This document shows, piece after piece, positions 1-64,000 of a DNA stretch of 64,000 bases. A model generated the notes under the pieces. That model saw only the letters and a program-made list of their open reading frames with translations, was not told the DNA's origin and did not search any database. Each line of letters opens with the position of its first letter. The stretch's first letter is position 1. This DNA is from Balanoglossus misakiensis (Eukaryota; Animalia; Hemichordata). The position numbers and the translations under genes were made by a program. The stretch spans positions 7,459,919-7,523,918 of the forward strand of contig CM082584.2 in the NCBI GenBank assembly GCA_040954595.2. The letters are read 5' to 3'.

Positions 1-935
1 ATGAAGGGTTCTTAAAATAGTCCATGTATATATGCTTTTTTTAGTACTTCACCTAACACTACAACACAATGTTAATTTTACAGGATTCTGTGCTGGGGGT
101 AACATCAAAAGACATTACTTTTTGCAGACACAGAACTGGTTTATGGGAAAAGTAACTGCCTGTTGCCACTGCTGTGAATTGCAGGATACGAATCCCCTTT
201 TCCATAGGCAACATGACAGAGACAATCCCCATTTATGTCCTAATTACGGAGAGAAATCTAAACAACTACAAATGCTGACACTACAGTGCTGAGGGACTTT
301 GAACAACATTCTCTGGGGAAAAATCAGTTTTAAAGCTCAAGTCTAGGACATTCAATCTATGCCCTACTTCTGACGAAAAACAAACAAAATATTGACACGA
401 AAACTATGGTAAATGTTCGACAAACGGGACACTCTTGTAGCTTGAACAAAAAAAAACCTGAATTACAAAACTAGTAAGTCTGAAATGTAATATGAAAAAC
501 ACAAATGCTTCTGAGTGAAAGTTTGATAATGTATCTTTTCCACATGAAAACTTGTTTTGTTGAAGGCTTGAGTTTGACGAATTCACAGCAAAATGTTTAC
601 TTCAACAACACTGCAAAATGCTTTCTATGAAAAGAAAAACAGGATCGCGAGGCACAGATATTTTTATGTTTAAAACAGCATAAATACATCAAAATAAAAG
701 CTGCATATCTAAATAAAAACAGCTTCATTCACTACCACAGCTAAGGGCTGCGATTTCTTTCCGTATCAAAAAATCTTTAAAATTTTGAAGTTTAAAAAGT
801 ACTTGGATATACTTTTTTTTAAATTAAGCACATTTTCAATGCCTTTCTCATAATTTTAAACTCGCATAATTTAGAGAGCCGAGGGGGGAAAATATTTACA
901 AAAGCAAAGAGTGGAAAACGGGGAAGGCGTCCACG

Positions 936-3900
936 TTAAGGGTTTGCGGTCGACAGCTGAATCAGAGCGAGAGCACCGTACCACTTCTCCCGCTGCTCGT
1001 GCAGTCGACGCTTGGCCGCTAAGCGAGCCTTCTTTCGTTCCGACATGGTCTCGTCGTGTTCTTCCTTTTCGAGTTTTCTTTTGATCTGTTTTTGTTTCTG
1101 GGCGGCCGGTGCCTTCTCTCGCTGTGCTTCGGTGTACCTGTCGATAAAAAAATATCAGGTTTTGACCGATGTTAGTAGCTGCGGTAAGAACCTCCGACTA
1201 GTCAACTTGGATGTTGACATTACCTCCCAATATCAGGAATAGTGACCAAAATAAATATCACATCCATTGGAGGATTGTTGGCAAGATGCATTGTTTGGAA
1301 ACTATAACACGACAAAGCTGCTATTGAAATTTGAAGACAAAGTTACACGGCCTAATTTTAGAGAAATCCGTTTCTTTAGAACTGAAAGAAGTACATGTTT
1401 CTGAACATGAATTTATAATATGGGTACATGTAATAATTTCCACATATTCACACGCATCTTGCATTTGGTTGTGCATTAACAGTCAAGACAGCACCACTAC
1501 AATCTGCATATTGTTTGGATTCTCACCTGTTCAACCACTCGGCAACATCTTTGTTGTTGTCGTTCTCGTTGTTGACGCTCGGCACCTGAGAGGGCTCCGT
1601 GAATTCTCTCTTGAGTCGGGCGAACGGGTGGTCTGGGCAGTGTCTGTTGGCGTGTGTGAATCGACTTTCACATTCTGTAGAGGGGGGGGGAGAGAGGTGA
1701 GGCATATGAGAACATTTCAAATGAATTGGGGGGGGGGGGGGGCAAGGGTTTGCTGCTGAAAGCCCGAGTTTGCCAACAGTGCAGTACATGTATGATGATC
1801 TATTCTGGTGAACATGGTGTAGTAAAAACTACAAAAATTTGTAATCTGAAGTCAAATGACGCAATCCAGCGTTGGTAACAAAGTCACACACGTGTAATTT
1901 GTTTTTCAATCAAAAAAGCGCCATAGTTGTCAAGGTTGTAGTTTGAATTTCCCTCGTAAATTTAAATGGGTGACTCAATTCGTCATGCCCAAACATGTCA
2001 GAGGAGGCATGCAGCATACAACACCTCCACCCAACAAACAATGGACTTGCAGTGTCGCTGTGATTTGTTCCATTGTGTGGAAACAATCACCCCTGAAATT
2101 CAGGAGTTCTGGCATGTGAGGGCTGCCTTGTACTCATGAATATTCAACACTTCTGCCTTTTATTTGAGTTGCCCTCCACTGTGGAGACACACAAAGACTT
2201 CTTTTGAAATCTCCGAAGGCCCTTTTGTAAATTTGTCGGCTGTACAATCGCAAGGTGCATTGTACCTTTCCAACCACCAGTGATTTATCGGAAACATTAC
2301 TTTCTAGGTAACTTTTGGGGCAACTATTAATTTTTCACAATTGCCGATGCAAGTACGGACAGGTCAAGACACACACAGCTTTTGCGGATCTCCCCAAGCG
2401 AGGCCAATAAACACCAACAAACAAACATACCTTTGACCCCTCCCAAAAATTTAAATGCCCCACTGAAACATGCCCGCAGCTCGGGGAAACCTGCTCAGAC
2501 ATGCCGGGACAATGTCGAAATTCGGAATCCAGGCTGAGATTTAATTTTGAAATGTCATTCTCTGTTGTTGCTATGACTCAGGAATGGGGTGACAGCGAAG
2601 CCTTGTTCCAGCCCTATGCTCTGACTCATTATGAGTTATCAAACGTGTGCACTTTTTCAGAAACCTGAGGTCAGATTCGAGAAACATACACTGTACAGAA
2701 CACGCGCAGGTTTGCTTTTGGATGACTTCATCAGACAACAATGTGACTTCGAAAACAAAATCCATTACACGTGCTCCTCTGACACTTCCATCGAATGATC
2801 ACGCCTGTCCACATGATCTAACCACAATTTCTGGTGGTTTTATACTTTTAAGATAAAAAAGTAGGAAATAATACATACCTGGGACAGAACAAACAAATGG
2901 TTTCTCTCCTGTGTGCAGTCTCTGGTGGGTTTTTAGTTGACCACTTTGAACGAATGCCTTGTTGCAGTTCGGGTAGTCACACATGTAAGGACGCTCGCCT
3001 GAGATTGAAAAACAAATGGGCAAGTCATAAGCACAGTGTCACTGATGAAAATTGCTTTAATAATATCAATAATGAGAAACCAACCAAGTGTGCAGTACTA
3101 CTCATTTTTGGGGACTAGTGCAACTGTCAACAGCCATTTAGGCTAAACTGCAGTGCAGCTAGTAATTATGCAATCAAGTTTTAATAATTAATGTAGTGTC
3201 TGTATCCCAAGTTGAAATCTACACGAACTCAAATCTATTTTCTACCCCAAAGGCACCACGGCCTTCTAACAAGGTGAAATATTATAAACAGGATGAATCA
3301 GCCCTAGAGTTGAGTCAGATTCACAAAATATGATGGTGACAAGTCCAGGTAGGTGTGAATAAGCCTTTTGTGATTGTCTATTGTCATGCATTTCACGCGT
3401 AACAACGTAAACCGCATCTTCCCGCCTTTTAAAGTGTACAAAGAAAACAAACCAAGAGACCTTTAAAAACATGACAAATCAACGAAATTATTCAAACTTG
3501 CTGTTGTCCCTTCAAGACGCACACAAATTTTAAGAAGAATCACACCTTTGCGGGTGATTTCACGTGCTGGTTGCTTTCCTGTCGTGTCGGATTTCACGTA
3601 CCTGCGCGGTGTTGCAAGTTGCGTCATATTAGTCTAGTCACAGGCCTTGGATTTTTCCACGATCGCTCACGAAACAATTATTTAGGAAGAAATTTTAGAT
3701 CTGTACATTGTCCAGGAAATTGTGTTTGTCTACTAAGTGTAGATTTGCAACTGAACCGTCCTCGGTGAGCAGTGGGGTACGAGTGACCGCAGGTGCAACT
3801 TATGTTGTAATCATTAGCGAGTGATCGAGGTACTGCACCGGGTCAGTCAAAAACCGGAAATGATCCAGTCAAAATTCCCCCGAAACTGTTAGTGGCAAAT

Positions 3901-4450
3901 AACTTGCACAACTACAAAGATAACATTGTTGTTTGTACTGTTTAGTTTAGGCTTGTGTGGCTTGATCGTTGCATAGTTTTAGTCGTGGCACCGAAAAGCT
4001 TTCGAATCAAGAACAAGACCGACCAGGCCTTTTAACTTTGCCCAGTCATGAAAATTAAACCCTGGAGGGGGTATATTTACCTGTATGTGTCCTCATGTGC
4101 GCTTGTAAAGACTTCTCCCGAGGAAATACCCGGTGGCAGATGTTGCAGCGGATGGAACTACACGACGATGCGCCTTCCTGCATCAGGTTGGCGAGGACAT
4201 CGGCACGGGGACGGCCGCGCCGCAAGCCGTCTTTGTCTCCGCCCGGCGAACTGCAAGTCGAGGACGGGCTGAGCTGGATCTGCTGAGCACTTTCCGCCCA
4301 TCGCCAGGGATATATAGCGAAATCGCTGAGTCCCGGGCTCGTGGCGAGGCCTTCGATCTTCACCGATTTGATTGGAGTTGTCTTCGACATGTCTGGGATA
4401 TTCTTTCGCGGAGAAATCATCGTCGCGGTGATGTTCATACTGTTAGCCAT
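936..4450 (-). CDS. ZNF367: C2H2 zinc finger protein 367 orthologue, 4 coding exons (4450-4081, 2998-2879, 1674-1527, 1137-936), 279 aa
   Basis: Spliced translation has [87 protein letters not shown] and C-terminal [15 protein letters not shown], all recognisable ZNF367 motifs. All introns GT-AG with consistent phases (1,1,2); 840 nt. Confidence 0.93.
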
Positions 4451-4481
4451 GTTGTTGATCGAATGTCGAGTGTGATGTGTA

Positions 4482-4511
4482 CCCGCCAAGAAACGTTTGT
4501 TATTTCCCGCC
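4482..4511. promoter_or_regulatory. Two E2F-type sites just upstream of the ZNF367 start codon
   Basis: TTTCCCGC at 4503-4510 and CCCGCCAA (TTGGCGGG on minus) at 4482-4489. Motif match only. Confidence 0.5.
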
Positions 4512-6990
4512 TAATTCGCAATGCACCATGGAACCGAAATTTACATAGAATATGTTAATTATTTACTTTTATTGACAACATGGGACAGCTGCGTGTCGTT
4601 GCACTCCAACAGTTTTCATGCATTATGGGCTCGCCCTTTTGTTTCTGGTCTTTCTCGCATCAGAATTTTAAGTGATATTGCGAAGTATACACAATGTGTA
4701 TCTCCGAAAGTCTCTATGAGGTCGCATTTTAAGCACGATTTGTAACACGCTATCGCGCGCGTACGCGCTATGCCGTCCCACTCACAGGGTTTTACTTGTC
4801 AGAACACGGATTCATATGACTTATGCCCTGGGCTTATGCGAGATATTTTCACGGTGCATGTGCAATGGAGAAGCGTGGAAATATCCCTTTACAAATTGAA
4901 TTTCGGCCCTTGGTCAATCAAATTTCCATTCAAATTGATTTGGGGTACAGTTATGTCATTTTGAAATGGACATGCAAGTGTGAGCAAAAGTTGAAATAAA
5001 TTCTGAACACAAGTCCAGTCACGTTTTGCCCATTGATATCCTTTTTTCTTTACCAAGCGCGGCGTGCGCCATTGCCTTATATGGCAGTTTTAACCTTTCA
5101 CCGATGCATGCGTAGGACATAGCGGTGCTATGACTTATTTATCCATTGGTGAGTTGAAGGGGCGAGCAGAACAAAAGCGGCGCGTGACAAGCTGCGGGTA
5201 AAACGCTTAAAAAGCGCGCCTAAAATTGGAAACAAAAACCTACGAAGTAACAACAAAGGGAGCGCAGCTGAACCCATTGTAGAAAAAACATATATAGATA
5301 TGTGGCCGATTTTTTCCTCAAAAATAGTCTTCCAAATTTTCAGAGGATAACTGAAAATTATAACCATGTAGATAAAACCATAACAAAGATTATTATTTTC
5401 CAAAAATCTAGAATATATTTACTTCAAATCCACCAAAAAATCAAATATATAAAATTAAGTTAAAAGAAAATGCTTGAAGTGCTTACTGTTTAGGCATGAA
5501 ACATCAATGACAAGATTCTTTATCTGTCGACTATTAGAGAGGCTATCTTTCGTTAACAATTTCGACAGACACCACAAAGAAAATACGTTCTGGCGTTTTA
5601 AATTGAGAAGCGTTGGTGTCGCAGACTGTGAAAATAATATATATTTTCGGTGGAGATTCTGGATTATTCGAGGAAGTCAGCACATAAAGAGATGTCTGAG
5701 ATTAAGTCAGCTATGGACAGAAGGGCATTCTGTAAGCTTGTTTGCCAGATCTTCTTCAGTACATGTTGTTGGGTAGGGCGGTGCGCATATATACTAATTG
5801 TTTATTGGGAGAAATAGGTGTTGTTTGTTTGATGCTATTGTCTTCTCGACTGTTTAAAGTCACAAGTTCATCAAGTTTGGAAAATATATTCACTCTACCG
5901 GTGCACGAAAAGGCACACAAAACACCAAAACAAGATATCAGCCGACAACACCCAGGGAGACAATCCTAGAGAAAACGCGACTCTCTCTCGGTTATACTTT
6001 ATCATGGTTCTGTACAATCATTTCTCGCCAAAATATGGATAATAAGGGTAATAATATATATTTCCTCGCCTGAAAAAAATCTGGCGAAAACCCTGTTATA
6101 GTTTCGACCGTTTTCCTCGCGCGCTGGACACAAAGCACCACATGACCAGCATCCTGAACAAATATCGAGCCCAAGTAATTAGATTCGTGGTTTTGATGTA
6201 CATGTACAAACCAGACAGAAATTGCAAACATGATGCGCGAATTCATGTTAACTTGGAAATTTTTCCTCACTATGTAGTACACCTCGCCTTTCTCTTAACT
6301 CCTCATGTCTGACAGAATTTTAAGCGCCAAAAATGGAGGAATTTATTCATTAACTGGCCGATTTAGTTAATAATATGGGCAGCTGCTCCGTGAGTCATGT
6401 GAGCATCACGTGGTCATGGTCCGATTTTCCAAAGTCCTTTTGCCCCGCCATTTCATTCGCTCTCCCGGTCTTTGTATACAAGTATATCTATGCTTTATCG
6501 CTTTCTTTCCTTTAGTGAAAAATGGTAGGATTTGTGTCGTGCATTTTAGTCGTTTAGAATGAATAGTTCCCCCTCTATTAACTTTGGCTGAACCGAACAT
6601 GGAAAAATCACAAAACAGGGTTACCAAGAAACAATAGGCCTACGTGTTTCATCTAGACGGGGGTGGGGTGGGGGTGATTCATGGTGGCACCCCAGCAATT
6701 TGCCAAGGGGTGACCAGTGCCACTCACATGCTGCAGATATCACATCCCCCTTGCCGGAGTGGGAGCCCGCCCAAGTTAGCTGGCAAAGAGGAGGGGGGGG
6801 GACAATCCCACTGTGGATGCCATACTGGATGGGACGTTAACATTGCTTTATTGCAACCATGGTCAGTTATCGCAACGTTGAATGGCCACCTGTTCGAATT
6901 CAACCACTTTTAATGCTTACTTCATTGCGACGCGGATTGTGAGGTTGGTTCCGAGACTGTCGACATTGGCTCTCTCGCACTCTCGATTAG

Positions 6991-7006
6991 TGATGATGAT
7001 GATGAA

Positions 7007-7039
<33 letters not shown>

Positions 7040-7040
7040 A

Positions 7041-7107
<67 letters not shown>
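6991..7107. repeat. (GAT)n trinucleotide microsatellite
   Basis: Near-perfect TGA/GAT run, ~117 bp. Confidence 0.97.
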
Positions 7108-7108
<1 letters not shown>

Positions 7109-7543
7109 AAAAACTGAAGTCTTGGACCGCTACAGTCAGGCCTGACGCCATTCAAAACTATGTCTGCGTTTTTCCCTCAGGCCTACCCAATCGACTTTGC
7201 GATGCTAAAGTTCTTCTTTTTTTCAGAAATTGCTAACCTTTACAACAGCGCATAATCAGTGGCACATAACAAAACATGTAGAAAATCCGATGTGATTTAA
7301 TTTTACTGTTTTACAAATGTTTTACGCAAATGTATGTGCAGGTGCATATATACCACGGCGTGCATGGCATCCTGTCTTGCATGCGAGGGTCGAATTAAAA
7401 CAGCGCCCCCTTATGGTAACCTCCATATCGCCAATGACATTCCACAGTCAAACCAGCCATATTGGATTCCAGGTAGCACTGACTTCAACGCGCATCGCGT
7501 TTTAATCCGAACCATCCTTCGCTTATAGAAGGATTGCGACAGA

Positions 7544-10500
7544 ATGGACGTCTCCTATGGAATAGGAGTGACGAACAGGTTTCAAGTGTTTCTTGATGAG
7601 GATGGCGACCCTGATGCTATCTTTGAAATAGATGAGCAAAAAAAGGACGACAAGCCGCCGAAGAAACAGGACAAGAAGACGAAGGGTGATGTGAAACAGA
7701 AACAGAACCAACAGCAAACTATCAACAAAAAGGAGCCCCTGCAGACCGCTAATGCCAAGAAAGATGGTAATTTGCTTAGTGTATATTGTTCTCTTTTGAA
7801 CTGAAACCTCACAAATGTTGCACTAGGTTCAATAACATAAACGCACACATGCATGTGGTCCCTCGCCATGACGTAGTTGTAGGGATTCAGGCCTGTCATT
7901 TTTCGTAGCACAGTCACTGAATATAACGGTACAAATTGGAAAATATTAAGGCGGGCATACATTGCTACAATGGCCAAGATACACCGGAGAATTATTGTGT
8001 AGATGCAGTCCCTTCGAATCTGAAACTTCGTTGCATGTATTAACATTTCGTGACATTTTATAGACGCCGTGGTCGTCCGTCCCGAGATGCTCCTAAGTCA
8101 TTCATTGCAACCACGTTTTTCCCCAGCAAAGCACGCCGTAGCAGACACGCCGTCTTATCTCGACGACATTCGTTTTCAAAGTGTCATTCGCCGTGGTTTT
8201 GTTGGGTCCCCAAAGTAATGTAAGACGAGATGATCATAAAGTGTGTAGCTAACAATACTCCAATCTCCAAAAACCTAAATTTACAACACGCCATTCACAC
8301 AGAGTCGGCCATTGGGACCACATGTCCCCGTCCATCTGACCTTGAGCCTGCCGGGCCAGGACGAGGGGGTCATTTTTGCTGAATGTTCAAACTTGGCTAA
8401 TTTGGCGTTTAGAGGTCATGACACTTAATAGGAAAAGCTGTGCGTATTATAAGGTTATTAATAGTACATGTACACAATTAAATTTTTCAACACGTATATG
8501 CAGGCATATACAAGAGGAGTATTAATTTATTTGTGCACAAGCGAGTCCCTGAAAACAGTTTTCCAGGGATCAGTCCAACCATCTGATATTATTGTGAATG
8601 GCACAATAAGAGAACCTGTGAAATATCTTAGGGCCGTCACCGTGTATAACAGCGCACAATACAATGTTATAAATAATTGGTAGTTACATCATCTTCATGT
8701 CCTGCTAATCATTCATTGGATTGTATTGATCCACCTTTAGCAAGCCTGTTACCTGTACACACGGTTTATCTGGTTCTGATAATTATTGGCTGACATTAAT
8801 CACCTGACCAGGAATCTTTACTTTTGTGTTTGCAAAAGCAGGTTTGATTTGCAATATTCCTGTGTATACACTACTGGTATTTAAAACGCTAATAACTTTG
8901 CACCACACAATATACCAGCAGATAAAACGTTCCTGCCACAGCTTGCCCTGCAAGTTCAGAGGTCACAATGAAACTGATCAGTGATCGGGTCGGTTTACAA
9001 CCACATTCAATATGATGGAAATATGATTATTGGTCAGGCATAATTGCTGACAGTGAAATGGTGACCATAGACAATACTACTGTCTATGCATATGCGTAGT
9101 ATTGTCTATGGTTAGTGCTTTAGTGGGAGTGCCATATCTTGTGAATGAGAAGGCATACTGTGTGTGCCATCCATTGGCACCTCATTAACATAACTGTTTA
9201 CAGTTGACATGCCCTTATCACTGAAAATCACAGTGATTCCATTGGTCAGCATTGGCCTGTTATGTAACTGGTATTATGCAGCTTTTTTGTCAGCAGTCAT
9301 GTATGCACAGAGCTGAGCAAAGATTTGCTTGACCTATAACTGTACAGAGAAGGCAACGTTGGATTCTGTGATATTAACACGTCCTCTTGATCACAATGCC
9401 CTGTCACAGTGTACTGTTATGTTTAACCAGGGTTACATACTTGGTCTTTTTAGCACATATCAAAACATTAGGGTGTTTTCGATATTATTGAGAGGGTCCC
9501 ATGTGTCTGGTGTTAAATGTAATTACGTTATTGTACATCAGTAGACATATACTGATCCAAAAATGTATGATTTTGATGGTTAATGACATGCATAACTTGC
9601 CTGCAAATACATATATAAACCAAGCTCAAATTTGAAGGCCAGAATGTCAGTTACATCTGTCTTCTCTTAGTCATACTCGTGATGAACTGCTTTGTAGTGA
9701 AATGCTCTTAATACAACACAAGTGAAGTTGGAAAGAAAGCTTGTGCTTTTATAACATTGAAATGTACTTTCCACAGAAACTGTTCGAGAACCCTCCAGTA
9801 AGCCGCCACGTCAGCAGCGTGAGGACAGGCGACAGGGCAATCGCAACGTAGTCAACAACACGGACGAGAACAGGAGGCCCGACGTGCGACGCAACCGCGA
9901 GAGACGACCACCCCGCGAGGACACCGACCCCCAGGCAGCCACATCATCCCCACCGGACTTCAAGAACGAGCGCGACACGCGGGACCGGCCGGAGCGCGGC
10001 CGAGGATTCCGCGGGAGAGGAGGCAGGGGCCGGGGCTACTACGGCGGCCGCGACAACCGGGGGAAGCGCGAGTACGAACGGCACAGCGGAAGTGACAAGA
10101 GGTGAGTCTCCTGTTTGTGAGCACGATAATGGACAGCGCAATGAAATGAATGCCGTATTCAGTCCTATAATCCACATGCGTTTCTGCTCAACTAATGGAG
10201 TCTTATTCTGGCTCGTAATTACACCTAAGTTGTACTACTAGTAAATTTGCCCACAGTGTGTTGGCTTTTATGCTGCTTGTTTTAGTGTGTGTAGTTAGCC
10301 ACTAATTAGTGCATGCTTTGACAATGCAAGTGAATAGTCGTAGCAGCAAAATTTCAACAATCACCTTAATGTCTACGTAGTAACTGTAGTCTCGTACTGG
10401 CTGGCTTTGAGCGTGTGCTAGTTAGTCGGAAATAGAGCAGTGTTTGTCCATAACGCAACTCACTACAGTGCATATATCGTCTGTCCACCACACACAATTT

Positions 10501-12486
10501 CTTCCATCTTTAGTTTTTAGTAACCATAGCTACGTGTGTAAAAATAAACATGTTGTGTTTGTTCGTTTCTGTGATAGCGTGTCTTACAGTAAAGACTTGC
10601 CCCATTTCCTCTCCCCCGCCACCACACACACGCACCTTACTTAACTACTAATCATAGTAACATTCCATTGACTGTCCTCTTTTTTTCTTTTTTTTTTCTC
10701 CTCCCTGCATCATGTGTGTGCGTGCACCTTGTCCGACAACTTGTCTCGTTCCATTTAACTCTGCCACTGACTACCACTACTACTGCAAAACTCACTGTAA
10801 CTGGATATTCTGATTGAGGGTCTAAAGTTCTTCTTCTAGCTCGGTCAAGCCACAGGACAAGCGCGACGGATCCGGCTCCCACAACTGGGGCAACGTCAAG
10901 GACGAAGTGAAGGACGTGACCAGCCTGGAGATGAATACCTCAAACGTTAGCGAAGACGCCGAGTGGTCTGCGCAGAACGAAGACCCGGAAGCCAAGGAAA
11001 AGTAAGCTTTTTCATTCCTGATTACATTGGGATGCTGTTGCCATTAATTTACGTAATCCTGTATATCGTTAAAGGTTTTCTTCTTATGGCCATGTGGTGG
11101 CGCTCTCTTGGCCACCCAAGTAAAAACCCCAGTGATTGCCTTGACCTCTGCTTTACATAGTCGCCACTGTATTTCCTGAACGTATAACATTTACAGAACT
11201 GCATGAAAAATACAGGTGACTTGTGTTGCTGAAACGTGTTGGCGAGCAGAGGTGAGAATGTTCATAGGCAATAGGCCAGCACAGTCATACTAAATGGCCT
11301 TCCAAGGCACGCTGTGTTAATTAATAAGTAAAAGCGTGTAGTCTCAAACGTCTTGTCTTGTATGGGTCTGACACGGCAGGGGTGCGGAAAATGCCGAGGA
11401 GGAGACGGAAGCCGCGGAAGAGACCAAGGAGATGACTCTGGACGAATACAAGGCCCTGATGACCAAAGAGCGGGAGAAGATTGCCGCCCGGCAGTTCAAC
11501 GTGCGCAAGGCCGGCGAGGGGGAGGACCAGGGACAGTGGAAGAAGACCTACGTTTTGAAGAAGGACCGCGCTGACGCAGAAGCTAGGGTATGTACTTCAG
11601 CACCTTCTTGAGGGGGTTGTTAGTTTTTGTAATATGCATGACTAATGTTGAAATGCGGTGTACCTTAATCAAACCGGCCCCCCCCCCTCACACCTCTTCA
11701 AAGATTTTAATGCCAAAATGCTTTGAAAGTTCACATACCTCACCACCCTTTCCACACATACCCACATGATGCAAAATACAGTTTCCATTTAAAGATGCAA
11801 TATTTTCCTGATAGCAATATCTGTGCTATGCGCAACCCATACTATCCCCCTACCCCTCCCCACAAAAAAAGTAACCACAGTAAAAAGTAAAACCTCTCTG
11901 TAGTGGCCAGTTAAGGGACTTTCCTAAACTGGCCTTTATAGAGAGGTGACCTTTATATAGAGGTTAATTAACACACATGTAAATTGCATAGGGACTGTAA
12001 CAAAGTGGCCACTACATAGAGGTGACCCCTATATAGGGGTGGCCACTAAGAGGGGTTTGACTGCAAATGTTTTTGGCATTGAGACTGACAGATTTCTGTC
12101 GAGTTTCTGGCAAGACTGACCCAGTTGCCCTCAGTTTGTGACACGTAATTTACCTGGAGACTCTCTCCCACCCAACCTAGGCATCCGAAGACCGCTACGT
12201 GCGTGAGCGCAGCTCCAAGCCGACCATCGACATTGAGATCAAGTTCGCCGAGTATCCCTCCCGCGGCGGCGGCGGTGGCAGCGCTGGACGCGGCGGAGGT
12301 CGGCGCGGCCGCCGGGGTCGCGGCGGCCCGAGCGGGGGAGGCGGTGCGGGCGGCCGCGGAGGAGGTGGAGGATTCGGAGGCGGTGGCGGCGGCGGCCCGT
12401 TCGGTGGGAACTCCCGCAAGACGCCCGCCGGAGGATCGGCCCCCAAAATGGACGACGAGAACGACTTCCCGGTGTTGATGAAGTAA
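7544..12486 (+). CDS. SERBP1: SERBP1/HABP4-family mRNA- and ribosome-binding protein, 5 coding exons (7544-7766, 9777-10101, 10840-11001, 11380-11587, 12181-12486), 407 aa
   Basis: N-terminal YGIGVTNRF..LDED.DP, then GKREYERHSGSD, KRDGSGSHNWG, KEMTLDEYKA, FNVRKAGEGED..QWKK, RGG boxes and C-terminal APKMDDENDFPVL. Junction phases 1,2,2,0 are consistent; 1224 nt. Probably a pro-orthologue of both SERBP1 and HABP4. Confidence 0.92.
9064..9112. repeat. Perfect 17-bp inverted repeat (hairpin) in SERBP1 intron 1
   Basis: ACCATAGACAATACTAC (9064-9080) and GTAGTATTGTCTATGGT (9096-9112). Confidence 0.85.
11886..12063. mobile_element. MITE-like element (Tc1/mariner-pogo-like CAGT end) in SERBP1 intron 4
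   Basis: Imperfect terminal inverted repeats AGTAAAACCTCTCTGTAGTGGCCA and TGGCCACTAAGAGGGGTTTGACTG; internal repeated AGAGGTGACCyyTATATAG units. Confidence 0.65.
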
Positions 12487-14074
12487 AGAAGAAAAGTGCT
12501 ACCTGTGCGGGAACTCGGTGAAACGAAAGCGATGATAAGAGGACAAAACGTCTGCCAGAAATTTACTCATGACGTGGACTTATTTGAAACTCTCCGGTAT
12601 CTGCCACTGATGTGGACAAAGACACTCTAGAAAATTATGCTCGAACAATATCTTGAAAAATTGAGAGTTGACCAGAAAAAAAAAAAATAGAAACCAGCTT
12701 AAAAATGTTTTTTTTGTCTTTTTATTATTAAGAAGAGAACAGACGTTTTCTTCTATTTTTTTTACATTTTCCCTTTGTTTTCATATGTATTATACAATGT
12801 TGTGTATTCTAGTACTCTTTCCTTTGTAGAGCACATTCTCCACAATATAGACTACACTATGGCTGCCAAGTTGTGTATTTAAGGGAAAAAAATTATGACA
12901 ATTTAATGTTGCTCATAGTGCTGCATTCCTGTAAGTTAAATGGAATGTTGTACATTTCACTCGTGACCTAATGCAGAAGCCACATCCGAGCCTAGGACCG
13001 TTTTTTTTTTCCAGTGGAAATATGAAATTGTATTACGTACTGGTGGTGTTAACAACGGAAGAATTTTGTGGATCTTGCGAAAAAATCTTTCCCTAGATGT
13101 GCATATAGTTGGAGTTTCTTTTCCCCCCACAAGCTGTAAAAAATGCCGTCCTCGGGCGGCCCAGGGACACAAAGGGGTGTGAAGCAATTGGCCTGTGTTG
13201 TCGCTGCCTCGCACATGATAGAATCAAATCATAATCAATACGTAGTTAATTTAAAAATGTTTCAATTGAAAAATTCACCACTTTATCGGTGAAGAAGGGA
13301 CAGCTATTTAAAAACTAATGATATTACGAAGGCATAAACTTGCGAATGCGTTTTGTATTTGGACACTGGAGTATTAATTAACATATTAAGGCAGATACCA
13401 CTCTGGGACAAGTCTTGAGACAGTCTTTGGCATAGTTTTGACCAAGGTATTTTTGCTAGTAAATGTGTTGAACTTACAAAAAAAAAAAATCTGTATTCAC
13501 AAGGGTTATTTTGGAAAAGGGAAGTTGGTTGCCTTTTCCCCCCCCCCCTCCCTCCCTCCAGGGCTTTGCGCGACATTGAGATGTCTGACACACATGAATT
13601 AAACACTAAAATGAAATCAGTTTATTTCAACAACCGTTACAAATAAAACCTTTTGAGCTCTTGGAAACCTACGCCGTTGCTTTGTGTGTGCATTGTTTTT
13701 GTTACTGGCGAATCCACAGTCAGAATAAAATTTGGATTAAATAATTTGGCGATTTCTTCAGTGACTTTTGATAACAGTTGCCAAACCAGCAAAATGAAAA
13801 GCGAAAATAAAATTTGTATGTCATCTGACAATCTGATTAAAATCAGATGTAGAGTTAGGTGCAGTCTTTACCTTTGGAGAGAAGAAAAGAGTCTAGCAGC
13901 AGAAATGTACAATAACATGGAAGGATTTTAACAACTGATGAAGAGATTGTTCCATATGTGATAGAGATTTTACTATGTCTCTTTGTCTTGAACAAAACAT
14001 GAGAAAAATATGAAGACTTTGATTTTGGAGGCACACACTATATACTTATCTGTACGAAAAAAAAACAAATGCCC

Positions 14075-16321
14075 TCAATTGCTGGTCAGTGCAGCCAGCA
14101 ATCTTCGTTTCCCCGTGAAACCGAGCCGGGAGTGTTGAACGAGCATGTTGTCGAAGACAATGACGTCATTCTTCTGCATCTGGAAGCCGATGGAGACCTG
14201 CCAGATGACGTCACGCATGTGCTGGATGACGTCAGGTTCGATCTCGGCGCCGTCGCCGTAGGTCGTGTGATACGGGTAGCGCTTGTAGGGGCGATGTTTA
14301 TCATTGGCGGCGAACATTGGATGTTCTGTAAGGGTTGTGGCGTGGTGAACTGCCGCCTGGTTAAACCACAGCTCCTCGCCTATGGATGAGGTCAAAGGGA
14401 ATAAAATGGTTAAAAATTTTGCCAAATTGATGTGACTTTCAGTTTCGGTCTACCCTGCAGATGGTGAAAAACAATGGATTTGTAGCCCATATTTAGCAGT
14501 GTGCAAACTGCAGGTGGGATCACGTCATGTTACTTGCTGGAAGGTGCCGGGTTAAATAGAGTGTACTCACCTGTTGTGTGATGTTTGTGAAAGGCTGGCA
14601 GAACAAGTGAAAACGACAGTGACCCATCGTCGTGCCATTCAAAGCTATAACCCACTTTCTTCATGAACTTTTCCACCTCATTTCTGTCATTTGTCAAAAA
14701 TGTCTGTAGGTGAAAAAAGTACGAGGCAACATTTGAAAAATGATATTTTAATTAGAGAGATACATTTGATATCACTCCTGTGAAAATACAGATCATACCT
14801 AGCTGAAAACCAGTGTTCAAAGATACATTTTGATTGTAGAAAGAGAAAGAGAGAGGACTGTCTTGTCCAAACTGCGCGAAAGGTTTTTCACATGGAAAGA
14901 TGTCATCTGTGAGGATAGTGTTTCGTACATAAAGTGGGTGGTGGTAAAATATAACTGGAATGTACCTCTTGCCAACTTTTGTAGTCGCTCTTTTCCTTCG
15001 ATGGATAATAATTGTGGTACATCACTCCCCGCTTTCTGAACTTCTCAACAACCTTCGGGTCGAGATTTGAAAGAACTTCTCTCACCCCGGTGAGGCCGGT
15101 CTCTCCACCACAGCCAGGCTCTGGCGCGATGTCACAGTAGAAAAACAACTGTTAAAAGAACATCAAAACTGATATGAGTAAAACAAAAGACCTCTTTTAA
15201 TTGGCCGCATATGGGCGCTGTGGCATTAACGACCGATCTTCGTAATGTTCTGAGGGAACGTGTCGCGACCTGTTCCGCATTTTTTTTCTCAAGATGAAGA
15301 CAGCACCGGGTGAAGTGCGTGCAATTTCGATGTTTTTTATTTGTGCTGTATAGAGCGGCTTGTATTTTCTCATGATTCGAGCCCAGGCACACGCATGCGC
15401 ACAAAACTACATACACGCATACAAGTTAACAATGCCCCAAAGAAAGTCCTTGTCCTTTTATTCGTCCACTCTCACACTCGTGACTGCACGGCCACTGTTT
15501 GGAATGACCACGGCGAAAGGTCAACATATGAGCTCTTATTTACATTCAACTTTATTGTTGTTTCAAATTCTTGCAAAACAAGTGTCCCTTCAAGAATCAA
15601 AACAATAAAAGGCATATTTAAAGTCATAATTTTATACTAGTAACACATTGCCACCATGCAGGTGATGAGTTGAAAAAATGTGTCCAATTTCCAACAAAGC
15701 GTTGAACATTGCAGGTGGTGTTCATCACCCCCAAACAGCTACGGGTCTCACTATCCTAAACTAAATTAAAAGTTCCTTTACCTTGAGTGGGTAGACTTTC
15801 ATATATGACATTTCGTTGTGAGGTGGGATGGTGTAAGCGGGTACATCATCACTGGCCGTCAACACGCCTGTAGCTACTTTCTGGCGCACGGCGTTACCAC
15901 CTTCGTATCCCATTGTGGAGTAACCGAGACTCAGAATGAATTCCGAAAAACCTTCCACACCATGCACAGGCATTCCCCTGAACATGATGACCCCATACTC
16001 AACGAGTTTCTTCTCGATGATGTCTCGAACGGCCTTCGCCCATTCTGCAGCAGACCCAATATCTCCATTTTCCGCCTCGTAGAGCGCTGGAAAATTTGGC
16101 TTCGGGGATGCTATGAATTCAGGGAACTTGTTGTCAGGATTCAAGGCGCCTGGCACCCATTCGCGACCAGCGAGTCGAGCTGACCAGTCCGGGGGCACGT
16201 CCAACTTTTCCCGGTGAATGAACGATGGCTGCGCGTAGGCACTCGCAGCCTGCGAGAAATGTTTCAAGTTGCATCGTTGAAAAAACACCGGACGTGGCAA
16301 AACTCGAACTACTAGGAACAT
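14075..16321 (-). CDS. TauD/TfdA-family 2OG-Fe(II) dioxygenase (SyrP/DdaC-like), copy 1; exons 16321-15782, 15148-14966, 14703-14571, 14379-14075; 386 aa
   Basis: YGVIMFRG, PHNEMSY (His-x-Glu), [25 protein letters not shown] (distal His plus 2OG-binding Arg). GT-AG introns, open frame. Confidence 0.9.
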
Positions 16322-16931
16322 TTTCCGTCTGGTGTCTGGATGGACGTGTGATACCAGCGTGAATTGGCAAGGACCTGTTTTACACATCGACACGGGACTT
16401 TTAAACCGGTGACCTTCATAGCAAACAATGTCAGGTCACTCTGATCTCGTTCGCAGATTCTACCTGTCGTAGTTTGAAAGCGAACTCGAAATACTGGGAA
16501 CACTTGGCCGTGTCCTCCCTTGATGCAAAGTTAAAAATGGCGAATTTGATCAAAGCAGCTGCGTTCGGGGTAGGGTGGACTTGTCAGTGAGGGCTCCGAT
16601 GTCAGAGGTCTCTCTGAGCTCAGAGGTCATCTATAATATTAAGGTCATACCTCTCAACCTCAAAAGCAGACGTTCAGTCATTCAAGCAACGTACATTTAC
16701 GCGCTAAAAGGAAAAGAGACCTTAGTATCTTTTTATAGCGTCGCGCAGCCAGTAGTGCTGGGGAATGGGGCAGGGGACCAGAATACTGCTTTACAATGCA
16801 GGATTTCAAACCGACCAACCACCTTTGCCAACCAATTTCCATTGCACCACTCTCGTTATCTTCTCCATTCAGCATCTCCTGCAACTCATCGCTTTCTTTG
16901 TAAAGATATGTTAGTCGCATATATGTCACCC

Positions 16932-16997
16932 TAGCCCGGAGACACAGGCGTCGATCTAGTATTCCTTTTCCCCTACTACGCCTGTGTCTCCGGGCTA
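16932..16997. mobile_element. 66-bp miniature inverted-repeat element with 9-bp target-site duplication
   Basis: Perfect 20-bp inverted repeats TAGCCCGGAGACACAGGCGT / ACGCCTGTGTCTCCGGGCTA, flanked by ATGTCACCC on both sides. Absent from the paralogous block near 23311-23330. Confidence 0.88.
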
Positions 16998-17319
16998 ATG
17001 TCACCCCAAGCTCATCAACTTGCCAATCGTTTCAGAAAAAGGGTTGTAACAGTGTTATTTCATATTTCTATATTATAGAGAGTGATACATGACTGCAGGT
17101 TTTTTAATCTGAAATACACGCGGAATAAAATTCTCCAAAAGGCAACCCATACAATTCAGTAATTAATACTAAACCATACCCTGTATGTACCACGCAAGAA
17201 AGTGTCGGGTGAAGCTGCACTTGCTTGGGCTACTTGGCATTTCTCTTCATTTAGCTGTACTCTCAAGTGTCTGAACCCATCATTCTCAATACAGGGTATA
17301 CATTAAAAACAAAGATATT

Positions 17320-19244
17320 TCAATTGCTGGTCAGTGCAGCCAGCAATTTTCGTTTCCCAGTGAAACCGAGTCGGGAGTGTTGAACGAGCATGTTGTCGTA
17401 GACAATGACGTCGTTCTTCTGCAACTGGAAACCAACTGAGACCTGCCACGTCACATCGCGTATGTGCTGGATGACTTCAGGTTCAACCTCTGTGCCGTCG
17501 CCGTATAATGAGTGGAACGGGTAGCGCTTGTAGGGGCGATTGTCTTTGTCACTGGCGAACGTGGGATGTTCTGTAAGGGTTGTGGCGTGGTGATCGGCCA
17601 CGTGGTTAAACCACAGTTCCTCACCTAGATGAGATCATAGGGAAATCAATGAAATGACCCACATAACCAATGCTTGAGTTTTCCCATTGGAACTCTAACA
17701 TGGCCAGAACAGTCAGTGGTTCAAAGCATTCATTTATTCGTTCGTTCGTTCGTTCGTTCCTTCATTCATTCATTCATTCATTCATTCATTCATTCATTCA
17801 TTCATTCATTCATTCATTCATTCATTCATTCATTCATTCATTCATTCATTCATTCATTCATTCACAGTTCCTATCATTTTCAGTTTACTCTGCAGATGGT
17901 GAAACAAATGAATTTGTGGCCCATATTAAGCAGTGTGCAAACTGCAGGTGAGATCACGTCATGTGACTTACTCGAAGGTGCCGGGTTAAATAGAGTGTAC
18001 TCACCTGTTGTGTGATGCTTCTGAAACACTGGCAGAACGTGTGAATATGACAACGCCCCATCGTCATGCCACTCAAAGCTATAACCCAGTTTCTTCAAGT
18101 GCTTTTCCACATCACTTCTGTCCTTTGTGAAAAATGTCTGTCGGTGCATAAACACGAGGAAGATTTTGTATTTGGAAACTTGCAGTTAGTATCACGTGCC
18201 AAACGCAATGTATTTTATTTATCATATGCCAACATAAAAAAAGCCGTGTCCCTGTGGTATAAGAGAAGACTGTCGTGTCCAAACTGCGTGAAAAGTTCAG
18301 TTTTTCAGATGAAAATATATTATATAGTAAGTGATGGCAAAACTAACTAGAACGTACCTCTTGCCAACTTCTGTAATCACTCTTTTCCGTTGATGGATAA
18401 AAACTGTGGTACATCACTCCGACTTTTCGGAACTTCTCAACAACTTTTGGGTCGAGATTTGGAAGAACGTCTTTTACCCTGGTGAGGCCGGTCTCTCCAC
18501 CACAGCCAAGCTGGGGTGCGATGTCACAGTAGAAAAACAACTGCCAAAAATCAAGATCAAAAACGGATAATTCCGATAGTTGAAATTTGTGCTACATAAC
18601 GCGACTCGAATTTCCAACAAAGCTTTGAGGTCGGAAAATGATACGCGTTATTCATCACCTCCCCCCCCCCCCCTCCCCTAAATAGATACGCGCCTTACCT
18701 TAAGTGGGTAGACTTTCGAATATGACATTTCATTGTGAGGTTGGATGGTGTATGCGGGTAAATCATCACTTGCAGTAAACACTCCTTTAGCTAGTTTTTG
18801 TCGCACGGCGACCCCACCTTCGTATCCCATTGTGGAGTAACCGAGACTCAACAGGAATTCTGAAAACCCTTCCACACCATACACAGGCATTCCCCTAAAC
18901 AAGATGACCCCATACTCGACGAGCTTATTTTCGATGATTTCTCGAGCGGCCTTCGCCCATTCTGCAGCACACCCAACATCTCCATTTTCCGCCTCGTAGA
19001 GCGCTGGAAAATTTGGCTTCGGGGGTGCTATGAATTCAGGGTACTTGTTCTCGGGATTCGAGGCCCCTGGCACCCATTCGCGACCAGCGAGTCGAGCTGA
19101 CCAGTCCGGGGGAACGTCCAACTTTTCCCGCTGAATGAACGATGGCTGCCCGTGTGAAGCTCTTGCAACTCGAGAGAAAAGTTTGATGTTGCATCGCCGG
19201 GTAACCTCCACCGTTCGTGGCAAAACTCTGAGTACCGAAAACAT
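17320..19244 (-). CDS. TauD-family dioxygenase copy 2; exons 19244-18699, 18540-18358, 18137-18005, 17624-17320; 388 aa
   Basis: Same motifs ([17 protein letters not shown]) and the same 183/133-nt internal exons as copy 1; frame intact. Confidence 0.9.
17727..17864. repeat. (TCGT)n(TCAT)n microsatellite in intron 3 of dioxygenase copy 2
   Basis: Direct reading of the tetranucleotide run. Confidence 0.95.
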
Positions 19245-19460
19245 TTTCTGTTTGTCGACTGACCTTGTTCTTACGTCCTTGAAACGACGAGATTATTCTT
19301 CTTCCGCATAAATAAGATGAATATAAAGCAGGCACCCCATACGTACTACGTACTACGCTCTATTTAGGGACCGTTCAGTTTTTACGGCCGGGGGGCGGCG
19401 GCAAAATCCAGGGGGGGGGGGGTCACTTAAATCACAGACAAAGAGCTTAAATGGTGAAGT

Positions 19461-19657
19461 CCATTCTGCCGTAGACCCAACATCTCCATTTTCTGCCTCG
19501 TAGAGCGCTAGAAAATTTGGCTTCGGGGGTGCTATGAATTCAGGGTACTTGTTGTCAGGATTCAAGGCGCCTGGCACCCATTCTCGACCAGCGAGTCGAG
19601 CTGACCAGTCCGGGGGCACGTCCAACTTTTCCCGTTGAATGAACGATGGCTGCGCGT
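19461..19657 (-). pseudogene. Truncated exon-1 relic of an eighth dioxygenase copy
   Basis: Encodes [17 protein letters not shown]...GDVGSTAEW, then similarity stops. No presequence, no HNE motif, no downstream exons. Upstream 19818-19930 matches the copy-1 upstream region (~16599-16698). Confidence 0.85.
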
Positions 19658-20071
19658 TCTCACGTTCTGTCGATCGTTCAACTGGAACGGCTGATGCTGG
19701 TAACAATTTTCGCTGCTGTCTGGAAGCTAGCATTGACGTTATCTGCATGCACAATGTGTACTTTAAACAGGCCTAGTGACCTCTAGTGACCTTTCATGAT
19801 ACAGCCTGTGAGGTCTGCGATGTCAGAGCTGAGCTCAGAGGTCATCTAAGGTCATGTAGAGCTCTCTAAGGTTTCAATACCTCTCAACCTCAAAAGCAGA
19901 CGTTCAGTCATTCAAGCAATGTACATTTTACACGTTATAAGTTAAATCTTGCATAAAAACACCCATCCGATATAAATACAAACGAGAAATATTGTGTTTG
20001 ACGATATGTATTTGAGAAAAATACAAGGACGTCAGTTTAATGGTATGAATCCAATTCAGTAAGTTTGGAAC

Positions 20072-20314
20072 AGGCCACTTTCATGACCTTACATCCTTGT
20101 ACTTCCGTTGATATAGGGTTGTCAAAATTCAAGGTTTTGGTACATGTTATGTATACAATATTGCTTAAGAAAAGTTTCCTTGGTAATTCGGTACGTAATT
20201 CATTGACTACAGATGCAATTGTAGAGTTTTCGTAGAGTTTTTCATTAGACTGATGGATTCATTCTAACGGAAGTACGAGGATGTAAGGTCATGAGCGGGT
20301 CATGAAAATGGCCT
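20072..20314. mobile_element. ~245-bp MITE-like foldback element
   Basis: AGGCCACTTTCATGACCTTACATCCTTGTACTTCCGTT is inverted relative to AACGGAAGTACGAGGATGTAAGGTCATGA...CATGAAAATGGCCT. Confidence 0.7.
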
Positions 20315-20570
20315 AGTTCGCTTAACAAATGCGCCTAGAAAAATGCAACGTGTGTTAATTATATTGGCATGTTTTGACTAATGTTGTTAAAATAAGTGAT
20401 TTTTACTGTCTGCTAAGCAATACAAAATATACATAGAAACAGAAGTTGCTTCGGTAACTTTGTATGACTCCATTGTTTTTCTCTACTGTCAACCAAATGT
20501 CTGGGTCTAAGTACTAAGTACATTTTTTTGTATTCCCTATTCTCGTTACAACGTGGACACAAAAAGACAT

Positions 20571-22551
20571 TCAAGTGCTGGTCAATGCAGCCAGCAATTT
20601 TCGTTCCCCAGTGAAACCGAGCCGGGAGTGTTGAACGAGCATGTTGTCGAAGACAATGACGTCCCTCTTCTGCAACTGAAAACCAACCGACGCCTGCCAC
20701 AACACGTCGCGTATGTGCTGGATGACGTCAGGTTCGATCTCGGCGCCGTCGCCGTATGACGAGTGATACGGGTAGCGCTTGTAGGGGCGGTGTTTGTCGC
20801 TGGCGAACGAGGGATGTTCTCTGAGGGCCGTGGCGTGATGAAGTGTGGTGTGGTTAAACCATAACTCCTCGCCTGGAAGAGAGGGGAAAACGGAATGAAA
20901 TGTTTCACAAGCTTGTCAAATTGATTTGACTCATCCAACCAACGCTTGGGCTTTACAGTACAGGCAGTATATAAATCCCTCACACTCACAAGTTTCATTC
21001 ATTCATTCATTCATTCATTCATTCATTCATTCATTCATTCATTCATTCATTCATTCATTCATTCATTCATTCATTCACTCACTCACTCACTCACTCACTC
21101 ACTCACTCACTCACTCACTCACTCACTCACTCACTCACTCACTCACTCACTCACTCACTCACTCACTCACTCGTTCGCTCAGTCTGTGTGAAATCTGCAG
21201 TTGAATGATAGATCACTTCATATTACGTGCTGTTAAATAGAAAGATAGACGCACTAACCTGTTTTGTGATGTTTGTGAAACGCTGGCAGTAGGTGTGAAT
21301 ACGAAAGTGCCCCATCGTCGTGCCACTCAAAGTTATAATTCAGTCTCCTCATGTACTTCTCCACCTCACTTCTGTCGTCAGTGACAAATGCCTGTTGGTG
21401 CATAAATATGAAGCAGAGTGTAACAAATGTTATTTGAACGATATTTTAATTTGGAAGTTTGCATCAGAGGTATAACGCATTGATCTCATTCCTGTGAGAA
21501 AACATTTGAAAGCAAATTATTTCCGTTAATTTGAACGCAGATGGAAAAGACCAGCGTATGAAGTGCGTATGAAGTGCGTATGAAGTGCGTGGCGGGGAAA
21601 AAATAACTAGAAAGACACATCTGGACTTACCGCTTGCCAACTTTTGAAGTCACTCTTTTCCTGTGACGGAAGAAAGTTGTAGTACATCACTCCGAGTTTT
21701 CTGAACTTCTCAACAACCTTGGGGTCGAGATTTGGAAGAATGTCTTTCACCCTTGTGATGCCAGTCTCTCCACCACAGCCAGGCTGGGGTGCGATGTCAC
21801 AGTAGAAAAACACCTGCAATGTAAACATCAGAAGCCTATTAGCAAAATTGCCTATACTACAGTTTGAATTTATGGAAACGATCTAGCTTTGTTACTGCAA
21901 GTAAAAAACACCCACTTTAAAAGACCGTATCTGATTGTAACGCACGTGGACAACAGTTATTTTTTATCTTGAATGGGTAGTAATTCAAATACGACATTTA
22001 CTATTTACTACGGGTCCTACCTTAAAAGGGTAGACTTTCGAATATGACATTTCGTTGTGGGGTTGGATGGTGTATACGGCTGGTTCATCGCTGGCAGTGA
22101 ACACGCCTGTAGCTACTTTCTGTCGAACGCCAAGCCCACCTATGTATCCCATTGGAGAGTAACCAAGACTCAGTAAGAATTCTGAAAACCCTTCCCCACC
22201 ATCCACAGGCATCCCCCTAAACATGATGACCCCATACTCAACGAGCTTGTCTTCGATGATTTCCCGAGCTGCCTTCGCCCACTCTGCCGTAGACCCAACA
22301 TCTCCACTTTCCGCCTCGTAGAGCGCTGGAAAGTTTGGCTTCGGGGGTGCTATGAATTCAGGGAACTTGTTGTCAGGATTCGAAGCGCCTGGCACCCATT
22401 CGCGACCAGCGAGTCGAGCTGACCAGTCCGGTGGCACGTCCAACTTTTCCCGCTGAATGAACGAAGCTCTTGCAACTCGAGAGAAAAGTTTGATGTTGCA
22501 TCGCCGGGTAACCTCCACCGTTCGTGGCAAAACTCTGAGTACAGAGAACAT
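20571..22551 (-). CDS. TauD-family dioxygenase copy 3; exons 22551-22021, 21813-21631, 21391-21259, 20872-20571; 382 aa
   Basis: [21 protein letters not shown]; ends LTST-stop; consistent splice phases. Confidence 0.9.
20994..21172. repeat. Compound (TCAT)n(TCAC)n microsatellite in intron 3 of copy 3
   Basis: Direct reading. Confidence 0.95.
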
Positions 22552-23052
22552 TTTCTGTTTGTCGACTGACCTTGTTCTTACGTCCTTGAAACGACGAGGT
22601 TATTCTTCTTCCGCATGGATAACATGAATATAAAGCAGGCACCCCATACGTACGTAATACGCTCTATTTACATGATTTAAGTCATCACGATACATCACAT
22701 GTACCAACTATTGTCTCCTGCCAGTTGCAGTACGGTACTTTGTGAACTAGTCACGTCGCCGTAAAAATAATGTCGGTAGCCCATGAGTACATATATGCGA
22801 ATAAATCGACGCGAGGGGCCTGGGCCTACTTTCTACTTGTATTGTTATCAATAGGTACGTAACTTTAGAGCTGAACATTACAATCGGCGAAACACCCACA
22901 GCTGTGAATACTGTACAGCCTGATGAGTATTATACCTATTCGCCGCAACAGTGCTGCCAGCTTAGCTTTCGAGGAGATATTCTGGACCCTACAAAATTTC
23001 ATAGAGTGATATTTTGGGGCCAGCCTATACCATGTACTCCAACTGTTTTATT

Positions 23053-23184
23053 TAGTCTGGTCCCCTGCCCCATTCCTGTCGATGGCTGCGCCACGCCAAG
23101 CGCGCTAAAAGGAAAGAGACCCCTAGTATCCTTTTAGCGTCGCGCAGCCAGTAGTGCTGGGTAATGGGGCAGGGGACCAGAATA
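23053..23184. mobile_element. ~130-bp TAG-ended foldback element/MITE
   Basis: TAGTCTGGTCCCCTGCCCCATT / AATGGGGCAGGGGACCAGAATA (1 mismatch), an inner inverted pair TGGCTGCGCCACGC / GCGTCGCGCAGCCA, and CTGTTTTA repeated on both flanks. Confidence 0.75.
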
Positions 23185-23771
23185 CTGTTTTACAATGCAG
23201 GATTTCAAACCGACCAACCACCTTTGCCAAACAATTTCCATTGTCTCGTTATCTTCTCCATTCAGCATCTCCTGCAACTCATCGCTTTCTTTGTAAAGAT
23301 ATGTCAGTCGCACATGTATCACCCCAAGCTCATCAACTTGCCAATCGTTCCAGAAAAAGGGTTGTAACAGTGTTATTTCATATTGTATTATAGAGAGTGA
23401 TACATGTCTGCAGTTATTTTAATCTGAAATACACGCGGAATAATACTATACCATACCAATTCATGTTAAGAATTCAATGACAGCAAACATACAATCCGGA
23501 GATATTCGCTCAAGTAGTCTTCAGTCCAATCAATTTAAAGTCTCGGCTCTTCTGTTGTGTAACTTAAGTTATCTATGATGATCGTTATATTGCACGTGTA
23601 CCCTGTGTGTATCATCATGCAAGAAAGTGTCGCCGAAGCCCTCATGTAAGTGCTGCACTTACTTGGGTTACTTGGCATTTCTCAATGATTTACCTGTACT
23701 CTCAAGTGTCTGGATGTATGAACCTATCTTTCTCAATACAGGGTATATAGTACATTAAAACCAAAATTTTT

Positions 23772-25767
23772 TCAATTGCTGGTCAGTGCAGCCAGCAATT
23801 TTCGTTTCCCAGTGAAACCGAGTCGGGAGTGTTGAACGAGCATGTTGTCGTAGACAATGACGTCGTTCTTCTGCAACTGGAAACCAGCTGAGACCTGCCA
23901 CGTCACATCGCGTATGTGCTGGATGACTTCAAGTTCAACCTCTGTGCCGTCGCCGTATAATGAGTGGAACGGGTAGCGCTTGTAAGGGCGGTGTTTGTCA
24001 CTGGCGGCGAACATTGGATGTTCTGCAAGGGATGTGGCGTGGTGCTCTGTCACTTGGGTAAACCACAGCTCCTCACCTAGATGAGATCAAATGGAAATCA
24101 GTGAAAGGACCCACATAACCAATGCTTGAGTTTTCCCATTCAAACTCTAACATGGCCAGAAGTCAGTGGTTCTAAGCATTCATTTATTCGTTCGTTCGTT
24201 CGTTCGTCATCCATCCATCCATCCATCCATCCATCCATCCATCCATCCATCCATCCATCCATCCATCCATCCATCCATCTCCATCCATTCATTCATTCAT
24301 TCATTCATTCATTCATTCATTCATTCATTCATTCATTCATTCATTCATTCATTCATTCATTCATTCATTCATTCATTCATTTAGCAGTGTGTAAACTGCA
24401 TTTTTTTTAAATTCAGGTGAGATCACGTCATGTGACTTGCTGGAAGGTGCCGGGTTAAATAGAGTGTATATACTCACCTGTTGTGTGATGTTTGTGAAAC
24501 ACTGGCAGAACAAGTGTATACGACAACGCCCCATCGTCATGCCACTCAAAGCTATAACCCAGTTTCTTCAAGTGCTTTTCCACATCACTTCTGTCATTTG
24601 TGAAAAATGTCTGTCGGTGCATAAACACGAGGAAGATTTTGGATTTGGAAATTTGCATCAGATGTATAATGCATTAAGGTTCTGCGCAGGCGTGAGTTAG
24701 TATCACATGCCAAACGAAATGTATTTTATTTATCATATTCCAACAGGAAAGCGCCGGATTGTCATCTTTTTTTGGCCATTTTTGTGTCCCTGTGGTATAA
24801 GAGAAGATTGTCGTGTCCAAACTGCGTGAAAAGTGCAGTTTTTCAGATGGAAATATATATAATAGGAAGAGATGGCAAAACTAACTAGAACGTACCTCTT
24901 GCCAACTTCTATAATCACTCTTTTCCGTTGAAGGATAAAAATTGTGATACATGACTCCGAGTCTTCTGAACTTCTCAACTACCTTCGGGTCGAGATTTGG
25001 AAGAATGTCTTTTACCCTGGTGAGGCCGGTCTCTCCGCCACAGCCAGGCTCTGGCGCGATGTCACAGTAGAAAAACAACTGCCAAAAACAACATCAAAAA
25101 CGGATGAAGAGCGTATAATTCCGAGGGTTGAAATTAGTGCTACATAACGCGACAAAGCTTCGAGGTCAGACAATCTAGGCGTTGTTCATCACCCCCCCCC
25201 CCTCCCCTAAATAGATACGCGCCTTACCTTAAGTGGATAGACTTTCGAATACGACATTTCGTTGTGAGGTGGGATGGTGTATGCGGGTAAATCGTCACTT
25301 GCAGTAAACACTCCTCTAGCTAATTTTTGTCTCACGGAGATCCCACCTTCGTATCCCATTGTGGAGTAACCGAGATTCAGGATGAATTCCGAAAAACCTT
25401 CCACACCATGCACAGACATTCCCCTGAACAAGATGACCCCATACTCAACGAGCTTGTTTTCGATGATTTCTCGAGCGGCCTTCGCCCACTCTGCCGTAGA
25501 CCCAACACCTCCATTTTCTGCCTCGTAGAGCGCTGGAAAATTTGGCTTAGGGGGTGCTATGAATTCAGGGTACTTGTTCTCGGGATTCAGGGCGCCTGGC
25601 ACCCATTCGCGACCAGCGAGTCGAGCTGCCCAGTCCGGGGGAACGTCCAACTTTTCCCGCTGAATGAACGATGGCTGCGCGTAGGCATTCGCAACCTGCG
25701 AGAAAAGTTTCCCGTTGCATCGTTGGAAAACCACCAAACGTGGCAGAACTCGAAGTACCGAGAACAT
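23772..25767 (-). CDS. TauD-family dioxygenase copy 4; exons 25767-25228, 25078-24896, 24610-24478, 24076-23772; 386 aa
   Basis: [21 protein letters not shown]; frame intact. Confidence 0.9.
24177..24381. repeat. Compound (TCGT)n(TCCA)n(TCAT)n microsatellite in intron 3 of copy 4
   Basis: Direct reading. Confidence 0.95.
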
Positions 25768-26384
25768 TTCCGAATGTCGACTGGACGCTGACTTAAATAT
25801 GTTTTAACTTCAGTGACACGATGCGATGTGTGTCCTTCCTCATGAACAACACGTTTATAAAGAGGTGTCGAGTTAGCCCCAGTTAGTGTCGAAAAACAGG
25901 TCGAATCGAGATACATGTAATTTACATGCATTAATTTACATGCATTAGGTTCGCCAGAGTGCGACTGACACGAAGGACTAGCAATCTATCGTCAAAAGTT
26001 GTTTGACAACCATTGAAGGACAACTTGAAGGACACAATGCAACAAAATAGGGCGAGGGGCGTTGTGGCCACGCAAAAGGGTCATATAGGCCTATATACTA
26101 GTTAGTAGATCTCTGTGGTTTTCCTTTCCATGGGACCCATATGTACATTGTTCAGAGAGTTAAATATATATTATACAAGCATTACTCGACATTTTAAAAG
26201 AAAGGGTCTGCCAGGGAACCAATCAGGGTAAATTTAGTTCAGACCGGCGCATAAAATTAGGTCTATACTTAGACGCGTTATTTCCTCAATGTGAAATAAG
26301 TGAGTGCGCTACACTGCGTTCTCGCTGTATGTATCATTGAAAGACGGTGCTCGAAGACGAATTTATTACAAGAATGATACACTG

Positions 26385-26424
26385 TAATTAATTAATTAAT
26401 TAATTAATTAATTAATTAATTAAT
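26385..26424. repeat. (TTAA)n self-complementary microsatellite
   Basis: About 10 units of TAAT/TTAA. Confidence 0.9.
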
Positions 26425-26984
26425 GGACATTAATGTAATTTTGCGGTTATGTTCTGAAATGCGTTGACGTTCGACAACAACATTTCACCTTTAAACCCCT
26501 ATATGAGTAAGGTTGTTCATCCATATGGATAAGTTTTGTACTCGCAATTAGATAAAAAATAGTCCCTTTCTGAAAGTGGATTAAAACGAAAACGCCTCTC
26601 TCTTTTTTAAAATCCCCTTCGCCATCACGATCAATTTAAATATAACATTCATATATCAGAAAATGTTGTTGCCCCCAACATTAAACTGGTATTTCTCGGT
26701 CTTTTATGCAAATGAGAAAACGCAGTCCCTATCTACGGTGTAATTTGAATTCATAAAACCTCACGTCTATAGTGAGATATGGTGATAAATATTAATGAAA
26801 AACCAAGTTCAGAGATAATGTTTGCAACTGCTTTCTACCACCGGTTTTTCTGTTGAAAATTTCCGTTGAGTCACTGTAAGATCACATAGGAATGGAAACA
26901 ACAGAAAAGTTTCATTTTTATGATAAATTGGACGATTGAAACAAAAGCTCTACACGTCACAATGTGTACATTTAGATGATGTTT

Positions 26985-29224
26985 TCAATTGCTAGTCAGT
27001 GCAGCCAGCAATTTTCGTTCCCCAGTGAAACCGAGCCGGGAGTGTTGAACGAGCATGTTGTCGTAGACGATGACGTCCCTCTTCTGCAACTGAAAACCAA
27101 CCGACACCTGCCAGATGACGTCACGCATGTGCTGGATGACGTCAGGTTCGATCTCGCTGCCATCGCCGTATGTCGTGTGATACGGGTAGCGCTTGGATGG
27201 GCGATGTTTATCATTGGCGAATATAGGATGTTCTGCAAGAGATGTGGCGTGGTGCTCTGTCACTTGGGTAAACCAAAGTTCCTCGCCTAGAAGAGAACAA
27301 GGGGGTGAAATAGTTAACAATATAAGTTCAGCTTCTGAACTCCCCTTTGCCAGACACGGTAGAAATCGGCCATCTTGAAATTATCGGCCATCTTGAAATT
27401 ATGTCGACCACATGAGATCACTCACCTAGGTATCAAATACCCATTTTTTAAATGGAGTGCACCCACCTGTTGTGTGATGTTTGTGGAACACTGGCAGTAC
27501 AAGTGAAAACGACAGAGCCCCATCGTCATGCCATTCAAAGCTATAACCCACTTTCTTCAAGTGCTTTTCCACATCACTTCTGTCGTTTGTGAAAAATGTC
27601 TGTCGGCGTGTGAACAGGAGGGAAACTTTAGAAAATGATATTTAAATTTGGACATTTGCACAAAAGTTATGCATTCAATCTCGTTCCTATAGGAATACAG
27701 GTGATACTAAGCTGAAAACCTGTTTTGAAAGACACAAAATTTTGATTGTAGATAAATAGAAGACTGTCGTGTCCAAACTGTATGAAAGGTGCAGATTTTC
27801 AGATGGGACGACATCATCTGAGAGGAAAGTGCATAGTACGTGATCATGTGTAGTGGTTGAATGTACCTCTTGCCAACATTTGTAGTCACTCATTCCCCGT
27901 GATGGATAAAAACTGTGGTACATCACTCCGACTTTTCTGAACTTCTCAACAACCTTCGGGTCGAGATTTGGAAGAACGTCTTTCACCCTAGTGAGGCCAG
28001 TCTCTCCACCACAGCCAGGCTGTGGCGCGATGTCGCAGTAGAACAACAACTGTCGAAAACAATATGAAAAGCACGATAGCATATTATTGGACAGGCAATG
28101 TAACTTTGTAAACGCCAGCTAAGTAAACAGCAGATCTAGATGATTATGTCTGTTTTATGCTCTGATTTATGTATTTCTTCAGGTTAAAGTAAAGATTGCT
28201 TCGAATGACTACTAATTTTGACATGTGTAAAACAAAATACATTTGAATGGGTCGCATTTTTATGGAGATATATACATAACAATGCAATCATGCACAATAT
28301 GTTTAGGCAAGAGTCAGTGTGGTCTTTGTCTTCTGATCTCTATAAATCGTGACAGCGCGGTCACTGATTGGAGTGACAGGCCTCGAGGTCAGAAGATATT
28401 AAGCATTAGGCCTACACGTAAGGTTTCTGTTGACAAGTTAGATAACTGTCCACTCAAGAATAGACCCATTTAGGGCTATAATTTACGTCACACTTCAAAC
28501 ATGCGGGTGAGTTGAGCAAATTCTGTAAGAAATTCAACAAAGCTTTGTGGTGAGATGATCAAGGCTGGGGTTTAACTGTCAACTGATTGCGTAAGCAACA
28601 GGGGTGTTGGCGGAGATCGCACCACAGTCCCTCTAATTTCCCCTTGCCCGATCCCCTCATAATTAATAAAACACCTTGTACCTTGAGAGGGTAGACTTTC
28701 GAATATGACATTTCGTTGTGGGGTTCGATGGTGACCTCGGGTAAATCATCACTCGCAGTGTATACGCCTCTAGCTACTTTCAGTCGCACGGCGGTCCCAC
28801 CTTCGTATCCCATGGAAGCGTAGCCGAGATTCAGGATGAATTCTGAAAAACCTTCCCCACCATACACAGGCATTCCTCTGAACAAGATAGCCCCATACTC
28901 AACGAGCTTATTTTCGATGATGTCTCGACCAGCCTTCGCCCACTCTGCCGTAGACCCAACATCTCCATTTTCTGCCTCGTAGAGCGCTGGAAAGTTTGGC
29001 CTCGGGGGTGCTATGAATTCAGGGTACTTGTTCACGGTATTCAAGGCCCCCGGTACATATTTACGACCAGCGAGTCGAGCCGCCCAGTCCGGGGGCACGC
29101 CCAACTTTTCCCGATGAATGAACGAAGGTTGCGCGTAAGCACATGCAGCTCGCGAGAAAAGCTTAACGTTGCTTCGTTGGACAGCCGCCAGCGAGCGTGG
29201 CAAAACCCGAAGTGGCGAGAACAT
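26985..29224 (-). CDS. TauD-family dioxygenase copy 5; exons 29224-28682, 28049-27867, 27599-27467, 27286-26985; 386 aa
   Basis: [25 protein letters not shown]; frame intact. Confidence 0.9.
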
Positions 29225-30117
29225 CGTTACGCCGACTGTGTTCTCACTTCAGTGACCCAATGCGGCAATTCTACTTCCGCATGAACAACATGAGAGACAC
29301 CAAGGTCGACTCATTGTCAATATAGGCTTCACCGCTAGCTGCAATCTGTGACCTTTAACATGCTTTGGTGGGCTGGTTAGTTGGCTGGGTCGTGCGGCTA
29401 GCGCTTGTGCATTGTATTATAGTATGATTATGCCATGCTGAAGGTCAGAGATTCATGTACAGAATTTTGAGATGATTCTACCATATGTACAAAAAGGACG
29501 ACACACGCCACAATTACCTAAGAATATGTTGTAAAAAAGTAGTGAACAACCATAGGGTTATTAGACATGGCCAATAATTGCAAGAAAACCGTTAGAACAT
29601 TACTGATATATCCACGCTAAAGTTCCACATATACAGAAACATATATGCGTGTTGTTGTTTTTTTTCTTGTCTTTCACATAAATGTATATTTATCCCAAAA
29701 TAGTCACGGTTCCAATCGTGTTAATTTAAATGATATTTATTTTATCAATTTCTGAAGTCGTAGACGTCAAAGTTTCTACAATAGAATCGTGCACTTGCAT
29801 TTCCTTTGTTAACTTTGCAAATTTATGTGATTCACGATTCTGTTTCGGTAATTGTTAAAATGGATAATCTTCCAGTCTTATCTTATCAACGGACACCGAA
29901 AATGGCTCATCTTGAAGTGAGATGCCAAGTTTTTCTTTCACCCGAAAGGCAGAACATAGCTCTTGGAAGATCAAATACAAATAGGGATGGGAACAAGAGA
30001 CAAAATGTAGTACATTTTACCAATTGCAGGAATGAAACCAAAGTTCTAAACGTCGCAATTAAATGTGGACACTTTGGTGATGTTCAAAAAACTACCAATT
30101 CCTGGTCATTGCTACAC

Positions 30118-31951
30118 TCAATTGCTTGTCATTGCAGCCAGCAATTTTCGTTCCCCAGTGAAACCGAGCCGGGAGTGTTGAACGAGCATGTTGTCGTAGA
30201 CGACGAGGTCTCTCTTCTGCAACTGAAAACCGACCGACACCTGCCAGATGACGTCGCGAATGTGCTGGATGACGTCAGGTTCGATCTCGGCGCCGTCGCC
30301 GTATAATGAGTGATACGGGTAGCGCTTGTAGGGGCGATGTTTGTCACTGGCAAACTTGGAATGTTGTGCGAGGGTTGTGGCGTGGTGAACTGTCGCGTGG
30401 TTAAACCACAGCTCCTCGCCTGAAAGAGCGCAAGGGGAATGAAATTAATTTTTATGCGACATATTTTTATTAGAAAAGTAAATTTAGATTTCCCGGTAGC
30501 TATAAACCTTTAGACTTTGCGACCGCAGTCAGTTTTAGAATGTATACATTCACAGATGACAATTTTACAATTCGTCCCCTTTCCTCACTACACTACTTTT
30601 CGGGTACCGTACTCACCTGTTGTGTGATGCTTCTGAAACACTGGCAGAACGTGTGAATATGACAACGCCCCATCGTCATGCCACTCAAAGCTATAACCCA
30701 GTTTCTTCAAGTGCTTTTCAACCTCACTTCTGTCATCAGTGAAAAATGTCTGTCGGTGCATAAATTTGACAAGACAAATTTTGAAAATGTCATAATTTGC
30801 ATCAGGGGTTTACTACATTTATCTATTGTCTGTCGAAGTTACAAAACGGGCAAAGCCTTAACAACCATGCAACGTTTCCCCGGAAAAGCGGAGATGACTA
30901 ACGGCTAAAAATGTCGGTCGAAAACTACCATTCTGTGAGGGTTGTTCTGTGGTTGACATTGGCCATTATCTGTAGAAAAGATTGCGTGGGAGATTGGTAT
31001 AGAGTACATACAAGTGAGTGATAATAAAACAACTGTGCGTTTTACAAACGTGGACTAACCTCTTGCCAGCTTCTGTAATCACTCTTTTCCGTTGATGGAT
31101 AAAAGTTATGGTACATCACTCCGAGTCTTCTGAACTTCTCAACAACCTTCGGGTCGAGATTTGGAAGAATGTCTTTAACCCTGGTGAGGCCGGTCTCTCC
31201 ACCACAGCCAGGCTGGGGTGCGATGTCACAGTAGAAAAACAACTGCCAAAAACATTATTAAAAACGGATGAAGAGCGTATAATTCCGATAGTTGAAATTT
31301 GTGCTACATAACGCGACTCGAATTTCCAACAAAGCTTTGAGGTCGGAAAATGATACGCGTTATTCATCACCTCCCCCCCCCCCTCCCCTAAATAGATACG
31401 CGCCTTACCTTAAGTGGGTAGACTTTCGAATATGACATTTCATTGTGAGGTGGGATGGTGTATGCGGGTAAATCATCACTTGCAGTAAACACTCCTCTCG
31501 CTAATTTTTGTCGCACGGCGATCCCACCTTCGTATCCCATTGTGGAGTAACCGAGACTCAGAATGAATTCCGAAAAACCTTCCACACCATGCACAGGCAT
31601 TCCCCTGAACATGATGACCCCATACTCAACGAGTTTCTTCTCGATGATGTCTCGTGCGGCCTTCGCCCATTCTGCAGCAGACCCAAGATCGCCATTTTCT
31701 GCCTCGTAGAGCGCTGGAAAATTTGTCTTAGGGGGTGCTATGAATTCAGGGTACTTGTTGTCAGGATTCAAGGCGCCTGGCACCCATTCGCGACCAGCGA
31801 GTCGAGCTGACCAGTCCGGGGGAACGTCCAACTTTTCCCGCTGAATGAACGATGGCTGCGCGTAGGCACTCGCAGCTTGCGAGAACAGTTTCAATTTGCA
31901 TCGTTGGAAAAGCACCAACGATCGTGGAAAAGATGTAAGTCCTCGGAACAT
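30118..31951 (-). CDS. TauD-family dioxygenase copy 6; exons 31951-31409, 31242-31060, 30749-30617, 30419-30118; 386 aa
   Basis: [21 protein letters not shown]; ends AMTSN-stop; frame intact. Confidence 0.9.
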
Positions 31952-32998
31952 TTCCGTTGGTTGACTGGGTACCGTTCTTTACTTCAGCCTGAGTGACACA
32001 GAGTAAAATGTTCTTGATTCACATGCGCAGCACTGTTGCTGACAGTATAAAATAAGAATCCGTTGAGAGATAAATTCTATATTTATGGGATCAATATGTT
32101 TCAACCAGTGCTGTCCGCTCGGCGATCGCTTATTTTGACTTCAAGCCGCAAATAATGCCGGTACATGTATATCCCCCCTGTATTCTTTTGGTGCATGGGG
32201 TAGGGCTAGCTACAATCATTGCAGCTTTTGATGAAATCAAATTGGCCAATACAGCAGAAATGACGAATATCCATAATCTCGTCAAATATGCAACTATGTA
32301 CATGTTTATAGGACACTGCTCGTGATGTACACAAGAATACAGAGGTTCGCGGAATCTCTTCAAGACGATAGCAAGTTTTGGAGGATTGAAATTCATCACC
32401 TTTTATGTTGTCTTTTTTTTGTGAAGTAGCGTCAAAATGCAAAGTCCATCAACGTCTCTTCTTTGATACAGTACACTTCTAGCTCTCGAGAGAATAACAA
32501 TGGAAACTCGAGTCGTCATCTATGTCATTACTATCACATCCTGAAGAAATTCTTTTGTTCATAGGTAATATCGCTTTAATTTCCAGACCCATCTCAACAC
32601 CAGCCTTAATAGTATGATGCCTCATAAGGTCATTGACCATGCATTGATATGATGACAATACCTTACATAATGCTATAATGAGACGCCGCCCTCACCGCCA
32701 AATCATTGACCGAAGAAAAGGTGAAAACAGGAAAGAAATCCTTAATAACTTAATAGAAATGCAAACCTCCTACATTTTTTTTCTTTAAATTCCAGGACGG
32801 TCATGAAATATCAAGATTTGGTCAAGAGCTTTGATCATGAATGTAGGCGTTGCGTGACCCTTGATGTGACCTTAAAGCGCCTCCAACGTGGATTTAAGTA
32901 AATGTTTATGTCCAGAAAGTAGTCATTGCGTCACTGTCACTGTAGGAAGAACACTGCCTGGTAGCTGCTGTCTGTCCCAGGCGGCAAACCTGCAGAAA

Positions 32999-35510
32999 AT
33001 GTTCGCGGTAGTTCGAGTCTTGCCACGTTCGGTGGTTTTCCAACGATGCAACTTGAAACTGTACTCGCAGGCTGCGAGTGCCTACGCGCAGCCATCGTTC
33101 ATTCAGCGGGAAAAGTTGGACGTGCCCCCGGACTGGTCAGCTCGACTCGCTGGTCGCGAATGGGTGCCAGGCGCCCTGAATCCCGAGAACAAGTACCCTG
33201 AATTCATAGCACCACCTAAGCCAAATTTTCCAGCGCTCTACGAGGCGGAAAATGGTGATGTTGGGTCTGTTGCAGAATGGGCGAAGGCCGCTCGAGAAAT
33301 CATCGAGGAAAAGCTCGTCGAGTATGGGGTCATCATGTTCAGGGGAATGCCTGTGGATGGTGGGCAAGGGTTTTCAGATTTTCTCGTTAGTCTCGGCTAC
33401 TCTACCATGGGGTACGAAGGCGGGCTAGCCGTTCGACAGAAAGTGGCGACAGGCGTGTTGACGGCCAGTGATGATCTGCCCGAGGTCACCATCCAACCGC
33501 ACAATGAAATGGCGTATTCGGAAGACTACCCTCTCAAGGTGAGTCTATCGAGTATGTGTTTGTATCTGTCTGATTTCTGTCACTCCACAGGCAGACAGCT
33601 ACAGCACCAATGCCAAAAGGGGCAGTGGTCAGAATACTTGTATTTGCACATATTCAATCCCCAAGAAACCTGCACGGTTAGGAAACAACGCCACGTGCGA
33701 ACAGTTTCCGGGTCCATGTTTACTTCGGGCTTCTCAAGGTCACCCTGACAATGTTTTCACGTCATTCATAAAAGTCCTACACTCTGTGCACTAACTGTGG
33801 TGTGCTTAAAAGGAGTGATTTCTTTAACATTTTATAATTTTCACGTTGAATTGTCCTGTGAATGTAGTCTCTCATGCAATAGGGCAACTAAAACATGTAT
33901 ACAACTGCGTATTTACGCCCTGATGCGAGAAAATAACATGTTTGCAACTGACTCTGCAACTGGTGGGTGTATCCGGTTTTAGCCAGCTAACACCTTGGCT
34001 GGGTTCCATGAATGTACATTTGATTGGCAGCGTTCCTGAATGGCGTCATTGCGAGAGTTGAAGGACATCTGAGAAGAAAGTAGTGCACCAGTAGCAAACT
34101 ACCCAAATTTAATTACGTTCTGGTTTAACACAGAAAATAAATGTTACTGATTAGTGGCAATTTTTTATGGATTTTTTTGTGTGATGTAATGTCACGTTTC
34201 CATCCAGGTCAAAGGTCACCAAGAGACTTATTTCAAAACACACAAACAGTTCTCCAAGGTTTTGCATCTTGTTTGTATCGAACATTGTATGTTAATTTCC
34301 TTTCTCCGTACAATACCGTGTTTGTTCGTTATTTTCTGATACATCACATGATAAGGTTGTGACCTGTTCAATAATGCTGTCCTATTAACTGGGGTAAACA
34401 GATATTTAGCTCCAGTGGTGTGCCAATGGGAGTTTCACTTGGTGTACACACAAGTATGTCTGTACGTGTATGTCCATCCGTTTCGTAGAAAATAAGAACT
34501 ACGTTTCACACTGCTGTTTGGTTTGTAGAAACTGCATAGTATTTTTTGTTCAAATAAAGTAGTCACAGCTACCAAAATTCTGCAAACAAGTTGAATTGTC
34601 CATGAAGAACTTTATATGAGATTGCTTAACATGTTACTGATGTTCAATTTACAGTTGTTTTTCTACTGTGACATCGCACCCCAGCCTGGCTGTGGTGGAG
34701 AGACTGGCCTCACCAAGGTGAAAGACATTCTTCCAAATCTCAACCCGAATGTAGTTGAGAAGTTCAGAAAACTTGGAGTGATGTACAACATGTTTCTTCC
34801 GTCAAAGGAAAAGAGTCAGTACAAAAGTTGGCAAGAAGTAAGTAATTTAATTTGCCATTGTTTATACCCCATGACACATACTATTGTTCCAATTAGAATA
34901 TCAGTAAAATAACATTTTTCAAAATCTGCCAACAGACATTTTTCACTGACGACAGAAGCGAGGTGGAGAAGTACATGAAGAGACTGAATTATAACTTTGA
35001 GTGGTACGACGATGGGGCACTGTCGTATTCACACGTACTGCCTGTGTTTCACAAACATCACACAACAGGTGAGTACTGGTGGACTGGTGCACTCTCCCAG
35101 TAAGTAATCCTCGTTCTGGCCATCTCGTATCTGGTGGTGGTGGTGGTGGGGGAGGTCTACAGTCAAACTCAATTGTGACACTATTCCATTCCCTTTGCGC
35201 TCTTCCAGGGGAGGAGCTGTGGTTCACCCACGTGACGCGCCACCACGCCACGAACCTCTCCGAACATCCCAAGTACGCCAGCGACAAACACCGCCCCTAC
35301 AAGCGCTACCCGTATCACACGACATACGGCGACGGCGCCGAGATCGAACCCGAGGTCATCCAGCACATTCGCGACGTCATCTGGCAGGTCTCCATCGGCT
35401 TCCAGATGCAGAAGAGAGATCTCATCGTCTACGACAACATGCTCGTTCAGCACTCCCGGCTGGGTTTCACCGGGAAACGAAAACTGCTGGCTGCAATGAC
35501 CAGCAATTGA
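32999..35510 (+). CDS. TauD-family dioxygenase copy 7 (inverted); exons 32999-33538, 34655-34837, 34936-35068, 35209-35510; 385 aa
   Basis: [21 protein letters not shown]; same intron positions as copies 1-6. Confidence 0.9.
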
Positions 35511-37543
35511 GTTGGGGGAGGGGCGTTTGAATGCTGCCAGAATGTACAACAAGTTTGAATGTAAATTAGGGGTGAAATAGATGCAGACTGTTGACTGGTG
35601 CAGATATACCAGTACAGTCAGTCATACCAAGTCACCCGAGCTGCTACAATCACTTAATTCTTGGCATAAAGTGACAACCAGAAATTTTTAAAACCTCCAA
35701 GGAATGAAGAACTTTCATGATTGACTGCTATTTTACTTCTTATCCATTGTTACCATTGGTGTGTGGTCTTCAAAATTCAAGGTCTAGGTTTTTAGACGCA
35801 AGAACTTTTTTTAAGATGAGTTAAATTGGTATTTGTTGACTGTGTCGACCAGGGAATGAAAAAGACATTTATGTCATGAGGTACTCCCAAAAAACGATGA
35901 CAGATGACCTAACCAGAGTCATGGTGTCCCCCAAACACCAGTGGGAATACTAAAGCCAGACTCTGGTAAAATTTCTCTGCAAAATCATGTGCAAACATTG
36001 TTTTTTAATCTCAAAACTCTGGAAGTGAAATATGGAAGAATTATTAGTTCTGGAACGTGCTGTTTTGTGCATGCAGACATTAATAATTTTCTGACCAGCC
36101 CTGCAGACTGAAAATTACAGTAAGTACAAATGTACATGTAATTGAATGCTACTTAATACATAATCAGTAATACCTTTGCAAACGTGATATTGGAATATGT
36201 ATGGGAAAATGGCCAAATCCGTTCATTTAACATATCTAACAAAAAGGAGATGCAAATATAAGATTTTTATGCAGAAACTTTAGGAAATACAGACTAATAT
36301 TGTGGGCATTTAGAACAATACATAATTTTGTCTCCTAGAATTAGTATGAATTAAAATACTTATTCAGTGGTCTGGATTGGCATTTGGTGAATTTTATTTT
36401 GCGTTTGGGTGACACCCCTTCAATGAATCAGTTTGAATTTTCTTTTTCCCTTATTGGTGATACACACCTGTAGCCAAAATTAAAGGAGTATTCAGAAAAT
36501 GTTCTGATTACTATATCGGTTTGATTTTATCTGTATAATACTATAAATAAAACTGCCGCTTTTAAATATTCAAAGTATCATCAGCTAGTTTCATCAAGTC
36601 ACCCACTGTTTATGACATGCAGTGAGAGATTTGGCAAATAACACACCAGCCGGTAGTTGAAATAATATATCTGTAGACAGTTTATTCCATGTGCCAAATT
36701 GTTTCATATTTCAATTGCATGTTAAAATGTACAGTATCCAACTGGTCAACACAGCTGTACTTCTTTTGTTACTGTTGATGGCTGAACTGAAATGTGGACT
36801 TCAACTCTGAATATTGGTGTCTGTAAACTGTGTCGACAGGCCAAATACTCCATGTGCCTGCATGAAACAGAACAAAACAACCAAGAGGTCTGCAAAATAT
36901 GGGCGTTTCAGCTTTATCTCTATCTCGCTAAGACTGGTTGGGGATATTTTTAAATAACTGCCACAAAAGGCTAAGTGCTGTTTGTATCCACCGGTATTCC
37001 ATGCCACATTCTAATCACCCACTGGTTATTTTTGGGGCTGGAGTCAGCCGTATATTTAATAGCCTGACTGACTCTGCAGGGTACTGGGAACACATTAGTG
37101 ACAATAAAACGTGCGTACACATGGAACCTTTTTAATCTCACAATATTAATTTCACATGGACCCTTTTTGGAATATCAGAATTGGCTATTAGAGGATTGCA
37201 ATTCCCCCCACACTAAATATTTGCTGAAGCAGTAAGTAATTTCTGGTACCCTCATCTCAAATTCTTTGTCATACAACTGTGAGACATGAAGTATACGGCA
37301 CGACTATTCCGCACAGCTGTTTGTAAACAGCAGCTGGCATGACGATAAAAATAGTCAAAAACACTTGATATACAGAGCTTTTTGGTACAGTCCCCCATCT
37401 AGCTGCTTTGTCAACATATTTTGCCGCAAAAGCACAATGGATGTGAAAAGGCCGATTTCTGCAGTCGTGAGAGTATTCCGGTCGTACTAGAAAGAGTTTC
37501 ATTCTCAGTGTTCTATCAGAAAGACATGTTGTGGCCATAGCAG

Positions 37544-40500
37544 CTACAACTCATGATCGTCAGCATGATAAAGTTCACTCAACAGCCTGTACACATAAGA
37601 GGGAGCGTTGCCACCACTGAAAAGACAAAAAAAAAAATCAATTAGAGTCCGTGGATGGGCTCAGGCTTGTTGCAGGGTCATATGAGGAATAGTTAGCCAT
37701 AGGGCATGTCTGATATTCTTTCTCTATCTCTTATGATGCCTCTATTCGAAAAAATGACAAAAATAGACTACGATATTGTCAAAAGCACTTTAACTCTCAA
37801 TTTCATCAAGTTTGCACAAATATTAATGAAGACTGTCCTATTAAAACACCCAACCTAAAATTCAAAGCATGTACATACATGATTTGTGATAAATGGATAT
37901 CTCTCTCTTATGATGCCTTTATTCGGTAAACGCGAAAAAATGACAAAAATAGACTACGATATTGTCAAAAGCACTTAAATTCTCATTTTCATCAAAGTTT
38001 GCACAAATATGAATGAAGACTGTCCTATTAAAACACCCAACCTAAAATTCAAAGCATGTACATACATGATTTGTGATAAATGGATATCTATCTCTTATGA
38101 TGCCTTTATTCGGTAAATGCGAAAAAAAATGACAAAAATAGACAACGATATTGTCAAAAGCACTTAAATTCTCATTTTCATCAAAGTTTGCACAAATATG
38201 AATGAAGAGTGCACCCAACCTAAAATTCAAAGCATGTATATACATGATTTGTGATAAATGGATATCGTAGCTAAAAGTGTCGAGAAACTGGCACAAGAAA
38301 GACATCGATCATTTTGTCATAAATCGAACAAGATCTGAATGTTTGACGTGAGCAATGTTTGAAGTCAGCGATAGCATCCATACTTACATGTTTGAAATAA
38401 ATAATGTTACAAGTTCTGGCGGGACATAATCAAACACTGGATTTTGGATTTGTAGTTTGGATAAAAGGACACCCTCTGAAAACTTCATGACAGAATTCGG
38501 TGTTTCCAACTTGTTAAAAGATTTCTAGGAAAAAAAAATTAATAAATAAGAAATTAGTTTCTGATAAAAAAATTCATCAAACATCTAGAGTACATTTCCA
38601 TGGAAACATGATCTTGCCAACTATGATCCTAAAATACATTTGCTCTTGTTAGAAAATGTAGGGCAGGAATAATTATGCAAGAAACTCTTACCTGGTCATT
38701 TGAAAATGGATACTGGGGAGACAGCTTGAACATCGGGGCACACACAATAAGCTGAAATTTTAGAGAGATTTGTTGACAGAAGGTCAGTTTTCTGCGACAA
38801 ACACAGTATTTGGTGGATTTGCTATCTAAATGCTCCCTTGATGAAAAGTTCTTCCTGTTGACCAGTTATGACTTTATTGTGGTTCCAATAAAATTTACTT
38901 TCCGTTTTGCCGTACCCATAACAAGTTCAGAGTTACTGGGTTTAATAGGGTAGGTCGGGTTATCGGAACCACACAATACTTTTTCATGGGTCGTGCAATC
39001 TTGTCACCTGTTATCTGACATGGTGTTTGCGTTATACAATGCATGAAAATCCATTTACAGATACCCTGATGTAGAGTTATATATGAAATGAAACATTTGT
39101 CAAACAGGTAAAGCAATGATTTCTTTTTTCAAAATTAGACCTCACCGGCACAGAGTGATGCTTGGCTGCCAACGCCACAGCATGGGTGCCATTGATAGCT
39201 TTCAGCCTGTAAAATATGAAGATATTACAGTTATTCTACACTCAACTCAAACAATGAAGTGAGGCGAGAGCTGCCAAGATAGTTGGGAGCAAAGGTCGCT
39301 TTGTTGATACTTTCGTGCATGATAATAACGTACGTAACCTTTAGTAACCTACCCGCCATTGGCCATGACTGTGTGTGTACCGATGATGACTTTATTGACT
39401 CTGGACATCATGGCAAACACTGCCGAATCTGTGATTACTGTGGTTTCTATCTTTGCTTTGGCCAGACTTGCGGCCAACTCTTGACCCTGCAAGGAAGGGA
39501 GAGATAACTTGATCACCTCCGAAGATGGATATTTAAAATGATACAAGACGATCTTCATAACATCAGAAACTGCTTGCCTGAAAAGCGTCACCTTGCATCA
39601 ATCTAAATAAATAATTAAGATACTGTCATTTTTATATCATCTTTTTTTAAAAACGCCTCCAAGGCTCTTAGAATGGAGAAATGTTATTCACTCTTGTGTA
39701 ATCTCATTCAAAGCACCACTCTCTCTGGCTGCGATAATTGATCTGCGCCCTCTAGTGGCACAAACCTGATGTCTCACCTGGTATGAGGGCGCACATTCAG
39801 TGACAATGACTTGGAATTTTCTTTTCCTGGCAGCATCCTGTGAAAATAAACGGACAGCATTAACATTATGAGATCAAAAACTTAACATTAATCACTGGTG
39901 TAAATTCTTTTCAATTTTGACAACTGACATGTTCACCCTGGCCATTTTCATCACTGGCTATTTTTTTTCTTCTTTAAAATTCATTTCACAACACATTCAC
40001 ACCAGACTGTACATGGGACGAGCACATCCTTATGAATTATTACACAACAGTATGGGCCCTAAAGTTAGCGGACTACCAAGATACAGTACATGGTATATAT
40101 TGCATTACATTATACATGTGTACATAGAATTTTCCCAGCTCACCTTGAGAAAAGCCTCCACAATCCTGGACTTGCCGACTGTCATGATGACCTCATTGGA
40201 ATGGATGTGTTCTAACGCCTGCTTGGCTATGTTGTCAGCACTGTACAGACAAAGAAAACAACTGGTTTGGATTTAAATAATAACACGACAACAAAATCGC
40301 AACATGCTGGTGATCCTCTGACATCAACATTATGGTTGGAGAGGATCAGGTACGACAAATAGTTTGCCACAGACATTTGCGCTGCTTTAGCACAAAAACT
40401 GGAGGTTTTAATACCTGGTTTCCAGTTCCATGAGAAATTCATTGATAGCTTCAATTACAGTCACCTGAAAATAAACAGAATAGGTCCACTTTTATTTCTG

Positions 40501-41357
40501 TACTTATTAAAAGAGTTATGGCACCCTTTCAGAAACAACTTCACAAGCAATATGAATAAAGCAATATATTCATTACCTTCAAGTTATGACTTATGATACT
40601 GAAATCATCAACTTTGCCTTCTGCCATTAGAAGTTTCTGAAATGAGAACAAAGTGGATAATATTGCCAAGTTGCTTTCCATGAAATAACATTACTTCTGG
40701 TAGAAAACAAGGGTTCTGGGACTGTGGCCACAGTGGAGGGCATATATTCACTCTTTACTGCTGCTTGAAAAACTATGCAAGATTAAAATCTTACATGAAG
40801 TGAGTCTTGAGGATCTCCATCACCACCCTTGCCTCGAATACTGAAATCAAAATGAAATAGCCACTGTCAGTACAGAGATCCTACTGTATACTGACATCAA
40901 ATCATGATCTGATGAAAATTCCCACTCACCTGGCATATTCTTCTCGGATAATTTTCAACACTCTTCTCACCATGTTACCAACGATGGTTTCTGATGGCTG
41001 GGCGTCTATCATCCTTTGCCCTTCCCGCCGTATGATGGCCATCAGCTCTCCTGCATGAGCCCATCTTGTCTGCGCCACCAGCCTCCTCAGAATGTCGACT
41101 GATTTGTAAGCTATCTCATAGGACCCGATAGCTTGGCTGACAGGTACAATTGAATAAAATAAGTCTTAGTCATGCACCCTGTGTTAAAAAATACCAGAGA
41201 ATTTCCGAGGATATTTTCTTTGAATCTGTGAATTCTTTTCTGTAAAACACTTCGTAATCACATGCATAGTACAAAGCACTTACCCAAGCCTCAAGGTGGA
41301 AATAAAACTTTCGATCCTCTCATTCAGATCTGCACTGGAGACATCACTTGGCGGCAT
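37544..41357 (-). CDS. EIF2B2: Translation initiation factor eIF2B subunit beta; 12 coding exons (41357-41284, 41136-40930, 40840-40795, 40636-40577, 40464-40415, 40240-40144, 39837-39778, 39486-39353, 39206-39146, 38751-38692, 38524-38388, 37616-37544); 352 aa
   Basis: [117 protein letters not shown]. Phases consistent; 1059 nt. Confidence 0.95.
37727..38266. repeat. Three tandem ~180-bp units in the last EIF2B2 intron
   Basis: Unit TCTCTTATGATGCC...ATGACAAAAATAGAC.ACGATATTGTCAAAAGCACTT...CACCCAACCTAAAATTCAAAGCATGTA...GATAAATGGATATC starts at about 37727, 37905 and 38091. Confidence 0.9.
39745..39758 (-). promoter_or_regulatory. CTCF core motif (CCACTAGAGGGCGC) in an EIF2B2 intron
   Basis: Matches consensus CCACYAGRGGGCRC. 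Motif only. Confidence 0.55.
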
Positions 41358-41891
41358 ATTTTAACAGCAGTTTAAATTTCATGCACCCAGCTCTGTAGAG
41401 GACAATCAACGCAGAAACAAAGAATTGAAAAGTAGGTCAATAAAAAGACATGATTGCTTCATTTTTTTCAGTTTCGATAATTAATTTTCGGGGAAGAGAA
41501 ATCACTGAGTGTGAAGTGTCCATGGCAATAGTTGCCTTCATGCTCCAGATATCTGTTTACATTGTACACATGCAGTCACTCCAGAGACTGTGATTTGTAT
41601 ATATTTACTCAATGCAGTAAAAATGTGAAGAATTCACAGGCAAAACTCGTTTACTTCATATATACAGGTGTGAACTTCGCCCAAATCCCAATGATGACAC
41701 CACGATCTCTTTTCTGAATACAACTGTATCCTGTATCGATCAAAACGAGCCATGCCAGCTGCCTCAACTTCACGAACATCACAGTCGTGTGTCGCCCGAT
41801 CCGATGATGATCTGATGTTTATTTTTTAGATTCTACTATATTCACGTCTAGTCTATGAGTGTCGCTACGCTAGATCGCTACGAATACATAC

Positions 41892-42060
41892 CTCTGTCGA
41901 TGTGATAACAGGTAATTAGTTAGTCGAGGATCCCCACACTGGAATACGTACTGTGTAGACATCAAAGGAAACCGGAAGGATAAAGATACTCTTCACGACC
42001 AATCAGATTTGTTCATTCTGGAGTTAATTCATAACAAACACACAACTTTTCAAAATGGCT
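41892..42060. promoter_or_regulatory. Putative bidirectional promoter for EIF2B2 and PARS2
   Basis: Divergent genes with ETS ACCGGAAG (~41971), CCAAT box GACCAATCAG (~41998) and YY1-like AAAATGGCTG overlapping the PARS2 ATG. Probable EIF2B2 5'UTR donor at 41891 and acceptor near 41393. Confidence 0.6.
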
Positions 42061-45000
42061 GCGCCCATGAACAGGTTACCGCTGTTCAAAAAAAGCCCTG
42101 GTAAAGTGTGATTGTGGTCTAATTTACCCTAGCCACGAGTAACTGAGCTACTCACATGAAGATAGTTTCTCGTTGACATCAATTTTATCTTGGTTGTTGA
42201 TTTCTTAAGATATTTTATACCCCAAAACTTTCTACCGATTGCGTTCCGGGCTAATGATGGCTTCGCACTGCTTTGTCAAGTTGCTTCGAGTGTCTCGGTC
42301 GACGATGAAGTCCCCCAAGAGACACTGCCACCATCGGGCATTGGTATCGCAGATGTTTCAACCAACAGGCGCTCTTCCGAGGGGCACAAAACAGAGTGAA
42401 GTAGTGTGCAAAAGTCACAAAGTGAGTAACAGTAAAAAGTCAAAAAGTGGGCGTGTCTCTTCTAACTGTCTCAGGCCTATTTCCTGGTCATATACTTAAA
42501 TTTGTCCCCAGTGTAGGAGTTTAGGCCTGAAAGAGTTAAATCTTGTTTTCATTCTTTCTTTGACAGCTGATGATGGAACATGGTCTGATACGACAAAGCA
42601 GTCCAGGAGTTTATCATTTACTGCCTCTGGCACTGAGAGCAATGGAGAAGTTGGTGCGAGTCATAGATGAAGAAATGACCGGTATTGGGGGTCAGAAACT
42701 GGATATGCCGTGCATGACGACAGCAGAACTTTGGAAACGAACAGGTTCGTGTCCATCAATTGTCTTTCATTCTCTTACACACACAAACACCCACACAAAT
42801 ACATTCACTTCACCACATGTAACTGCAAACCAATTGTGCATTTCATGAAACATATTGCTCATGAACCATGTAGGACTCGAACAACTGTTACAAAAATTTT
42901 CCATTCTGTTATTGTCTGATGATAAAGAGACTTTAAGAAATGTAAAAATAAAGCTAGAATCTGCAACTCAAAATAATCTGAGTAAAACTTGACCTGTCTT
43001 GCTTTTTTTCTCCCTCAGATAGGTGGAACACTACAGGAAGTGAATTATTTAAATTGAGAGACAGGCATGATTTGGACTACTGTCTGGGTCCGGTGAGTTC
43101 AAAGATCATTCTACTTTGATAACACGTTGAGTATATCATATTTTGTGTATTGCACACACTATAGTGATATTATGAGGTAAATATCAAAAATCCAATCACA
43201 AGAATGAAGGAGCATAATGCTGACAATACAAGCATATTACTCCTGAGTCCTTGCTTTGAGTATGACAAAAGTCCAGGGGGAGATACAAACAATAATATAG
43301 GATTGAAAATGCTACCACAGATACCAGCTTCTGTTCATTATTACTTATACATGATTAGTCAAGTTTCTCTTTCCTACTTTCTTTCTCGTTTTCTTCGACC
43401 AGACGCATGAAGAAGCTGTCACTCACCTTGTGGCATCCCAAGGCATATCCCACAGACAACTTCCAATCAAACTCTATCAAGTAAGTCTGTGTGTATGTCC
43501 AAATGTCTCACAACTGCCTCTCGAGTAAAGTTTAACCCTTTCACCACCATGGTTCAGTCCAAAACCATGGTTTTCTATGATAAGGATAGTCCTCTGAAAA
43601 GATGGTCTATTCAGTACTTATATTGTGACCAACAAAATGTCAAAGAGAATCGGTCTATTTTTATATGCACTCAAACATTTGCCTGTCTGTTGCTAGATTA
43701 CCAGGAAATTCAGAGATGAAATAAGACCGAGGTTTGGATTGCTAAGAGGCAGAGAGTTTTACATGAAAGGTAAGATCTTCACCTGATGATTGGTAATTCA
43801 TTTTTCACTGCAGCTTGAAATTTCGTATTCTCTTGACTGACCACAAGAGGGCGCTAAGAACAGTTCAGTGCACGTGATGAACATCTGTGACTTTTTTTAA
43901 AACCCAAATGTGCATATTTTTACCTAACAAAAAATATTTTTTGATCTTTATACCAGATATGTACACATTTGATTCAGATGAAGAAAAAGCAGTGGAGACA
44001 TATGAGACTGTGTGCAGTGCCTACACCAGATTTCTAAACAGATTAGATCTACAGTTTGTCAAAGGTAAATACCAGGGAATAGAGGGAGAAGGGCAAAGAG
44101 AGAGGGAGGGATTTGTTAGGGAAGGGGAGGGAGGGAGTAGCACAGATAAAAATACTGTTGGTGAAAATGAAAATGGGAAGATGAATACTTGAGATGCCTG
44201 GATGTGACTGATAGCCTTATCATTTCTGTGCACGCAGTGGTTGCAGATACTGGTGTCATTGGAGGGAGTATGTCGCATGAATTCCACCTGCCGGCCGACA
44301 CCGGGGAAGATGAGCTCATGTTCTGTGTCAAGTGTGGCTTCGGAGCAAACAAGGAAACAATTGGTGAGTGTAGAATGAGGGTTACTCAGTCTGACCTTTG
44401 GCAGTATGGGGTGTCACTGAACAGCTCATAGTATTGATGTGGTTATGTCTGTTCAGGTATTTACAGTATAGTACACCATGCAGGACAGTAGCAAAGTGAT
44501 GCATCACAGTATATACATAGCACTATATATTATGTTCACACATCATAGTTTAGTTCACTATTGCTATGTTTACTAAAGAGAGATTTTCACATATGTTGCC
44601 TTCCAAGAGCCAGAAGAAGCCCACTGTCCAAAATGTGGTCCTGGAAATCAACTAGACAGCAGACAAGGCATCGAGGTCGGCCATGCATTCTACCTGGGTA
44701 CCAAGTACTCCAAAGTGTTCAATGCTGACTTCATCGACAGAGACAACAAGCCCAGGTGAGGGGTTGTGACTACAGTACACGATATCAGAATATACAGTGA
44801 AACTGAGCTATATGATCTTACCACTACCTTACCTTACCATACCTTACCATCGATCACAAACTTCACCATTATCTCCCATCTCCAACTCAGGTTGACACAG
44901 ATGGGTTGCTATGGCCTGGGAGTCACTCGCATCCTGGCAGCAGCCATTGAAGTATTGTCAACTGACGAGGAAGTTAGGTGGCCTCAGTTGATAGCACCGT

Positions 45001-46373
45001 ATCCGATTATCATAATTCCTCCAAAGGTATTTGGTGTGTTTATTCTATTTTCATAAGTGTGTTGTAAAGGGGGGATGGTAAATAAACTGCTGTGACAAAA
45101 GCTTATGAGTATTACAGTGAACTCCAAACAAGTCAGAAAATGGAATGTTTTCACTAAAGTGTCAGTACACAGAAAGGATTTTACGAAATCTTGGTTCAGA
45201 TCTTGTGCAGACTTTGCACTTTGTTGAAATCTGTGTATCAGAGATCCCCAGTATGCTGCCAACTTTTGTGAAGACTCGATCTGCCGTAAGACAAACAGGG
45301 TTCTTCTTTGATCGACTCTCAAATGAATTTTCATCGCAGAGAGGAAGCCGAGAGGAGAGAGGCCAGCAAATCGCGGAGGAGCTCTACGACAGCATCGTCA
45401 CAAAGATACCAAGTCTGAAACGTGAAATCCTATTGGATGATCGAGACCACCTGACTATCGGCAGGCGAATGCAGAGTGCCAAAGCGCTGGGATATCCGTA
45501 CATCATTGTCATCGGCAAGAAGGTGAGTGAATCAGTTGATTTAAATCATACTGTCTGCAATCATATCATGAAGAATAAAAAGATACCGAAATAATGTTAG
45601 CAAAGCTGGTATACATGTATGTATAGGGTCCGTAATAAAGTGGTTTTTAGAATTGGATAGTTATCATAGTAAGTCTTTTTTGAGTGTCTACGAAACTGGA
45701 CAGAAATACAAACTAAACGTGGACCAAAGCCTGTGCGGGCTGTGACGCTAGTTCAAACATAAAAAGAGGACGTTTGAAACTGTTGACAGTCTAGTCTGGC
45801 AGTGCAGTGTGGCAGACGAATTTGAGAAGGGACACTTGATATCTGCCACATCATCATGGCTGTTCAGCGTACGCACCGGTACTGCCCGGAACTGGTCTCA
45901 AAAGTGGTTATGCATCATCACATCATGTGCGCACTTATTTGAACCCCCCTGCACAGAAGCAAACATGGCAACCTAAACATTTTGACACTCGATTGAAACC
46001 CATCGAGCTACTGCAGTCAGTCAGTCAGTTCATCATCAGAGGCAACAGAAAGAGAATTAGAAAAATGCATGGAATAAATCAAGCCTGAGATTTTTCAATC
46101 AAACAAAGGATTCCATCCATGTTCAGATGTCGGCAGAGCGCCAAATCCCAAAGTAGTTTCACATTTACTCTGACAACAGTCCTAATTTTAACCAGACGTG
46201 CAATTTCTCACTCGTTTTATTTTTCTTTCTATCTTTTTTTTAATTTTTATCTGTCTCCCCAGGCTTTGCAGTCGGATCAGCTGTTTGAGCTCTGCCGTGT
46301 AAACACTGGGGAAACATCGTTTGAAAGCAAAGCTGCACTTCTGGAAATATTCAAAACCATTCAGACTGTATGA
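42055..46373 (+). CDS. PARS2: Mitochondrial prolyl-tRNA synthetase; 12 exons (42055-42100, 42210-42421, 42567-42744, 43019-43092, 43403-43480, 43697-43769, 43957-44064, 44238-44363, 44608-44755, 44891-45026, 45340-45522, 46263-46373); ~490 aa
   Basis: Bacterial-type ProRS motifs [87 protein letters not shown]. The first two exons (MAAPM... presequence) are less certain. Confidence 0.9.
43841..43854 (+). promoter_or_regulatory. CTCF-like core motif (CCACAAGAGGGCGC) in PARS2 intron 6
   Basis: One mismatch to the CTCF consensus. Motif only. Confidence 0.45.
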
Positions 46374-49300
46374 GCCGGACAGTATCAATAACTTAATTTT
46401 GGTTGTAATGGTCATTTAAAACTACATTATCAATAGTCTGTGCGTTTGATCATTCATGATGAGGCTTGCTTTGCCACAGTGGATGTGTCCTTTTCTGATC
46501 AAGCTTGTTTTAGCGACCCACGGCTGCATGGTTGTCATGGGAACAGTTGTGAACCAGGTCGATGTTGATTTCATTCATGGTTGCTCAGTGATGTGTACAT
46601 ACCGATGCTCTTCTGACCTTGTAGATTGTCAAGGGCAACTGAAGGTGTTGTTCATCGAGACACACATGATTGTTGAACCAGTCCTTTAGTGTCTAATATT
46701 ATATCAGTGGTGAAAAGTACCACATCAGTTTGTATATAGGAATAGGTGTGACGTTTATTGCAACAGAGAAAATGCGTTGAACAACATAAAAACCAACTGC
46801 TATAATAAACCCTTTCACCGCCATATGGTTTGGGCCAAAGTCTAGTTTTCCGACGATATTGGCCAAACTGATTTGCAAATATTTGTTCCCATGAGGGTCA
46901 GATTTGAACAAAAGCTTTTACTTTTGAGTTGGGCTTTACAGTCGCGCCGCGCCTGCTTGTCTTTCTACTATGAAAAAAGTCCAATTTAGACGTAGCCATG
47001 GGCGAAATGTCCAATTTTAGAGATTCTTGTGCTAATAAAGGCACGGACTGCGCTATTATCCAGAGCATCGGAAGCCACCTGTGAACGTCATCTATCAAAT
47101 CTGTAGTCGCCATTTGACAGGCGTTTACACAGAAGCCGTCTGTGGCCAACAATAGCCCTTAATTTTAGCGTATGCATTCTTTGACAGCAATCTGTCACGC
47201 ATAAAACTACAAGACCCCCAACAGAGCATTACATCGCATTAATTTCTGCAATGGAGGCGGATAATTATCCTAAGCACGTACTCCTGTCCATAAAGGCATA
47301 AGTCGCTCAGCTAACATGTCTAGCATAGCACTTATTAATTGCAGCAGAGCGAACGAGTGTCCGTTGCCTGCAGCCAGAATGCCAAATTAGGAATGGACGG
47401 AACTCGTTTGTCAAACCTGAAAGGCGATTTTTAGAATGCTGTCCGTGTTCTGACCGACGAAGGTCTCAAGTCTAATACTTATAAGACCACGCTTCGGTGA
47501 TGCAGATAATGATTTCTCGAAAAAAAAGTGGGCACAAGATTATGGGAATTAGCAGACTCGTTTAAATACTTTTGTGCAATCTATATTAAAAACGACGCCG
47601 TCACGGATGATTTAATTGCACATATAATTATCTTTTCACCAAATATATTTGCAGTCATTCGACGTCGAGAAAGTGACGTGCACCAGCACGTCTGTAAACT
47701 GTGTGCTCGTTTTCATCGCCTCGCAGGTTTTATTGGAACTGGAAAGTAAAATTGATAGGGGGTTAAATGAAAGACGCCAGAATTATCAAACGTGCATGGC
47801 CGTCAAACGTTATGATGTGTCAGGCCGTGTATTAATATTCATGGCACGACTCGGCAAATTTGTTCATATTTTGCACAGCTGGACGATAATCCTGTAATGT
47901 TTTTTCCTTCTCTCTCCCTCTCTCTGTGTTTAAATCCTAATTATGATATACAGCCTTTGCTATCGTTAATGATACATTGCTCTATTGCCTACCTCGTTGT
48001 TTGCCACGCAAACTCTCTACTAAATAACCAACGGATTCTTGGAACAGTACCGGTTCACACGGATTTGCACATATCCTTGTTTTAACGAAAATTGATATTA
48101 CGCAGACAAAAATTGTGTTTTTTGGCAGATTTCTATTGATCGCCTTGACGATGAAGTAATTTGCTATCCACACGAAACTAATGGCAAAGCTTTGAAATGA
48201 AAAGAATTGACTCATCGTATAAAATGTTTGTTTAGTCTACATGTTTTCTTTTCCATATACGTGACCTTCTTTTAATGCTAACTGCCCTGGTGCAAAAATA
48301 GCAGCCATGCCTTACAGAAGGCTTACTTAATCAAATCGTGTTAAATCTATCAAGGAAAGCACATCAGAAATTTCCATCTAATGGTCGTCTATCCCAACGT
48401 GATAAAAGCGAGACAATTCTTATCAGTTTTCTAGCTTACTGTAGTGTGGCGATAAAGTTGGCGTTTCCATGGTAATAGGACGTATGATAAAATGTCTCCA
48501 AGTCGAGACAGCCTTATCTGATGGATTTCATGTCACCTATCAGACGTGAGGTTACTTTCTGTCGTCTGCAAATCACTATTGGCATATGTAAATTGGAGGT
48601 GACCGTATACCTTTAAACATATGGGGAATCGTCCGCCTAGAATATGGCTATTAGAATTGCTGTTCCGGGCACGGCATATTACTATTTGAAATTAAGAACA
48701 TGCATAATTTTCCCACCATTTTGTTTGTTTTAACGATAACTATAGGAAAACATGATAAATCGGACAGACATCAATGTAATCACAATTTCTAATTTTTTGA
48801 AACATTAAATTTCCCGGACGTATGCATTTCTTCGAAATCGATATGCACGTCCAATTACTATTAGGCTTTACCTGGGTAGAATTAATGGGTAGTATTAATG
48901 GGATAGAGACTTTGAGGTGGATTATATCAAAGAGCACGTCTTGTTTAATTTATATCTGATTTCCATTGAAAATCATTCGGATGGATTGAGTATCCCCTTT
49001 CGTGTCGAAATTGCTTTAATCTGATATCTACATCGAATCACGATTTCTCCTCTGTAATATTCATCATTCGTCCCGCGAAGCTTACTGCCGTTTCCATGGA
49101 AATGTAACATGATCTAGACCGGATTAGGCAATCTCAATTCACCGGAAGGCTGTCGTTTAAATCTTGCGCCTTCTTCATTACGAAGCATTTATGTCGTTTT
49201 TCAGGCGAGACACATTTCCGCGATGCGATGACTGGAGATGTTAATCAACGCGTAGGTTTCAACTATAAAGAACCCATTATCGAACATTGGGTGGTTTTAT

Positions 49301-49820
49301 CCCGGATCATCGCACTCGCTTTATATCTTTCCATTGACATCCGAATGGTCGAATCCTCAAACATTAATACGACATTTCACTAAGGGATGCATGTATGAAA
49401 TATCAGAGTGCGTCACAGTGCTTATATTACAGCAAGGACAATTGTGAATGCGTATAATTCCCCGAGATCATTACGTTCATGTATCCGAACATTATCTTCC
49501 GTATTAATGGCCTTTTCTTTCAAAACGAGTCGTCTCTATTTCCCTTCCTATAAGGTGAAGATGGCCTGGTTCTTGTGAACTCTCCAGACGATTTATAAGC
49601 CGTCCATTCTTTCTCGTTTAACAAAGGGACAAATTATTATTCTTTTCGTGAAGTCTGACCGTCCAATCATTTTCCCACAAAAAAACGGTTCACGGTAATC
49701 ATTGAAAGATCAATAATAACATCGATGTCGTCATGGTAACCCCTAAATTTACAGGTAATATTTACGCGAGTTTTTCGCCTATATTTGCGCACACCCTAAC
49801 TATTCCACAACTTGCCGTTC

Positions 49821-49983
49821 CTGATTGGGCACACCTCGCTATTGTTGCATGAACGATCGAAGATATGTTCACTATTCAAATATTTTTTGCATCCCTTCAA
49901 TTCAAACACCGATTCCTAATTAGGACGCACGTGTCGCGCGTCAGGCAAGCCACTGACATCACTGTACTCGTTCAAGTATAAAA
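49821..49983 (+). promoter_or_regulatory. Candidate TATA promoter with CCAAT, CArG, E-box and CRE-like sites
   Basis: CTGATTGG (49821), CCTAATTAGG (49915-49924), CACGTG (49928-49933), GCGTCA (49938-49943), TGACATCA (49954-49961), TATAAAA (49977-49983). Confidence 0.4.
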
Positions 49984-52175
49984 CAGATGGCTGCCATAAA
50001 GAATAGCCGTTTGGCAATCGAAAATGACTGAAAATTGATTTTGAACTTGTCGATTTTCTCCTTTGAAATAAGTACGACCCAATATAAACAAGTCATTGTC
50101 AATGACATAGTCCCCGCTGATCAAACGCTCAGTAAAACAAACTCAGAGCAGATGTGTTGTAGTGGACAGAAAGGGTTCTTTTGTCTGTTCCGTTTTTCCT
50201 TCCTTGGTGAAGTTGTCGTCGTCGTTCAATCGGTCATGGGTACATATACAAAGGTACCTCTGTAACATACCACATTGAAGATTATCCCCTAAACTTTGTT
50301 GAGTGACCGTGCTCATTCAAGCAAGTGTGCTTCACCTGATCCGTGTAACGGGACGCCCTTGTCACATAACAACCTCCAGTTTTGCAGAAAGACAACTGAA
50401 ATGATGGACCTAAGTCGTTGTTGAATGTAATTGTTGTGTTGTGTTTACCATTTTACCGGGCGACAAATACGCCGCCGAATTCGCACCGAATTTTATCGAG
50501 TAATCTCAAACAATGAGCTTTTCACGCCATTTCAAGCGGAGAAATTCGACATGTTATACCCGGTGCTCCGTTGTCTTCGCCCGCCGGTCTTGTATAGAAA
50601 ACACGTTCTCCGATTACCTGTCGCTAAGCTGTGCACCGTTTAGGGGACGTCAAGCATTCGGTGGAGAGCAGCGCTTAGCAAACACTGAGAGACTTCTCGT
50701 CTTTTGTTGCTCTCTACACAAAATCAACATGCTTTCTCTCGCTAATAACCTCTCGCTGTCAGTAACTTCGAAATAAGGACAATGAAAGTTAAACAACTCG
50801 CTGCGTCTGATGTTTCCCTTGTCAGTATTTTGGAGCGAGAGGGAGAGAAAAAAAGACATTAACTGTGTTGCCCCAGTGCTATTCGACATTTCAGTACACA
50901 CAATTATCATGTCCCCACATTGTTCCCATTCCAGTATAAACACAGAGAAACTATTTGTTGTCATTCAGGTGACACAAAGCGCGCTATTTTGTTGACTTCA
51001 CAAATCACTTTTTTACGCTCTCGTTAGTGTACCAGTGCACAACGCTTAGCAAATACGTTTAGTGTAGTACACGTAGTTTTTAAGTGTCTTCGGAATCTGT
51101 TTCAAGTTTCAGTAACTGAGCCACGCCGCAGACACAACGTTTTCCGCAACCGAAAAGTTCGATTTTAAATTAAACGTATGTCTGTTGATCGTGTTTCGTT
51201 TTCTTATCTCAAACCTGGACTGGCCACGATTCATTGCTACAGCATTAATGATTCCAGTATAAAATTTTTATCGACGTGACCTCCCTGCTGTCGTCATATA
51301 TTCTCTTCATTGATAATTGATTCTGTGATTAACGCTTCATGAGTTACCATACAAATATACGCTGACACCCTTTAAGGCTAAGTGAAAACAACCCGGTTTC
51401 CTTGGTGATATTTTTTGTCATAACAGTCTCTCCGTGTTGTTCGATGTTTTGTTTTAGCTCTCGGCATTCTGTGTTTAAACCAGATGACGTCCCGTCGTTC
51501 TTACACTGGGAGCGAATACGTCAGTTCTTATTGATTTTGTACTAAGTATACGAGTACAGCCAACAAAAAACAACATTTAGAACTTTGGTATTTATTTTAA
51601 ATACTTATAACTAAACGATCTCAAATGCCGATTTATAAACATTAAACCAAATAACTGTTGAATAATTCTTAAAAAGTCAATATACAATGATTATTTGATG
51701 ATAAAACTTTAAACCCCGATAATTTCTCGACCAGAAAAATCAAATAACCATATTTGTAAGTACTGTTGACGAATGTCATGGTAAAATCTCGGTGAATGTG
51801 TGCGAAGGGGTTTGTGTAAAATTAAGAAGATAAAAAAAACTTGGAGTCAAATGATACATGATATGCACAAAAGACGTGACACCTCACACTTGCATTGCTC
51901 ATACATGTACTATTATGCCATATAGACCCTGCATTAAAGAAATTGAAACGAAAATGCGCCAGCTGTCTAAAGCCAACATAGGTAATCCCCGATCATTCCT
52001 TGTGTTATATGAATACTGCTCTTTCAGTTATGCTGGCGACACAAACCCAGCAGATGATGAAATGTCTTGGAAACGGAGAATTTTCTCTAAAATTCAGAAT
52101 AATGATTTGATGTTGATATGCCACGTGTACTGTCAGCGCTTTTGGTTGACTTGACGAAATCTGACGCCGCCGATG

Positions 52176-52850
52176 TTATTCTGCGTAAACGCCGTACACG
52201 ACTGCTACGCAAAACACCGAAGGGTTTCTGTACTCGTAAGAAACGAAGGTGTCGACCGCCGTGTCCCATACTGCTCGGCTGCCTATACTTATCCCTTGGT
52301 GTTCAGTGGCGCCGATGTTCACGATCACGATGACCCTGTAGCGGTCGATTTTCAGTCCCTTGATCCAGTCCTTGATTTCGTCCGACAGCAGGCGGCACTG
52401 TATCGCCGACGTCTTGGGGTCGTACTTGGCTCCTTCGAACCGGCTGTCGATCAGCCCGGCCATCATGTGGAAGATCTGCGGCTCGTACTCCCTGAAGGTG
52501 TTGTTCGGCTCCAGCTTGTAGGTCGGCTGGACGGTGACGCGGGGCGTCGTCGGTTTGGCTTTGGGCCGGTCGCTGAAGGAGAGGAAGCTGGACCCGCGCA
52601 GCTGCCTGGCCGTCGAGCGCAGCTTCAGGTTCCTCGTCAGTCGCTTGGCCGCGAGCAGCCCGCGCAGCCCCAGCAGGGGGCCCTGGTGGGACGGCGTTGC
52701 CGCCAGTTTGCCGTTGTTCCCCGATCCTCTGTCGCCGGCATCTTTCTTCGGGTTCCCCGACAGGGACGTGGATGTGGTCGCCGAGCCCGAGCTGGCCACG
52801 GAAATCTTCCGTTCCGATGTCGGCCCTTTCCTGACCAACGCGTTCATCAT
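52176..52850 (-). CDS. Tctex-1-domain dynein light chain (TCTEX1D/DYNLT4-5-like), single coding exon, 224 aa
   Basis: C-terminal PTYKLEP...YDPKTS...LSDEIKDWIKGLKIDRYRVIVIVNIG....QGISIGSRAVWD...DTF.SY.Y.N.SVFCVAVVYGVYAE is a typical Tctex-1 domain. First ATG at 52850, downstream of a plausible acceptor at 52919-52920; the ORF-track start is TTG. Confidence 0.85.
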   Translation of the reverse strand: MMNALVRKGPTSERKISVASSGSATTSTSLSGNPKKDAGDRGSGNNGKLAATPSHQGPLLGLRGLLAAKRLTRNLKLRSTARQLRGSSFLSFSDRPKAKPTTPRVTVQPTYKLEPNNTFREYEPQIFHMMAGLIDSRFEGAKYDPKTSAIQCRLLSDEIKDWIKGLKIDRYRVIVIVNIGATEHQGISIGSRAVWDTAVDTFVSYEYRNPSVFCVAVVYGVYAE

Positions 52851-55800
52851 CTTTCGGTCCGGCAGAGCCCCCACCTCAGTTTCGGTGAGCGCAAAACCAG
52901 GGGCAGGAGGATTTCCCACTATAGAGATACAACAGGTGCTTTTCTTCAAACGAACACAATCGCACCCGGCGCTTAGTCTTCAGAGCGCATGCAGTTATGA
53001 GGTCCTGCCACGGTCCAATGGTCACCCTCGCACCCGTCACCAGTTATGTATATGCCCCGTGTGCCAGGGAACAGCGCACACAAGAGAGGTGATTCGCCGG
53101 CGTGGTTACAACCTCGGCCCTTTGATTTTAGTATTCAGGGAGCAAACAGTCACTTAGTGTCGACTCCACGACCTTCAATGATCGCGACTCCTCTATCAAT
53201 GCTCCATCCGTGAATAAAGCAGCCACCCTGTCTGTAAATATAACTCAACCTGCAGAAAAAAAGAGAAAGCAAACAAACAAGAACATAATAAATACAGAAG
53301 TGAGTGAATGAAAGACTCTAGAAGTGATTCGTGTCCGTTTTCTTCAAGCCTGACGACTGTTTACTTTTCTTTCTGTTGTCGTTTCTCTCTTTCCCCCTTT
53401 TTTGTCATTCTTCCAATCATTAATAACCTCGCTCTTAAACGCACGACATGTACACTCTATTATACAGTTTACTGTCCGACCCGACCGTACACTGTTGGCC
53501 TCGAGGTCTAATGTACTCAGCGCGGAACAACTCTTCATGACTCCCCTTGATATTGTCCGCGCGTGTGAACGACGGAAATTGCGCTAAATTCCGAGCGCGG
53601 CCCTCTCATTCCGCTGTTTCCGACACGGCGTCATCGACACGGCCGTTCGATGGCTGGGATAGCTCGTGATCACCAGATTCTTTATATTCTTTGTCAAAAT
53701 AAAAACGCACGAGGACCTGAATGACAACGCATGCCTGATGGTCCGCGGTAGCACTCCGTCGCCATGACTACCGGTAAACTAAAGGGGCGATCCATCCCGA
53801 ACTCACGATGATCACGACAGAACAGATAAGGATAATGAATCCGCTGATGTATGGAGCAAATCCCGCGAGAAGACTCCCGCGGTTGGCATGGCAACACGTA
53901 AACATAAATCAAATGCTCTATTTTCCCCGGAGGATTTGCCACCTCATACTTTGGTTATTCGATTACCGATGTTTTAAGTCAGCCGTGTCAAATCAAATAA
54001 AGCCACCGCTATAATTGCTGTTAATTCAAGCTCTGGTACGGAAAGGGGTGACAGAGACTGCGCAGAGAGATGTTGGGCCGATAAGCAAGACCAGAACGGG
54101 TCTTTAGTAAGTTCAACTATGTTTGGATTGTTGTTGTTGTGTATTTCTACGTACTATGTATTCCATAATTCTACTGCTCCGATGAATGTATATTAATCTG
54201 TTAGTTTTAAAAGGATTGGTCAATTATCTGCTACTTTTGGGGAGGAAGTACGACCAATCCCTTTCAATTACGGGTCAGGCCAATTTGAGAAATTGTCGAG
54301 AATACCGACACCACTCTCTCCGAAACACGACAGCATTGTCGCCATTCGCTACATGGAGACACCGAAGTGATAAATAACAGGTTCACGCGTTACCATGGCA
54401 GCGTGACTGGACCACCTTGCACAGGCAGTACATATTAGAAACCTACAAATTGCATGAAAGCAACGCTGCAGCAGAAACACATGTGTTATAATAATAGCAT
54501 GACATATCGGTATTACCCCCTAACTATGTGTGGACGTGACTGGAATTGGTGATGAAACCACGGGCGCGCGGCTGCATCTTGCCGAGTATATGTAGAACCA
54601 GGAATGCATGCCACAGACAAAGACAAAAATACAGATGTACTTTTTCCTTTGTCTGTGCACAATGGACGGACCATGTTAGTGCATACATTCCCCGCAATGA
54701 GTAGTGTGTACTCGCTTACAACTAATGTCGAATTTATTTAAAATCGTAGGCGGCAGTCTCTTTTAACTGTCTAGGTTTACTTAAACATGCATTATTTACA
54801 GCACCGTCTCATTGCTTCCGTTCTCCTTTCTATATTACATGATCATAAGTCCGTCTATGGACTCATCCATCTTCTTTCAGGAAGAGAAGCAGTTCCTTCA
54901 CCCCCCCCCCCCACCCCCGTATCATATGTGGCCCGCCTCTCTCCTCTGCAGTCAGTCGATCGATTTTTAGGAATACGTGCGCTGATTTCTATCATTCTCA
55001 AAATGCATCGCCAAACTGAACTAACCCCATACGGATGAATTCCAAACGATGGCTTCACATGCACGTATGTTTTCCGCACTCGTTTGAAAGTAATGGGATC
55101 GTATATTTTCTCGAACGCTTCCAAACACTTGCACAGCCAATCCTATTTTTGATATACTACGCTCTCTTCCAATGCATACCTTGTAAGCCTACTATAGGTG
55201 AATAAAAAAAACATCACCTTGCTAAGAATATTATGCATCACTCATTTTGTATAACAACCATCCCGCGTCTTCGCGTATTCACCACATGTCAGAGAAAAAA
55301 CGGTTTATAGTACTCAGCTGATTCCAAGTGTATCCAAAACATGTAGTTTTATCGAGTGGGTCGTATAGAAATGAGTTATGGTTATCCAGTATGAAATTAC
55401 AAAAACATACATTGCACTCCCAGTGTTGATACAAAATTACTGACAAACGTTTAATAATATTCCTTAACATTATTTGTACAGTGCAAAACGTACAAATAAT
55501 ATAATCACAGTATATATAATCCTCTTATGCGTCAGGTGGTGCAAAGTGCCTGTCAGGGATACGTGGCTGAATGAATTGAATTGCAGTATTCATAGAGTAT
55601 TCAGTATGAAATGTTTGTCGAGCCAATGTTATGATATATGTTTGTACATGTATAAATAAACCGCGTTTTGCCACTGCAGTGCTTTCATTTGCTTTATTTT
55701 AGTTTTTTGTGCGAGAAATATTCGTGTTGTCTAGATCGCGCAGCCAACCCATGTGGATGTGAATTTTGGGTGGCATAAAGTTATAAACAAGGACTTTAGT

Positions 55801-57655
55801 TCCGTGTCGAAAAGGGCTAAGGAAAGATCGTCATGGCAGAAAAAAATAAGTCGAAACAGCTGACATTATGATTATGCGCGTAAAATTAGGTGAACAGATT
55901 TCCCTACAAACCGACAACTAATAATGAATTGAAGGGACTAAATGCAATTATTATCGGCTGTCATGTCTAATGAATATGAATAATTACTGATATGTAGCGC
56001 CACGGAGTAACAGGGTATTTTTTATTCGGACGAAGTGGTTTGTTCAATACCCCTGTATCAGCAACGTCTGACGCAGGAAATTGCTCAAAATGACTCAAAT
56101 TGAGTTTCGTCATCTTTAGTACGGTGTCAATTGGCTTCACTTGAAAATCGACATGTCCTCTTTTGGAGAGAGTGGTGTGGATATTAGATTTTCGCTTACC
56201 GAATAATCTGGCGTGGTTGACATACGCTTGGGTTCAGTCGGTACAGTGAGCTGCGATTTAGTTGTATTCAATATCGCTGAATGACACGAAATGATGGAGC
56301 GGATGACGATGTTCATAATTTTAACGGGCGCCAGCGCAGACCACCTGTTAATGGGATAGAGCGCCATCAGTGGCGACATCGGCCAAAATACTGTATACCA
56401 GTAAATGTGATAGATTATGCAAATGGCGAACGTTGCGTTTTGTCATCATCCGTCCACAGGGGCCGTGGTTTTGTCCGGTTTAAAGATCTTTATTCGTCAC
56501 GTTTCTTTACGTCACCCTTCATGGTGTTAAGTTTGAAAACTTGCAATGACAGATAACTCTGCTATTTAAACCAAACATCTGTAGGCCGATATAGAAAGGA
56601 GAAAGCTTAGTAATGGCTAGGGCAAGCTGGAAAAATTGCATATGATATGATGAGATTGCACAATCCCGTACCAAATATTTTGTTTTAATTTTCACATGAC
56701 TTTATGACGTCATCACGTGATGATGAGGGATCGCCTGGTTTGGCGACATGACAAGATATTTTTTATTTGCTTGGTTTGATAAGTTACCAGCAAATCTCTA
56801 ACATGACAAAAGAATTTGTTTGCAGATATGGGTTCGCAGCGGATACACTCAGTATGCGTCATAATAGGTTAATACAATGTATAGTTCGTACAAATTTGGT
56901 ATACGGTTACAGTTTCGAAATAGCAAGACCTGATATAGACCTGTGTGGCTTGTGAATTTATTACATTATCAAATATCAAAAGTTTTCTGGTGAAAGCTGT
57001 CTATAAGGAACACCTTGATATCATTGTCATATACAAAGAACAACTTCAAGATTATGAAACCTACTACAGATATTAATCGTAGAAGCGTATGCATAAACTG
57101 AGATATACTTTTCTTACGTGGCTTGGACTATTTTTCGAATGAAAACTAGCTGTCTGTGATTGACTGTAGTTATTTTCCGGTGTTTTGTAACCTTACACAT
57201 TCAGAAACCCACGCCCCATAAAGTAATTTTAACTGTTAACTCCGTCGTTGGTACGGACAGAAAGCATATACATGTATTGACATGACAGAGGGCTTATAAA
57301 CAAAAAGACCTGACGCCCCCAACTTGACAACATGGCGTTGTTTGACCCAGTTACAGTGACCGATTGCTTTAATCTTCACTGTGCGGATTCTAAGATTATT
57401 GAAGATTCGACTGCCCTCAGTTGTGTGTTCTTGGTGGGCGGGTCATATTGAGAGGTGTGTGACTAATTCCTTTAGTTAGATGCGGCAACACAGTGCTGGA
57501 GTTTCGATCGGGGATGAAATGACTGGACCATAGGCTCTTGTTGAGTTTTCAGTTTCTGAATCATGCTGAGTCGCACTCGGGTGTGCGATCATGATGAAAT
57601 CGCGCCCGTGATTTTTTTTTGCGTATTGCGTTCACATTGACTCGATATCTGCATG

Positions 57656-57756
<101 letters not shown>

Positions 57757-58767
57757 CACTTAACCGGCTACAAAGACCGCATATAACAATAGATGATACA
57801 CTGTGAAGACTTGCTGGCTTCCTATACTCTGTATATTGTGTTTGCTTTCGACAAATCACTATTATCATGATTATAAATGTACTATCCCAATGGAAACGCT
57901 TACACAGTAGATGCGTTGTTTGCGCAGATGCCCTCTGTCCTCAAATGACCTTACCCACTGGTGAACATGTGTATCGTTCCGCCACCAAAAACAAAGTGCA
58001 CATTTGTTGTTATCAGCACTGAACATATCATTAGGTGTAAGACAGCATACATGTTACCTTATTTATTTATTTCCCCCAAGTGCTAAGTTTTGAAACGTTG
58101 TTAAAGGCATTTCTGTCGATTTGACTGATGTGCGGAGTGATACAATGCGCTTCAATTGTTTACTGTACTGGTATTAGTACATTGCACTGCACTGGGTCAT
58201 TCAGTGAACCATTGTGTAGTACGTACGCTACGGGCTACAGGAAGAAATGTACATGTAGTTTATTGGTAAGATAGAAGTCGTTGTAGAAGACCCTACTCGT
58301 TTGTTCCGCAATATTTTACAAGGATACAGCCGTGTAATTTCGGGACCACTCGTTCGGTATTCTGTGGTGGGTGTCGCAAGTTACAGTCAAGTACTGGGCC
58401 GTAGGCCTGTCCACTTACCAGCTGGCAGCACACGACGTGAGCGTGTTTACTCGCGGTCAATGGTAACAAATGTATCTATAAATAGATATACGGGTGAAAC
58501 TGACAACAGCGGCCACAGGCATGGAGACAATTGATGTTCCGATGCGGCAATGTCGAATTCACGACGGATCGCGATCATTCGGTCGCACCCACAGCGCGAT
58601 CGGTCACATCGCCACGAAGAGAGAGCAGTCCTGTGAGTTGCAGTGGACGCGCAACAGGGAGCGACGCAACGTCACTTACGAAGCTCGACACATTGACACA
58701 CATCCGTCATGGATTCCAAATTTTCTTAAGTAGGTATTTCCAACTTTGCCATGTTTATTGGTGCTGC

Positions 58768-58845
58768 AGATAGAGAGAGATAGACAGAGACAGACAGACA
58801 GACCCCGGAGACAGACAGACCGACAGCGAGAGAGAGAGAGAGAGA
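58768..58845. repeat. (GACA)n/(GA)n low-complexity tract
   Basis: Direct reading. Confidence 0.8.
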
Positions 58846-61800
58846 CCACTTTCGCTTTCTTTCTTTTTTTCCGCATACAGACCGGGCTGGGATTGGAACT
58901 GGGGTTAGGCCTACACAAAAAAGATTCGAGATGAGTCACTTGATGGTTTTACACAAGAGTTTTTACAGCCTTAACGACGGATGCCATGTACCAATGTGTA
59001 CCAAGTAGATATTTAACCACCCGCCTGCAAGCCCACAGTTGGCCTATATACATGGGTCGATCGCTCGCCCTAGGCCTTACGTAAGAGTCGCAGCCCAACG
59101 GGGTCACAATGACCTTGAAGTGGCTTTGGGGGATTTCAATCCATTTGTTTTATCCATGGGAAGGGAGCATTTTATATTTCAGACCAATTTTCCGAGCTTT
59201 TCCCGGTATCAATGTCACGACAATTTAGCGTCTACTTCCGTATACATTGTACGTACACTATAGGTCACCTGGTTCTGCTAACGACCTGTAGTATTAAAGT
59301 ACGCGTAGTAGCTAGGCCTATTAGTCTGTATTGATTATTTGAGAAAAATATTTCAAGCGACAGAAGCCCCTTAGCCTTTCGGGCTGCCGGACTTCAGAAT
59401 GCCGAGGAAATCATGAAAGTTGCAGTGGGTCCAGTCGTCTGTCAAAATTCTCAAGCAAGAACATCAAACGTATTCTTGTGATGTGCAGGGATATATATAT
59501 ATACATAGATGAGACCGAGTCTTGAGTGTGTTCCAGGTCTTCCAGATCTTTTACTCCACCATTATAGCAGTAAAACGCGTCTATAAAGGTAAAATATGTG
59601 TAAATCTCAATTCGGTGTGTAATGCAGGAAGGTGTCGTAATTATTGTTGTGAAATGGACTAGTACTGTCACGCGAGGTGCAAACGTGACCCAGGGAAAAG
59701 TTAGGCCAACAGTGTAGACTTTGCAAATATGACCACAATAAAAGAACAATAGGATGGATCAATCGTTAAATCCTGTCTGCTATAAATAACAATGTTTGCT
59801 ATAAATAGCGATTTGAATAGTTTCTTTAAGGATTCTTCTCGGTTGTTTAACAGTCTGACAAGTAGCTGTCTGTCTGTCTGTCTGTCTGTCTGTCTTTCGT
59901 CAGTTTCTGAGTGTGTTCGGGCATGGACGTATGGTTCGGGTATGTGTACGTACATACTAGTACACAGTGTGTACATGTGTCCATTTTTATGTAAAGCGAG
60001 CGATATACTAGTAATTGTAGACCCGTCTAGTGTTGGCATGGGTTGCAGTTACACAACTAGACTTATAAAAAATATAGTAGCCGCGATGAAAACATGTTTG
60101 AAGGATCATGACAGCTATGACGATAACCCGTTGTATTATGCGACACCCGAAGCCGCACGTTCCGTAAACACGACCCGGATAGAGAGACCAGCTTGACGCA
60201 GTGAATTGACCTATATACACCCGAGTGGTTAGCTTTGTATAAAAAAGAGACACATAAGTAGTTTTCAGTTATCAGCCTACTATACTGTACAATAAATGTT
60301 TCAAATCTGTATATCAGAAGCAAGAACTGTGTCACCTTGACACGTTAAAAGATATGTGTTTATGGTATAGGTCACGTTTTCTACCGAGATGTGAAGAAGA
60401 CGGCAACATCGGGCACTGAAGATTTATTCGCTATAGGGCATAGGACTGAGAGTTGGGCAGTGGGTCAGGGACATGACGTGACGTGATGTCAGAGGGGATT
60501 TTGTGTTGCATACAAAAGCCCAATATGGTACGGTGTTGCTGCAGAATAACTTAAATACAGGGGGTGATGACCGCACGAATGTTCTTCTTTGGTTCATCCG
60601 AAAGATCCTCATACCGGGCGTATACAGCTTATAGGGCGTGGCACAAACTGCGTGGGGGAGGGGGGGGGGTGAATAACCACATCACGGACATTCTAGTCTT
60701 GCAATGTTGCGTGTTTTGACGATTGAAATCCACCATAAATGCAGTGGGCATTTCTGGCGACTTGGTCGGTCCGTCGATCGCATAGGCGAGATCGTCTGCT
60801 TTGTCTCTTCCGTGCGACATCATCTCAACTTTAATACGTTGACGTCAGGACCACAGACAAAGTCTGTGTCAGGACGAATAATGCGCCGCCCATTAATTCT
60901 TGACGTCACAGCTCGAGTCAGTGGTACAACGACCGTCCTCGTCCAGTAAAAAAACGGTAATAATGTGTAAAAGATATTACATGAAACACATTGATTTTTT
61001 GACACGATGGTCCCGGCGAAGTATAAACGCTTTAATACAAACGCGACCACACGGATGTAAAAACGTAAAGGGGAACGCAAACAATTTCCTTATTTTGAGC
61101 GTGATACTAGCACTTTTTTTCAGCGCAAACAAAAGTCACCGACCCTTTCAACAACTTGTAAGTAAATAAATCCTACATTACAGGCCAGCACCTTGTCATA
61201 GGGCTGCTGCCATAAAGATATGTCAAAGATGATTGATAGTTTTGTGTTTGTTCATGCGGCGACTGCTAACAAGATTAATTGTATTTAGGGATGCACACGA
61301 AGTATGTAAAAGAGCACCCCGTTTGTTGTATTGATACTAATGATAGCAAGACTCATAATTATGCCAAGCTTGTCTGAACAAAACAAAACGACATACATAC
61401 AGTGGGTGCGTATGGTACGATACTCCTGTTGACAGCATTTCACTTTTCATCCGCATAACCCCCAAAGAGTCTCAGCGCCGTTTGTTACGTGTATAAAACT
61501 ACCCGCACCAAATGTCAGACTGGAAATTTATTGTTTTTACCACCCCCGGCCCCCGTTACATACCATTTTGGGCAAGGTTGTTTGTTTCGTGAAACGTTAT
61601 TTACACGACAGTCTGTGTGTGTGTTGTTCAATGGTTCAGATGAGGGCCAAGGCTGTTGTCCATTCTCAGTGAAAGTAGTCCCGGCAATATACTGTGGGAC
61701 GTTTGCATACAATATGTATGCACGTGATTTATCGCGCATTGTGAATCACGTGTCGCTTGAAAATATTAAATAATAAAACATTTTGACACTGCCATTGTTG

Positions 61801-63690
61801 CTCATTATCACCATGGAAAATTCCAACGCACCGACAACCTATTACCAGCGGAATTTAACTAGGTAGCTAACTGGCTGACTTCTGATTGATTGATTGATTG
61901 ACTAAAGTAATTGACTGGCTGACAAATTTAATAGTGAACTGGTAAAACAAAGATGCCACCGTCCATTATACAGTAGAAATCATGTTGTATGATAAGTATA
62001 CTCCGGGCCTATATGATTTACTGATAAATAGATGTCCAGAACACTTTTTGTACCTTGTCAGCGTATCACTTTGGGGGTCAGTCTGTTGCTATGGAGGCAG
62101 ACTCCGAGTCAATGTTATGTGTGCAATGCATTGAGGCTATAGTATTGCCCCCTATGACTGTTAAAGATCATTTGGTCCGGTTGTCTCTCACTGCATGCAG
62201 GGTTTCACTTCTATATAGATGATGGAAATGCAGAAGTGTACAAAACCTCACACGGCTGCATTAACCGTCCAAATTGACAAAAAAGATGCACGTGTCGTCA
62301 TTGAATGGTGTTCCACATCCGAGTATGAAGTACTCCGCCTCCGCTACTTGTGTGTGGAAAGCCACGACTTACTTTTCTCACTTACTTTTCTCACTTTTCA
62401 CCGTCAACAGGTTTCTTTTTGGCGAAGTGATTTGGTCCATAGCCCCCTGTCCTGCACACCACATGTACTACATGTATGTGGATTAAGTTTGGGCACTGTC
62501 ACGCGTGGACATACTATACATAACATGTATAGTATCTGGTAAATTGATTAGCATGACTAGAGAATTTCTATACATATTGGTCAAGACATCTATACTTTTA
62601 CCCAACCGCTGCTTGTGTTTCTCGACTTGCATTTATTCTGCCTCGGGTATAGTCCTACAGAACCTAAACAAACAAACAAACACGATAAGAACTGTACACA
62701 TTGGTGACAATGATATATGACCTGAGCTGTTTATGATCCAAGGTCACTTTTGGGTCTCATGACCAGTACAAGTCTGACAGTCCCAGTCTGACCGACTTAG
62801 ACGAAACTGAAAATACATAAGCCGGACCAACGGGATGTTGCTTTAACACCGAAATTCACCGAAAGTGGCATATCACTTTCGTATTCAGGAAAAAAAGTAA
62901 TATTCGGAATAGTCAGTTAGAATCCCATCAGCTGCGCCCGATATTGCGACCTCTAATACGTCGGATAGTTTTCTTTAAATCAAGCAAAAAAACTGATATT
63001 AAGTATGTCTTGTCAAAAAGTTGTCATTTTTCACGTGATTTTAGGGTGGTGTGATGTCCCATTTATAGGTTTTACATAATCATTGCGAAAGAAAAATTAA
63101 TGCGGTTGAGAACTTCCTTGTGACTTACATCATGTGATGATATGTGATCGTTGCCTGGGTGTGATCACCGACCAAATTATAACAGTTAAAGTTTTATGAC
63201 GACGTTTTTGCGTGACTGCCTCGTAAAAGATTGGTCACCTTTTCAAGTGGCCGCGTTAAGTTGTGACAGTTGGTTCTGGATTCTGGCGTGAAGTCAGAAG
63301 AATTGTCGCGAATTTCTCCGATAGTTTGAAGAAAGGAATGTCTAGGAGGTTAGCAAGAACGCCGTAATTAGCTTAGCCTATCATTTGGCATCCCTGAAAG
63401 ACTATCGGATGATAATAACATGTTTACACCCCACAGCAGACAAATATTTTCCATTCGCGACCTCCCACACTTCAAGGTATGATGACTATGAGCAATGGAC
63501 TATGAGGTACAGTCCTCGTGAAAAGTGATGACATAATTTCACGATGCAAATATATTGTAGGCCTTCGCGTGGACTTCGCCATTCCTTCTAGGCCGTCGGT
63601 CCGTACGTACGCCACAAGGTGTTATCTCGTGAATGTACAATAACTTTTAACGGCTTATCGATTTGTTTTCCTGAATCGAGCCCACGCACC

Positions 63691-63913
63691 ATGCTCCCTG
63701 TTTTAAAATTGGCGTGGACTAAACTGACCGACCGTATCTCTGTCCTCGCCCCCAGGAAATGGCAACAGAGGGAGCCCTTCGTCTACTGGAGCCAGAGGTA
63801 CGCCGCACTCCCCGCGATGTACGTCGACAAGCTGTCCAGGGATATTTTTGCGTCCTACTCGGGGCCGAATGGTGGACTTACCAACATCGAACCCGAGGAA
63901 ACACTGAAGAGAG
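63691..63913 (+). CDS. Candidate first coding exon of an unidentified gene continuing past the window
   Basis: ACCATG start, GC-rich open frame MLPVLKLAWTKLTDRISVLAPRKWQQREPFVYWSQRY...PEETLKR, plausible donor AG|GTGGGT. No recognised homology. Confidence 0.3.
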
Positions 63914-64000
63914 GTGGGTTTTACCCCATAAATAATACTATCGTTATTTGATTAGTTTTCCGCGAATCAGCCTGCTTGGGTCCAGGATATTTTTTTGTCG

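What the first reader, a model, noticed from the sequence alone, without database searches (positions are those of the whole stretch)
14075..35510. Seven-gene animal array of SyrP/DdaC-like 2OG-Fe(II) dioxygenases: candidate undescribed metabolite-tailoring system
Seen: seven intact, intron-containing paralogues (382-388 aa) plus a relic, between SERBP1 and EIF2B2. All keep the His-x-Glu...His iron triad (HNEM...DNMLVQHSR). Known: this HNE/WFNQ/GGET signature typifies the SyrP/DdaC/clavaminate-synthase-like branch of the TauD/TfdA family, which oxidises amino-acid or peptide natural-product precursors in bacteria. The familiar animal members BBOX1 and TMLHE use His-x-Asp and have an extra N-terminal domain, which I do not see here. 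The carboxylate ligand is kept, so hydroxylase/desaturase/epoxidase chemistry is more likely than SyrB2-type halogenation (His-x-Ala/Gly). Inference: a lineage-specific expansion serving an uncharacterised biosynthetic or detoxification pathway.
Basis: partly seen in the sequence, partly recalled or inferred. Interest (0 to 1): 0.85.

Follow-up and report, generated by a model that had tools for sequence, protein, structure and literature searches.

The report
Acorn worm osmolyte-hydroxylase gene array
Seven intact, diverging copies of an iron-enzyme gene sit side by side in what is likely an acorn worm, and because their bacterial relatives lie in gene clusters resembling one that oxidises a marine sulfonium osmolyte, they likely hydroxylate small free charged acids, probably inside mitochondria.

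Summary
The array is real: seven intact four-exon genes (382-388 aa, 76-89% identical, dN/dS 0.18-0.39, diverged introns) plus a 65-codon relic. The host is likely a ptychoderid acorn worm (G7 is 86% identical to a Ptychodera flava protein). All seven form one clade with a single P. flava sister, so the expansion is recent. The family is not worm-specific: it occurs in hemichordates, amphioxus, nemerteans, cnidarians and protists, and RefSeq labels it 'DdaC-like'. Trees place it apart from both the DdaC/NRPS group and the At3g21360/sulfoquinovose-dioxygenase group (SH-aLRT 98-99; AU only borderline, p about 0.047). It groups with bacterial enzymes in clusters built like the Burkholderia bur locus, whose BurC hydroxylates free gonyol, a sulfonium acid. 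That identification rests on gene context, not on the BurC sequence. Best reading: mitochondrial Fe/2OG hydroxylases of free small acids, likely betaine- or sulfonium-type osmolytes, with copies diverging at inferred pocket sites (Arg296 to Glu, Asp, Val or Leu). Substrate and expression are untested, and the array's subfamily lacks two pocket residues that the BurC-like enzymes keep.

The parts
14075..16321 (-). G1, 386 aa; exons 16321-15782, 15148-14966, 14703-14571, 14379-14075; pocket 143=N, 296=V, 301=T
17320..19244 (-). G2, 388 aa; exons 19244-18699, 18540-18358, 18137-18005, 17624-17320; pocket 143=V, 296=D, 301=T; its 5' end is shared with G3 (chimeric)
   Evidence: first 90 nt 97% identical to G3, rest of exon 1 92% to G6
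19461..19655 (-). Relic: 65 codons of exon 1, no other exons
20571..22551 (-). G3, 382 aa; exons 22551-22021, 21813-21631, 21391-21259, 20872-20571; loop reads YIGGLGVR; 296=L, 301=A
23772..25767 (-). G4, 386 aa; exons 25767-25228, 25078-24896, 24610-24478, 24076-23772; pocket 143=I, 296=E, 301=S
26985..29224 (-). G5, 386 aa; exons 29224-28682, 28049-27867, 27599-27467, 27286-26985; pocket 143=T, 296=E, 301=S
30118..31951 (-). G6, 386 aa; exons 31951-31409, 31242-31060, 30749-30617, 30419-30118; pocket 143=I, 296=V, 301=T
32999..35510 (+). G7, 385 aa; exons 32999-33538, 34655-34837, 34936-35068, 35209-35510; the conservative copy, head-to-head with G6; pocket 143=L, 296=R, 301=N as in orthologues
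   Evidence: 86.5% identical to P. flava XP_070563858
32999..33088 (+). N-terminal leader of G7 (present in all seven), predicted mitochondrial presequence
   Evidence: 4-7 basic and 0-1 acidic residues in the first 30; K-x-F/Y-S motif; residues 1-26 of the orthologue model have pLDDT under 50; no dedicated predictor was run

Best explanation
A recent tandem expansion of one gene encodes seven Fe(II)/2-oxoglutarate dioxygenases that are predicted to enter mitochondria and likely hydroxylate free small acids at the carbon next to the acid group, most likely zwitterionic betaine- or sulfonium-type osmolytes. Shown: the genes, the metal triad, purifying selection, the clade and the gene context of the bacterial members. 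Inferred steps: (1) the basic leader is cleaved on import; (2) His168/Glu170/His367 bind iron, and Arg146 and Arg376 bind 2-oxoglutarate; (3) the acid group sits in a neutral nest formed by backbone amides after Gly141-Gly142 and at Met171, as the sulfonate does in SqoD; (4) Fe(IV)=O hydroxylates the adjacent carbon, as SqoD does on sulfoquinovose and BurC on gonyol, opening the compound to further breakdown; (5) G7 keeps the ancestral job, while G1-G6, descended from an inverted duplicate, drifted at the sites that face the substrate's tail (Arg296 to Asp or Glu in G2, G4, G5; to Val or Leu in G1, G3, G6) and would accept different compounds.
For: Clade of array + marine invertebrates + protists + bur-type bacteria: FastTree 0.98 (171 rows), SH-aLRT 98 (76 rows) and 99 under a mixture model (46 rows). 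Of 21 bacterial loci in the subgroup, 20 have a PKS, 19 a class-III aminotransferase, 14 a KARI, 13 a PLP decarboxylase, 7 a SET protein and 7 an aldehyde dehydrogenase within the DNA fetched (queries came from three of these loci, so self-hits count). L002 has the order PKS, SET, TauD, aminotransferase, aldehyde dehydrogenase, reductase-domain protein. The PKSs of L016, L019 and L020 have two thioesterase stretches, one N-terminal, plus A, KS, AT and KR domains, as described for BurA (PMC9428774). BurB, D, E and I make DMSP (PMC7496086), and purified BurC converts free S-gonyol to the alpha-hydroxy product gonydiol (PMC9359912). A sister member (L028) sits among two Rieske oxygenases whose best match is glycine betaine monooxygenase, a sarcosine-oxidase-like protein and a hydroxyproline-dehydratase-like enolase, all below the curated cut-offs. 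G7 scores 193-236 bits against bur-type proteins, 148 against DdaC and 137 against At3g21360. The SqoD nest positions Tyr85, Gly-Gly, Arg92 and Met118 are kept in 7 of 7. Positions mapped from the SqoD paper vary more among the copies than the rest (1.0 against 0.45 extra states per site, permutation p=0.0002); among orthologue-invariant sites, 14 of 28 changed against 49 of 183 (Fisher p=0.025).
Against: No substrate was tested, and the BurC sequence itself was never obtained; the link is by gene context only (the supplement search for burC gave 0 hits). Identity to the bur-type proteins is only 33-38%. AU tests against grouping the animals with DdaC/NRPS or with SqoD are borderline (p=0.047 and 0.046, 24 rows, groups named after seeing trees). 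The array's subfamily differs from the bur-type enzymes at two inferred pocket sites: Glu296 and Tyr301 in 10 of 10 bur-type rows, against Arg296 in G7 and 4 of 4 orthologues and a non-aromatic 301 in 11 of 11, so gonyol itself is not a safe prediction for G7. The highest-scoring bacterial relatives (Entotheonella, 253-276 bits) lie beside methyltransferases and a 2-hydroxyacid dehydrogenase, with no bur-type genes. Pocket positions were mapped by alignment, not from coordinates, and loops vary more anyway. The best 10-residue window of change was not significant (p=0.077), and position 296 was noticed after the fact. Mitochondrial targeting rests on composition and a recalled cleavage motif. 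Expression of these seven copies is not shown.
Confidence: 0.45

Rival explanations
1. They are sulfonate dioxygenases: they hydroxylate the carbon bearing a sulfonate (taurine, isethionate, cysteinolic acid or similar) and release sulfite, as SqoD and TauD do.
For: The only characterised enzyme among the strong PDB sequence hits is SqoD (9YUT, E 6e-27), and its backbone-amide nest is kept. Cnidarian larvae express TauD-domain genes in aboral cells and taurine inhibits settlement; the authors propose taurine as substrate but state that there is no direct evidence (PMC12225738). Arg296 in G7 and its orthologues could bind an anion.
Against: SqoD Gln120 and Trp253 are not kept: Tyr173 in 7 of 7 and a non-aromatic 301, against Gln and Trp in 7 of 7 rows of the At3g21360/mollusc clade. 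That clade is separate (100 support). MaSqoD does not act on taurine. Whether the aboral cnidarian genes belong to this clade could not be confirmed.
Confidence: 0.22
2. They tailor a worm-specific secondary metabolite, for example by hydroxylating, desaturating or epoxidising a precursor of a chemical defence, possibly carrier-bound as with DdaC.
For: Most bacterial members of the clade are biosynthetic. The array is a recent expansion with changes concentrated at inferred pocket sites. Acorn worms make halogenated defence compounds (recalled, no call).
Against: DdaC and the NRPS-fused domains fall outside the clade. No PKS, NRPS or carrier gene was seen in the 64 kb window; the flanks are housekeeping genes. 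The family is shared with corals, amphioxus and protists, which points to common marine chemistry. The whole genome was not available to look for partners.
Confidence: 0.18
3. The seven copies do the same job; the array is dosage plus ordinary birth-and-death turnover, and the pocket differences are relaxed drift.
For: A relic, a chimeric copy (G2) and mosaic exon affinities show unequal crossing-over. No pair has dN/dS above 0.39. Other hemichordates also hold several paralogues of the wider family.
Against: Sites invariant in G7 and three orthologues from other acorn-worm genera changed about twice as often at mapped pocket positions (14 of 28 against 49 of 183). Codon 296 encodes five different residues and codon 143 five among seven copies.
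Confidence: 0.15

Closest known systems
BurC-type gonyol hydroxylase of bur-like clusters (BurC of Burkholderia thailandensis, PMC9359912); represented here by L002, L016-L020 and related loci
   Same: Same clade; same Y-x-G-G-x-x-x-R loop and HNEM-x-Y motif; 33-38% identity; stand-alone enzyme; BurC acts on a free acid.
   Different: Bacterial and part of a PKS cluster, without a leader. Glu296, Leu297 and Tyr301 in 10 of 10 rows; the array has His297, a variable 296 and no aromatic at 301. Identification with BurC is by gene context only.
Sulfoquinovose dioxygenase SqoD (9YUT) and the At3g21360 clade, which includes mollusc genes
   Same: Best structural match (1y0z, Z 33.1, rmsd 2.2 A over 305 residues); HxE...H triad; Gly-Gly loop and Met nest.
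   Different: Separate clade; Gln120 and Trp253 are not kept; no basic leader in At3g21360 or the Babylonia protein.
DdaC (Pantoea dapdiamide cluster, L003) and SyrP-like or NRPS-fused TauD domains
   Same: Same subfamily of TauD/TfdA with an HxE triad; 32% identity; source of the RefSeq label 'DdaC-like'.
   Different: Different clade; the DdaC subgroup has Arg where the array has Gly142; these work with carrier proteins (recalled). SyrP itself was not fetched.
RefSeq 'dapdiamide synthesis protein DdaC-like' proteins of hemichordates, amphioxus, nemerteans and cnidarians
   Same: Direct orthologues and paralogues (XP_070563858, XP_077997442, NP_001171788); a coral member was detected by proteomics in settling larvae (PMC12960093).
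   Different: The array's subfamily returned 1 protein in P. flava, 1 close one in Glandiceps and 2 in Saccoglossus, against 7 here (word-limited search, so lower bounds).
BBOX1 and TMLHE (carnitine pathway)
   Same: Same fold (BBOX1 Z 16.1); animal Fe/2OG hydroxylases of free quaternary-ammonium acids; TMLHE is mitochondrial (recalled). The best functional analogy in animals.
   Different: No N-terminal GBBH domain, Glu instead of Asp in the triad, 12% structural identity, scores far below the family cut-offs.

Membership tests
TauD/TfdA (PF02668) Fe/2OG dioxygenases | Pfam score above the gathering cut-off | tested here: met
   Orthologue P0001 100.5 bits; single exons 24.6-49.1 bits against a cut-off of 27, 3 of 5 above it
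TauD/TfdA (PF02668) Fe/2OG dioxygenases | 2-His-1-carboxylate triad and C-terminal Arg | tested here: met
   H168, E170, H367, R376 in 7 of 7
TauD/TfdA (PF02668) Fe/2OG dioxygenases | Iron- and 2-oxoglutarate-dependent turnover | not testable with these tools
   needs recombinant enzyme
BurC-type onium-acid hydroxylases | Same clade as TauD genes of bur-like clusters | tested here: met
   SH-aLRT 98 and 99; the array is in the wider clade, not inside the bur-type subgroup; AU against alternatives borderline
BurC-type onium-acid hydroxylases | Pocket residues Glu296 and Tyr301 shared by the bur-type rows | tested here: not met
   Glu296 in 2 of 7 (Asp in 1 more), Tyr301 in 0 of 7
BurC-type onium-acid hydroxylases | Neighbouring DMSP/gonyol biosynthesis genes | tested here: not met
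   none seen among the window's ORFs; flanks are SERBP1-type and eIF2B-type genes; rest of genome not available
BurC-type onium-acid hydroxylases | Hydroxylation of gonyol | not testable with these tools
   needs an assay
SqoD / At3g21360 clade | HHEMAQ motif (Gln120) and Trp253 | tested here: not met
   Tyr173 in 7 of 7; T/A/S/N at 301
SqoD / At3g21360 clade | Gly-Gly loop and Met backbone nest | tested here: met
   G141, G142, R146, M171 in 7 of 7
DdaC / SyrP carrier-dependent oxygenases | Groups with DdaC in a tree | tested here: not met
   constrained grouping 25.6 log-likelihood units worse, p-AU 0.047
DdaC / SyrP carrier-dependent oxygenases | Carrier-protein or NRPS partner in the genome | tested here: inconclusive
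   none seen in the window; no whole genome held
BBOX1 / TMLHE | N-terminal GBBH-like domain, HxD triad, family cut-off | tested here: not met
   only PF02668 found; TIGR02410 22.3 bits against 268.3 for P0001; Glu170
Mitochondrial matrix proteins | Cleavable basic amphipathic presequence | tested here: inconclusive
   composition and motif fit in 7 of 7; no dedicated predictor or localisation

The most novel reading that the evidence does not exclude
Marine invertebrates carry their own mitochondrial homologues of a bacterial gonyol hydroxylase and so oxidise algal sulfonium or ammonium osmolytes themselves, which makes animals direct actors in marine organosulfur turnover. This sediment-feeding worm has multiplied the gene and flipped the charge of its pocket to cover several osmolytes. 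The unexplained 'TauD' marker of cnidarian apical organs may be the same family acting on a betaine-type cue rather than on taurine.
Probability: 0.25. Interest if true: 0.75.

Novelty: new variant of a known kind. Interest (0 to 1): 0.5.

Why it matters
The family is auto-labelled 'DdaC-like' or 'taurine dioxygenase' across marine invertebrates with no tested function in the papers I could search. Its placement beside bur-type enzymes replaces an open-ended substrate search with a short panel (gonyol, DMSP, dimethylsulfonioacetate, betaines, sulfonates). The array offers seven natural pocket variants on one scaffold, including a charge reversal. A tandem array in an acorn worm is not surprising by itself; the value lies in the testable functional lead for an orphan animal enzyme family.

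Tried and rejected
No whole genome is held, so a partner search and a copy count outside the window were not possible. No RNA holder was listed for G7, which says nothing about expression. The supplement search for the burC gene or locus tag gave 0 hits, and a plasmid search with a bur-type protein returned only the two records already held. The hemichordate genome paper has no passage on taurine or clavaminate in its main text and 0 hits in 2 supplements. I could not place the aboral Pocillopora TauD (XP_027047514) in the tree: its sequence was not in the supplements that I could read, one supplement was unreadable, and figure S4 of PMC12225738 is not held. Foldseek's top list did not show 9YUT; that link comes from the sequence search. 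The careful bootstrap tree did not finish; the quick mixture-model tree was used. A sliding-window test for a hotspot of change was not significant (p=0.077). My pattern search for the second thioesterase serine of BurA-like proteins did not find it, although Pfam reports two thioesterase stretches. Two look-ups of earlier findings returned nothing. Rejected: assembly artefact (diverged introns and silent sites); halogenase (Glu kept in 7 of 7); sulfoquinovose dioxygenase proper (Gln120 and Trp253 not kept); secreted protein (no strongly hydrophobic N-terminal stretch).
Full report
Observation. A script built seven complete four-exon genes between 14075 and 35510: six on the minus strand (G1-G6) and one on the plus strand (G7), of 382-388 aa and 76-89% pairwise identity. 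All 21 introns are GT..AG at identical positions. A 65-codon relic of exon 1 lies at 19461-19655. The copies are not assembly echoes: dS is 0.18-0.51 and dN/dS 0.18-0.39 in 21 of 21 pairs, median 0.26, and median intron identities are 0.26-0.55. G2 is chimeric: its first 90 coding bases are 97% identical to G3 while the rest of exon 1 is closest to G6. The flanks carry a SERBP1-type domain and IF-2B-family exons. The motif WFNQ is literal in only 1 of 7 copies.

Host and age. The best hit is Ptychodera flava XP_070563858, 'DdaC-like', 86.5% identical to G7 and 75-78% to G1-G6. Glandiceps and Saccoglossus orthologues follow, so the host is likely a ptychoderid acorn worm. The seven copies form one clade (SH-aLRT 97) with that P. 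flava protein as sister (99), and G7 is sister to G1-G6 (98). This fits an inverted duplication of G7 followed by tandem growth. The word-limited search returned one protein of this subfamily from P. flava, one close one from Glandiceps and two from Saccoglossus (lower bounds). The wider family occurs in amphioxus, the nemertean Lineus, sea anemones, corals, Hydractinia and the dinoflagellate Oxyrrhis, with Atlas clusters dominated by Cnidaria, Chordata and Haptophyta. It is an old marine-eukaryote family, already annotated by similarity.

Which branch. By sequence, the solved relatives are At3g21360 (E 1.5e-35) and 9YUT (E 6e-27); clavaminate synthase is far weaker. 9YUT is the sulfoquinovose dioxygenase MaSqoD (PMC12951627; I read parts 1-3 of 4 and passages). 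A model of the P. flava orthologue (mean pLDDT 91.6) matches At3g21360 at Z 33.1, TauD at 18.0 and BBOX1 at 16.1. I fetched the DdaC gene from the Pantoea dapdiamide cluster, identified by its neighbours, and At3g21360 with its mollusc relatives. Three trees give the same three groups: the At3g21360/mollusc group, the DdaC/NRPS-associated group, and a third clade holding the array, its eukaryote relatives and some bacteria. Support is 0.98 (171 rows), 98 (76 rows) and 99 (46 rows, mixture model, quick search). Rows were subsampled from 358 aligned domains, with near-duplicates and most plant and NRPS rows left out, and BBOX1, TMLHE and SyrP were not in the trees. Forcing the animals with either other group costs about 26 log-likelihood units, but AU p is only 0.047 and 0.046. 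BBOX1/TMLHE membership fails on domain content and cut-offs.

What the bacterial members do. A scan of GTDB genomes gave 95 relatives among 98 matches, of which 80 were kept. Nineteen loci (L004-L022) plus two plasmid loci form a subgroup; ten of them were placed in the tree, where they group at 99. Of these 21, 20 have a PKS, 19 a class-III aminotransferase, 14 a KARI, 13 a PLP decarboxylase, 7 a SET protein and 7 an aldehyde dehydrogenase nearby (self-hits included; Pfam names). L002 reads PKS, SET, TauD, aminotransferase, aldehyde dehydrogenase, reductase-domain protein. This is the gene set of the Burkholderia bur locus. There BurB (SET), BurI, BurD and BurE make DMSP (PMC7496086, part 1 of 3 read), BurA with its two unusual thioesterases makes and releases gonyol (PMC9428774, passages), BurC hydroxylates free S-gonyol at the alpha carbon, and the KARI BurG follows (PMC9359912, passages). 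I did not obtain the BurC sequence, so 'BurC-type' is an inference from context. Two sister proteins (L026, L028) are followed by a class II aldolase, and L028 lies among genes whose best, sub-threshold matches are betaine and sarcosine oxidation enzymes. The highest-scoring bacterial relatives, from Entotheonella, have no bur-type neighbours; one lies beside methyltransferases and a 2-hydroxyacid dehydrogenase.

Pocket and leader. SqoD binds its anion through backbone amides after a Gly-Gly loop and at Met118, plus Gln120, and binds the sugar with Trp253. The array keeps Tyr139, Gly141, Gly142, Arg146 and Met171 in 7 of 7 but not the Gln or Trp. SqoD and BurC both hydroxylate the carbon next to the acid group, so I infer the same regiochemistry here. 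Against a simple gonyol assignment, 10 of 10 bur-type rows have Glu296 and Tyr301, while G7 and 4 of 4 orthologues have Arg296 and Asn301; G1-G6 have Val, Asp, Leu, Glu, Glu, Val at 296. The 34 positions mapped from the SqoD paper vary more among the copies than the other 316 (1.0 against 0.45 extra states, permutation p=0.0002). Among orthologue-invariant sites, 14 of 28 changed against 49 of 183 (p=0.025). Loops are freer to vary, the mapping is by alignment, and the window test was not significant (p=0.077), so this is suggestive only. All seven begin with about 30 residues holding 4-7 basic and 0-1 acidic residues and a K-x-F/Y-S motif (R-Q-Y-S in two orthologues). At3g21360, DdaC, the Babylonia protein and L002 have 2-5 acidic residues there. 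I read this as a mitochondrial presequence (motif recalled; no predictor run).

Mechanism and rivals. Most likely (0.45): mitochondrial hydroxylation of free small acids next to the acid group, with betaine- or sulfonium-type osmolytes as the likeliest class, G7 holding the ancestral job and the other copies broadening the range. Rivals: sulfonate cleavage (0.22), tailoring of a worm-specific metabolite (0.18), and redundant dosage copies (0.15). The sulfonate rival has a literature thread. TauD-domain genes mark the aboral cells of cnidarian larvae (PMC4300403 and PMC10781443, passages); they are not BBOX1/TMLHE orthologues, have no demonstrated substrate, and in Clytia are co-expressed with a betaine/GABA-transporter-like gene (PMC12225738 and its preprint, passages and supplement rows). 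A coral 'DdaC-like' protein enriched in settling larvae shows this clade's motifs by eye (PMC12960093, passages and supplement row), but I could not confirm that the aboral genes belong here; figure S4 and one unreadable supplement bear on this.

Novelty. Searches of the held library found 'DdaC-like' in 1 paper, 'gonyol' with 'BurC' in 3, 'gonydiol' in 6, 'hemichordate' with 'taurine catabolism dioxygenase' in 3 and 'At3g21360' in 14. In the listings and passages seen, none links BurC to animal proteins or assays an animal member; subscription journals are largely outside this library. The enzyme type is known and tandem arrays are ordinary, so this is a new variant of a known kind, not a new system.

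Noticed in passing
proteins P0069, P0251-P0300; not in the window: Molluscs (snails, limpets, mussels, oysters, clams, sea hares) carry genes of the At3g21360 clade. The rows aligned (3 molluscs, At3g21360, Selaginella, Galdieria, one unnamed) keep the SqoD substrate residues Gln120 and Trp253 in 7 of 7. Algae-eating molluscs and plants may have their own sulfoquinovose dioxygenase; this deserves its own look.
   Followed up: partly
L023-L025, L027: Proteins from Candidatus Entotheonella and the cyanobacterium Okeania score higher against the worm proteins than most bacterial relatives and fall among eukaryote rows in one tree but unresolved in another; transfer between animals and associated bacteria is possible but not shown.
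   Followed up: partly
L004-L015, L022: Actinobacterial and Nitrospirillum clusters combine the BurC-like gene with KARI, aminotransferase, PLP decarboxylase, an FAD oxidoreductase, an inositol-monophosphatase-family gene and an ATP-grasp ligase: bur-like chemistry on other scaffolds.
   Followed up: partly
L026:9836-11618, L028:9740-11752: Two marine proteobacterial members are directly followed by a class II aldolase gene, suggesting hydroxylation followed by C-C cleavage in a catabolic route.
   Followed up: partly
window 16700-16931 and 23101-23324: A 230-base non-coding element, 92% identical between two intergenic spacers of the array.
   Followed up: no
window 17727-17864, 20995-21172, 24177-24381: CATT/TCAC microsatellites of 34-51 units in intron 3 of G2, G3 and G4, possible sites of unequal exchange.
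   Followed up: no
window 37747-38266: Tandem repeat of a 187-base unit, 2.8 copies, between G7 and the eIF2B gene.
   Followed up: no
window 31952-32998: G6 and G7 are head-to-head about 1 kb apart and may share a bidirectional promoter.
   Followed up: no
window 2800-4510 (-), 42560-46400 (+), 52176-52979 (-): Other genes: a C2H2 zinc-finger gene, a prolyl-tRNA-synthetase-like gene (anticodon-binding domain hit; name recalled) head-to-head with the eIF2B gene, and a single-exon Tctex-1 domain gene.
   Followed up: partly
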